DNA from: Rhina ancylostomus | Lineage: Eukaryota | Direction of reading: 5' to 3' | Length of the DNA: 64,000 bases | NCBI GenBank assembly: GCA_030265395.1 | Contig: JARFYF010000002.1 | Span: forward strand, 41,134,302 to 41,198,301 | Shown here: positions 1 to 64,000 of the stretch, piece after piece | Layout of the letters: every line of letters begins with the position of its first letter | How positions within the stretch are numbered: the stretch's first letter is position 1 | Position numbers and translations under genes: made by a program | Notes under the pieces: model-generated | The model's input: only the letters and a program-made list of their open reading frames with translations | Told to the model about the DNA's origin: nothing | The model's database searches: none

Positions 1-203
1 TCTTTTGTCCACCTATCACTGCTCTGCTTTTCCCTCCTATACATTGGGCTTCCCCTTTTCCTATCTTCAGTCCTGAAGAAAGGGCCTGACCCAAAATGTT
101 GACTGCCTGCTTTTCTCCACAGATGCTTCCTGGCCTGCTGAGTTCCTCCAGCATCATTGTGTTTTTCATCTGGATTCCAGCTTCTACAGTCCTTTGTTTT
201 TCA
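1..203 (+). mobile_element. Penelope-like terminal-repeat fragment with degenerate hammerhead motif (68-105)
   Basis: CAGTC-CTGAAGA-AAGGGCCTGACCC-AAAATGTT-GACTG is followed by the block CAGATGCTTCCTGGCCTGCTGAGTTCCTCCAGCA, which recurs many times in the window. Confidence 0.6.
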
Positions 204-342
204 GTGAAGAATATACCTTCAGTGATATTAGAAGAATTGTAAGAGTGTTCCTTGAGACCCAAATGTTGACTGAGCGTCTTCTTGCAACAGCTGGGCATGC
301 TTACTTTTCTACAAGGCAGTAAGTAAAGCAAATACTGCAGGT

Positions 343-532
343 CCATAAGACCATAAGAACATAAGATAATAAAAGCAGGTTTAGATCATTCAGCCCATTA
401 ATCTGTTCTGCCATTCAATCATAGCTGATTTTTTTCAACCCCATTCTCCTCCCTTCTTCCTGTAACCCTTAACCCCCATACCAATCAATAACCTATCAAT
501 CTGTGCCTTAAGTACACCCAATGACTTGACCA
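343..532 (-). mobile_element. CR1 LINE 3' end fragment
   Basis: (CATAAGA)n-type tail; resembles the 3' ends of the CR1 copies at 14420-14640 and 61007-62925. Confidence 0.65.
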
Positions 533-619
533 CACCAGTGAGATACCTGAGCAAAGGTGCCAATGGTGAATGCATCTATGGAGGCCACCACAAGGTGGAA
601 AGAAGATGTTCAGGACATT

Positions 620-1388
620 AATACCTCCGGCACGATTATACTCAACACTGGTGCCCCACAAGGCTGCGTCCTCAGCCTTCTATTCTACTCCCTATACCCT
701 CACGACTGTGTGGCCAGATTCTGCTCTAAGTCCATCTACAAGTTTGCAGATGATACCATTGTTGTAGGCCGTATCTTAAACAGCAATGAGTTGGAGTACA
801 GGAGGGAGATAGAGAGCTTAGTTGAATGGTGTCATGACAACAACGTTTCCCTCAATGTCAACAAGACTAAAGAGCTGGTCATTGGCTTCGGGAAAGGGGG
901 GCAGTGTACATGCACCTGTCTACATCAATGGTGCTGAGGTCAAGAGGGCTGACAGCTTCAAGTTCCTGGAAGTGAACATCACCAACAACCTGTCCTGGAC
1001 AAATCACGTAGATGCCATGGCCAAGAAAGCTCACCAGCTCCTCTACTTTCTCAGGAGGCTAAAGAAATTTGGTTTGTCCCCTTTGACTCTCACCAACTTT
1101 TACAGATGCACCATAGAAAACGTCCTATCTGAATGCATCACAACTTGGTACGGCAACTGCTCTTCCCAAGACCACAAGAAGCTGCAGAGAGTTGTGNNNN
1201 NNNNNNNNNNNNNNNNNNNNNNNNNNNNNNNNNNNNNNNNNNNNNNNNNNNNNNNNNNNNNNNNNNNNNNNNNNNNNNNNNNNNNNNNNNNNNNNNTATG
1301 ATTGGTTTGTAAGACAAGCTTTTCACTGTACCTTGGTACAAGTGACAATAATAAACCAATACCAATACCAATACCAGTGCCAATGCCC
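620..1388 (+). mobile_element. Rex1/Babar-type LINE, 5'-truncated reverse transcriptase remnant plus 3' tail (spans a gap)
   Basis: Frameshifted ORFs read NTGAPQGCVLS..LY.HDC..KFADDT and KAHQLLYFLRRLKK..FYRCTIE..CITTWYGNC; tail ends in (CCAATA)n. Confidence 0.85.
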
Positions 1389-4164
1389 AGAGAGTCAGAA
1401 ATAAGGATTGGGCTGAGATATCCTGGAGTGGCAAACATTTCATGATGATCATTCTAGAGGAGGCAGTGATCTGAATGACAGAATTATTCACTGTTTTCAA
1501 TAGCAACTAGTTTGTAATTTGTTTCAATACAAGATAGCAGTTCACCAGAACGTTTAAACAATGGCTGTGTCCTTGCAGGAATCCACTGGGAAAATGGAAG
1601 CTGGAAAGTTGGATATAGGGTGCTGCAACTTCTGCTTCAATCCATCCAGGCAATGCTGCTGTGTTGGGAGAGACCATGCAGGTCTTGGGAAAGGGTTTCT
1701 TGCTCCTCCTGTTCACAGAGTTGCTAAGTGACCCAAACCAGGCTCAAACTGAGCTGGCTGCTTTGAGGGAAGATCATGTTGCCATGTGGAGGCAATTTAA
1801 AGGTTCTGAAAATCCTTTGCTGGATGTTACTTCAGGCCCGGATATACTGATGTCAGCTCAGTGCTCTATGCAATAGGTGACAAGAAAGGCTGAGAATGTG
1901 ATGGTTGGGTAGAGTGCAGTGGAAACCACAAGAGAATGAAGGTCAGTGGTGATGACCTTCTAGTTTTGAAAGGGTGAGCAGAGGAAAGGAAATATCCAAT
2001 ATTCACATCAAGCCAGAGTGATGCAGTGTGAAACAGTGCATACATGAAGATGAGAGGATGGAAAATATTGAGGAAAAAATAAGTTTGAAACTGTTGTTAT
2101 TGGGTTTCTGAAATCTGGGAATATTTTGGAAACAATGTAAAACTAACATTTCAATAGCAGTAAATGGAATAATTGATCTATGTTACGTTTTGAGAGTTAC
2201 AACTGATGTTGAGAAATGGATGTGATGTTTCTATGTTACGTACAGTTAAAACATTTCTTTAGTACTCAATCTGAGATTGGTCAAATGAAAACACTATTAA
2301 GAAATCATTAATCTGGTTTATCAGTATCGGAGGGACATACCACTGAGATATTAAGTCTAGCTTACGTTGTAGTGAGGTAGTTAAGATAATTACAAAAAGA
2401 GTAGACTTACATTCAGCTAAATTTATATTTGTGTATGAAGGTCTTTTGTACATAATTTGTTGCTTATAATGTTTACTATATGTAAGTAGTTCATTGATGA
2501 AGTAATCTATGTACATAGTTATTATTGTTATTGTTACTTTTTCAGGGGGAAAAGCAGTGTAGTATATTGGGTGGCTGTATGGAGCTGCTGATCAACCACT
2601 GCTGCTAGCTGGGTTTCACTAGCCTTCAATAATGTTTGTTTGACTAGAATCTCTATTGTGTTACTGGCCTTACTAAACAGCAATACAAAGAGGATTCAAA
2701 GTTTGATGTAGCATAAAAGCCAGCAAAACGCTGTAAAGCATCTGACATAGCAAAGATTGAAATTGAACAGTGTTTAAAAGTTCATTCATGGACTGTGTTG
2801 CTGGTTCTTCTGAAAAGATGGAACCAGATATTTTACTTTGAACCACTGTCAAAGGTTTTTATACAATTGAAGGGCTTGCGAGGTGACTTCAGAGGTAACC
2901 CCCTTAATGTAGAACTGGAATCACATATAGTCCAGCATGAGTAAACACCGGAAATCTTTTACCACCAAAACAACAGTAAATCAATTCTTCTTATTTCTCT
3001 GACACTATAGTTACTTTTACACCTGCCAGCTCTTTACTTCCATAATTTAATTTACACTGAATTAGAATTCTCAAACAGCAACATTTGAATACATGCTGAA
3101 TGGACTTCATGCCAAGACTGAAATTAAAATGATGAAAGATCTTCAAAATTATTTCTCTCTCCAGAGATACTGTCTGAACTGCTGACCTGCCTTTATTTCT
3201 GGATTAGTACTTCAAAATTAGGTCAGAACCAATTTCAACCAAGTTCTGCCAGTCCCTAGGAGTTTGTGTTTGACTTGATAAAGATTAGAATCCCTGCCTC
3301 TACCCAGTGACCTAGAAGGGAACAAGGTACACTCTCTGGCAAGGATTTCAGGGTTCCCAGCCTGCTGGAAGGTTTCATGTCAGCTGACTGAACTGGGAAA
3401 TTGGGGTCCATGACTAGAAGTTTTACATTTTAACACTGTTCATCTACAGAAGAAAACAATGGGTAATCTGGCAACACCAACAGAACAGGCACAAAGCCTG
3501 ACTTTACGGTTTCCCAGTGCAGCTCAATGACTAGAGTTAGACTGCTGCCAGGAGTTAGATAGCAGAAAGCAGGCAGGGCCAATATGACTTTGCATTACTG
3601 GGGTGCAGCAGCTTGAAATAAGCTTTCAGACAACTTACCAACACCCCAAGTGAATAAGGGTGGCCTTAAACCTAGTTGTCACCTCTGATTTTTTGCTGGC
3701 AGCTAGCAGTTCAACTCCTGTCATAAGGTTTTCACTAAGAAGGTACATGAAAAGTCAAAGAGAAAGAAAACATTTTGCAAATGTTGGGAAGGAGAGAGGT
3801 GCTGTGCTAAAAGTGTTAGAAGGTAGTAGGTGCAGACATATTTCAATAATGAAAGTCCACTGAGAGTGGATTGCTATAATTATTGAGGCAGTGGTTCAAG
3901 AAAACAAAAAGATAAAAGATGTTTGTTAGAGAGAAGAAAGGATCTGTGCTGAGATATAGTTGACTGATTTTACAGGGTTAGGAGGAAGCACGAATTGGTG
4001 AGACAAGATATTTCTCTGGTGAGCATATTCTTAATATCACTGGCAGCTGCTCAGGGCATATGTGGGCTGCTCTCCTCAGCTTTTTCTAGCACCTGATTGG
4101 CATCCTTCCTCTCTCTCCTTTGCCCTCCCACTGTTTCTCCTCCAGATGGCTTTCTTCCTCCGAG

Positions 4165-4590
4165 GTGTCGTTAAGTGCAATGAAAATTTCCGGAGATTTT
4201 GGCCAAGTTTCACTGCAGAAATACCCAAGCCTGTGCATTCACCAGAAATACCATTTAAGAATGGTTTCTCAGTAATTGTCCTGATGGACAATTGAACTGG
4301 TTTTGTCTTCCGACTGTTGAGGTGCTTAGGTGGCACTGGGATATCAGCAGCAATAGTAGAAATGAGTAACTTGGATAACTGAGCAGCCAGCCCTATGATT
4401 AGGTAATCTACAAATGGTGGTAGAACAGAGGAATTGGTGCTGAACTCAGACATCATGTTTCTGCCCAGGTATTTGGCTGTCACTTCCATGGTGGAGTCAC
4501 ATTGATTGATTGGAGACACGTTTAGATTGATTGAGAAAAGCCACATGTGATCCATGTCAGTGGACACTTTTACAAGTAGGAGACCCAAAG
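4165..4590 (-). mobile_element. Decayed PIF/Harbinger (HARBI1-like) DDE transposase remnant
   Basis: Manual multi-frame translation gives, in order, TD-GSHVA, MEVTAKYLG.(N)HD, SSVLPPF, GWLLSYPSY, SIRTITEK, LKWYFW*MHRLG and LQ*NLAKIS. These are colinear with the HARBI1-family motifs IDCTHV, ARYPGS.HD, GWLLGDKGY, TR.IIE, LK.RFRCLDRSG and LQYSP..VS. Confidence 0.65.
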
Positions 4591-4764
4591 TGGCAAGTGA
4601 GTGACATCTATTGTTCCATACACTTTAAAAGGCCAGCGCATGGGCTAGTGCTCCATTACAAATTTCACATTGTCCTAATCAGATAGAATTGATATGGTAA
4701 ATGCTGAGTAATGTGTGGCAATAAATGGGAGGCAATATTTATTGGAGGAAAACAAAACATAGGA

Positions 4765-4930
4765 GCATGAAAAATACGATTATGCTGGAGGAATTCAGCA
4801 GGCCAGGCAGCATCTGTGGAGAGAAGCAGGTGGTCAACGTTTTGGGTCAGGACCCTTCTTCAGGACTGAAGACACAAAAAGGGGAAGCCCAATATATAGG
4901 AGAAAAAAGCAGAGTAGTGATAGGTGAACA
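4765..4930 (-). mobile_element. Penelope-like terminal-repeat fragment with degenerate hammerhead motif (4832-4868)
   Basis: Reverse complement reads CAGTC-CTGAAGA-AGGGTCCTGACCC-AAAACGTT-GACC; homologous to 1-203. Confidence 0.6.
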
Positions 4931-5216
4931 GCATGCATTAGATGGAAAAGGTGCAACCCTAGAATTGTTTTATCTGTTTTTGATGCTCTAAGCTGTTGTT
5001 GTATTTAATGCTAACACCAATTTAGTTCCCCACAAAAGCCATGTAATTGGTTAAACTTAGAAAGATACATTTAACAGGGACCAACATGGTTCGCAACAAG
5101 AGCAGGCTTAATTGATGGCAGCTTCTGGCATTTTGCTTTGCACCATTCAGAGAAGGGGATCAGCCTTTATAGGCACAATCCCCATGAAGGCCAGAAACCA
5201 ATAACATACACTACTG

Positions 5217-5453
5217 TTGCAACGGAAAGAGGGAGTTTGCATAAGAGAAAGGAAGGCCTCTAGATTTAGGGCTAAGGAGCTGGATATTCTCACCAGTGAG
5301 ATAAATGGCCGGAGGGAGAACCTGTGTACTAGGAAACTCACAAGAACCACCATAAGGATTGCCAGGCAGCAGGTGGCTACAGTTGCTTCCTCCAGTTGTG
5401 ATCATCCCCACTCAAATGGCAAACGCATAAATAAATTCCATATCCTCCCATAA
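5217..5453 (+). mobile_element. Harbinger ORF2-type Myb/SANT-like DNA-binding domain remnant
   Basis: RKASRFRAKELDILTSEINGRRENL...RIARQQVATVASS...INKF resembles the NAIF1/Myb_DNA-bind_5 pattern R..RF...EL..L..E...R...L...AW..VA..V.....KKF; the conserved Trp is lost. Confidence 0.6.
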
Positions 5454-5859
5454 AATGTCAGAGTTAATTGTAGACTACAGACGAATGTTGTCGTAAGCTT
5501 CTTCAGCAATTGGATCAGGAATTAATTTATTGATATCTAATAATCAGTGCAGTTTGTACAATCTACTCTGGGTAAAAAAACAATTACTGTATGATTACCA
5601 TGTAAATCAATAGGCAATAATGGATCCAATTTCTATGCTTCTGCTGGATATGGATGAACAGAGATAACTGTTGGAATTCAAAAATTCCAGTTTCCTGTAG
5701 TCAAGTGCAGTGGAAACCATAATTTATGACAGTATAATTTTAGATCTCATGAGTTAAGGATGTGCAGTGCAAGAATAAATAAGTAATGATAACTAAAATA
5801 TCAATGGTTAAGCTACAGTAAGGGTATTGTTTTATTTCTTGGTAGCTTCATTAAAGTAA

Positions 5860-6290
5860 AGCGAGCCACAGAGAATGTTCAAAGCAGATTTACCAGTATT
5901 ATGGCAAGTCTGGAAAGCTAACGTTATTAAGACTACCCTCCTGGAACAGAATAAAAGGAGATCAAATAGAGGTTATTTGCATTATGAGTAACTTTGAACA
6001 ATGTAAAGGTATTACATCTGTTTAGGAAGTAATAAGGGATCATAAAATTGAATTTATTAATGAAAATTTGAGGAGGAATGTTTAGAATTCTTCCAAACAG
6101 ATGAGTATTGGAGCATGAGAAGCTTTACCTCAGAATGATCTTGGTAAAGGCATTACATTTTTAAAGAGAAAATTGAATAAATATTTCAACTAAAGAAAGA
6201 CACACAGCCCCAGGGAAATGACAGGCTGTGGAAATAGTTCTGAAGCAGTCAAGCTGGTACAATGAATAAAGGGCTGAAGAACCCAATTCT
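5860..6290 (+). mobile_element. Old CR1 LINE 3' fragment
   Basis: Degenerate similarity to the CR1 ORF2 C-terminal region (..QSRFT.., RGDQIEV.., RGHK..). Confidence 0.5.
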
Positions 6291-6559
6291 GCTATGTAAC
6301 TGGCTGCACTTCTTTGGTCAAAGGAAGGGAGACAGGCAGAAAAGGGAATGAAAGAGACTGAGCTAGAAGATGAGATAAAGGATGTAAGAATGAGTTGAGG
6401 GAAGAAAAGTAAAAGTGAGAGAAGTCATGAGAGATTGGAATGACCATGAGAAAGGAAATGATGGAAGGTGGGAATAAGAACATGATTAAATAAAACACAG
6501 GAAATAAGATGTTTGATTAATTTTTTAAAATGAAGAAAAATGTATGAGGGACAGTGGTT

Positions 6560-7860
6560 TTCTTCTTAGGCAGTCCCCTAACGTCAAGAATGATTGACTT
6601 CCTCCTTGCTTTCAGAGGTGCTTTTCAGAAGTGACAGATGTGACCAGTTTGGGAACTGTGGACACTTCCACAGATGGGGCAGAAGGTGTCTGATGATGTG
6701 GATGGATGGGTAGTTTGTGAAGTGGTGCACTCTTTCCAATATTTAAGTAGGGCTTCTGTGTGCTCATGATGCTTAACCTTGAGATTGGTATTGGTTTATT
6801 ATTGTCACTTATACAGTGAAAAACTTGTCTTGCAGACCAATCGTACAGGTCAATTCATTACACAGTGCAATCACATTGACTTAGTACAGAGTGCATTGAT
6901 GTAGTACAGGTAACGACAATAACAGTACAGAGTAAAGTGTCACAGCTACAGAGAAAGTGCAGTGCAATAAGGTGCAAAGTCACAACAAGGTANNNNNNNN
7001 NNNNNNNNNNNNNNNNNNNNNNNNNNNNNNNNNNNNNNNNNNNNNNNNNNNNNNNNNNNNNNNNNNNNNNNNNNNNNNNNNNNNNNNNNNNNNNNNNNNN
7101 NNNNNNNNNNNNNNNNNNNNNNNNNNNNNNNNNNNNNNNNNNNNNNNNNNNNNNNNNNNNNNNNNNNNNNNNNNNNNNNNNNNNNNNNNNNNNNNNNNNN
7201 NNNNNNNNNNNNNNNNNNNNNNNNNNNNNNNNNNNNNNNNNNNNNNNNNNNNNNNNNNNNNNNNNNNNNNNNNNNNNNNNNNNNNNNNNNNNNNNNNNNN
7301 NNNGCAGTTTCTTGCAGTCCTGGGCAGAGCAGTTGCCATACCAAGCCATGAGGCATCCAGATAGGATGCTTTCTATGGTGTATCGATAAAATTTGGTGAG
7401 TGTCAAAGGGAACATACTGAATTCTTAATACCATCCCAAATGTTCCTTGTCTACTTTGAGTGGTCATGGCCCAGCAGTCAGTGGAAATGCTGTGTTTCTT
7501 TAATCTTTTCCTTTGTCCACCTAGTAACCTCTTCCTGTGACAGTGCTCTGTTCCAAGTGTTTGTGTTAAGAGTCTTGGGTTGGCCATATGAATGAAGCAG
7601 CCTGCCTAATGGAGCTGACTAAGTATAATTAGGACATCAGTGCTGGGGACATTGGCCTGGGGGAGGGCACCTGATGCATTAGTTCCTTTATCCTTCCAGT
7701 GAATATGGAGAGTTGTGGAGATAGCATTAGTGGTATCTTTCCAGATCCATGAGGTGCTTGTTGTAAAAGTAGTCCAGGTCTTAAAAGCATTTGGTTGGGC
7801 AGGTACCACTGCTGCCTAGTAGAGTATATTCTTGAACCAGTTCAAAGGTCTTGAGCTTCA
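6560..7860 (-). mobile_element. RTE-clade LINE 3' remnant, interrupted by a Rex1/Babar insertion
   Basis: ORF 7606-7809 reads TWTT..LHIHWKDKGTNAS..QANVPS...LSQL, like the RTE pattern IL.I.W.D..TN..VL..A..PSI; its 3' end TCTTCTTAGGCAGTCCC is shared with the copy at 31990. Confidence 0.6.
6785..7415 (-). mobile_element. Rex1/Babar-type LINE 3' end (spans a gap)
   Basis: LTKFYRYTIESILSGCLMAWYGNCSAQD; its tail ATTGGTATTGGTTTATTATTGTCACTT matches 1297-1388. Confidence 0.8.
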
Positions 7861-10800
7861 AACAGCCTTTTGTTAATAGAGGAAAAGGGGTATGCTAATG
7901 CATAGAAGGTGAGCTTCATGAGGATCAGATTATGAAAATGAAAGGATGAGCAAGTCCAAGCAGGAAAAACTGGAAACTAGACAGAAACAAGAAAAGAGAA
8001 AACTGGGAAATAAATAAATAAGGTACGGGTAAATGGGATAGAATACTGAAATAAGGATTAAAAATAAGGAAATAGCAGTGAAGGAGAGAAAAGCATCTTA
8101 GAGAGAGATCGAGTAAAAGGCAGATTTTAAGTAATGTATCAGATGTCATATTGCTGGACAAGATGTCTTACCCAGCATAGTTATGTGTTGATATTGATAT
8201 GAATATTAGTACTGTGCAGTTAACATTGTAGATCTTTATCAGTATCCCGTTTCTACTCCTGCATCTTTAAAGGGTTGGTCACCCTCATCCTGAGCAGTTT
8301 CCTGTCTGGCTTCCTCAGATGCCACAGAACTTCATACCACTAACCACCTCAACAAAATACACACAAAAGACATAATTACAATAATTAGTACATCATTACA
8401 CTTTACAGAGATCAAACTAGAAATTGATCTGTGGTTGCTTGTATTTGTTTTTCTTTGCAGAAGTCATAGAAAGTGATCCTGTAAACATTGAAAAATTCCA
8501 GAAACTAACGTAGTTAAACTAAAACATGCTTTACTTGGTAACCATGAACAACTGGACTTAATTATGAACAGATGTTACCATAGAATATGATCCCCAACAT
8601 ACTGTTAAATATCCCAGAATTTAAGTAATAAAAATGGAATCTGAGATATTCATTCACTGTAAACCAATGGCCCTGATTATAATATAACAGCAAATCTGTT
8701 TGAAACTTATCTGTGGAGATTATGACTACATGACAGACATTTTGAAAGGGAGAAGCTCAAATTTGCCCTTTAAATTCCAGAGTTTTATGAAGCATAGGTT
8801 TCTCAGGACACTTTTATCACAAAATGAAGTTCTGTCAAACTGATTAGAGAAGTGGATAAAGGAATATTCACTTATTTTTTAAAAAGTCACTTATGCCGCC
8901 TGGAATTCCTTAGTTCTGAAATGTCACTGTTTGCCTTGTTTGGTTAAGTGTTTCTAATTTAAATTGGTCTAGATTTCAAACAAGTTGTTGGGTAGAAGGG
9001 AAGGCAGGAAAAGATTGGTGGGACACAAGAGGTTTTGTTTATATCAGTGGGTTTTGATGTTTCTGGTTTATCAACCTGGTACACTCAAACATTTACATAT
9101 CTTCCAGCTTTATATGGAACAGTAAAATAAATAATCATCATTAATAAAAATAATTTGCCAATCCTTAAAGCTTGCAGGAACTGTCAATTTGTTTCACAGT
9201 TCCATCATATCTTTTTAGATGGCTGCATTTTTTGTAGCTTACATTTCATCAGTCACAAAATGTTCAAAATTTTGAGAAATGTATTTTTTAATTTAGTGGC
9301 CGATGTGGGGAATGTACAAAAAATGAACTGTGTGGTTATGAGTGAGAGCCACCATCATGCAGATAGTTTTCAGTGTAGCTTTCAGATTATTAATGTAAAA
9401 TTAAATATTGGCAAGAAAATAACCAATCTTGCGAGTGTGGGCTGCACAATATACATGTGCTATAGGCACAAATTATGTTGACAGCATGATAAGCGGTTTA
9501 TTTTCTGTAACTCACCTTTACCCTTACACGTATTTGGTTTATATCACATGTCTTGGTGTCTTTGTTTTAAAACAATTTCAACAGCTTCCTTTATTTTAAT
9601 TTACTCTTACANNNNNNNNNNNNNNNNNNNNNNNNNNNNNNNNNNNNNNNNNNNNNNNNNNNNNNNNNNNNNNNNNNNNNNNNNNNNNNNNNNNNNNNNN
9701 NNNNNNNNNNNTTTTAATTTACTCTTACAGTGACATGCATGGCATGTTTTCCTTGAATGAATACTGAAGTCTATTGCAGGTCAGTGACACTGGGGGCTCA
9801 GTCCTTGATGAGGCTCACAGTCCACACGGAGAAAGTCCTTATAAGGAAAGATAGAATGGAGGATTGTCAACTGTGGAGGTAAAATTGAAATGCAAAAAAT
9901 AAGCAGCAATATTGAGAGACCACTTCAGGAGCAATGTAGAAAAATGTTTAGGAAAGGATGAATGTGAGGGTAAAAAGGCACAAGTATTCTGGAAATAATC
10001 TCTGCAACATAGCCCACAAGTAGTTCTTATAAACAGTCCTATGGTACAAGTTGAACACTAAGTCATTTATATATGTCAAAATTAGTTTCACTATTGTATA
10101 GGATTAGGATGGGAATTGTTTACCAGGAAAAGTTGGGGAAGGGATGACTCCAGATTAAAATTGTCAAAAAAGGGTCTGGAAATTTGTATAATGCAAAATG
10201 TTTATGTACAATGTAGATGAGTTTTATTGGAAATTGATTGGTTCTTGCACACTTCTGGAAATTCAGTCACAGGTTTCTGTGTATATGGCAATCTAATACA
10301 TGAAGGCTATGGCAGGTCTGTTTAATATCCAGCAGGCATGCAGTGAGCAAATGATTGCCCTCCTATTGTGAATAGACAGACATTGACGGCTGTAAGAATT
10401 GCTGCAGTACTCAAAGGGCTTGAACCTACCTGAGTCACTGGAGGGAGAATCCAACAATGAAGTTTGCTCCAGGGTGGCAATTTTGTTCTTTCAGGTACGT
10501 CCATAGTTTGAGGGCCCTGACCACAAGCAGCTCTGCTTCTTCCAATGACTCATGTCTTATTGAAATAGGTGGTTGTGTATCCAGTATATTAATCCATATA
10601 TATGTATTGAGCACAAATCAACCACAAAGTAACCCATCCAACCCACCAACCAGTGTAAATCTCCCTGTGGGTCCAGGATAGATGGGAGGATGCTGCAATC
10701 ACATTTATGAAGTGTTCACACAAATTTCTGGTGCAACATGACTCAGTAAACTAATGAGTTTTCTTCTTGCTTTACAATTCCAATATTTTCCATCATGATT

Positions 10801-10867
10801 GAACTTTGGAGATAATATCCATCTGTACAAACAGCCTGCTCCAAAATGCCTCTTAGCCCTTCATTGA

Positions 10868-11180
10868 TATTGGTATATTATTGTCACTTGTACCCAGGTA
10901 CAGTGAAAAACTTGTCTTGCATACCGATTGTACAGGTCAATTCATTACACAGTGCAGTTACATTGACTTAGTATAGAGTGCATTGAAGTAGTACAGGTAA
11001 AAACAATAACAGTACAGAGTAAAGTGTTACAGCTACAGAGAAAGTGCTGTGCAATAAGGTGCAAGGTCACAACAAGGTAGATTGTGAGGTCAGAGTCTAT
11101 CTCATCGTATAAGGGAACCATTCAATAGTCTTATCACAGTGGGGAAGAAACTGTCCTTAATCCTGGTGGTACGTGCCCTC
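10868..11180 (-). mobile_element. Rex1/Babar-type LINE 3' tail
   Basis: Near-identical to 6785-6992 and 38510-38912. Confidence 0.8.
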
Positions 11181-12609
11181 ATCTCTCCCAAACGTGTCAG
11201 CAGTTGACCAGTAATAGCAATGCCAATGATATCCAGCAGAACCCAGTTAAGGTTCTGAACAGAGGATTTGGGTAGTTATTAAATTTTTTGTACACGAAAT
11301 CTAAGTGAATTATCCTGAGCTGTGAAGAGCTCTCAGACTGTCACGTTTGGAGGAGTACTGATATTGCTGTGAAAGTCAACAGCAGATTGCTATAAGTAAA
11401 ACAGCCCTAAATCAAGAACCTCTAAACTTTTGAAAATCACCTTGAGATTTTCATAGTTCACTGGAGCTTTTGCATATCACATCTTTTGAAATTGAAGGAT
11501 CTGATGTGCACGTTGTCCTTCTGACATGAATTGCTACTATTGAGTTCTGTTCATACTTTATTCAAAATTGTTGTCCAGTCACTTTAATAGCTGGAGAAGC
11601 ATATATGTTCACATTCTGCTTTTAAATAACATTATTTGGGAACTAAAATATCATTGAATTTATGATGCAGAAGTCGGTCATTCAGCCCATTGGCTGAAAA
11701 TTAGCTATCCAGCTCTCAGTACACAGACTAACGTTTAATGGCATACCAAGTGTTCAAACAGGAATTCTTTAAATACAATAGATTTTTACCTTCATTATCT
11801 TTCCAGGATGTCAAATTCCCTCAACTCCTCTGTAATCTTTGTTAGCCTTGATGCTAAGGGAAATGGGTTCTTCCTCATAACCTTGTCAAGGCCTTTCCTA
11901 ATTTTATACATAATTTTAACTGTTCAAGACTCTGTCCCACATGATGATAACTTACTAGTTGCACAGCCCCTATTAACCTCAATCTACCGAATCCACGATT
12001 TTCATCAAGTCTGCTCATGATCGCACCTTTCTCTATCTCAGCTTCCTTCATCACGATGCCCTAACCTGCTAGAGTTCAGGAAAATGTAGAGAGGTTGGTG
12101 AAATGGATGGACAAGTCATACATGAAATTTGTTTACCAGTTGTCAAAGCTGTCTTTGGCATTCACAAATAAACAAACACTTAAAAACACTATTAAAAATT
12201 AAAACTACTTGTAAAAATATCTGAAAACTTTAAAAAAATATCAAAAGCACAAGAAAACCAAAACTTTTTAAAAACATTTAAATCAACTGAATTGAATTTT
12301 AAAAAGAGGGAATTAGCTTTACTTACATCAGATGCCTTTTCCATTAACATCAACAGATGAATCATGTTAGAAGTGCTGGTTCAGCAGGCAGATTTCCCAG
12401 CACAGATGTTGCTGTATTCCATGAAGTGTCCAACAGCAGAGTTGAATTGCCTCAGTAACAGTGATCAGCAGTGTGGAGGTCCAGGAATTATGACATGGCT
12501 TGGGAGTCTGGAACCTCCAAACTAAATGTGAGTAAAAGCCCAAGTTTCTGGTGAGATTTCTGGCAGGGCACTTCTGTATAATTGAATTAAGCACTTTGAG
12601 TTAATGCCC

Positions 12610-12855
12610 ATAAACCCTCCCATCCCATCCCATCCCCACTTCTCCTGCCACCCACCTACACAAGGGCAATTTACAACAGTCCATTAACCTTCTATCCAGC
12701 ATTCCTTAGGGATATGTGTGGAAACCTGGGAACATGGGGGAAAACACACACAGTTGCAGGGAGAATGTGCTCCACACAGACAGGACCCAAGATCACAAGT
12801 GAACCTGGGTCTGGAGTTGTGAGGTTACAGCTCTACCCAATGCAACACCATGCGC
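12610..12855 (-). mobile_element. V-SINE (HE1-like), degenerate
   Basis: Reverse complement contains a tRNA-like head and TGTGTGGAGCACATTCTCCCTGCAACTGTGTGTGTTTTCC, a V-domain-like core. Confidence 0.55.
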
Positions 12856-13849
12856 AGAAGGCTGTTTGACCCATGTTGACTTATTGTAGAGAAATTTGGT
12901 CACTCCTATTCTTTCAAATTTTTCTTCCTAATTCCCTTTCAGAAGTCATAATGGACTCTAATTCCACTACCATAAAATGCAGAGAGTTCCAGATCACTTG
13001 TGTAAAAAACTCACATACTCCAACCCATCATATCTTCCGNNNNNNNNNNNNNNNNNNNNNNNNNNNNNNNNNNNNNNNNNNNNNNNNNNNNNNNNNNNNN
13101 NNNNNNNNNNNNNNNNNNNNNNNNNNNNNNNNNNNNNNNNNNNNNNNNNNNNNNNNNNNNNNNNNNNNNNNNNNNNNNNNNNNNNNNNNNNNNNNNNNNN
13201 NNNNNNNNNNNNNNNNNNNNNNNNNNNNNNNNNNNNNNNNNNNNNNNNNNNNNNNNNNNNNNNNNNNNNNNNNNNNNNNNNNNNNNNNNNNNNNNNNNNN
13301 NNNNNNNNNNNNNNNNNNNNNNNNNNNNNNNNNNNNNNNNNNNNNNNNNNNNNNNNNNNNNNNNNNNNNNNNNNNNNNNNNNNNNNNNNNNNNNNNNNNN
13401 NNNNNNNNNNNNNNNAGATCACTTGTGTAAAAAACTCACATACTCCCAACCATCATATCTTCAGTCCATCATTTTGAATCTGTGTCCCTTGTCGTCAAAG
13501 CATCACTGATGAGAACAGATTATTTCTATTTAACCTACTTAAATTCATCATGATCCTGTACTCTTCTGTCAGATTTCCTCTCAGTCTTCTTTGCCACAGT
13601 TTCTTCAATCTAAATTTGCAGCTGAACTTCCTTATCCCTGGAATTGAGGTATCAAATATGCTTTCTACACATTACACATGGATTTTCAGAAATATTCAGA
13701 TTGATAGTAAATCCATTTAGCTACATAAATGAGACAGCAAAATCAATCCATCTGTGCAGATCTTTGTAAATCCTAATGATCCCCAGTTCTGATGAAGGGG
13801 CATTGACCTTAACACTCTGTTTCCCTCTCCGCAGATGCTGCCTGATAGA

Positions 13850-14211
13850 TTCAGCCAGTTCCATTACAGGCACAACCCTCCCCTCCATCGAGCACATCTT
13901 CAAGAAGCAGTGCCTCAAGAAGGCAGCGTCCATCATTAAGGATCCTAACCATCCAGGACATGCCCTCTTCTTGTTACTACCATCAGGGAGGAGGTACAGT
14001 AGCCTGAAGACCCACACTTAATAATTCAGGAACAGCTTCTTCCCCATCACCATCAAATTTCTGAATGGTCCATGAACTCTACCTCGTTATTCCTCTTTTG
14101 CACTATTTATTATTGTTATGGTAATTTTTATGTCTGTATGTCTTGCATTGTACTGCTGCCACAACACAACAAATCTCACAAAATAGGTCAGTGATAATAA
14201 ACTTGATTCTG
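13850..14211 (+). mobile_element. Rex1/Babar-type LINE 3' end, preceded by a short hammerhead-repeat fragment (13783-13845)
   Basis: ASSITGTTLPSIEHIFKKQCLKKAASIIKDPNHPGHALFLLLPSGRRYSSLKTHT; tail AATAAACTTGATTCTGA. Confidence 0.8.
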
Positions 14212-14419
14212 AGCTTTAAAGAGTTCATTAAATCAATTTAATGCACTCACCAACTATTGCATGTTTTCAGCCAATTACTACCCATTGAAATTAAAATTAC
14301 TGTACTTCCAGAGAGAAACAGATGAAAGAAGGGAATTACTTATTTCCTTAGATATGGTTCTGTTCCAACATGCTTTTCTACACTCCTGCTTGAACTAGAA
14401 TAGATCATGTTATGAACAT

Positions 14420-14640
14420 GAAGGGTGGTGAATCTGTGGAATTCGTTGCCGTAGAGGGCTGTGGAGGCCAAGTCATTGGGTGTTTTTAAGGCAGAGATTG
14501 AAAGGTTCTTGATTGGTAATGGGGTTAAGGATTAGGGGGAGAAGGCAAATGAATGGGTTGAAAAAAAAATTAGCCATGATTGAACAGCAGAGCACACTTG
14601 ATGGGCTGAATGGCCTAATTCTGCTCCTATATCTCATGGT
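14420..14640 (+). mobile_element. CR1 LINE 3' end
   Basis: RVVNLWNSLP.RAVEA coding remnant plus the 3'UTR GATGGGCTGAATGGCCTAATTCTGCTCCTAT. Confidence 0.8.
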
Positions 14641-14689
14641 ATTATCTGGCCTGTTAGTATAGGCTGTACTAGGCCACAAGATTATAGAT

Positions 14690-15480
14690 AGAATTGAAAT
14701 TCAGTTATATTAACTTGATCATAGTACCACACAGCATGAAAGAGGGTGTTCTCGGTCTTAGAAGACTACTTATCTGTATAAGAATGTTGTGATGGTTGGT
14801 CCTCCCATGCTGCCAAAGAGGGGTAAATCTATAACAGGTCAATTGGTAAGAACAAATATAGATAGATTTATCTTTTTTGTTAGTTCATTCACTATCTACC
14901 ATAAACCTAATCTGATAGCTATGCCCTTTGTGATTTGGCCAACTATCAGTGGTGGTCCCACCAAGCTACTTCTGATCATGGATGTTGAAGTCCCCCACCC
15001 AGGGTGAGATCTATGCTCTGGCTATCTTTAGTGCCTCTTCCAACAGTTGTTCAGCATGGAGGAACACTGATTTAGCAGCAAGGCAAGAATGGGGTAGGTG
15101 GTAATGGGAGAAGACATATATACCCTTGCTCAGTTAAATATTATGGCACTTCATGGAGACAGAGGTCAATGTTGAGGACTCCGGGCTACTCCGTCTCACC
15201 TGTGAGCCACAATGCACTGCCACTCCTCCCCTTCCTATTGATTTGTCTGTCCTTTCAGTTGGACAGGACGTATCCAAGGATTGTGACAGCACAGCCAGGA
15301 ACATTACCTGCAAGGTGCAATTCTGAGAGTACAACTAAGTATTGTCTAGTGTAGTCAGCTCTCACATTGTGATACCTGTTCCAATATTCATGAGGACTTT
15401 GCGAGGTTGACTCATTTGGGAGCTGAATATAGATTAACATTTTAGATACAATTGTCAGGCCTGGTAGGCCTTTCATCTAT
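14690..15480 (-). mobile_element. LINE AP-endonuclease domain remnant (CR1-group)
   Basis: Broken frames give TILGYVLSN, RGGVAV, GVLNID and WGDFNIHDQK-like motifs typical of LINE APE domains. Confidence 0.55.
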
Positions 15481-16209
15481 GTTGCTGTGAGTTGGGAGTC
15501 ACATTTCTGACCAACCAGTTATGGATAACACATTTTCTTCCATCAGTAAACCAAATGTTTTTCCCCCAACAATCTGTTGATTAAGTTTCAGATTATTTAA
15601 TTAACTGAAATTAAATTCCACATCTGCCATGGTAGGATTGAAACATTGTTAAGATTCAAGATTTCTTTGTCATTGTACTGTTGCAGGACAACAACACAAT
15701 GAAATTATGATGGCACTCCCTTGCCTAACAAAAACCAGAACAGCAAATTGATAAAAGCAATTATGACTATAAAATAAAACAAACATACTTACACAAATAT
15801 AAGGTACATAAAAAGGTAGTGTGCAAATGAACCATAATAATGATAGTAATAATCAGCAGCATATCAATATAGCAGCACAAATCATTAAATAACACCATAG
15901 TGAGTCCAGCCAGTGAAGGGAGGAAGACATGGTATATATGAGAGCGTGTATGTATGGGGGGTGTTAATCCATGTTCAACAACTTAACAGCTTTGGGAAAA
16001 AACTGTTTCAGTCTTGTGGTGTGTGAATTAGTAATCTGAATTAGTGCAGTACCAATCCAGTAATTTAACCACTAAACCATTTTTCACATTTGGGCAGAGG
16101 ACAAAGATGTGGCTTTCGAAATGTGGCTAAAAAGGGAGCTTGAGAAGTGGAAGTGCTTAAGTTCATTGTATCACCCATGGCTAAGACAGTGGCAGCCATC
16201 TTCAGTGAA

Positions 16210-16560
16210 AAGTTGGATACAGGTCCCACCCCAGAGACTTGAACACAAGAGTCTAGGTTCATGTTCCAATACATTAATGTGGAAGTGCTGCACTGTTGGA
16301 GATATCATCTTTCAGATTAAATGTTAAACCAAGGCACTATTTCAAAGACAAGCAGGGGTATTCTTCCTGACGTTCTTTCTGGGCCAATATTTCTCTTAAT
16401 AAATATCACTGAAGTAGATCATTTGGTCATAATTACTTTGCAATATGTGGGGAACTGATGGGAAAAACACATTTAGCCACAATAAAATGACAACTACACT
16501 TCAAAAGAACTTTAATAATTAAATAATGCTTTAAGATGTTGTGAAAGATGCAATAGTGTG
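16210..16560 (+). mobile_element. DeuSINE/SacSINE1-like SINE, old copy
   Basis: GTGCTGCACTGTTGGAG..CTTTCAGAT..ATGTTAAACC..GGCACTATTTCAAAGA..GGCCAATATTT..ACTACACTTCAAAAG; related copies lie near 20340-20640, 30370-30700, 44050-44260 and 60680-60850. Confidence 0.55.
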
Positions 16561-16564
16561 TTGG

Positions 16565-16870
16565 GCAACAGTGGCATGACTGGTAATGCAGCTGTCTCAC
16601 TGTTCCAGTGACCTAGATTCATTTCCTACCTTGAGTGCTGTCTGTGGGGAGTTTGTTCGTTCTTCCCATGACAGCATGAATTTCCCCTGGGTTTTTCCCT
16701 CAATCCCATGGAGGTAAATTGTCCCTGGTGTGAATGGGTGGTAGGGGAATTATTGGGTTGGAAGGGATTGCCAGTGGACATGTGTGAAAGAGAATAGGCC
16801 ACAAGGAAATAACAGGATTAGGATCAATGATCTTTGAGAGCCATTGATAAGCCAAATAGCCTCCTTCTAT
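16565..16870 (+). mobile_element. V-SINE, degenerate
   Basis: tRNA-like head followed by GCTGTCTGTGGGGAGTTTGTTCGTTCTTCCCATGAC. Confidence 0.5.
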
Positions 16871-17044
16871 AGGAAACTATGAGAAAGTCTTTGTTCTTTC
16901 AGTGTAGGAATTTCAGAATTTAGGGCTTTGGCAGCCAAAGGCAAACAGCCAGTACTGGAAATGTTTGAGAGGCCAGAACTGAAGGTTTCTCAGATATCTC
17001 AGTTACATAGCTGTATGAGATTACAGAGTGCTAGAAGAGGCATT

Positions 17045-17541
17045 GAGTCACAGAGTGATATAGAACAGAAACTGGCCCTTCAAACCAACATCCATGTTGA
17101 CATCAAACACCCATTTATGCTTATCTACATTAATCCAGTTTATTATCCTCATTCTGCCATCAAATCTCCTCAGATTCTACGACTCACCTCCACACAAAAG
17201 GACATTTAAGAGTGGCCAAAAAACCTACAACCTGCAGGTCTTTGGGAGGTAGAAGGAAACTGGAGCACCCAGAGGAAAACCACAAGGAATAAGGTATCTT
17301 TATTAGTCACATGTACATCGCAATAGAGTGGAATGCATCTTTTGCAAGTATTGTCACACTTCCAGCACCAAAATAGCATGCCCACAACTTCCTAGCCTGT
17401 ACATCTTTGGAATGTGGGAGCAAACTGAAGCACCCGGAGGAAACCCACACAGACATGGGGAGAATGTATGAACTCCTTACAGACAGTGGCCAGAATTGAA
17501 CCCTGGTCACTGGCACTGTAAAGCATTATGCTAACCACTAC
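17045..17541 (-). mobile_element. Two adjacent V-SINE (HE1-like) copies (about 17045-17285 and 17295-17541)
   Basis: 17295-17541 is the reverse complement of the family at 63826-64000 (GGGTTTCCTCCGGGTGCTTCAGTTTGCTCCCACATTCCAAAGA). Confidence 0.75.
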
Positions 17542-20500
17542 AATGGTGAACAGATTTCATAACATGAATGAAAATAAATGTGTGCCATTGATTAACCACA
17601 AGGCAGCATCATATAAAAAGACCACACCATGGATTGTCACACCATTCAAATACCAATTTTCCAAATTCTAGGCAAAAATAAACATTGTTCATTTTTAAAA
17701 TTCTGTGCACTAGAAACTGAAAATGTAAATATTAATTTTTCCTGTCCTACAACCAACTCTATACATCATCCCTGGATATTTCAGTCCATGTGCCCTCTAA
17801 TAGCCTTCCCTTCAACTGCTTTTGTACTTTACCTGCCTATGACACCAGTCTGAATTTGGAACTCCATCTTACTGTCATCAACTTTATTCCAACAATCAAC
17901 TTTAATGCTAGTCTCCTTCCTACGATCTTTATTTTCTGTCCACATCCAGGCTAGATGAGTCCAAACAATTTATAAATAGGCCAGTGTAAACTTGTTTTCT
18001 TTGTATCCTTTCACATGTTCAATTTTCCTTCAGACCCAAACAAATCACTATTTTTTCCTATTTTCTTTACCCTCCTTGACTTATCATATTTATCCTCTTT
18101 TCACCTCTCAAGAACTCCACCCTCTCAAATCCCTGTCCCAACCTTTCCACACTGTTTCACAGTCCTAAAGGTTCTAGATTCCCTCTTAGTTCTTGCTATA
18201 GAGGTAAGCAACAACCTGCATTGGGAACTGCCAGATTGGGTTTTCCCCCACTGCCCAACTGTGTACACAGAGGGGATTCCCACACCAACTAGCACAGTAA
18301 CTGCAAAGGCCTGGCAAACAAGACTCTGGTGAAGCCAAGTGGATCAGGCAGATGGGGATTTTTTTTTATTCCAAGCAAAGGCTGTAGCTAGTTAGAGATC
18401 TCCAATCATCTTGGATTTTTGCTGTCACTGGGCTCCAGAACTACTGCTTGTTAGGATGGTGTGGGTACAATAACTGTGCCAGCTCATTCACATTAAGAGT
18501 TCATGCATAGGCTGCAAAAACAGGATNNNNNNNNNNNNNNNNNTCCAAGCCATATGGGTGACAGACTAGCAGAGAGGGCAATAGGATCACAAATCTCTAA
18601 CCACAAATCTGCTTATGGGCAGGGACTGTAAGATGGTCATCAGGCATCTGGACTGAGGCAGAGATGTAATTCAGTGCTTGGCTCCAAAACTTTTAGCCCT
18701 TTTCAGGATTTGGTCAGGTCACCACTCATGGGAAAGGGCTGGAAAATTGCCCTAAATCTATACCTCCTCACCTACCCGACAAAATTACCATATCCAGTGG
18801 GAGCATTCTCTCTGATACATCAGGTCTCCACCCACCCCCTACACTAACCTATTTTTGGCCTCCCATACTGTTCCAACAAAGACCAATGAAAACTCAAGGA
18901 AAGGTGATCATCTCCCAAGTAGGAAAACTATGAGCCTTTCAGACTTAACATTGATTTCAACTATTTCAGATAATCAGCCATTCCAGTCTCATTTCCAGCA
19001 TTCTTCTTTCTCTCCCAGTATTTTAGATTCTCACTACTTTTCTATTGACATCTTTCCCACACATTGTTATTCTATTCCCTTTCAGCCAGCACCATCACAA
19101 TCATTTATGTGCATCAGTCACAGCTGCTCTCCACCCCATCACAGGCTTTGTTCTCTCTACCTCAAACTGTATACAAATAAAAGCAAATTCATTAAAACAT
19201 GTGCTTTGTAACTCTTTGTTCCCTTGTCTAAGTTGCAAAGACAACAGAACAAGAAATTACAAAACACTTCAGAACACATTCCCCAAGCTGTGGGGTAGAG
19301 AGTCATTACCTCAGAATTCATTGTAAGGATCCACACTTATTTGTTGGAATGGTTTTATTTACTTGCGCTCAGCTGGGACCTGTTATCATAATAGGCTGCT
19401 GAGAATCTATTAATGCATTAGGGGATTGAGGCAGGGATGGTGTAGGTGGCAGATTAGACTGGCAACTACAATGACAGGAGCCAAGATCTGCTGCCTGTCA
19501 GTTGCAAGTACGCCTGCAAAAATCCTGCCTCATTGCTGCTTAACAGTCGGGAAAAAACTACAAAATGCAAGGAAACATTCTGCCCTCCAATGTTTAGAAG
19601 AGAACTGTGCGCTGTTTTGGACGTTATCTGGAAGTGAATCTCCTCCCTCTGCACCCCCCATGCAACTATGTCCTACCCTCTATGCACCTTATCCGGAGAG
19701 CTATACCTGACAGTCCCACCCTTTTTCTTTAAGGGAATGTTTGCCCACCACAACCATCTCTACATTCTTGTTCATACCCCCCCCCAAGTAAACTGGGGAA
19801 TAACACCAAAAGGTATAAAGACCATAATATCCAGTTCGGATCCCAGGAGGTTGGTGTNNNNNNNNNNNNNNNNNNNNNNNNNNNNNNNNNNNNNNNNNNN
19901 NNNNNNNNNNNNNNNNNNNNNNNNNNNNNNNNNNNNNNNNNNNNNNNNNNNNNNNNNTCCCAGGAGGTTGGTGTTGTGTTTGGCAGGTTGTAGATTGTGC
20001 ATTGTACAAGACAACTGCCAGTTTCAGATTTAATGTAGCAGTCACCTTCTCATTCCAGTGGCAGAGATACAACTGTGATTGAGGTTACAATGTTAATTAC
20101 ATCAACCAAATGATTTTGTGGGATATCAAAAGTTGTAGTGTTAGCTGAACTAAGGTTGCCCAAAACTGAGCCAGTAGCAAGGTTCATACAAGAGCACTGG
20201 GTATGGTTTAGCTGCAGTATGCATGTGCATGAAGATGAAGTTCAAATATCAGTTCTTACTCCCACAAAAATATTTGTAACTTACCATTGGCCATTTTGAT
20301 TATGATCTGTGGAAAAGAGTACACCAAGTTTTTAATGTTAATCCAAAACTGTCAGCCCTTCAAAGATTAGGGAATACCCCTGGTATCTCAGCCAACATAT
20401 TCCTAAAACATTGCTACAATAGCTTTGAAACAACATTGAAAGGATCTGATAAAAAAGACTAAGTTAACTGTCTCCATAGATGCTGCTTGACCAGCATTTT

Positions 20501-23344
20501 ATTTCACTAAATAACTGCTCATTATCATATAGGATGTTTGAAGAAGCTTATGCTCAAATTGGTTGCTGTGCTTCCTACACATCAACAGTACTTGTGGCCA
20601 TAGTGCCTTTTGACATGTCTAAAGATTTAAACTTCTTTTGCTAACTCTTGTTTATATGCTTTGCCTACCATTTGAAATACAGCAATAACAGCCACTGAAT
20701 AGTTGGCTCTTTTCAGACTGCATTATCAAACCCATAGTAGTTAATACCCCATTAAGTTTCCTCAAAATTGAAAAATCATTAAGTCCTCATGAGGAGCTAT
20801 GAACTTAAAAGATTCAATACAATCCAAAATTTTGACCCAATCTGAATACAGACTTCCAGAAACAATACTCCCTCTACTATCTTTCAAGAATTTAATATCC
20901 TCTATTCGCTAATACACCATACATGTTAATATTGTTTTATATTCAGAGGTCCCAAGGAATCCACCTGAAGACACAGTTGGCAGTAGATATCAGATGGATT
21001 TGAATTCAGGCCCCAAGAAAATTCACAATTAAATTCAAATGAAACATTAATAATGCATTTAATAGCCTCTTGCCAACAAACTTCATAAAATTTATATAGC
21101 CTTGGAGCTACATTTTAAAAAGGTGCTTGAAATCTTTCAAATGTTCCATCACAACCACCAATTCTGTTCATTTAACTGTTCCATCATTGAACTTGAATAG
21201 TTGCTTGATGCTGTGATATTTTGAATATTATTTTTGCAAGCCAAAAATAATTAGCTGTGCAGCATTTCATGTGTTTTTTTTAAAAAAAGGTTAAGACTTG
21301 CCTTCAGAATCAAGTTGCAAAACTTGTTGCTATCCAACAGAATGTGATATGGAAAAATGTAAATCACATTCAGTTTCAATAAACAGGAACAGGCTCCAGC
21401 AACAATTGCAGGAAATTAACTTCTGAATTTGTAATGAATCAAGACTTATGAAGTTGAATTGATAACCCAAATAGCACAGCTCAGGATTAAATTAAGACAA
21501 TGTTCTGCATTTATCCAAAAGGAAGTGAAAGCTATTGTCAAAGGAAATTGGGGTTTGTAATCAAATAATAAATGTTGTCAGCACATTTTAGCTAGTAATT
21601 ACAAAGATGGACACAACTATAAATTAGTGAGGGTATATTACTCAAGGAACTGATCCTGTCTTTCAGTGACTTTATAGATTGTTGGATAAGCCAACAATTT
21701 GAATTGTGTGCAAACAAGTTAGAATTACACATTTCAAGCACAAGTAAAACAAGCAAACCACAAAACAGCAGAGAGGATTAAATCCACAAACATTGACATT
21801 CACCTGAAATGATCACTCTCATTCTGGGATTTAGCTTTTAAATTGTAATGCAGATGGCAAAACCACCCCAACCACCAATTAACACTGAAAATACTTTTCA
21901 TTTGGGGCTGACCTACTTCAGTTGGAAATTTCCCAAAGAACAGCTTCCCAAAGAAAATAATTCATTTTGAATCCCAGTTACCCAAGAACTATTTTCAAAG
22001 TGGGAGGTGATAAAGAGCAAAAAATATCTCAGTTCCACTGCAACAGGACAAGCCTCTCTGCAATTGCTCCAAGTTCTAAATGTTTACATGGTTATATATG
22101 GGTAACTACAAAGTTAGATACCTCCCAGCAGGGAAGAGGAATTTTGGGGGGGGGGGGGGGGGGGGGGGAGGNNNNNNNNNNNNNNNNNNNNNNNNNNNNN
22201 NNNNNNNNNNNNNNNNNNNNNNNNNNNNNNNNNNNNNNNNNNNNNNNNNNNNNNNNNNNNNNNNNNNNNNNAAAGAAACCTGCCTCAGTTCATGAAACCA
22301 CATCCAAACACTCCCCTCCTTTCTTCCTCCCATAAAACAAGGGTCAAAAGTGGTTTAGAAATTTCAGTGTACATGACAGTTTGCAACAATAAAGTCTGAC
22401 AAAAAACCTTAATGTCCATTTTTGGTTGTCAATTTTACCAATTTATGTCAATTAAAATAGACAACTATATGAAGGGGACAAGAAACAAAACATGGTACCA
22501 CCATTGTTACAGCTGCAGCAGTTGAAAGGCCCATTCATCCTCAATAAATACAAACTTAATGTGGTGTTCAATTCCAAAATGATAATTCAGTGATACCATT
22601 ATCTTGAAGTTTAATTTCTAATATTAAGCACATTAGCTAAATAAACTTTAAAGCCATCCACACTGGAATTTACAAATGGTCCACCCACACCCATTCTGTG
22701 TGATTCATAGATCAATCATAACTTACTCTGGAAAAGCACAAAGTCCCAGAATGAATTCCTATTTAGAATTTGCCTTGAATTTATTAAAATTTGGCACTTG
22801 TTCAGTGTTAAACTTCATAGAATTGCTTTACAAAGGATTTGTGTATTAAATTTCAAATAACTGTACAATTTTTACATGTCAAAAGAAACAACCACCACCA
22901 TTCACCTGATAAATGAAAACCTTGTTGCTGGACGGCAAGGTAAATATTCAACACAATGGAATTGAATTTTAGCCACTGATTAGATCTTTCAGATACTTAC
23001 TGGCTTCCTGACAATGTTTGGATCAGACTTCCAGCATGCTAGGAAACTTAAATACACAAGCAGCAAGAATTAAGGAATTATAAGTAACTCTTTTGGGTGC
23101 ACAGTGCATCAAAATAAGGTGGACAGAAAAACTGTAGAATGTGTATAATGGTGATTTATAGAATTCAAGCAAATGAAGCAAACACTTAACCATCCCACAT
23201 CTGATTCATCTTTTCTACCTTCTGTTAGCACCTTCCTCCTCAGCACGTCAGCTGTGACACAGCAGACTGATGAACCAGCCTACAATTTAAGTATGGCCAT
23301 GAACCACAGCCTCCACACTGCAAAATGAACAGAACTTAAAAACA

Positions 23345-24445
23345 ACACCAAAGTTGAAACTTTATTCACATTTATTTTTGCTTTTAGTGTGCTCACGGAA
23401 AATTAGAACACCTTAAGCAGAGAAGTTTAATAGCAATTTTGTAAGCAAAGTTACATTCCATTTCTAAGTCAAATTGGTCAAAGCTTCTCCAGTATTTACA
23501 AAAAACCATGATAGACAAGATGCTACACAAAACGCATTGCATCTGAAGAGTTTTCCCAATTGTCAAAGACGACTGAAAAAAAAGCATTGACTGCTGTAAC
23601 CAAACATACAACAGTATATAAACAGCAACCATTCCACTTATCACAGCTTTTCATTTAAAATTGTTTTTAAAAGATCTTCCAAGATGACTGCAATTTTACA
23701 AAATGGGCAGGGTGAAGAGTTGCAAACTTCATGTGCTTCTTGATATTAAGTTTTCATTTATACATAATCACAGTTAAAAACACCCTGCTGTAATACATAA
23801 TTACACTTTTAAGGTCATGAACCAGCAATAAACAATAACGCCTATACAACTTTTTCTTCTTCTACTTATCACGTTGACTTGTACAGCTAAAAATGAGATA
23901 AGTGAAAAGTTTCTATGATTTAAATGTATTACTAAAACTATTGATTTTGATACGGATTTCCTTGTTTTCTTGTATTAGATTTAGTGTTGTAAACTGTATG
24001 GTATAACTTTTGTAAGATGTGATTTTTGTTTAAAAGACTAATCCTTTACATCATTAGTTTGTGGCACATTTGCTTGGCAACTACACCGCTGCATCGTGGT
24101 TTTAATATTACTTCATTTACATTTCACCCAGGATTTACCCACCCAGATTATCCACACCATTGGACGTGTCCATATATTGACCAAAAAAATTAAACTTGTA
24201 TAAAATGCAAAATATGCAAAAACAGTAATACTGATGCAAAAAAAAAATTGACAGAGCGAGGTTTGGGGCTCATCTCTGCCTGTTGGAATGGTGGTAACAG
24301 AATGAATGCGCTGGGATTTTTAAAAATTAAAACAAAAGCCTTTAAAATCCCTGGTCAGACAGTTCTCCAAACCAGTACCTGGCACCACTCCAACAAACAA
24401 ACATGGAAAAAAGGTCCATTTGATTATCACTCCAGTTTTGGGCTC
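23345..24445 (-). other. MARCKS: MARCKS 3'UTR
   Basis: Lies between the stop codon and the poly(A) signals; free of repeats; contains blocks I recall from the mammalian MARCKS 3'UTR (not aligned computationally). Confidence 0.8.
23361..23376 (-). terminator. MARCKS polyadenylation signals (two AATAAA hexamers)
   Basis: The minus strand reads AATAAATGTGAATAAA, followed by the GT-rich TTTGGTGTTGTTTTT. Confidence 0.8.
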
Positions 24446-25396
24446 TTATTGGTTTTGCTCTGCCGACTCGGTAGCTGGTGCTGGACTGGACTCGGATGGT
24501 GCCTCCTGTGGCACAGCTGGCTCTGGTGCTGCTGGCTCTGGGGCTGCTACTGCTGCTGGTGGTGCCGCCGCCGCTGCTTCTTGCTCGCCTGTAGATGCTT
24601 CAGCAGTGGGGGCTGGGTTAGACGAGGCTGCCTCTGCCGTAGGTTTCTCTTCGCTGGCCTTGGGCTCCTCCGGAGCTTTGACTTCCTGTAGGTCCACCCT
24701 TTCGGGAGCCTTCTCCTCGGGTTGAGCCTCTGGCGAGGCAGCGCTCTCCTCTTTCTTGGCTTCGGCCGGCGCTGCGGGAGTGGAGGAGGCGGCCACGGCA
24801 GCAGCGGCATCAGCAGCCGGGGCGGGCTTGCTCTCCTCGGCGTTGCCGGCTTCTGCGGCCGCACCTTGCTCTTTGTCGGCTTCGGCCGGGGCTGCGGGGG
24901 CGGCGGCTGTGGCAGCAGCAGCCGCCGCCTCACCTTCGCCGCTCTCGCCGGCTTCCTTCTTGGCTTTCTTAAACGAAAAGCCGCTCAGCTTGAAGGACTT
25001 CTTGAACGAGAAGCGCTTCTTCTTCTTCTTCGGGGTTTCGCTGTTGGTCGGGCTGGCGGCGGTCGCCGCCGCCCCTTCCTCGGCTTTGCCCGGCGCCTCG
25101 CCCTCTGNNNNNNNNNNNNNNNNNNNNNNGCCGCCCTCGGCCGCCGCCGCCCCCTCCCCGCTCATCTCCTGGGGCTTGGCGGCCGGGGTGCTGCCGCGGC
25201 CGCCGCCAGCCGCCTCTCCAGCCGCCGCCGCCTCTGCCCCCTCCTCCTGCGGCTGCTGCTGGCCCTTGTTCTCCTCGGCCGGAGTGGCTCCATTGGCCTG
25301 CACCTCCTCCTTCTCGATGGGCTCCTCGGAGGCGGAGGAGGCAGCGGCGGTGGCCGCCGGGGAGGCGTCTCCGTTCACCTTCACATGGCCGTTCTC
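24446..25396 (-). CDS. MARCKS: MARCKS coding exon 2 (rest of MH2 domain, effector domain at 24956-25030, acidic Ala/Glu/Pro-rich tail)
   Basis: Polypyrimidine tract and CAG acceptor (25397-25399), then ENGHVKVNGDASP...KKKKKRFSFKKSFKLSGFSFKKAKK...EQNQ and a TAA stop at 24446-24448. A 22-N gap (25108-25129) keeps the frame. Confidence 0.97.
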   Translation of the reverse strand, partial: ENGHVKVNGDASPAATAAASSASEEPIEKEEVQANGATPAEENKGQQQPQEEGAEAAAAGEAAGGGRGSTPAAKPQEMSGEGAAAAEGGXXXXXXXXEGEAPGKAEEGAAATAASPTNSETPKKKKKRFSFKKSFKLSGFSFKKAKKEAGESGEGEAAAAAATAAAPAAPAEADKEQGAAAEAGNAEESKPAPAADAAAAVAASSTPAAPAEAKKEESAASPEAQPEEKAPERVDLQEVKAPEEPKASEEKPTAEAASSNPAPTAEASTGEQEAAAAAPPAAVAAPEPAAPEPAVPQEAPSESSPAPATESAEQNQ

Positions 25397-27120
25397 CTGC
25401 GGATCGCAGAAAGCGGAGGGGAGGAAGAGAGAGAAAAACACAGACAACAACAAAATGGTGGGTTATTGAAACACCCAGGACATAAGAGGCGACATGTACA
25501 CAAAATGGCCCGGCACTGCTTACGTATTGTAGTGAGGAGGAGGAAAGGGGGTGGTGGTACTGGGGCTTTGTTTCTGCAGCCTAGGCTGCAAGGAAGGCGA
25601 AATGGGGAACGGGCACGGCTGCAAGATCATGGACACAACACACCTGGGAGCAGGCTCAGTGCCTCTGTTCCCATCGGCTACAAACAATAAACCCCCATCT
25701 TTTTGAAAGCACAGAAACCAGGGTCTAATGATCACTGAAATAGAACGATGTCCACCTCTCCGCCGCCCCCCCCCCCTTAAGTTAGTTCATTTTTGCAGTG
25801 AAGGTAAGCAAACGATATTACACGCCCATNNNNNNNNNNNNNNNNNNNNNNNNNNNNNNNNNNNNNNNNNNNNNNNNNNNNNNNNNNNNNNNNNNNNNNN
25901 NNNNNNNNNNNNNNNNNNNNNNNNNNNNNCCCCTTAAGTTAGTTCATTTTTGCATTGAAGGTAAGCAAACGATATTACACGCCCATTCAAACAGAAGGCA
26001 TGGTTATGGGCGATATTCAACATTTTGCATTTTAATGCTCGATCATGCCCCCTCCTGGACAAAGCAAGCACCCTTTTGCAACTGGAAACAAGCGACCTGA
26101 GGAGGGGGTGGGGGGGGACTTTTGTCCAAGTGTTCCATTAGGTGCTAACGTGCAGCGATGCCATCTGCCCGTGTTTGTATTTGGAAGGGGAGGGGGGCGG
26201 CGTTGGAAGAGGAGGCGCTCAGAGCTAGCTCGGGCTGCCGCTAGGAGGCGCCCCTGACCATGGTGTTCGGAGCCCGGAGCCACTCGCTGCACCGATAGCA
26301 GGCGGTCTAAGTCCAGCCTGGATCAGCAGCCACCGTGACGCGCCAACCAGGACCTGCTCACTTACACATACAATCAATGTGGGGGTAAAAAATACCCAAC
26401 CCGAGTTCAAGTTATTGGAGCCTACGGCTCCGATTCGAGTCGCTGGTTATCCCATAGTTACGATGGGTTCGGTGTGATGCCACTGTCACCAAGCAGCACG
26501 GTGATAGAACCACACCAGCAGCCCGCTAGTGCTGGTTACGGGGGAAACGTGCTTTTTAAACCCTACTCGAAAGGCGTTTCACAAATTTCACTGCCAAGTC
26601 CATCAACTTCGTATTGAAAATATAATGCCAGTACCACAAGCCAGACGAAACTCATTCTAACAACCAACCCCTTCAATAGCCCCGCACTTAATGTAGCAAA
26701 ATTGTTCTGGGCATAACCAATTGTGAAGGATTCTATCAGGAAAGCCCACGTCGAAGCAACAACTCATTCTATCAACCCTTACCGCGCGAGGCCAGATACT
26801 TTAGCCCCATTCTGCATTCAAAAACATTTATTTTTCGCGATTAAGACATTAATTTGGTGTTAACCGTTTCTCATACAGCGGGGGTGGAATCGTCTCTTCC
26901 TCAACCATTTCGTTCAACAATATTACCAAACGATAAAAATCGTACGGTAAAAGGGTTCGATTGAACCCCAAATATCGGTTACTCCTTTTGCAATGATTAT
27001 CCACATTTCTACTACAACGAAGTTGCGGGGGGGGGGGGGAAGAAAAAGAGCTTTGCAATGAACCCAGTGCCTCTAAAAAATCCAAGGAAAATCTAAATCT
27101 GATACAAAATGAATACAAAC

Positions 27121-27219
27121 CTGCCCGTTGGTTTTAGAAGGCGATCCGGCAGCAGCTTCCCCGGCTTTTTCAGCCACAGTTTCGCGATTTGCAGCGTTCT
27201 TGGAGAATTGGGCTCCCAT
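27121..27219 (-). CDS. MARCKS: MARCKS coding exon 1 (N-myristoylation motif)
   Basis: AGCATGG Kozak context; MGAQFSKNAANRETVAEKAGEAAAGSPSKTNGQ (33 aa); CAG|GTTTGT donor; a phase-0 intron splits the MH2 motif NGQ|ENGHVKVNGD, as in known MARCKS genes. Confidence 0.97.
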
Positions 27220-27439
27220 GCTTGTACAACAAAGAAACTCCCAGCCAGCGAAAGAAAGAAAGCGAACAAAGACGCCTGGCTTTTCAATGCTACACACACA
27301 CACGGGGACGGACAGACAGAAGGAGGAGTGGAGGGGGAAAAAAGCTGGATCACACCCCTAGAAAAAAAACTTTTAAATTCTCTGCAATCAAACCTTATGC
27401 AGAGCAGCACGGAAAAAAAGGGCGAAAAAGGCCACGTTG

Positions 27440-27660
27440 CAATGGTAATAAAAAGATCCTAGATTTGTAGCTTTTGCTTTTCGACAAGGGGGGAAAATGG
27501 AGAAATCTCCCTGAGCGCTAATAACATGCAGAGTCCAACGCCCAAATGCATAGATGAATGGGCTACTTAGCAATGACGCCAACCGAATCCAGCCACCTCC
27601 AATCACAGCCGTTCGAATCCAGCGCTCCGCCAATCGCAGGCTACGAGGGAGGGGCTTGCA
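27440..27660 (-). promoter_or_regulatory. MARCKS proximal promoter and transcription-start region
   Basis: Two CCAAT boxes (27599-27603 and 27630-27634, + strand), a TGACG half-CRE (27574-27578) and no evident TATA box; no ATG on the coding strand between about 27520 and the start codon. Confidence 0.65.
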
Positions 27661-27786
27661 ATTGTAGCAAACAATCAAGAATATTTTCTCGCCAAATATA
27701 TTGCTGAAAAGGTGCAGGGAAAAATCTGCGAATTCTTACTGGTTACATTGGGTTGCACTAGATTTGGTATGAGATGCAAATACATA

Positions 27787-27848
<62 letters not shown>

Positions 27849-28013
27849 ATAGTGGNNNNNNNNNNNNNNNNNNNNNNNNNNNNNNNNNNNNNNNNNNNNN
27901 NNNNNNNNNNNNNNNNNNNNNNNNNNNNNNNNNNNNNNNNNNNNNNNNNNNNNNNATTCTCACTGGGTACCTTGGGTTGCACTAGATATTGTATGAGATG
28001 CAAATACATCTGG

Positions 28014-28062
<49 letters not shown>
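27787..28062. repeat. (TG)n(TA)n(CA)n microsatellite, present on both sides of a 100-N gap
   Basis: Seen directly; the flanking sequence is duplicated across the gap. Confidence 0.9.
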
Positions 28063-29036
28063 ATAGTGGCATGCTAAATAGGTTTAAAGTGCTTTCCCTG
28101 TCTTGGATTAAATGGCTTCACACAGCTAATTGGGTTTCAATCAAGGATGGTAATTTCTGATGCTGGCGATTTGTGATCTATCTTACTGATCATAGTGCAA
28201 AGAAACAAAATGCCCGGAAGAAATACACACAGGGACAGAAAGCATTTCTATTCGCCTCATCAAGAAACTTGTTTAAACATTTGGATTACCATTCCTGCGT
28301 CTAATAGCCAACAAAATAGCCGCCGCCAACGAAAATATGTTCATCAAATGGCGTCTCTCCCCTGAATGTGTTTTATGCTCACCATTCTGCTGATAGGGAA
28401 ACACGCTTCGTTACTATGTTACAATTGTCTGACTGCATCTCTTGTGTGGACTCTAAAATGGGAAGAATGCAGTATGCATTTTTTCTATCCCTTTTCTCTC
28501 TCTCTTTTCCCCCCATTTACTTCTACAAAGAGGGAGAAAGGTTCAACTTTGGATTCCAGCCGATGAAGAAGGAGTACGTGAAGTGATTTGTTAAATGTGT
28601 TTCTCCACCAGTGGCATTGGGCTACAATTGGATCTGCTGCTCTCGCTACGGTGCCGGAGTCTGCTTTTCTGGTCGGCTGTCTGTGATGTCCGGAGAGACT
28701 CGCCACACATTTCGTAGCTTAAACAAATGACTTCGCACTGACGCGTGGATGAATTATTGATTGATTTCCTCCTGTTCCTCCACCGTTGGGCTGTAAATAC
28801 ATTCTGCACAGGGTCCTGGCGCTCTGTGCGAGGACGTAACTCCCTAATGTAGGTGATGTCTCTTGGACCGACGATCCACCTATTTCTATGGGCATTTCAG
28901 TCCCGTTTGCTCATCGCTCCCCATCCCTCCGCCCCCACCACCCCCCCCCCCCCACACACACACACACACACACGACGGAGTCTGGGCTAATGTGAACCCA
29001 AGCTCTTTGCCTGATTCCATAGGAAAAGAACTGCTG

Positions 29037-29050
29037 GTTGCCATGGCAAC
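29037..29050. promoter_or_regulatory. Perfect palindromic RFX X-box
   Basis: GTTGCCATGGCAAC. Confidence 0.6.
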
Positions 29051-30369
29051 TTCCTTCAACCCAAGGATGACCCGAAGAGAAGGAACGAAGTGGATAAAAC
29101 CTAAAAGCCGGGCTCTGAGNNNNNNNNNNNNNNNNNNNNNNNNNNNNNNNNNNNNNNCGGCTTTGTGTATATTGAAGTGACATTGATTGGATTGGGACAC
29201 ATGGCTCGGAGTGTGAAAGATTTTAACTGTAAGCGTTTTTGCACACAGTGAGGAACAGCAGCCCGAGGTTTTGCTCCCACCCTTCCCGGCTCTCCCCCTC
29301 ACCGCTCTGAGTTCACCCGCAAAGGGTTAAAGTGGGGTAAGATCATCGACCGCCAGGCGAAGGCAGAAAAGGCTTTTATGGTTGGTAGCTGCCACCAGAT
29401 TTCTCTCTGGAGAAATGATCTAATCAATATTTGGTCCAACAAACCACGTCAAAACAAGGCGTCGAAAAATAGTGCAGCACTGTTGTTTACTAATCACTGC
29501 GAAATGAATATATCTGTGGCAAAGAAGTGAGGGATATTAGATACGAAATGGAAATGGTTTGTGTTTACGCAATCTTGCGAGTTAATTTGATTTAAATTAT
29601 GCCAAAAGAACAATGTCAAAATATCAGGGAAAGCTGTTCTGCATGTATTTTGATTGATGTTTATCACAAATGAGAACTGCATCAGCAGAAATAAAAAAAA
29701 TAATTAGTGTATAATTATATTTTGCTATTTAATGTAAATTTCACATAGATATACTATCCCCCTCTCAAATTTATTCAGAATAGAAACAGTCATGTGTAAT
29801 CAAACATGTTTATACAAATGAAAACGGCAGCCTAAAACCTGATGTCAATTTTGCTTGAGTATCAGATGGATTTCAGACTAAAAGTCACACTAAAATAAAT
29901 GCCACTTTCAGAATTATAAGATGGCAATCTTAAAAAGTACAAGGAAAACCTCCTCACACTGGACCCTCGTATTATTTTGTAATCAGCTAGACATTTCCAG
30001 AAGGATAGGTTGAAAGGTCTGGATCTGGAAGACAGGTTTCATTTTACTTAAAATCTGGTGTTATTACTAACTATTATTCTTTCAGCTGGATCATTGTTTC
30101 AAGTTTCATAATAAGTAAAATCGTGTTTTCTTGCATGAAATTCAATTTTTAATAAGTATTTTGGGAGCTATATTCTATTTACAATTAGTCCTACTGGTTT
30201 ATTAGTGTCTGAGCACGTCAAATTCCATTTTATTCCAGTTGGTATGAGCTTTAAGCCTTCTGCAACTTTCCTGTGAAAACAGCTATCAGTGATCTTGCTC
30301 TTTTTCAACTTGTGCAACTTGCTTCTTTCATGTTTTAATGTTACTTACTCGTCAATAACTTGTAAGGAA

Positions 30370-30700
30370 AGACAAACATTTATTTATTTCAAAGCACTGT
30401 TGAAGTATGAATGCAGTTGCAATGCAGAAAAATGGAAGCCAAATTGTATTGCAAGGTACTGACCACAAATTGGAGTACAAGAATAACCAGATAATGTTAT
30501 TTTAGTGGTCTCTTAGAAGGAAAGCATTGGTGAGGACATCGCTCCAATGCTTTGAAGAAGGCATGTGGAATTTCTTAAATCTACTTGGGAGAGCAGAAGA
30601 CAATGCAGCATTGGAAAATCAGCCCGAAATGCTTGTGCTCTCTTTTTGAGAGTTGAATCCAGACTTTCTGACTCAGAGGTAAGAATGCTAAAACTGAGTC
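30370..30700 (-). mobile_element. DeuSINE/SacSINE1-like SINE, old copy
   Basis: Reverse-strand similarity to 16210-16560, ending in a tRNA-like head (TTTCTGACTCAGAGGTAAGAATGCTA). Confidence 0.5.
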
Positions 30701-31469
30701 CCACAATGACAATTTGAAGAACAAGGCTTCAAAAGTCACAAAGCATAATAAACACGATAACTTAATTCATACTTTAAAGATGGGTTTTAAACCAGTGTGG
30801 ATTTGAAAATAGATAACACCTTGCTTCATTTATGGAAATATGGAAGAGTCACTGATTTATTTCTACAAAAAGGGAACATGTGTACTCTTTCACCTTTCCT
30901 ATTCAATCTCTTATTGCAGATCTTAAGAGATGCAAATCCTATTCTCCTCTCTACTCTGAAAGGCAGTGACTATCTGTTTGCTTTTGAAAATTTGATTTGA
31001 AAATTCTCATACTTGCTTTCATGGTTTCATCTTCCCTATCTCTAGAATCTCCTCCAGCCCTCTTATCCCTCTAGTGTTCCCAAGCACCTGTAAATCTGAC
31101 CTCTTCATGATTCCCAAACTTAACTGCTCTATCATAAGTATCTTTGGGTGTTAAACCTGAAAGCTCTCAAAGTCTGTTCTAAAATTTCCCTGCCTAACCA
31201 CCACTTTCTTCTTTGATGGCCCTTTAAAACCCAACTCCTCAAACAAACTCTTGTCACTTGTCTGAATATCTTCTTATGTGGCTTGCTGAGAAGGTTTATG
31301 TTGAGAAACAAACAATGTTGGGGAATTCTATTTAAATGGAAAATGTTGCAAGGTAAAAATAGTTGAAAAGTTTATTTACACACAGAGACAGTAAAATGAG
31401 AAAATTACCAAATTATCAAATTACCAACTATACAAACAACATTACACTATAGAATATTAGAATACCCTT

Positions 31470-31905
31470 TCTGAAGAAACTGGATTGGCTAGGTTTTTTT
31501 CCTTGGAGTGGAGAAGGCTGAGAGTTGGGGGATGGGGTGGGGAGGAAACCTGGTATAGGTCCACAAAATCAAGAGGAATGTACATAGGGTAGACAGTAGT
31601 AAATTTTTCGCCATAGCAGAGGTGTCTGTAACCAGAAGCATGGGTTTAAAGTAAGAAGTAAGAGGTTTAGCGGGGATATAAGAAAGATTTTATTCATTCA
31701 GATGGTGGTTGGAGTTTGGAATCCACTATCTGAGAGGGTAGGAGAAGTAGAGACTCTCACAACATTTAAGAAGTACTTGAACTTCAAGCACTTGAACCAT
31801 CAAGGCATAAAAGGCTATGGACCAAATGATAATAAATGGGATGAGTGTAGATGAGTACTTGATGGTTGACATGGTCAGGGTCTGCTTCTGTGCTATATGA
31901 CTCTA
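31470..31905 (+). mobile_element. CR1 LINE 3' fragment
   Basis: EETGLARFFSLEWRRLR, TRSMGLK and VVGVWNPLSERV remnants. Confidence 0.65.
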
Positions 31906-31989
31906 TTTTTCTTTTCCATTTGAATAATTTGTGAGATTTATGGACAGAATAGGGTTTTAGAATGCAATGATTCACGTGGATGATTTTTG

Positions 31990-32790
31990 TCTTCTTAGGC
32001 AGTCCCTTGGGGATGAGAATGAGTTTCTTCCACTATAGTTCTTTGGGTTCTGAGGTGCATAATGAGCCTCTTCGTCCAGAAGCTTGCCAGAGGTAGGGCA
32101 GATGGTGTGCAACAGACTGGGTGGGTAGGTGGGATGTTTGTTTTGCTGTGCGCTCCTCTTGCTGATTGCACTTGGCCTTTACGTGGTCCTGTCAGTGGGA
32201 CCTGAAATGCTTAGTGCCTCATCAGCAGTTTGAGCAGTCATTGGGAGGGTCAGGGATNNNNNNNNNNNNNNNNNNNNNNNNNNNNNNNNNNNNNNNNNNN
32301 NNNNNNNNNNNNNNNNNNNNNNNNNNNNNNNNNNGGAATGACTTGCCATGCAGAGCTTGAAGCCGAGTGCTTTTTTACAGGAATCTATAATGGATGATTG
32401 GCCCACCAACGAGAGGTGGTTGAGCAAGATCATCACCTCAATACTGGGAATGTTGAACAGGATGAGGGCCTTGACATTGGTTTGCTTATCCAGTCAATCA
32501 TACTGGAGGATTTAACAGAGAAAGTAATAGTGGTACCACTCCAGTACTTTTAAATGCTTGTCATATGATGTCCATATCTCTCAAGCAAACAAAAGTATTG
32601 GGATCACCATGAGCTTGAGTTTGATGCCTTTTTGTTCTCTCAGGCTCCAATCTCCAAGGTGGATTGGAGGCAGTGTTTGAATTTTCCATCAGTCGCTGCT
32701 CTCTGACAGGATGCTCCCAGGATATGGGAAGTGGATCCCATTGGTCAGGGTCCTGTCATAGAATTTGGTTCTTGTGGGGTTGGCATTGGG
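31990..32790 (-). mobile_element. RTE-clade LINE 3' remnant
   Basis: Same 3' end as the copy at 6560; reverse frames give YLGSIL and DKQTNVKALILFNIPSIEVM remnants. Confidence 0.55.
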
Positions 32791-32809
32791 AGTGGTTATG
32801 CATTAGTCA

Positions 32810-33100
32810 AAGTTGAGTTTATTGACACTTGCACAAGTACATGTATGAACAGGTGCAATGAAAAGCTTACTTGCAACAGTATCACAGGCACATTGTATCA
32901 TACAAGCTGCATTAAGAGAAACATAAATTAAACACAATTTTAACATGAAAGAACATAGTTAGAACAAAAAAACAACAAAATCCATTTTAGGGCAAAGTGA
33001 TCAAAGTGGTCATAGTGTTGCTAAACTCAAATGGTTAGGGTTGTGCCGGATGGTTCAAGAACCAAATGGTTAAAGGGAAGTAGCTGTTCTTGAACCTGAA
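32810..33100 (-). mobile_element. LINE 3' tail (Rex1/Babar-like subfamily)
   Basis: GTCAAAGTTGAGTTTATTG..GGTGCAATGAAAAGCTTACTTGC..GGTTCAAGAACC..GGGAAGTAGCTGTTCTTGAACCTG; a related piece lies at 62975-63043. Confidence 0.6.
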
Positions 33101-33209
33101 GCACATTTATTTTTCTGATGTTTAACATAAGGCCCCCCTCTTGTCCACTTCAATGAAGCATCCTCGACTTTCTTCTTGGGAAACCACAGTCAGTACGGAT
33201 CTGTCGTAA

Positions 33210-33632
33210 CATCTATTCACTGACGATCAACACAGGCACACCTCAAGGATGTGTGCTTAGCGCACTGCTCTCTACACTCATGACTGCGTAGCTAGGCACA
33301 GCTCAAATGCCATTGATAAGTTTGCCGATGACACCACTGTTGTTGGCAGAATCTCAGATGGTGATGAGGAGACGTACGGGAGTGAGATAGTTCGGCTGGT
33401 TGAGTGGTGTTGCAACAACAATCTCACACTCAACATCAACAAGACCAAGGAACTGATTGTGGACTTCAGGAAGTGGAGGTCGGCAGAACACACACCAGTA
33501 TTCATTGACAGATCAGCGGTGGAAAGGGTGAGCAGCTTCAAGTTCCTGGGTGTGAACATCTCAGAGGATCTATCCTGGGCCTAACACATTGATGCAATCA
33601 CAAAGAAGTCATGCCAGTGACTCTACTTCATT
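33210..33632 (+). mobile_element. Rex1/Babar-type LINE reverse transcriptase remnant
   Basis: INTGTPQGCVLSALL..HDCVARHSSNAIDKFADDTTVVGRISDGDEETYGSEIVRLVEWCCNNNLTLNINKTKELIVDFRK. Confidence 0.88.
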
Positions 33633-33808
33633 NNNNNNNNNNNNNNNNNNNNNNNNNNNNNNNNNNNNNNNNNNNNNNNNNNNNNNNNNNNNNNNNNNNN
33701 NNNNNNNNNNNNNNNNNNNNNNNNNNNNNNNNACCCATCACCTCCTTGTGCCCACCCCGCCTCCCCTCTTTTGTCCACCCATCACTGCTCTGCTTTTCCC
33801 TCCTCTGT

Positions 33809-34066
33809 ATCGGGAGGGAACTCCCCAGAAGCAACTGGTGACTAAAGCGACCAGTCACAGCTGCGGTGAAGAAGCCTCAGCACTACTGACCCAGCACTGT
33901 GGCTCTGAAGGACATCCAGGGCCAGCAGAAATCGGAGTTGCTCCTCCGCAAACTGTCCTTCCAAGGTCTGGTGTGGGAGATTGTTTAGGACTTCAAGATA
34001 GACCATTGGACCCAGAGCTTGGACACCATGAATCTGCAGAAGGCCAGCAAGAATTAACTGGCTGGG
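33809..34066 (+). pseudogene. Histone H3 pseudogene fragment (canonical H3.2-like, about residues 10-102)
   Basis: TPQKQLVTKA, then after a frameshift [69 protein letters not shown]. This aligns to H3 [83 protein letters not shown]. Confidence 0.9.
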
Positions 34067-34366
34067 CATCCATCATTAAGAATCCTCACCACCCGGGACA
34101 TGCCCCCTTCACATTCACATTGGGGAGGAGGTACAGGAGCCTGAAGACCCACACTCAATGTTTCAGGAATAACTTCTTCCCCTCTGCCATCAGATTTCTG
34201 AACAGTCCAAGAACCCATGAACACTACCTCATTATTCCTCTGTTGCATGACTTATTTATTTTTGTAACTTATAATTTTTATTTCTTTATGTCCCACACAG
34301 TACTACTGCCACAAAACAATAAACTTCACAACCAATGTCAGTGATCATAAACCTGACTCTGATTCT
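34067..34366 (+). mobile_element. Rex1/Babar-type LINE 3' end
   Basis: ASIIKNPHHPGHAPF..GRRYRSLKTHTQCFRNNFFPSAIRFLN; tail AAACCTGACTCTGATTCT. Confidence 0.85.
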
Positions 34367-34773
34367 AAATCAACAATGGATTATTTCACCCTCCAAAAGT
34401 TCCTAAATGTAAACATTGCCTGAATAACTTGGGAGATTCATGAATGAGATAGAAGCTCATGATACATTGCCTCATGCCTAATTCGTTGGTTAATCTCACA
34501 TAGTTCAGTGTTTCAGGTGAATAGAATTTGAGTGAATGAGGCGATGTTTTTAGAGTAAAAAGAATCATGGATGTCATTTCCAAAACTGCCTGAGTACTTT
34601 CAAAACCCTGCTTCTGATGGGTTGCCTCAACCCGCTTATGTGTGTATTGAGTATTTGGTACCTTCTCTCATAATGATAATATTTTGTTGAAATGACTGAG
34701 TCAAAATTGATTGTGTGCATACATCCAAGTTGATCTTGGTAGGTGAGCATATCCATGAGAAGCATAATTTCAC

Positions 34774-34960
34774 AGTAGTGTAGCAGTTGGCGTAACACTG
34801 TTACAGCGCCAGTGACCCGGGTTCAATTCCAAGTTGTGGGCATACTATGTTGGCGCTGGAAGTGTGGCAACACTTGCGGGCTGCCCCCAGAACACTCTAT
34901 GCAAAAAGATACATTTCACTGTGTGTTTCAGTGTACATGTGACTCATAAAGATATCTAAT
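34774..34960 (+). mobile_element. tRNA-derived SINE (HE1-like family) lacking the central V-domain
   Basis: The head GTAGTGTAGCAGTTGG..CCGGGTTCAATTCC joins directly to AAGTTGTGGGCAT; compare 63826-64000. Confidence 0.7.
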
Positions 34961-36224
34961 CTAGCTCTGTTAACTATTTTTCTCTTAAGATTTTGTGGTA
35001 GCCATCGGTGATAATCTATGAGTTTACTTTGCCCAGTCTGTAAACTTGCATTTATTAGCATTTCAAAGAGAAATAGCCAGACATCAAACCAACTTTGACT
35101 TAATTTGTTTCTGAATGCAGGCCACGACATTAACAATATGGCTAGCTGTCTGTCATTGAATGTTTGTTATATCTGGTAAGCATTTTGAACTGGTTACTGA
35201 TGCAGAAACAAAGAAGCTATTTCATTCATCAAAATCCCTCACTTCCCTCTCTAGAATTCAGAAATGTGCTTTATCTGATGCAGGATCAACATTTATCCTG
35301 TTGTTAAATCAAGGAACAAAGAAATCTGACAATTTCATGTATCTATTTGAATCTCGGTTCACAATTCGAGAACCTTCAGACTGAACCTTCAGAAGTCCAC
35401 AAATTACTGAAGCTTCAATATTACAATTTGTGACATCAGAATCATTGGATTGAACCACTGGAACCACAGTGTAACAATACAGTAGACTAGACTGCATTAT
35501 TGGTCCTATGGGACATCAGAAGTTTTGGCCTGATTAGTTGATTCTATTCAGACAGGCTGAGCATTATTGTGTTTCTTTGCTGCTCTCTATATATCAGTAC
35601 AAGATTTATTGCTGTTGTTTCCAAAGACTTCAGGGTTGCTTATAAGGAACTTTTGTTTACCCTTGTGAATTACTAAGAATTTTAAAAATGTTAGTTATTT
35701 CAACAGAAATTGACTGGACATTATTAAGCCTGATTGACAAGGAAGTAAATAGCTACTAATGCCCAAATAGTTAACAATAGATAAGAAATAATAAATACAG
35801 GTTGTACATAGAGTGAGGATGTAGCTAAAATTCTTAAATTCGAACAGTTTAGCTGTGTCTGTGCGCAGAAGACAATTGCTATTTATGACTGGGATCTATC
35901 TGGGATTCTATAACTGCATTCAACTTTTGAGTTTAGAAAGTTTCTTAAAACATCTATCATGTTTAGTGTTCTTTCACAACAAATATGTTCTCACTATTTG
36001 GAATAAAGATACACTCAAAAATATCATTTGGCAGTTGTTAGGGATGGTTTACCCATGTGTGCTCTGAATATTCAGCGTCTTGCTGGAATAATATTCTGGA
36101 AGTGCTTATTGCTTATGGTACATTACCAAATGGTCATTCATATGCCATTCTATGCAGCAAGTGTTGTCATGTTATTCGACTGGCAGATATCATTGCCAGA
36201 TTAAATCTTGCATCCATCCAGAGA

Positions 36225-36325
36225 CATTCCTGATGAAAGATCTTGACCCGAAATGTCGATTGTTCATTTCCCTCCATAAATGCTATGTGACCCGCCGAGT
36301 TCCTCCAGCTCCTTTGTGTGTTCAC
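36225..36325 (+). mobile_element. Penelope-like repeat fragment with the best-preserved hammerhead core
   Basis: CATTC-CTGATGA-AAGATCTTGACCC-GAAA-TGTC-GATTG followed by the family block CCGCCGAGTTCCTCCAGC. Confidence 0.6.
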
Positions 36326-38509
36326 TCTTTATAATGTTCACTGGAGTGGATAGTACTTCTGACACTATGTAGAAGCAGGAACCCTGGCCATAGGCCCAGC
36401 AGAAATTCACTAATGCTTTTGCATAGTAACACAGACTGCCAGAATTTATTGTTCAGACTTAATATTTGGCAAGCTGTTGTATGGTTACCAAAGAAATTAA
36501 ATTATATCTCAATAAGAACTACCGTCTTCAGGAGCAGTGAGGGAAAGAGCATTTCAGCCTTGTCAGAGACAAATGCTTGAAAATATGTAATGTTTCTCAC
36601 TTGCAAAAAGATGCATACTGCATTGTTGCTACTTTACATTGAAAGCAACTGACATTCATTTATTCATTTTAGGCAGTTACATATTTATACTTTGGAGCAG
36701 CAAGTTTTGCATATTTAATACCTTGTTGAGGATTCACTTTGCTTTTAGAACACACACACATTTCTTAAACACCATTGCTATATAAGAATGGCAATGTGTG
36801 ACATTTTGTGATTTGCTTAACCTCACTATGACACACACAGGGATAATGCTCAGTGCTTAAAAGGATGGCTATGGCAGAACTACAGTAGCATTGACCTCAA
36901 ATTAAACTTTACCATAATATATCTCAGTCAACTATGTATCTTATGTTCAAGAGACACAATGAATATTTGAGTTTCCATTCTCATGCATGGCTGTAATATG
37001 ATGTGAGGTCACTCCAAATTAACAGCTGCTCTCAATAAAGAGAACATTATAAATCAGAGTTAAAGATGCATCCTGTAACTATTTCTGTAGAGATTGTTTC
37101 AAATTATTTTATCTACAGAGCAGGCCAGAACAAAAGAAAATGTTCCATGTGTCCCGTGTGTAGCAAAACTGCAAACATATTCTTTTTAAGTAATTGAAAG
37201 TTTTGAAACAAAATTTCACAAGGACATCCTTGCTAAATATTCCTGAATTGTAGAATAACTAGATCTGACATTGAAACAGTAGTAATCACTAATGATCTTT
37301 TCACGGAACTTTCTACAGATGGATGACAGCATTAACCTCTTGCATTCCATCTAACAATTGTGAAAGTAGTTACATTAATTGAGACAGAGTTCTGATTTTG
37401 GATTCTACTGAAAGATAACACAAAACATTTACTCTGTTTCTGTCTCCACAAATGCTACCTGACTTGTTGACTATTTCCAGCATTTGTTGGTTTTGTTTCT
37501 GATTTCTAGACTCCTCGTGCTTTGCTATGGTTAAACATGAGGCTATTGGTGGTGGGGGTTGGGGGGAAAGTTGAGGGGTCAATAGATGATAAGCAAGCTC
37601 AAATAAAAGTCTTTATCTGAACAATAATATCAAGGATAATCACCTTATAAAAAAAGTCAAGATTAATTTATCAAGCCAATTGAACTGAACTGATTTGCTA
37701 ATGTTACTTAACTGTAAGAAAATAATATATTTCCAGTCTTAATATTTGTGCAATTGTTTTCCACATTTGCTTCTTTAAGTAGAAAGATTGTGCCATGCTC
37801 TATTATGGAATACAATACGTAAATTCATCATCAGGTGATGTTCAGTACACAGGCTCAGAATTTTTCACATGATTTCTGTAGGAGTAAGTAGAGGAGTGGT
37901 TTAAATCACATTCCTATCAGTTAACAACATATATTTTAAATACAACACAGTGATTGCTTACTGCGTGGTCGCCCAAAAATAAGTCTTTGAAAATTATGAA
38001 TTCAAGAAACATTTGGTGTTATATACTTGTTGATTTTAGTTTATAATATTCTCTTCATCATTTCAAAACTGCAGTTTCTTATTTTTCCAGAATTAAATTT
38101 TAATTACTTACTGCTTCTCAAAAATGTCTTCAGATATCTAAATAGGATAAAACAGCAGACAGAAGCTCCTGGTGTGCAGACAATGTGGCCGAGAGTGCAT
38201 TATGCATTAAAAAAATGTGTTAAAGTGTTGTTGTGTTGGTTGGGGGTAAGGTACTGGCTGATGTTCTATTATCTAAGAGGCATGGGTCTACATGGATGGC
38301 CATATAACTTTTTGCAGGAGAAAACTTGCACTTAGGTCTTTCCCCCTCAGTGTTCATTTGTTATAATGGCAGGAGCTGATTGGTGGTGTCATCACACTCA
38401 TAGAGTCATACAGCACAGTAAAAGGCCTCCAACCAACAAACAGCTATCTACACTAATCCCATTTACCATCACTTAGTCCATAGCCTTCTATGCCTTGGAG
38501 AATCATGTG

Positions 38510-38912
38510 TTGGTATTGTTTATTATTGTCACTTGTACCAAGGTACAGTGAAAAACCTGTCTTGTATACCGTTCATATAGATCAATTCATTACACAGTGC
38601 ATTGAGGTAGTACAGGGTAAAACAATAACAGAATACAGAGTAAAGTGTTACAGCTGCAGGGAAGTGCACTGCAGGTAGATAATAAGGTGCAAGGTCAAAA
38701 CAAGGTAGATTGTGAATTCAAGAGTCCATCTCATCATATAAGGGAACCATTCAATAGTCTTATCACAATGGGATAGAAGCTGTCCTTGAGCCCGGTGGTA
38801 TGTGCCCTCAGGCTCCTGTATCTTCTGCCTGATGGGAGAAGAGAGAAGAGAGAATGACCCGGGTGGGTGGGGTCTTTGATTATGCTGGGTGCTTCACCAA
38901 GGCAGTGAGAGG
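38510..38912 (-). mobile_element. Rex1/Babar-type LINE 3' end
   Basis: Same tail as 10868-11180; the reverse frame gives IIKDPTHPGHSLFSLLPSGRRYRSLRAHTT. Confidence 0.85.
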
Positions 38913-40791
38913 TATGTGCTCGAATGGAAACTTATTAATTATTGTTAGAGTATCTGATTTCACTAGGAATTAAATATTGCAGTGAGATGATTCAAGAAGA
39001 GTGGGGGGAGGTAGTGGACAGAAAAGTATGGCTGAAGATGGGGTGGAATTATAAAGCAAGATGGGGGGAAATGGGTGCTGAATGTGGAAGAGGATCAGGG
39101 TACAGGTGGTTTGGTTGTGATCAAGTGTGAATGTTATTCTGGCTGTTGATCAGAATCTGAGGATGGGGGTGCTGATAATGGAGGAGACATACTTGGTCGG
39201 GTTGGGTCACAATTGGAGGGCTGGGGCTCCCTGGCAGTGGATCAAATCCATTGAGGGTCCTCCAGGAGAACAAAGCAGGCCTCAGTCCTGACGTTCAGGT
39301 CTGCTGCAATATACAAAGCCTCCACTATTTGCTGGCCTTGTATATGTAATATCGTACAAGTGACATAAAAATAAGCACTGGAGACTATTTGACATGCTTA
39401 TACATGGCCTGTAATCTTTGTGATATTTGCCTAATACATATGGAAGGCCTGCTTTGTGTACTTGTGTCACACTTCTGATGTTCAGAGTACCAATCACATT
39501 TTTTAAGAGATTGTCTTGCTTAACACATGAGACATTCCACCACAAGGCCCAATATCAAATAATGACACAAAAATCTTTCAGTGTTTAACTTAATGGAAGA
39601 GAATGCTGTCAAGGGCTTATGTTAGACTAGGTAATGGTAAAGATGTCAACCCCTACGTTGTTGTAGAGTAGTAGAAAGTACAGAGCTGAATTGTCCCTTA
39701 CAAGGATGAAAAGTGAGCATTTCTGCAATGAATGGAGATGTAGAATGAATTGTGGTTGAGAAAATAGAAATCTGATTTTACACTGAATTAATTCAGGGGG
39801 ATCCATGTAGCATTTCATATATAGCAGAAAGCGAGTGGAAGCAGATTATTATCGTTGGAAACCTTTTCTGCTTTAGATATCACTTCTCAAGACATTATGC
39901 CAATAAGATAATGTAGATTGCTTATCCTTGAGATTGCTTTCCAAAGTGCTTGCCGTGACTGGCCAGAAAAGGTGACCTTACTTCGAACTGCACAATTCAA
40001 TATCTCTCTTTCCAGTAGCAGATAAAAATACTCAGATACCACAGGAGTTGGGATGAAATTTTGGGTGCTGGCAGCCATAAAAGACTGATGTCAACTTTTA
40101 GAGTATCATCATTACCTTTTGAGATTTCAGCTAATGTTGAAGTCCTGTTCCTTAGTAGGATTTGTGTGATGATGGTAAACAAAGTCATTAATAAAGTGAT
40201 GTGAACAGTTTGGTCCTAGCTGGCCTCCCCAAAGCTCCTGTTCCAAAAATGTGCTCACTAATTGATTTCCCCATCTATATTCTGGGAAGTATCTCAATTT
40301 AAATTGCTTTTTGACCATAAGTAGTTTGGCAAGCACTTTAACCACAGTTTCCAAGCATGTTGTGTCCTGAGTAGCCATTTTGAGTAAAGCTAAGCATATA
40401 AGGCAGAGAAAGCCACAAACTCACACGCCTGTGACACAGAAACTAATATGTCAGCAACATTCTTTTTTGACAAAGTTATATTTATTGCCAGTGCCTAATT
40501 GCTTGGAGACATTTAGGGTCATTCTTGCAGTGTGGGGGCTGAGTACATATAGATTTTCTTCCCTAAAGGACATTAGTGAAGTGTTCAAAATTTTACAATA
40601 ATCCAAAGCTTTCATGCTAGGCTACAAATAATTAGATTTATTGAATTCAATTTCACAAGTTGCCATGGTGGGGTTNNNNNNNNNNNNNNNNNNNNNNNNN
40701 NNNNNNNNNNNNNNNNNNNNNNNNNNNNNNNNNNNNNNNNNNNNNNNNNNNNNNNNNNNNNNNNNNNNNNNNNNNNNNNNNNNNNNNNNNN

Positions 40792-40797
40792 CGCACG

Positions 40798-40851
<54 letters not shown>
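40792..40851. repeat. (CG)n(CA)n microsatellite
   Basis: Seen directly; abuts a gap. Confidence 0.95.
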
Positions 40852-40854
<3 letters not shown>

Positions 40855-41789
40855 CATAACCAACTGTGGGTTAGTAAGGTAATACCAAATTCATCTCTGT
40901 TCTTGACTATTAGGTCATCTGGAGAACTTCACTTTATGTTGGAAATATTACATTGGAATGTTTGAATATATCCGTTTTCAGAGGTTTATGAATGTATTTC
41001 AGACTGTATTGATGAATGATGCCATCCATTAGGTTAGGATAATTTCAAATATTATATTTGGAAGTAGATCCTGGTGCATTATGAATATTTGGATGAGGGT
41101 GGGGTCTGTGTGTTGATGAATAATTGTTAATAAACCAAAGTTGGAATTGGGCAATGTCAAATACAATACATTAAAATGATGAAGAATGTGTGGATTCATG
41201 CCAAGCTACCATATTCATAATTAGTGGAATGAAACATCGATACAGAAAGTATCAAGAAGCAACTCAATTATTCCAAGGCAAAACAATTATGTTTGAGGGC
41301 TAAAGGGAAACCTCTGATTGTGGTTGCTAATTAAGTTTTTCTACATACAGTATTTGACAAGTCTGAAGTAGCAGTCATTTACTATGTAAATCAATAAAGG
41401 GTCTGGATTTAAAATTAGTTGGTTCTTTTCCAAAAATGATTGATTATTACATACAATTTACTGTCCAGTAACAGGCCATTCAGTCCATTTGGTTTATGTG
41501 AGTTTTTATTGAGCAGATAGATCTCCTTCTATCCTTCACCTAACTTTGTCTGAATACCTTTCTTAATTTCTTATATATCCATTTAAATACCCTCAAAAAT
41601 ATTTTTTCTCAAATATTCCATTACTGAATATTTCCAGAAATAAAGTCCAAATCTAGCAAAATCCAAAGTCATCTAATTCTGCCTTCCAACCTATCTGGTG
41701 AACGCAATGCTTGCCCTAACTTCTACAGAAGGAGAACACCTTGGAGTGACCCTTGACATACACCAAATGTTTGTGGCCATCTGTGGCCA

Positions 41790-42240
41790 AGATCAAAAGA
41801 GGATTCTGTCATCTTCAGGGTGTTCTCAGGTACACACTGAGACAAACCTTAACTGCTGCTGGAAGATCATCAAAGATGCACTTTGGCCAGCTCAGAACTT
41901 GTTGGTCTTCCAGTGTAAGGAGATGTCCGCAAGCAGATGCTGCTGACAGGCACATTTCAAGGTGTAGGAGTATGTGCTGAGGGATGTGCTGAAGCTTGGA
42001 GCAGCTACCGCAAAGGCCTTGTGGGGACAGACCACAGCCTAGGGTCCTGCTACCAATGGATACTGTGTAACAGCCTTTCAAACTCTTCACAGGTGCATTG
42101 GTTAAGGAGGAAACATAAGTAGCATTGACACATTGTCAGAGAAAATATTTAATTGATTGTATAGCAAATGTAGAAAAAGGCATTACCGACTGTATTTGCT
42201 GTATATATTATGAATATACTTCTAAAATAAAAAGAAAATA
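41790..42240 (+). mobile_element. Tx1-like (L1-group) LINE ORF2 C-terminus and A-rich tail
   Basis: HTETNLNCCWKIIKDALWPAQNLLVFQCKEMS..CC, then EYVLRDVLKLGAATAKALWGQTTA*; tail AATAAAAAGAAAATA. Confidence 0.6.
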
Positions 42241-44449
42241 GTCATAATCTAAAAACCTAAAATGCTGGCACAGGGGTATCACAGACTATTGATTTTGCAT
42301 ACTCTGTTGCTGAACACTATGGTTCCAGTTTACTTGGTGAGCTTCTGTACAAAACTCATTGACAAGCACAGAAGCTGGCTATGAAGACAGTGACTGGAAC
42401 CTTAAACTTCATCCCTCTCAGTGGCTCCCGGTACCATTGACTAATGTCCTCCTCAGACCTGGCAAGATGCTGTGGCACAGAGAGGTTAGCCAAACCTTCA
42501 GTCTCATATAGCTGCCTCTCTGAACCCCAACTAACTGTATGGCTTCAAGAAACCCTATCAGATCCTGTTTTACTCTTGTCAATTTCACCAGTGATGACAA
42601 ATGGAGTAAAATCTGGATCAAAAATATAACCTGAAACAAAGAACTTATTCAAAACCTGAAGGCACATTTTCCTGGGTTTTACCAGCCTTGAAGGCCATGG
42701 ACAGTTCTAAACAGGATCTGAGTGCAACAAGAGTGATAGAGCCACTTAATGCATTAGTGGCAACTCAAATCCTCCTCTGCCTGCAAATATGATAATCCAC
42801 TCAAAGAATAGGACTTAGTCCTCCTGAATTTTATGGACTTATTCATCCAAAGCTCCACTTTTGGACTCCTTAACATGTGGAAACTTCTTCCTGAGATCAA
42901 GCCTCTTCTTAATTTTAGAAACCTTAATTAACTTTCTTTAGCATTTTCTTTTTCTCAAGTAAAGAAACCCTGTCCAGACAATTTTTCCAGAAAATTGCAT
43001 TCTCCCAGGGAACTTCTCTTTCTGTATTATGGTCTCAAGTTTATGCAATGCCACTCGGTAATAATCTTTTTAAACTCTATTGAGCTAACAACTAAAGCAT
43101 GGGACCTGACTGGCTCTTCTCCAGCACCACATGGTTATTGTCATGATAGCTGTTCCCCAAATATTTTAATTCTTTGAAATGAACAAAAATAAAGATTTGA
43201 TAGGAATTTTGACTACATTTTACTGATGAAACAAAATGGAATTTGCTTATTTCATCATTCCTAACAAGGTTTTCTTGCAAAAGCATCTCTAACTGTCCAA
43301 TTTGTCAAATGTTGCAAATACAGAATACCTAATTCTTACACTTGAATGGTGAAAACTGTGATACAATTTCAATAGGCACATTGACCTTTTTATATCATTC
43401 TCCAAGTGTAAACCAGGACAGAAAGTGAATTTTCTGATATCACATGGACTGTCAGAGTCCATCAGAGACTACCATGCATCCTGACTGAATAAGAATAAAA
43501 AGATGACACTATTTTCTCTTTCCTAACCAAAATTGCACCACTCCAATACAGATCCAGTCATGAAAAGCTGGTCTCTCCTGTAGCTATATTCCATCTTACA
43601 GGATATCATAATGATGATAATTTTGTGTACACAACAGTGAGCCCTGGTTATTGAATATACATTGAGGAAATCTGAGCAATTTCTGCAATTAGCTTCCTAA
43701 TTACTTAGTTAGAAAGTTGAATACAAAACCTGGTGGAGTGTCCAAGGTACATTCTCAGAAAGATTGATATGTGGGAGTTGGACGAGGCTTCCTGCCAACT
43801 GTGCAAAGTTGGAAATGTTCCCCATTTGTACCTTGATATGCATGCTACGCAGAAAACTGATTTCTGTATATACTTTAATGGTGAGAAAGATTCACTTGAA
43901 AATTCTTGACCTTTTGATGTTATTTTTTGGAAATGTTCCTGATGTTGCAAACTGTTTTATAATCAATTGATAGCTTTTCAATTGCTATTTTATTGTTCTA
44001 AGGCAAGTGCAACAGTAAGTATACATGGAAGATGAATCAATGTCCAAATAGTCAACTTTCAACAGTGTCTTTTTGAAGTAGGAATCCTGGCAGGACATGA
44101 GAAACCATCGAAAATACTTCTCCAAACTGCAAAATGTTTTTTTTAATTCATCATTGAAGACAGGCAGAATCAGTTTAATATCCCAGCCAAAACCTTGAAC
44201 CTCCAATAGTACAGCACAAGTTTTGTATTACACTGAAATTTTAGTGCAGATGATCATTAAAATCTTCTGACACTTTTATGTTATTGATGAATGTTGAAAG
44301 AAGTTACCAGCTTACCAAAAAAAAAATTGAGGGTCACTTGATTGCTTTGAATTGTATTCAGTGCATTAAAAACTTCAAGTTGATGCTTCTACATAACAAG
44401 GAATCTGACCATAGCAGAATGAAGGGTCCAGATGAGTCCATCGGGGCAT

Positions 44450-44545
44450 AGTCCATATGAAGGGTCTCAACCCAAAATGTCATCTGTTCATTTCCCTCCA
44501 TAGCTGCTACCTGACCCACTGAGTTCCTCCAGCATCTTGTTTTTT
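44450..44545 (+). mobile_element. Penelope-like repeat fragment with decayed hammerhead motif
   Basis: AGTC-CATATGA-AGGGTCTCAACCC-AAAATGTC followed by CTGACCCACTGAGTTCCTCCAGCA. Confidence 0.55.
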
Positions 44546-45114
44546 CCTGGCTGACCAGCATAGGTAGGAGATTCCTTTCATACTTCTCCCAAGGATGATT
44601 TTATAATTTCAAATTATCAAGAGTTATTTTGCTGAAAGGGTGAAAAGAGGCACATAAACACAGTAATATGAAAAATCTGGACATAGCATGCAATTTTAAT
44701 TTAATTGATGAATATCATGAATTATCATGCTTGTGGGCACAGAAATAAACAGCTGGAGTTTTAGCATTCAAATGTGGATTAGATGCAATTTTTATGAATC
44801 TTTATAAATGACCTGCACTCACCCGCAGCCATTGAAGGCCTCGAGACCACTAGCTGTGAGAGAAGTCAATACTGCAGGATATTTCAGGTATTGAGGTAGA
44901 AGGTAGCTAGGTCTAGAGGAAAAGAAATGACCTCTGTCCTCAAAGGGATGTAGATTTGCGGGGCTTGTTCATATACAAGTGAGAAATCACCTGAGGTCAC
45001 AGTGAGGATACCTGCTGGTCAAATATGGACCTTGCAAAAGCCAAGCTTCAGAAGCCTCTTGGTTGTAGAAACACAGGCCAATTCTAAGTAGAGACATGAT
45101 GCCTTTTATGTCTA

Positions 45115-46500
45115 GAAATCTATCTCCTTCTTAAATATATTCAGTGACTTGGCCTCCACGGCCTTATGTGGTAGAGAATTTCAAAATTTTCTGAGTGAAA
45201 AAATTTCTCATCTCAGTCCTAAATGTCTTAGTGCAACTTGAAACTGTGACCACTGCTTCTAGACATCCCAGCTGGGGAAACATCTTCTCTAAATCTAGCC
45301 TGTCAATCCCTGTCAGAATTTTGTATGCTTCAATGAGATAGCCCCTCATTCTTCTAAACCCAAGTGAATACAGGACTAGTCAACCTAATATCTCCTTATA
45401 CAATAGTCCTACTATCCCAGATCTGGTGAACCTTAACTTCATCCCTTCTAGTGTATATTTGATTAGATAAGGAGGCCAAAACTGCACACAGTATTCTGGG
45501 TATGGTCTCGTCATGACCCTGTATAATTGCAATGAGACATCCTTGCTCCTGTACTCAAGTTCTCATGGAATGAAGGCTTCTTGCCATTTACCTTCTTGCT
45601 GCTTGCTGTTTAATTTAAGTGACTGGTGTACAAGGACGCTCAGATCCCTTTGTATATCAATATTTCCCAATCTATCACTATTTAAATAATATTCTGCCTT
45701 TCAGTTTTTTATACTGAAGTGCATAAATTCACATTCATCCACTTTAAACTGCATCTGCCATGAATTTGTCCATCACTCAATTTCTTTTAGTTATTAAATT
45801 TTTAAATTTCAAATTTTATTTACAGCGTGGGAACAGGCCCTTCCGGCCTAATGAGTCAGTGCCGCCCATTTTAAACCCCAAACTAACCTACCTGTATGTC
45901 TTTGGAATGTGGGTGGAAACCGGAGTACCTGGAGGAAACCCACGCAGCCATGGGAGAACGTACAAAATCCTTACAGGCACCAAAGGGAACTTAAAGCCTC
46001 TTTGCATCTCCTTCACAAGTCACACTTCTACCTAGTTTTCTGTTACTAGCAAACTTAGGAAAAATACTTTCCATTCCCTTATCCAAATTATTGATGTTTA
46101 TTTGAATAACTGAGGCCCAAGCACTGATCCCTATAGTAACCCACTAGTCACTATCTGCCACCCCAGAAAAGTCCCATTTAATCCAATCTACAGTCTCCAG
46201 TTTGTCAACCAATTTTCAACCTCTGACAGTACATTAGCCCCAATCCCATCTGCTCTATTTTTGCACACTAATTGCATTTTTGGGACTTTATTAAGGTATG
46301 AAAATACAAATACACATCCACTGGTTCTCCATTATTAATTCCACAAGATACATCCTCAAATCCAGGTTGACTTTGTCTAATACCATTGCTATTTTCTTTG
46401 TGTCCTGTTACCATATCATATAGCAAATCAGTATTTAAATTAGTTGTTTAAAGTACTATTCCTTTTGTTAGGTTAACCAGTCTGTAATTCCCTGTTTTCT
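45115..46500 (-). mobile_element. Old CR1 LINE ORF2 remnant with a nested V-SINE (about 45790-45990)
   Basis: MRGYLIEAYKILTGIDRLDLEKMFP..FRTEMRNFFTQ; the nested copy contains GGAAACCGGAGTACCTGGAGGAAACCCACGCAG. Confidence 0.7.
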
Positions 46501-49500
46501 CTATCCCTCCTTTTCAAAATATTCCTAAACAGCAAGTGTTTTGGTGAATTCTTTAATATTTGAAGCAATATTGACATTGTCCATTTTACATTGATGTTGA
46601 TGTTGATGAAAGGAATTCTGGCTGGATGTATGGAAATGTCAGATACTTCTTCAAATTGAACTATTTTGTATTAAATTCATTTTAAAGCTCAGTTTAATGC
46701 CCCAAATCTTGAATCTTCAGCAGTACAATCTTTTGTATTATTCTGAGTTTTTAATGCAGGTAATAATATTGTCTGCCCTGCAAGCAGATTCATGTCAATT
46801 CATGGTAATTATTAATTAGATCAAAAATTGCAAGCAAAGTCCAGATTTTTCTTATTAATATGTTTATGCACCTGTTTAAACCCTTTGAGTGACTAACTAT
46901 CTTGAGAAGTTAATTGAGTTTATGGTGGAATTGGTGAAATTTTTTAGTAAGATTCAACCTGGAAATCATTTGAATCACAATCCATTACTGAAAATAACCC
47001 TTTTTCTTATATCTGTAGCATTGACCAAATAATTCCTGTCTGATTTTCTAGGCCGTTAGCCTTTGCTTATAATGTGCTAAATTGGCATTACAGGTTAAAA
47101 TCTCATCTTGAACAGCTCACAAGCTCTTTGGTGTCGAGATTCCAAGGAAAGTTCTCCAGCTCCATCATAACCCCCAGTCATGATTCTTAAACCATCTAAT
47201 GTCAGAGTTGAAGTAAAAACAGGAAATGAAAATTTATTTTCCTAAAATATTTACTCTGGTCTCCTCTCCATTAATAACATAGTATTTTCTGGTTAATTTC
47301 AGATTCCCAGCATCTGCCGTATTTTGCAAAGAATATCCAAAGTTGTTAAAGTTCAAAATCTATCAGTTCAAATCTTACATTAACGTCCATTGGGAATTCA
47401 AAGAAACACTGAGCACAGGGACAATATGCTAGTGGTTGCTCTAAAAATACAATTTTTTGTCTTTAAAAAAGACAGGAGTTTCACCATTTTGCCATAGACT
47501 CAACCTCAGATTAGAATTTCTTGTAAAGTAAATAATTGATCCAACTAATAATCTTTAAGGCCCCTTTTCACAATCAATAATTGCCAATTTGTGGTACATA
47601 CTAGCCATTCTTCCAAATTGCCATGGAGCTAGTGTGAACTATTCACCTTATGATGCAGATTACACTGGGAATTGTTGTAGCTGACTTAGAAGGTAGGGAA
47701 GTGAAAAATTGTTATTTGGAAAGGTGATTCACAGATTGTTCCCACTTCTTCTGGGTTTTGTAAATTGCCTGAAGTTTGATTAAAAAAGAAAATAAATCTC
47801 TGTTTATTTTGTACTACCCTCAGCAAAATTGACAGTTAATGAAATACCTTCCAAGTATGTTCAGTAAGAGGAAACATGTTAGTCAATTTATGTGTCGTGA
47901 AGACTGACAAGCAGCAACAAAATAAATGATTATTCTGCAATAGAACAGATCATCTGTTTTAGGTGGAAGTTAAGAATTAACTGTTGACCAGCATACCAGG
48001 CAAACTGTCTTGGGCTTTAAAGTGGTACATTTGTGTCAGTTACACTCAATGGGAGAGCATATAAAGGCAGAAATCAGTAGATTTTTAGATATTAAAGAAA
48101 TCAAAAGATAGAGGATCAATGTAGGAAAGTGTCATTGTTAAAAGATTAACAATGATCTTATTGAATGGTTGAGAAGGCACAGAGTTGGTGATGGCAAATG
48201 GCTTACTTCTGCTTCTATTTGTTGTGTTATTTTCTTCTAACCCCTCAATTTTACAAAGAGAACACCTCCAACCATACAATTTTCCCTCATTGCTAGAGTG
48301 GACTAACTTCTTTCCCTTATTTCCCTTCATTCTCCTGCACTCATTGAACTTCAGCTCAGTCCACCACTCTCTCCCCATGAACAGCCGGCACCAATTCCCT
48401 TCACATCATTCACAAAAGCACCTACTTCTCCACACCTCACGTTGATCATCTGGGGCCAAGTTAGTCAATCAAGTTAGGCACATTCACCAACACCTCACAA
48501 AACTGTCAATGGCCCATTCAGCTGTTTCTTTTTTAAGTCTGTGTACAATGCCTAACAGGTAAATGTTGCTGAAGGATGGAATGGATTGCAATAATGATGC
48601 CCATTCTGGCAGAGCCTGTGCTGACAGATCTAATACTTAGCAGCTAATAATGCTGCAAAAAAAGCTGATATGACTGGCATTCTACTTTAAGAGCCAGTAT
48701 TAATGCATTATTCTTTTGTAGAACCCTAAGATTAGAGGTGGACATTGGTAGCATACCTATTAGGATTGACTCCATGCTATGACTTGACTTTAACAGCCAT
48801 CCATGGTAAAGAATATCACAGGTTCACCACCCTCTGGAATACCAATTTATAGGCTGTTCTATTGAGTTGTTTTCATTNNNNNNNNNNNNNNNNNNNNNNN
48901 NNNNNNNNNNCACTGATAGATTTTTCTACAAGTGGCCTAATCCAGGTCCAGTGGAATGAGTGGCATTAGCTACCCAATGTTGGAACAATTTCAGTAATCT
49001 CATCTGATTAACCAAGATATGAGGTAGCTGTAATAACTTAAACTAAAGTCAAGTTAGAAGCTTGCTTTGCATCTGTCTTGCCCTATCTGTCTTTAACTCC
49101 ATCTACTATCCTGAAAAATACATATGAGACAATGAGATCCTTCATACCCTTTCCTGCGTATGAAATTATTGCCTCATTCACAAGCTAGTGAAGCAGTAAA
49201 AGATGCATTAACATACATGTACACATTCACTGTACCTCTTCTGAATATCATCAAGAAATTTCTCCCTCCATTCACTGTATTCCATATGAATGCATGCAGA
49301 GCACTTTCATATGTACCATCCTCTCAAAATAGGAAATGATCTACATCCAAACAACATGCCATCTCAGGGCTTGAATGCTTGTGCTGGAAAAATTAGACAG
49401 TCACTTTACCTCACAAAATCAGAGGCTTAAGAAGGAGGGAAGATGTCAAACTAAAGTGTTGGAAGTCATGGGTTTGGTTTCATTGACATTTTTAATTCAT

Positions 49501-50384
49501 TGATAGGATGTGTGCAAAACGATACGAGTATGTTTGGAGAATGCCTGAAAGAAAAGGTGGAACATGTGGAATCTTTTGTAATTGTGCAAGAGATAAAATG
49601 AATGAGTTGGTGTAGTTGCCAAGGAGGTACAATGAGCTTATTTACAAGAAGTTTTTCTCTTGATATATATCTGGGGCTGCTCTAGACATCAGTCTCCTGT
49701 TTTGGTAGGCTGGAAAATACTGTAGTGTTTGGACCCCTTATTTAGCAGACAGTTCCAAGTACTCTGCAGCTTTTGTTCTGAAAAGAAAAGACTGTACCCT
49801 AAGCCTTTGTGACAAAACTTAGAACCACAAGACACCATCTCTTTGTTTCTGTTGTGAAAGCATCAGAGACAATAAGAGTGGAATGGACTGGAAAGTTGCC
49901 AGAGTTCCAAACTGCTATTCTGTTTCTTGATATAGGACTCTTAGTATTGGATGTGATAAAGATTTACATTACAAATTAGTGCAATATGATATGATATTCC
50001 TAGCTAGTGTGGTAACACTGTGAAAGAAGCTAATTTAGTTGGAATTATGATTGGGTTTCCGAGTGGTTTAATAAAATATTGATTACATGTCTAATTACTG
50101 TCAGCTTGGTGCATGTTTCATGTTCATGGTGTGTATAAAAATATCAATGTTTATGTGTACTCAACATGTCAATATGTATAGAATGAGTGTGATCATTATT
50201 TCAAATATGGAGTCAAAACCAAAGTCATGGATTTGCTTCAAATTGATCCTATCCGCCATTGTCACTTAGTCAATTTGTCAGTGGAAACACAACTTTTGAG
50301 AGCAATTAGAATATCTGTCAGTAAAGTTATGATGTCAAGTGATTCCAAGAAAGCATATGCCCATTGACTTCTGAAGTGGAACGA

Positions 50385-51900
50385 GGCCATTTGACCTATT
50401 AAGTCTATCGTCCAGAACAATTCCATCAGTTTCAGTCCCTTGCTCTTTCCCCATAGCCCTGCAAGTTACTTTTAATCAAGGGTCTACAATTTCCTTTCGA
50501 AGACCCTAATTGATTCTGTTTCCACCACTACTACTTGTAATGAATTCCAGATCTCTTTGAATAGAGAAATTATTCCTCACATATTCTTAGTACCTTTTGC
50601 CCAAAATGTTAAATTTGGTCTTTGAACCACATGATAATGGGAACTGATTTTATTTAGCCAATCAAAACCTGTCACGATCTTGTACCCCACAGAAAAAGCT
50701 CTCATCCCTTTTTTGCTCTAAGGACAACCATCCCAACTTTTCCAGTCAAACTGTACAGCTGAAAACTCTCTTCTCTTGAAGTAATCTGGTCAATTTTTCT
50801 GTACCCTCTCTAGGACCTGTATATTCTACCTGAAGAGTGGTGACCAGAATTGGATGCAATACTTCAGCTGTTGTCTGACCAGTATTTTGCACAGGTTCAA
50901 AATAAGTTCCTGCTTTTATGAATCTTGAGATCCCATATGATTTATTAACCATTATCTGAACATGCCCTGTCACTTATAAAGATTTATGTACATATATCTC
51001 TGTTCTTGCACATGCTTTAGAGATGCCATTTAGTCTACATTGGCTCTCATTCTTTCTGCCATGGTGTGTCACTTCAAATTTCTCTGTACAAAATTTCAAC
51101 TGCTATTTGTTCGTTTATTCAGTCAACTTATTTATGTCTTGTAGTCTATTACTATCCTGCTCACTTCCAAGCTTTGCACCATCTGAAAATCTGGAAATTT
51201 CATCCTGTATTCTCATGATAAAGTTATTAATAAGTATATATAAATACCATGTCACTGTTGTATGTTTTTGCCTTTAAACCAATTTCCTGTCCATGCTACA
51301 AGTGGCCTTTTTATAACATAACCCATTGATAACTCGGTTTTTGTCAAATGCCTCCTCAAAGTCCATAGATAACACTCACTACATTCCCTTTATCAACTTT
51401 CTCTGTTACCTCACCAAAGCACTTAATCAGGTTAGTCAAACACAATTCCCCTTTAACAAATTTGTGCTAGCTCTCAGCTCAAACTTCTCCAAATGGCTAT
51501 TACTCTCCTTCCTGTTTTTTTCTTTCTTAAAGCTTCCCCACTACTGAGCAACTGAATGACCTGTAGTTGCTTGGCATATCCCTACACCTCCTTTTGAACA
51601 AACATGTTGCATTTACCGTTTTCCTGTCCTCTAACCACTCACTGTATCAGGGGATGATTAGAAGATTTTGTCAAGTCCTTCCGCTCCCACTTCCCTAAGC
51701 AATGTACAAAACATCCCATCTGGATCTGATGACTAGTTTAAATACAGCTGACCTTTCCTGTAACTTCTCCTTATAAACTTTACCTCTACTACCTCCCTTT
51801 CTACTGAGATTTTGGTAACAAGTTTAGTTCTTGTTTGGTAAAGATTGATGCAAAGAAGTCATTGAGCAATCCAGCAATGTCTTCTGCCTCTATGTGTTGC
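50385..51900 (-). mobile_element. Old CR1 LINE ORF2 remnant
   Basis: Reverse frames give LKYCIQFWSP, VIYMDFEEAFDK and VKGNCV.LT.L remnants. Confidence 0.6.
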
Positions 51901-51954
51901 CTCACCATTAACAACACATTACACAAAGAGCATAATGAGCTTGTAACTGCTAAC

Positions 51955-52375
51955 CTAACTTTTCTATCAGGCCTTTAAGTGACACACTATCAGAAATATT
52001 CCCTTTGCTCTACCCATCCCTCTCCCACCTTCTCTGTTACTGAAGACTAATTTGTTTTTCACTGAGCAGGGCAAGCAGCATCTTGGTGGGGGGGGGGGGG
52101 TGAGGTGAAGGGCAGCAGTTGTCGACATTTTGGGTCAAGTCCCTGCATCAGTCCTGAGTCCACCATATGTCCTAAGATCATCCCTCTGCCTCTACATATG
52201 CTGCCTGACCCACTGAGTTCCTCCAGCTGTTTGTTTTTCTTTCGCTCCAGATTGTGTCTCCTTACTTTTTCACTTTTTCCCCATTTTGACAAAGTGTTAC
52301 AGACTTGAACTGTTTCCCTTTCCACAGATGCTGCCTGACCTGCTGAGTGTTTCCAGTGGTTTCTGTTTCCAATAT
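51955..52375. mobile_element. Nested and inverted Penelope-like terminal-repeat cluster
   Basis: A minus-strand unit (52061-52160) with CTGATGC-AGGGACTTGACCC-AAAATGTC-GAC, then plus-strand units at about 52180-52255 and 52280-52375. Confidence 0.55.
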
Positions 52376-55224
52376 CTCCTTCCTTATTGGGTAGAAACAT
52401 ATTGATCAAGAAAGTTCTCTTGAATACATTTTGGAAAATTTTCCTTTTCCCTTTGTCTTTACTCCAACATTGTTCAATTCAATGTTGAGTTGGTTGAATT
52501 CATGCAAAATCACTACTACATGGTTCTTCAATGTTTCTGTAATTTCTCTGCAGATTTGATCCTCTATCTCTCTCTCTCTCTCTATTTAGTGATCTATAGA
52601 GTGACAGGGTCTTGCTTCTCAAAACTAACCGAATGGATTTCAATAACTTACTTCCTGAGGACATCCTCTCTCTCCAGCAATATGATATCTTCCTTAATTA
52701 TCACTGGCACCTTTCTCCTTTTGTTCCTTTCCTATCTTTTCTAGACACTGTGAATCATGGAATATTATGTGCCCAGTACTTTATGAGCCAAATTTTAGTT
52801 ATCACAATTATATCATAAAGCCCATCAAATCTACCACAGAGGTTGGGGATAAATTGCAGCAGGTTGTATTGACTTGATTTTATATCATGCTTTGATTTCA
52901 TATCTATAATCAAAAGCAAAACATGTGGCAATTTGAGAAGCAGAGATTTAGTCGGAACATAGTAGTTTTTCTTCAGTACAGCCCTGAGGATCTGGTAAAT
53001 GCAAAACTGAGGCACTGCAGTACCATGATTGAAATGAAGTGTAATTACAGTGACAAGTTGATGCAATAATTTTCATTTATAAAACTGGACAGGAATTTAT
53101 AATGGCAGAAGTGAGTATATAGTTGGAAGGTACAAGAATATTTTAAGTATTGTAGACAACATAAATTGAAAACATTAAATGACATTAAATTTAGATGGTA
53201 TCTTTAACCCTAACTATTTTAAAGGTGTTACTACATGAAAGCAACATTAATCCTAATGATGTCAAAGTTAGTAGAATTGAAAACATTGATGCTGGGAGTA
53301 CATAACAAATCAATCAGCATCTAGAAAGTAACAGTAGATCTTGGGGGTGAATTTTCATTTGTCCACTGTAGATTCAGCAATAAAGCAATAGAAACTCAGG
53401 AAAATCAATGAACCTGATAATTCTCAGGATGAGTTTTTCTCGGGTTCTTACATCAAGTCATGGCTGCTGGGTGGACAAACCTGGCTGCAGGAATTCAAGT
53501 CCCCTGTCAGGTGAGATATAGGAAGAAGAATGACCCAAGTTGTANNNNNNNNNNNNNNNNNNNNNNNNNNNNNNNTAATAACAGTCATGAACATGTCACC
53601 TCCAGAAGGTCCCAGATTTGCCTGCTGGCCGGTATTACACTATTCAAACTCTCATCTCTCTTGGCAAGTCTCATTCCAAAATGTAAATTTTGTCTGTAGA
53701 TGTTTAATGCAAGGAAGAAAGAACTTTTGCTTACATAACATCTTTAATTATTCTCAGGATGTTCTAATAGCAAAATATGCAAATAAAGGAAAATATATTT
53801 AATAAAGAACACCTCTGTAGAAACAAAATAGCCCAAATGCATACTGAATACATATATATGAATTTTGCCAATTAGAAGTTCTGNNNNNNNNNNCTATTTG
53901 TCATTGTTCTGAGTACTGGCCCTCAATTTGGCTCCTTTGATGATACCTTGTTGTACAGCACATGAATTCCATGCTTGACTGTTTGCATAACGACACACAC
54001 CTGAACCCCATCTAGGGCCTAGCATAAGTACCTGGATTTCTCTAGCACTAGTTGCCAGAGTGTTGATCAATCTTTGGCTCCTGGCTACTTAGAGCTCTCA
54101 ACTCTAGAGCAGTCCTGCATCCTCTGTTCCTCTTTGGGATATTCTGTTTGTGTTGGGACTCCTCCTCAGATTCCCTGAGGCAAGATTCCTTCCAGTTGCT
54201 GCCTGTGTTTGGTCTTGAGAAAGTATCCTGACTCCAGTCTTGTACTAGTGTGCTGCATTTGGCTTCTCTGTGAGCTTGCTCTTTGTTCAATGTTGTGACA
54301 CTATTGTGCCTAATTTCAATTATTGACTGCTCAAAATATGGCAAAAGCTTGTGTTATCTTTACTGAAGTTTGTGGTGCCTTCTCTGCAAGAATAAAAATT
54401 GGTCAAAGTACATAAAGCTATTGTGGAGCATGTTATGAAGTAATAACTGCCATGGAAACGGTATAGCTTTTGTTTGTACACACTGCATGAATACATTACC
54501 TGCCCACAGAGTGAGAAAGGTACCTGAATAAGTTCTGTTTTACTTAAAAACTGGCCAGCTGCTGATACAATAACACCTTTCGTGGGTTCCTTTGCAAATA
54601 TGTTGGTGTCATGCTCTGGCTTTTGTTTTCAGTTCAGATCAAGTTCATTTGAACTGAATCCAATCTGTTTTATTTATGGTTTTTAGTCTGTACTCAGTGT
54701 GCAGTCATGGTAGTTCAGTGCATTCATTGTAGTATCAGGTGGGGCAAGTTTGAATCAACATATAAACATAGCTGGATTTCATCTTGCCCAAACCTGTTTC
54801 TAATAATCTTCACCTTTTAATTTCTGAATTATCCTGTTTCCTNNNNNNNNNNNNNNNNNNNNNNNNNNNNNNNNNNNNNNNNNNNNNNNNNNNNNTCCTC
54901 AGATGCCTCTTCTGAAAATACCCAATCATTATTCAGATGTGAGTATTGGCAATAAGTGTCTGGAGCCTACTCCCATTGAGCAAATAATGATTAGTCTTAA
55001 TTCATTACTGATTACATCCTCTATGTATTTAACATAATCTCCTGCTGTAACTTTTAATAACATATAATATTTGCTTTATATCTTTAGAGTAGTAAATATC
55101 CAAAGACATTCTTGTAGAAGATGTGGGAATTCCAGTGAAAACCAACACAAAATTCTCCACACTAAAGTTATTTTATATTTGATCTGCAAAGCTTATAGTT
55201 ATAAGGCACAAGCTAGATCAGAAT

Positions 55225-55995
55225 TAAGAATTCAGAATCAGACTTATTATCACTGACTGATGTAAAATTTGTTTTGGTGCAACAGTACAATGCAAGGATG
55301 TAAAATCTATAACCTGTGAGCTCAGCACAGATCCTTGAGGTACACCTGTGTTGATAGTCAGTGAGAAGGAGATGTTATTGCTGATCTGCACTGACTGTGA
55401 TCTCCATATAAGGAAGTTGATTATCTAGTTGCAGAGGGTGGTACAGAAGCCCAGGTTTTGAAGCCTGGTGATTAGTGCTGAGGGAACAATGGTGTTGAAT
55501 GCTGAAATGTAATTGATAAACAACAGTTTGTTGTATGTCTTGCTGTTGTCTAGGTGTACCAAAGCAGAGTGGAGAGCCAGTAAGATTGTGTCTGCTGTAG
55601 ACCTGTTGTGGTGGTAGGTGAATTGCAGCAGGTCCAGATCCTTGCTCAGGTAGGAGTTAATTCTAGCCGTGACCAACCTTTCAAAGTATTTCATCACTTC
55701 AGATGTGAGTGCTACCAGGCAATAGTCATTAATGCAGCTCACCCTGCTGTTAAGCACTGGAATGATTGCTGCCACTTTGAAGCAGATGGGACCCTGAGAA
55801 TGAAGCAGTGAGAGATTGAAAATATCTTTGAATACTCCAGCCAGTTAGCACAGGTTTTCAGTATCTGGCCAGGTACATCATCAGGGCCTGACACCTTGAG
55901 GATTCACCCTCTTGAAGGATGTTCAGGCATTGGCTTCTGAGACGGAGATCAGTGTCATTGGATGCTGTGGGGATTTGCACAGATGTAGTGTTGTC
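55225..55995 (-). mobile_element. Rex1/Babar-type LINE with internal deletion
   Basis: IIPV..CINDYCLVALTSEVMKYFERLV..DLLQFTYHHNRSTADTI..LFINYISAFNTIVP..LCN; the sequence jumps from NTGVPQGSVLS straight to the 3' tail near 55312. Confidence 0.85.
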
Positions 55996-56199
55996 CTCTA
56001 TGCACCCTTTGAAAGGGATAATGAGAATGTTTTTCTTTATTTTTCAGGTTTGCTGTTTTATTTTGATGTTCTGTCTATTCCATGCTAGATAATCAGGATC
56101 ACAATGAAATCTCAGTTTCCAACAGAGCACAAGGCAACTATTAGGCACTTCCAGGAAGCATAAAATAAGGAGCCACATCGAAGGTCATTGAACAATATG

Positions 56200-57100
56200 G
56201 TGTAGGAGATTGGCTATATAAATAGTGAAGAGGATATATGGAAGCTACAAAGGGTTATGGATGAGTTAAGCAGGTTGCCAAAGATCTGGCAAAAGGAGTC
56301 TGATGTGTGAAAATGTAAAGTTGTTCTTTCTGGTGGGGGAGAAAAAGGAGCATATTATATAAATGGTGAGAGATTGCAGAGCTCCTAGAAGCAGAAGGAT
56401 TTGGGTGTCGTCGTGCATGGTTTGCAAAAAGCTTGTATTCAGTGTAACAAGTAATTAGGAAATCTAACAGACTGTGATTTATTACTAAGGGAATTGAATA
56501 CAAAAGTAGGAACATTATGCTTTGGTTACATGGAAACCAAATTTGGAGTCAAGAAGCTGCATACAATGTGGTCTCTTCCTTTAAGGAAGGATGTAAATGC
56601 ATTGAACATAGTTCAGAGAAAGTTTACCATACCATTTAAATGGGCAGGTTGCTTTGAGGAAAGATTGGACAGGATAGGGTTGTATCCACTGGAGTTTAGA
56701 GAGTGAATGGGGACTTGAATAAAACAAATACAATCTTGAGGATTCTTGACAGTGTGGATGTGGAGAGGATGTTTCCTCTTGTGAGAGAATCTGACAAGAG
56801 GTCACTAATTAAAAATAAGGTGGTGCTGATTTAAGATATAGGTGAGGTTTTTTTTTTGGTCAGCATGTGTGTGATTTTGTAGCTCCATTCCTCATAGGGT
56901 GGTGAAAACAGAATCTTTGAAGTGTTTTAAAGCAGAAGTAAATATCTACTTTATAAGCAAGGGTGTGAATGGTTATCATAGATAGAAGGGACTGCAGAGC
57001 CAAGGATACAATCAGATCAGCCCTAATTTGTTTTTTAATGGTGGAGCAGGTTTGAGAGGTTTAATAGCCTTCTGCTCTGGATTCATATGCTTGTATGTTC
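56200..57100 (+). mobile_element. CR1 LINE 3' remnant
   Basis: LRKDVNALNIVQRKFT..FEERLDRIGLYPLEFR and a CR1-type 3'UTR. Confidence 0.75.
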
Positions 57101-57387
57101 ATTAAAAGCAGGCAATTGAGCCTTGGAAAGCAAGCCTAAACATGGCACCACATTTGCCACTGAGAATAAGATAGTTTAAACTCAATATATACTGCAAGAT
57201 AACTCCAGGATTTTCCTTGTTAAGATGGCTTTGCTAATTGCTTGAGAAACTCAGGTGGAAATTATTTATAGCATTGTTGCTGCACTGATTATAGAAACAA
57301 TGTGCCACTAAACTGGAAGGATTTGTCATGTGGCAATACAAATAATTATGTGAGCTGTGTTATCTGTCACACATACACAACTCTTGG

Positions 57388-57577
57388 GCAACACACATTA
57401 TGCTGGAGGACCTCAATGGGTCAGGCAGCATCTATGGGGGAAATGGCCAGCCCTGAAGAAGGGTCTCAACCTGCAATGTCGATTGTCCATTTCCCTCCAG
57501 ATGCTGCCTGACCTGCTGAGTTTCTCCAGCAATTTGTGTGTTGCTCCAGAGTTCCAGCATCTGCAGTCTCTTGTCTC
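57388..57577 (+). mobile_element. Penelope-like fold-back unit: inverted arms around a degenerate hammerhead motif
   Basis: Arms 57388-57446 and 57487-57544 are imperfect reverse complements and enclose CAGCC-CTGAAGA-AGGGTCTCAACCT-GCAA-TGTC-GATTG. Confidence 0.65.
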
Positions 57578-59069
57578 CACTTTGCCTGAGGCAACTTGTC
57601 CAAGAGTTGTACAGCAATGACCTGAGGGTAAACCCTGACAGTAGTTGGAGTGGCAGTTGCAGAGGGGAGAAGGATTTAATTGACTGGACTGTGGGGTTGC
57701 TGCCACAGGAATTCTTTATAAATAAATATTTTTTAAAAAAATCAGATTCACCTATCCCTCTCTCAAGCAACTATCTGAAAGCAAATCAAACTGGTTGTAA
57801 CCTTGATGTCATATCTGGTCCAAAATAAGCTTTGGACTGCATATTCTTGTCATCATTAAAATACTATGTTTATCTCAATATTGCATGATTCCACCTCTGC
57901 ATCAACCCATCTATTGTTGAAACTCTCACCCATGCCTCTTTAGAACTGACTACAAGTACACATAATGGAGCTTCTACTTTCTGTAAGCTTGAGTGACCCA
58001 AGGCTCAGCTGCTCAAGCCAAAACTAACACTTAAGTTTGTTCCATGTCCCCATTTCTCTTCTGCTGTCCAACCTGTTATACCTGTACTGTTCCTAGTTTG
58101 GCAAATCTTAATTTAAAAAGTCTTAGCCATCTTTTCAACTCCTACCATGATTTTGCCTCTGCAGTCATCTTCAGCACTATAATATCTTTATTAGTCACAT
58201 GCACATCAAAACACAGTGAAGTGCATCTTTTGCATAGTGTTCTGGGGGCAGCAGAATTAGAAGTGATTCCACCTCTGATCTTCTAATTCTGATCTTCTAC
58301 CTTTTATATAAAACATGTGAAATGGCAAAATTCTGATCTTCTGCTCATTCGTAAATGCAATCAATCCACATTTAGCCCCCATCCTTTTAGTTACCAAAAC
58401 CCTAACCCTGCCTTTCTTTTTTCCTTAATCCCACCACTTTGACTAAGCTCTTGGTCACCTGCCTTAATTTGAATTTCTTCTAATTCTTTTGATTTTTTTT
58501 TTGTATTGCAAAACAAAATGTCTGGTACATCTATTGGGCTGATAATCTAAAGTTGCACAATGTGAACTGACTGCTTGTTTGCCTTGTATTAAACCCCTGT
58601 CACATTTTGTTACTTGATTACAAGCTACTTCAATCTTGGTAGAGATCTAGGCTTTGCACAGACTTTTCAGTTCACCTGGATAGTTGAGAGAGACCCCAGA
58701 AGTTATCAGTGAGGGGGTGGGGGGAGATTGGGTGGTCAGGAACCATCCTTAATTTTAATATTTTACATATGTTTATCCATTGATTAGAATTAGAAAATAC
58801 AGATGATGTGAATGACCAGCACAGAGCATTTCAAAAAATTGTAAGTGCACTGTGCATGAATTTCCATGTATTAATGTTAGTACAAATAGCCAGTAGCACA
58901 TCATCAGAAAAAAGGTTCCCTTATCACTTGTGTTTTTTTCAAAGAAAACACAACTAATAGATATCACAGTTCCTTTTAAGAACAGTTAAACAGTTCCTAC
59001 CATGAGCACAAACAGGCAAACAGTCCTTATACCACAGTTATGGTTAACAGAATAAGGAGAGGTCAGCTG

Positions 59070-59522
59070 ACTCAGCCAGTTCCATCACGGGTACAGCTGT
59101 CCCCCACCATCAAGGACATCTGCAAGAGGCAACAGTAAGGCAAGAGCCATCATCAGGGGACCCCACTATCCGTGCCATGCGCTCTTCTCGACGCTGCCAT
59201 CGGGCAGGAGATACATAAACCTAAAGGTCCACAGTCAAGGTTCAACAATAGCTTCTTCCCTCTGCCATCAGGTTCTCGAATCAACCCAAGAAATCCCAAA
59301 ACTACCTCAGATGATATTTCTTTTTCACTCTCTCAATCTTACACTTGCATCATTATGTTTATTTTGCTGTTTGTTTGCACATGTATAAGTTATGTATAAT
59401 ATATGTTAATTTAAGTTTATGTTAACTTGTGTTTGTAATTTACTGTGCTGCTGCAAAAAGCTAATTTTCATGGCATTTATAGCCTGTGTATATATTGCCT
59501 ATGACAACAATAAACTTGAAAC
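59070..59522 (+). mobile_element. Rex1/Babar-type LINE 3' end
   Basis: SASSITGT..IKDI..IIRGP..CHALFSTLPSGRRY..RFNNSFFP; tail AATAAACTTGAAACT. Confidence 0.75.
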
Positions 59523-61006
59523 TAACAGATCTTGAATGACCCTCCATGGCTGACTGACACAAATCAACACCAAATGGTGTACTTTGTCATCTAACCAAGC
59601 AAAGAAGCTCAATGAATTAGATATAAAGAAAACTTTGGTTCTCAACTACCTCATAAATTAAGAAAGAAGATGCAGCAGTAAAATATTCCTGATCCAATGG
59701 TGTTTGAAGCTAATAATACTTTTTAGTCACAGTTAAGTCAAAGTAGCTTTGATTCAGTTATACTCACCAATGGGAATATGTGGAATACTTACAAGACTAT
59801 TATGGCATCTAATACACACAGTTATATTAGCAGTGTCTCAATCTCCTCCTATCCCATCACCAGAGTGATGTTTTCCTATGAGTAAAACTGTAATGGAAAG
59901 GAAAATCCAGTCTTTTTGATGGAGTATGCCTTTCAGGCTGATAATATCATTTGGCTCCATTCACATGGACAGCACAGTGTAGGATTCACCACTGAGACAG
60001 CATGCCAAACACAGATGGGAGTTTGGTTCTGTTACTGAGGTTTGACAAGTGATTGCAACTCTAACCCAGCTGGTCGGATGGTCTTGATCATGGTTTGTCC
60101 TCTTTATTTGAAGGACGCTTATAGACTGCCCCTCTGGAGCTTTCTACAAACATTGTTGCAGCCCAGTGGGGAATTGGTCTCATGATGCTTCTTTATCCCA
60201 AGGTCATTGGGTTATATGGAGCACTGCTTTTTCATGAATTGGTCATTCTTTACATGAGGGTCAAGTCAACTTGAGATTTGACCTTATATCTATTTTTTTA
60301 AGCACAGAGTCTTGCTCGTTAAGAGTGTATATAAGAGTGTTCCCATGATGCTTCACTCAAATTGAAAGTGTGATCACTATTTTGTGACATTAATTTCCAG
60401 TGCACAAGTTCACACATCAAAAACTTCAATTTATAAAATCAATCCCATTCTTCCTGCAGATGAGTTGATGGCATTCAAGAGTTGGTGGCTGAAAACACTG
60501 GGAGAAAGTTCCACTCTGGCAATTAGAGCAAGTCTCAGTCTTAAGGATGAAGCATTCAAGCAAGGCCTTGTCTGCTCTGTCCATTTTTATGGCGCTTCTT
60601 CAAAAACGTGGTTGAAAGTTATCCCTTCTTAAGACAGATTTGTAGACAAGCGAGTGGTAGACATTCCACTTCCCTTCATTGAGACTGATTGTTTGGTCAT
60701 TATTTCATTGCTGGTTGTGGGAGCTTGCAATCCACAATTTGACTACTTTATTTCTTACATTCCAACAATCACAATATTGCAAAAACTACTTAATGAGCTG
60801 AAAAGTACTTTGGAATTTCATGAGGCACTATTATATCCTTTCATATAATTGTTGTTTGTTACTGTTAAGAGCATTTTGCATTTGAAAGCTGAACTAGTGA
60901 AAATACTTTGCATTTATAAAGCACTATTAACATTGTGAAGTCTCCCAATGTGTTTCATAGGTACATTATCTGCCACAATGTGACACCGTGTCACACAAGG
61001 GCGAAT

Positions 61007-61479
61007 GATCATAAGAAATAGGAGCAGGAGTAGGCCATCTGGCCAGTCGATAAGATCATGGCTGATCTGGCCGTGGACTCAGAACTACCTACCTGCCTTT
61101 TTCCCCATAACCCTTAATTCCCCTACTATTCAAAACTCTATCTAACTGTGTCTTAATATATTTAGTGAGATAGCTTCTATTGCTTCCCTGGGAAGAGAAT
61201 TCCACAGATTCATGACTATCTGGGAAAAGCAGTTTCTCCTCATCTCCGTCCTAAATCTATTCCCCCAAATCTTGAGGCCATGTCCCCCAGTTCTAATCTC
61301 ACCTACCAGTGGAAACAACCTTCCTGCTGCTATCTTATCGATCCCTTTCATCATTTTATACATCTCTGTAAGATCCCCTCTCATTCTTCTGAAGTCCAGT
61401 GAGTATAGTCCCAGGCACCTCAATGTCTCCTCATAGTCTGACCCCCTCATCTCAGGACTCAACCTGGTGGACCTCCTCT
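61007..61479 (-). mobile_element. CR1 LINE 3' end (second copy, in tandem)
   Basis: PEMRGSDYEETLRCLGLYSLDFRRMRGDLTEMYK..NLWNSLP. Confidence 0.88.
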
Positions 61480-61579
61480 NNNNNNNNNNNNNNNNNNNNN
61501 NNNNNNNNNNNNNNNNNNNNNNNNNNNNNNNNNNNNNNNNNNNNNNNNNNNNNNNNNNNNNNNNNNNNNNNNNNNNNNN

Positions 61580-62925
61580 CAGGAGTCGGCCATCTGGCCC
61601 GTCGAGCCTGCTCCACCATTCAATAAGATCATGGCTGATCTGGCCGTGGACTCAGCACCACCTACCTGCCTTTTCCCCATAACCGTTAATTCCCCTACTG
61701 TGCAAAAATCTATCTAACTGTTTCTTAAATATATTTAATGAGGCAGCCTCCACTGCTTCCCTGGGCAGAGAATTCCACAGATTCACGACTCTCTGGGAAA
61801 AGCAGTTTCTCCTCATCTTGTTTGTAAATCTACTCCCCTGAACCTTGAGGCTGTGTCCCCGAGTTCTGGTCTCACCTACCAGTGGAAACAACCTTCCTAC
61901 CTCTATCTTATCTCTCCCTTTCATAATTTTATATGTTTCTATAAGATCCCCTCTCATTCTTCTGCATTCCAGTGAGTACAGTCCCAGGCGACTCAATCTC
62001 TCCTCATAGGCTAACCCCCTCATCTCCGGAATCAACCTGGTGAACCTCCTCTGTGCCGCCTCCAAAGCCGGGATATCTTTCCTCAAGTATGGAGACCAGA
62101 ACTGCAGGCAGTACTCCAGGTGCGGCCTCACCAGTCCCCTGTACAGTTGCAGCATAATTGTCCTAGCAATGAAGGCCAACGTTCCATTCGCCTTATTGAT
62201 AACCTGTTGCACCTGCAAACCAACCTTTTGCAATTCATGCACAAACATTCCCAAGTCCTTCTGCACAATAACATGCTGCAATCTTTCACCATTTAAATAA
62301 TAATCTGATCTTCTGTTTTTCCTTTCGAAGTGGATGACCTTGCATTTACCAACATTGGACTCCATCTGCCAGACCCTTGCCCACTCACTTAACCTGTCTA
62401 TATCTCTCTGCAGACTCTCCTCATCCTCTACACAATTTGCTTTTCTTCTCAATTTAGTGTCATCAGCAAACTTAGAGATGCTACACTCGGTCCCTTCTTC
62501 CAAATTGTTAATGTATATCGTGAGCAGCTGTGGGCCCAGCACCAACCCCTGAGGCACCCCGCTCACCACTGTTTGCTAACCAGAGAAACACCCATTTATC
62601 CCGACTGCCTTCTATTGGTTAACCAGTCCTCTATCCATGCTAAAACCTTACTCCCAACTCCATGCATCCTTATCTTATCTAGGTCTTCCATGTGGCACCT
62701 TATCAAATGCCTTCTGGAAATCCAAGTACACAACATCCACCTGTTCCCCTCTATCCACTGCACTCATTGTATCCTCAAAGAACTCCAGTAAGTTTGTTAA
62801 ACAGAACCTGCCCTTTCTGAATGCATGCTGTGTCTGCCTGATAGAACCACTTCTATCCAGATGTCTCGCTACTTCTTCCTTAATGATAGCTTCAAGCATT
62901 TTCCCAACTGCAGACGTTAAGCTAA
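61580..62925 (-). mobile_element. CR1 LINE ORF2 (reverse transcriptase) fragment, 5'-truncated and relatively young
   Basis: ISLTSAVGKMLE..QHAFRKGRFCLTNLLEFFE..VYLDFQKAFDKVPH and SGVPQGLVLGP..KFADDTKL..RPHLEYCLQFWSP..RVVNLWNSLP; frameshift and small deletions present. Confidence 0.93.
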
Positions 62926-63669
62926 TCAAGCTAGTTAATCAAAAACAGTGTCAAAACATTAGGCATTAAGGTTAAAGTCAAAGTCAACTTTATTGTCACA
63001 GGTACATGTATGCACAGGTGCAAATAAAAATTTACTTGCAGTGAAAAAAGGTCGATCTAACAGGAAGCGATAGAGGTGAAGAGATGAAGATGTGTAGGGG
63101 GAGAATTGTAGAGATTAAATCTGTGCCACTGTATGCATGACTGCCAGTGGTAAAAACAATGAAATTTGGGATGTGCTGGTTTAACAAAGCATAGTAATCT
63201 TAGTGAGTTTTAAGGCTGGAGGAGGTTACAGATCAGAATGCTGAGGTTATGCAACGATCTGTAAACAAGGTTTACCTGGCATAGATGGGACCTAGTCAGT
63301 AGTTATTTCAGAAACTTAAATAAATGTTAGAAAATATTAATGTGGTACCAAATGGAGCAAAAGTGTTTTACTTAATTCCATGTCATACCTGTTGCTATTG
63401 TAGTCACGTTCAAGGGTACTCCTGCTTTTAGCACTGCCCTCTGTTATCTGTAGGGCAGACAGACTAAATTCACTTTTGGAGATGAGTGAACTGCATGTAG
63501 AGGTGTGACAGCAACTGCAGCTTGTCTAACCTATAAACATCAATACATGTGTTGCCTGTATAGTGTTAATTATAGGGCAGGAAACAAAACCAAACAACAG
63601 TTTGCACTATTAAGTCTGTGGGATTTTATGGAAGTATTTCATTAATTAACAAAATGAAAAACATCTAGA

Positions 63670-63765
63670 ATAAACACAGAAAATGCTGGAAACATTCGGC
63701 AGGTCAGGCAGCATCTGTAGAAAAAGAAAGAGAGTTAATGTTTCAGGTGGAAGACCCTTCTTAGA
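63670..63765 (-). mobile_element. Penelope-like repeat fragment with decayed hammerhead motif
   Basis: Reverse complement CTAAGA-AGGGTCTTCCACCT-GAAA-CATT-AAC followed by CAGATGCTGCCTGACCTGCCGAATGTTTCCAGCA. Confidence 0.5.
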
Positions 63766-63825
63766 AAGTGAAAGACACTTATGCAGTTTAATTTACTGCA
63801 GGTATACCTTTTAACAGACTTACTT

Positions 63826-64000
63826 GTAGTGTAGCGGTTAGCATAACGCTATTACAGCGCTAGTGATCCGGGTCTCTTTCCTGCCACTGTCTGTAAGGAG
63901 TTTGTACATTCTCCCCGTGTCTGTGTGGGTTTCCTCCAGGTGCTTCGGTTTCCTCCCACATTCCAAAGACGTACAGGTTAGGAAGTTGTGGGCATGCTAT
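63826..64000 (+). mobile_element. V-SINE (HE1-like), cut off by the window end
   Basis: tRNA-like head plus the V-domain GGAGTTTGTACATTCTCCCCGTGTCTGTGTGGGTTTCCTCCAGGTGCTTCGGTTTCCTCCCACA. Confidence 0.8.

What the first reader, a model, noticed from the sequence alone, without database searches (positions are those of the whole stretch)
68..63765. Dispersed repeat family carrying a minimal type I hammerhead ribozyme motif
Seen in sequence: at least seven copies (68-105 +, 4832-4868 -, 36225-36262 +, 44450-44485 +, about 52120-52155 -, 57448-57485 +, about 63733-63765 -, plus a broken copy near 13785). By eye they share the consensus CAGTC-CTGAWGA-AGGGTCTYGACCC-GAAA-CGTC-GACTG. This maps onto stem I, the CUGANGA core, stem II, GAAA, a very short palindromic stem III (ACGT), a GUC site and the stem I complement. 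Established: Penelope-like elements and retrozymes carry such minimal hammerheads, which are thought to cleave as dimers. Several defects (CCCG>CCCA, ACG>ATG) are what CpG deamination would produce. Inference: this is a very abundant non-autonomous Penelope- or retrozyme-like family, roughly one copy per 8-10 kb here, whose ancestor self-cleaved. No copy in this window is fully intact.
Basis: partly seen in the sequence, partly recalled or inferred. Interest (0 to 1): 0.7.

Follow-up and report, generated by a model that had tools for sequence, protein, structure and literature searches.

The report
Penelope retrotransposon ends with decayed hammerheads
These repeats are short, mostly decayed end pieces of a Penelope-type jumping gene in what is likely a shark or ray genome, and they carry a tiny RNA motif, predicted to cut itself, of a kind already described for such elements, so the finding is largely ordinary.

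Summary
All eight window copies exist and none keeps an intact core (0 of 8). The motif fits the published minimal type I hammerhead (min-HHR).

It is not a retrozyme or a separate element. It lies in the terminal repeat (pLTR) of a Neptune-type Penelope-like element: RT, zinc linker, GIY-YIG, pyrimidine-rich UTR, hammerhead, tail. One intact 3.2-kb unit exists.

Evenly spaced genome samples give one core-covering copy per 8 kb (65 in 522 kb), roughly 240,000 by extrapolation. About 5,700 keep an exact core. CpG sites are 45% changed, against 11% elsewhere. Copies show Penelope hallmarks: two 3' ends and 18 head-to-head pairs.

There are two extras. Short copies start at the 5' edge of stem I, not at the cleavage site. 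Two large subfamilies carry fixed core changes (U4A, A9C; 34 of 80 sampled copies), hinting that cleavage is dispensable for spread.

Cleavage is untested. The scan reported this family before, in this genome and others.

The parts
1..196 (+). Subfamily B copy: pLTR upstream tract with TATA-like box (1-67), hammerhead motif 68-105 (GAAA and CG broken), long tail. The 5' end is not visible because the bases before the window read N.
4768..4930 (-). Subfamily B copy with upstream tract; hammerhead motif 4831-4868 (G12 lost by CpG decay); short tail
   Evidence: (I1)
13782..13845 (+). Broken subfamily E copy (5-nt loop II, GAAA-CG deleted)
36225..36325 (+). Subfamily A short copy starting at stem I; hammerhead motif 36225-36262 (CG palindrome and stem II damaged); short tail
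44449..44548 (+). Short copy with A at core position 4 (classed with subfamily C), core decayed
52061..52156 (-). Subfamily D (A9C) short copy, head to head with a tail-only copy on + at about 52176-52253
52176..52253 (+). Tail-only partner of the 52156 copy
57369..57574 (.). Head-to-head pair: + copy 57447-57574 (hammerhead motif 57448-57485, long tail) joined to a - copy that begins at about the stem I 3' strand (short tail); the junction uses the stem I complementarity
   Evidence: (I11)
63670..63766 (-). Subfamily E short copy, core decayed
37410..37504 (+). Older fragment with core remnants and tail
52308..52369 (+). Tail-only fragment
3133..3189 (+). Weak, old fragment (E 1e-4)
20468..20495 (+). 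Weak tail-only fragment (E 2e-4)

Best explanation
The repeats are 5'-truncated terminal-repeat (pLTR) pieces of a Neptune-type Penelope-like retrotransposon, each carrying a minimal hammerhead motif that is predicted to cleave only as a dimer and is broken in all eight window copies, largely by CpG decay. Shown: the order RT, thumb, zinc linker, GIY-YIG, pyrimidine-rich UTR, hammerhead, tail, then the next ORF; two 3' ends about 35-40 nt apart; head-to-head pairs; short target-site duplications in some copies. Inferred: the element's protein primes reverse transcription at two internal sites just downstream of the hammerhead. Priming in the 3' repeat gives long truncated copies. Priming in the 5' repeat, or in RNA from solo repeats, gives 100-135 nt copies that run off the RNA's 5' end at stem I, most likely a TATA/initiator start site (about 45% of my belief among the causes of the pile-up). 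Priming on both nicked strands would give the head-to-head pairs. The hammerhead likely processed tandem transcripts in the parent, but is likely not needed to make these short copies.
For: ORF link: GIY-YIG translations upstream of exact-core copies. RT motifs, linker, EN and hammerhead on one strand in L055 and L060. EN end followed by the hammerhead within 900 nt in 8 distinct A, 2 E and 1 D loci. Homologs carry RVT_1, PF26215 and in part GIY-YIG; the closest named one is from Chiloscyllium at 61%. Intact unit: a 3,287-nt contig with a 77-nt end-start overlap holds EN end, UTR, intact-core hammerhead and a 729-aa open frame. Penelope hallmarks in 117 copies from evenly spaced stretches plus the window: 3' ends in two peaks near +80-99 and +120-134; 18 head-to-head and 0 tail-to-tail pairs; 15 of 18 pairs with one long and one short arm, read by eye. 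These match PMC8557442, PMC3846280 and PMC11167929. 5' pile-up: 33 of 54 solo short copies start at -5 to -2, mode -4. Upstream bases fall to background at -6. An A/T-rich island lies about 30 nt upstream, TATATAT in subfamily B; TATA plus initiator is described in a rotifer pLTR (PMC3846280). Core variants are subfamily traits: 23 U4A and 25 A9C against 42 canonical and 10 other among the first 100 of 320 matches, tallied by eye, and they are linked to diagnostic downstream bases.
Against: The Pfam scores of the element's own RT and EN are below the gathering cut-offs. No EN link was found for subfamily B, which includes the two best window copies, or for C in the protein test; C is linked only by one DNA match 514 nt upstream. 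The window itself holds no Penelope ORF fragment. No RT tree was built, so Neptune against Nematis rests on motifs. RNA from a related organism shows no pile of molecule ends at -4 or at the cleavage site. There is no extra G at -5 that would mark a copied cap (21 of 97). The same upstream tract also reads as a 3' splice site. Target-site duplications were found in only 5-9 of 54-60 solo copies. A second, smaller group of 5' ends lies at +35 to +44 (18 of 117) and is unexplained.
Confidence: 0.85

Rival explanations
1. Same element, different cause of the 5' pile-up: the tract before stem I is a 3' splice site (branch point, pyrimidine tract, YAG). Splicing or proteins bound there would stop or shape the cDNA.
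For: YAG at -5 to -3 and a pyrimidine tract are kept in all subfamilies. A branch-point-like YTRAY occurs in 8 of 20 E copies, against 21% background. In D. virilis Penelope the intron ends at the 5' end of helix I (PMC4209133).
Against: Solo copies share no upstream exon sequence. Duplications abut the copy (5 near against 0 in control; 2 far against 1.7 in control). No plain GT..AG joint to this site appears among the joints shown (15 of 28; 15 of 115).
Confidence: 0.3
2. Same element, but the pile-up and the inverted pairs come from the stem I complementarity: the nascent cDNA folds back on itself once stem I has been copied.
For: Stem I pairs with probability above 0.9 in A and C copies. 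Some junctions, including window 57447, use the stem I microhomology.
Against: Subfamily D has only 3 stem I pairs (pair probability about 0.35), yet its short copies start at the same place. Partner arms start anywhere from -5 to +52, with only 4 of 25 rows at +25 to +36 (some pairs are listed twice).
Confidence: 0.2
3. A non-autonomous retrozyme that spreads through self-cleaved circular RNA.
For: Very high copy number and type I hammerhead. One 2026 preprint reports retrozymes in one chondrichthyan (10.64898/2026.07.22.740005). One local array of 4-5 units of 35 nt exists (L174).
Against: Copies are dispersed monomers or inverted pairs, with only 8 irregular same-strand neighbour pairs within 400 bp among 117 copies. 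5' ends show no peak at the cleavage site (+28). The repeat is continuous with a coding element. The hammerhead is minimal, not canonical.
Confidence: 0.04
4. The resemblance to a hammerhead is inherited sequence with no catalytic role even in the parent.
For: Two big subfamilies spread with altered cores. Outer stem I pairs are broken in B and D. There are no RNA ends at the cut site. Cleavage was not needed for insertion in vitro in an anole Penelope (PMC11167929).
Against: The core is kept in the youngest subfamily (B, 5% non-CpG divergence, n=6), in the oldest (E) and in the intact unit, while loop II and the UTR changed. The first stem I pair is C-G in 21 of 30 copies of one group and U-A or U-G in 23 of 30 of the other (one event, not independent counts). 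The anole motif cleaves with protein help.
Confidence: 0.12

Closest known systems
Minimal type I hammerheads (min-HHR) in pLTRs of metazoan Penelope-like elements (Cervera and de la Pena 2014, PMC4209133)
   Same: CUGANGA and GAAA core, an extra nucleotide between 9 and 10.1, G10.1-C11.1, palindromic 15.2-16.2, no helix III, short helix I; mostly single dispersed copies from truncated elements; opposite-strand pairs; reported in fish Neptune, Poseidon and Xena elements.
   Different: Helix II is 4 bp here (7-8 bp in the schistosome families). Total copy number is far higher, though exact-core counts (about 5,700) are like the 4,000-9,000 reported for coelacanth and Xenopus. Cartilaginous fish are not named in the parts read. 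U4A and A9C subfamilies are not described there.
Neptune-clade EN+ Penelope-like elements (Craig et al. 2021, PMC8557442)
   Same: Single ORF with RT and C-terminal GIY-YIG, CCHH motif, CX2-5CxxC linker finger, pLTR, inverted truncated copy, 30-40 bp optional tail.
   Different: The clade is not confirmed by a tree (Nematis also has a linker finger). Most copies here are only 100-135 nt long.
Poseidon element PAc of the green anole (Frangieh et al. 2024, PMC11167929)
   Same: Two 3' ends matching two internal RT start sites; ATG inside the hammerhead core; no RNA reads ending at the cut site.
   Different: A different clade (no linker finger). Here the core ATG opens only a short frame and the long ORF's first ATG lies downstream of the tail. 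The 3' ends are TG-rich on the sense strand.
Non-LTR retrozymes (Cervera and de la Pena 2020, PMC7229834; Li et al. 2026 preprint)
   Same: Type I hammerhead, link to Penelope pLTRs.
   Different: Retrozymes are 150-450 bp tandem units with canonical ribozymes and circular RNAs; these copies are dispersed pLTR stumps.

Membership tests
EN+ Penelope-like element (Neptune type) | One ORF with RT followed by C-terminal GIY-YIG | tested here: met
   homologs. Own Pfam scores are just under the cut-offs.
EN+ Penelope-like element (Neptune type) | CCHH motif with two cysteines between GIY and YIG | tested here: met
   Seen in translations
EN+ Penelope-like element (Neptune type) | CX2-5CxxC zinc finger in the RT-EN linker (Neptune, Nematis; absent in Poseidon) | tested here: met
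   C-X4-C-X2-C in L023, L064 and L193; feature taken from PMC8557442 passages
EN+ Penelope-like element (Neptune type) | pLTR from a partial tandem (EN end, repeat, next ORF start) | tested here: met
   L193/L223; L210 across an assembly gap
EN+ Penelope-like element (Neptune type) | Inverted 5'-truncated partner and optional 30-40 bp tail | tested here: met
   18 head-to-head pairs, 0 tail-to-tail, two 3' end peaks among 117 copies
EN+ Penelope-like element (Neptune type) | RT phylogeny inside the Neptune group | not tested
   No labelled reference set was at hand
Minimal type I hammerhead (min-HHR) | CUGANGA, GAAA and NUH core in the family sequence | tested here: met
   4,584 and 1,077 exact-core matches, controls 40 and 48. 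Met for subfamilies A, B, E; not met for C (U4A) and D (A9C); not met by any window copy.
Minimal type I hammerhead (min-HHR) | Extra nucleotide before stem II, G10.1-C11.1, palindromic 15.2-16.2, no helix III | tested here: met
   G-U wobble is common at 10.1-11.1 in E
Minimal type I hammerhead (min-HHR) | Stems supported by compensatory changes | tested here: inconclusive
   One compensated pair between subfamilies; no compensated pair in stem II; stem I pair 4 is A-C in subfamily B
Minimal type I hammerhead (min-HHR) | Self-cleavage as dimer or with protein help | not testable with these tools
   RNA-seq of a related organism shows no end pile-up, which is weak evidence
Non-LTR retrozyme | Head-to-tail arrays of 150-450 bp units, each with a hammerhead | tested here: not met
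   only one 35-nt mini-array seen (L174). A short-read assembly may collapse arrays.
Non-LTR retrozyme | Canonical type I ribozyme with helix III | tested here: not met
   No loop III in any subfamily
Non-LTR retrozyme | Abundant circular RNA | tested here: inconclusive
   No tail-to-cut-site back joint among the joints shown; hidden rows not seen; libraries not enriched for circles

The most novel reading that the evidence does not exclude
Most of this genome's several hundred thousand copies are run-off cDNAs of a short pLTR-started RNA, primed at the two internal sites: a SINE-like by-product of Penelope's own mechanism. Two lineages amplified to tens of thousands of copies each with a changed catalytic core (U4A, A9C). 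That would be genome-scale evidence that Penelope hammerhead cleavage is dispensable for spread, or that these are unreported functional core variants.
Probability: 0.35. Interest if true: 0.5.

Novelty: new member of a known kind. Interest (0 to 1): 0.25.

Why it matters
As found, it extends a described feature (min-HHR in Penelope pLTRs) to a very abundant cartilaginous-fish family, which is useful for repeat annotation but not surprising. Its value is as a natural test set for an open question, namely what the Penelope hammerhead is for. The genome holds an intact unit, about 900 copies with core and inner stems intact, and two successful subfamilies with altered cores. The sharp start of short copies may mark where the element's RNA begins.

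Tried and rejected
Rfam scan of the window: no hammerhead family up to E 5.

Pfam family PF26215 is not in the searchable library. A PDB sequence search with the RT fragment gave 0 hits.

The '1,072-aa open frame' is an N gap and was dropped.

The per-position table was misregistered against its label line; only the aligned rows were used. One search had a pattern bug and was redone. The long/short table by subfamily is invalid, because the pyrimidine cut-off misclassifies the B upstream tract, so no subfamily difference in truncation is claimed.

Capture of host exons upstream of short copies: not supported. A cap-derived G at -5: not seen. 5' ends at the cleavage site: no peak.

Sequencing-run search: no RNA holder listed on record; small shares are not used as evidence. 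The three raw RNA runs laid are from one study of organism A, not shown to be this species. They show that the family is present in RNA, with a mild excess of first mates on the minus strand; this may be passive read-through.

No covariance model was built, because within-subfamily variation is neutral decay. No structure prediction was run.

Literature on U4A and A9C effects was not found. That they impair cleavage is recalled general knowledge of the conserved core, not a tool result.

Searches for a description in cartilaginous fish (term searches) found none naming this family. Repbase and Dfam, one supplementary file of PMC4209133 and the preprint's supplements could not be seen and may list it.
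Full report
OBSERVATION. A profile from six of them recovers these and several tail-only fragments, with no hit in the reversed window. The shared sequence extends 60-100 nt beyond the 38-nt motif. The window lies in a 2.2-Gb assembly. A cartilaginous fish is inferred from the closest named protein (Chiloscyllium, 61%) and a vertebrate MARCKS exon in the window. Rfam has no hammerhead hit.

THE MOTIF. It maps to the min-HHR of Cervera and de la Pena (PMC4209133; main text parts 1-2 of 4 read): 5-bp stem I, CUGANGA, one extra A, 4-bp stem II, GAAA, CG, UH, and no loop III. Folding of natural A and C copies gives stems I and II with probabilities above 0.8; B and D copies in their longer context do not. 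None of the 8 window copies passes all core checks. Four CpG sites fall on loop II, G12, the CG palindrome and the cut site; they are changed in 281 of 626 cells against 150 of 1420 at other core and stem sites.

ABUNDANCE. In 60 evenly spaced 10-kb stretches from 13 large contigs (522,433 non-N bases) there are 106 hits, 65 covering the core, and 0 in the reversed control. Extrapolation gives about 390,000 fragments and 240,000 core-covering copies; this is rough. Exact-core patterns give 4,584 matches for the 13-nt spacer (control 40) and 1,077 for the 14-nt spacer (control 48). 878 also keep stem II and three stem I pairs (control 0). In the sample, 5 of 80 copies keep the whole core and 3 of 80 also keep the stems, somewhat more than the pattern counts imply.

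PARENT ELEMENT. Upstream of some copies lie a pyrimidine-rich UTR and a GIY-YIG domain with two cysteines between its motifs. A search with the adjoining 84-aa stretch had 16,500 candidates, of which 150 were scored. RT motifs, thumb, a C-X4-C-X2-C linker, EN and hammerhead are collinear in L055 and L060. Homologs carry RVT_1, PF26215 and in part GIY-YIG. By the features given in PMC8557442 (passages read) this is Neptune type; no tree was built. A 3,287-nt contig with a 77-nt end-start overlap, probably a collapsed tandem unit, holds the EN end, UTR, an intact-core hammerhead, the tail and a 729-aa open frame with RT. EN followed by the hammerhead was found for subfamilies A (8 distinct loci), E (2) and D (1), but not B or C. 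The window has no Penelope ORF fragment.

SUBFAMILIES. Among 80 sampled copies: A 24, B 6, C 15, D 19, E 16 (simple rule-based classes, so a few are misfiled). Non-CpG divergence is B 5%, C 12%, A 15%, D 17%, E 20%. C has A at core position 4 and D has C at position 9. Among the first 100 of 320 otherwise intact matches, 42 are canonical, 23 U4A, 25 A9C and 10 other, tallied by eye, so these are inherited traits, not scattered decay. That these changes impair cleavage is recalled knowledge; two paper searches found no data. The first stem I pair is C-G in 21 of 30 copies with the 13-nt spacer and U-A or U-G in 23 of 30 with the 14-nt spacer. This is one evolutionary event. Stem I pair 4 is broken in B and pairs 4-5 in D.

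INSERTION ANATOMY. Of 117 copies from the sample plus the window, 3' ends peak near +80-99 and +120-134 (position 0 = C3). There are 18 head-to-head and 0 tail-to-tail pairs, and 15 of the 18 have one long and one short arm (read by eye). This matches the optional tail and inverted copy described in PMC8557442 and PMC3846280 (passages), and the two internal RT start sites shown in vitro in PMC11167929 (parts 1-2 of 4). 5' ends pile up at -10 to +4 (50 of 117) with a smaller group at +35 to +44 (18) and no peak at the cut site, +28. In solo copies the mode is -4, upstream bases are random from -6, and the few detectable duplications abut the copy.

MECHANISM. Shown: anatomy, linkage, end distributions and decay. 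Inferred: internal priming downstream of the hammerhead, long copies from the 3' repeat, short copies by run-off at a start site at stem I, and priming on both strands for the pairs. The start-site reading rests on an A/T island about 30 nt upstream and an initiator-like YCAGT, with a precedent in PMC3846280. D. virilis Penelope instead has a TATA-less internal promoter and an intron (PMC2377424, passages). The same tract also reads as a 3' splice site, and fold-back on stem I is a third option. RNA reads from a related organism (three runs, one study; 4,944-17,877 and 15,295-40,525 reads laid) gave no pile of ends and no plain splice or circular joint among the rows shown, so they do not decide it.

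COMPARISON AND NOVELTY. It is a member of the EN+ Penelope-like elements and of the min-HHR class, and it fails two defining tests for retrozymes (PMC7229834, passages; preprint 10.64898/2026.07.22.740005, parts 1-3 of 5). PMC6155905 was seen as passages only. Searches found no paper describing this family in cartilaginous fish; Repbase, Dfam and some supplements were not visible. Earlier notes of this scan report the same family and the same 5' pile-up in this and other genomes; I read them after my own tests. The summaries shown do not mention the U4A and A9C subfamilies or the intact unit.

VERDICT. Real, correctly recognised, and largely known. Interest 0.25.

Noticed in passing
window 24446-25462 (-): MARCKS-family coding exon (Pfam PF02063, E 2.4e-34).
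   Followed up: partly
window 551-1301 (+), 55425-55844 (-), 61142-62575 (-): Decayed LINE-type RT fragments unrelated to the Penelope element (RVT_1 hits; ORFs).
   Followed up: partly
L193/L223 (G000:C2762, whole contig): Apparently intact 3.2-kb Penelope unit on a contig with a 77-nt end-start overlap, probably a collapsed tandem array; its hammerhead core is intact and has a 5-nt loop II.
   Followed up: yes
L174/L224 (G000:C1:120934382 region, -): Mini-array of five 35-nt units consisting only of the hammerhead core, mostly the A9C type, followed by one tail. It could be a seed of a retrozyme-like minisatellite.
   Followed up: partly
L008 1496-1635 and L171: The long tail is predicted to pair with the sequence just after the hammerhead to form a long hairpin; both 3' ends lie shortly after a similar helix strand and end in TG repeats. 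This may define the two priming sites.
   Followed up: partly
L008 1496-1531 in run X16: One A9C-type copy dominates this run (3,829 loose ends before 1496, agreement 0.82), suggesting a single highly expressed host transcript carrying it.
   Followed up: no
window 27780-28070: (TG)n(TA)n(CA)n microsatellites give spurious sub-threshold miRNA hits in Rfam.
   Followed up: no
window 17216-17521, 45876-45954, 63852-64000: Another dispersed repeat family (D10, I2, I5), probably a SINE; not examined.
   Followed up: no
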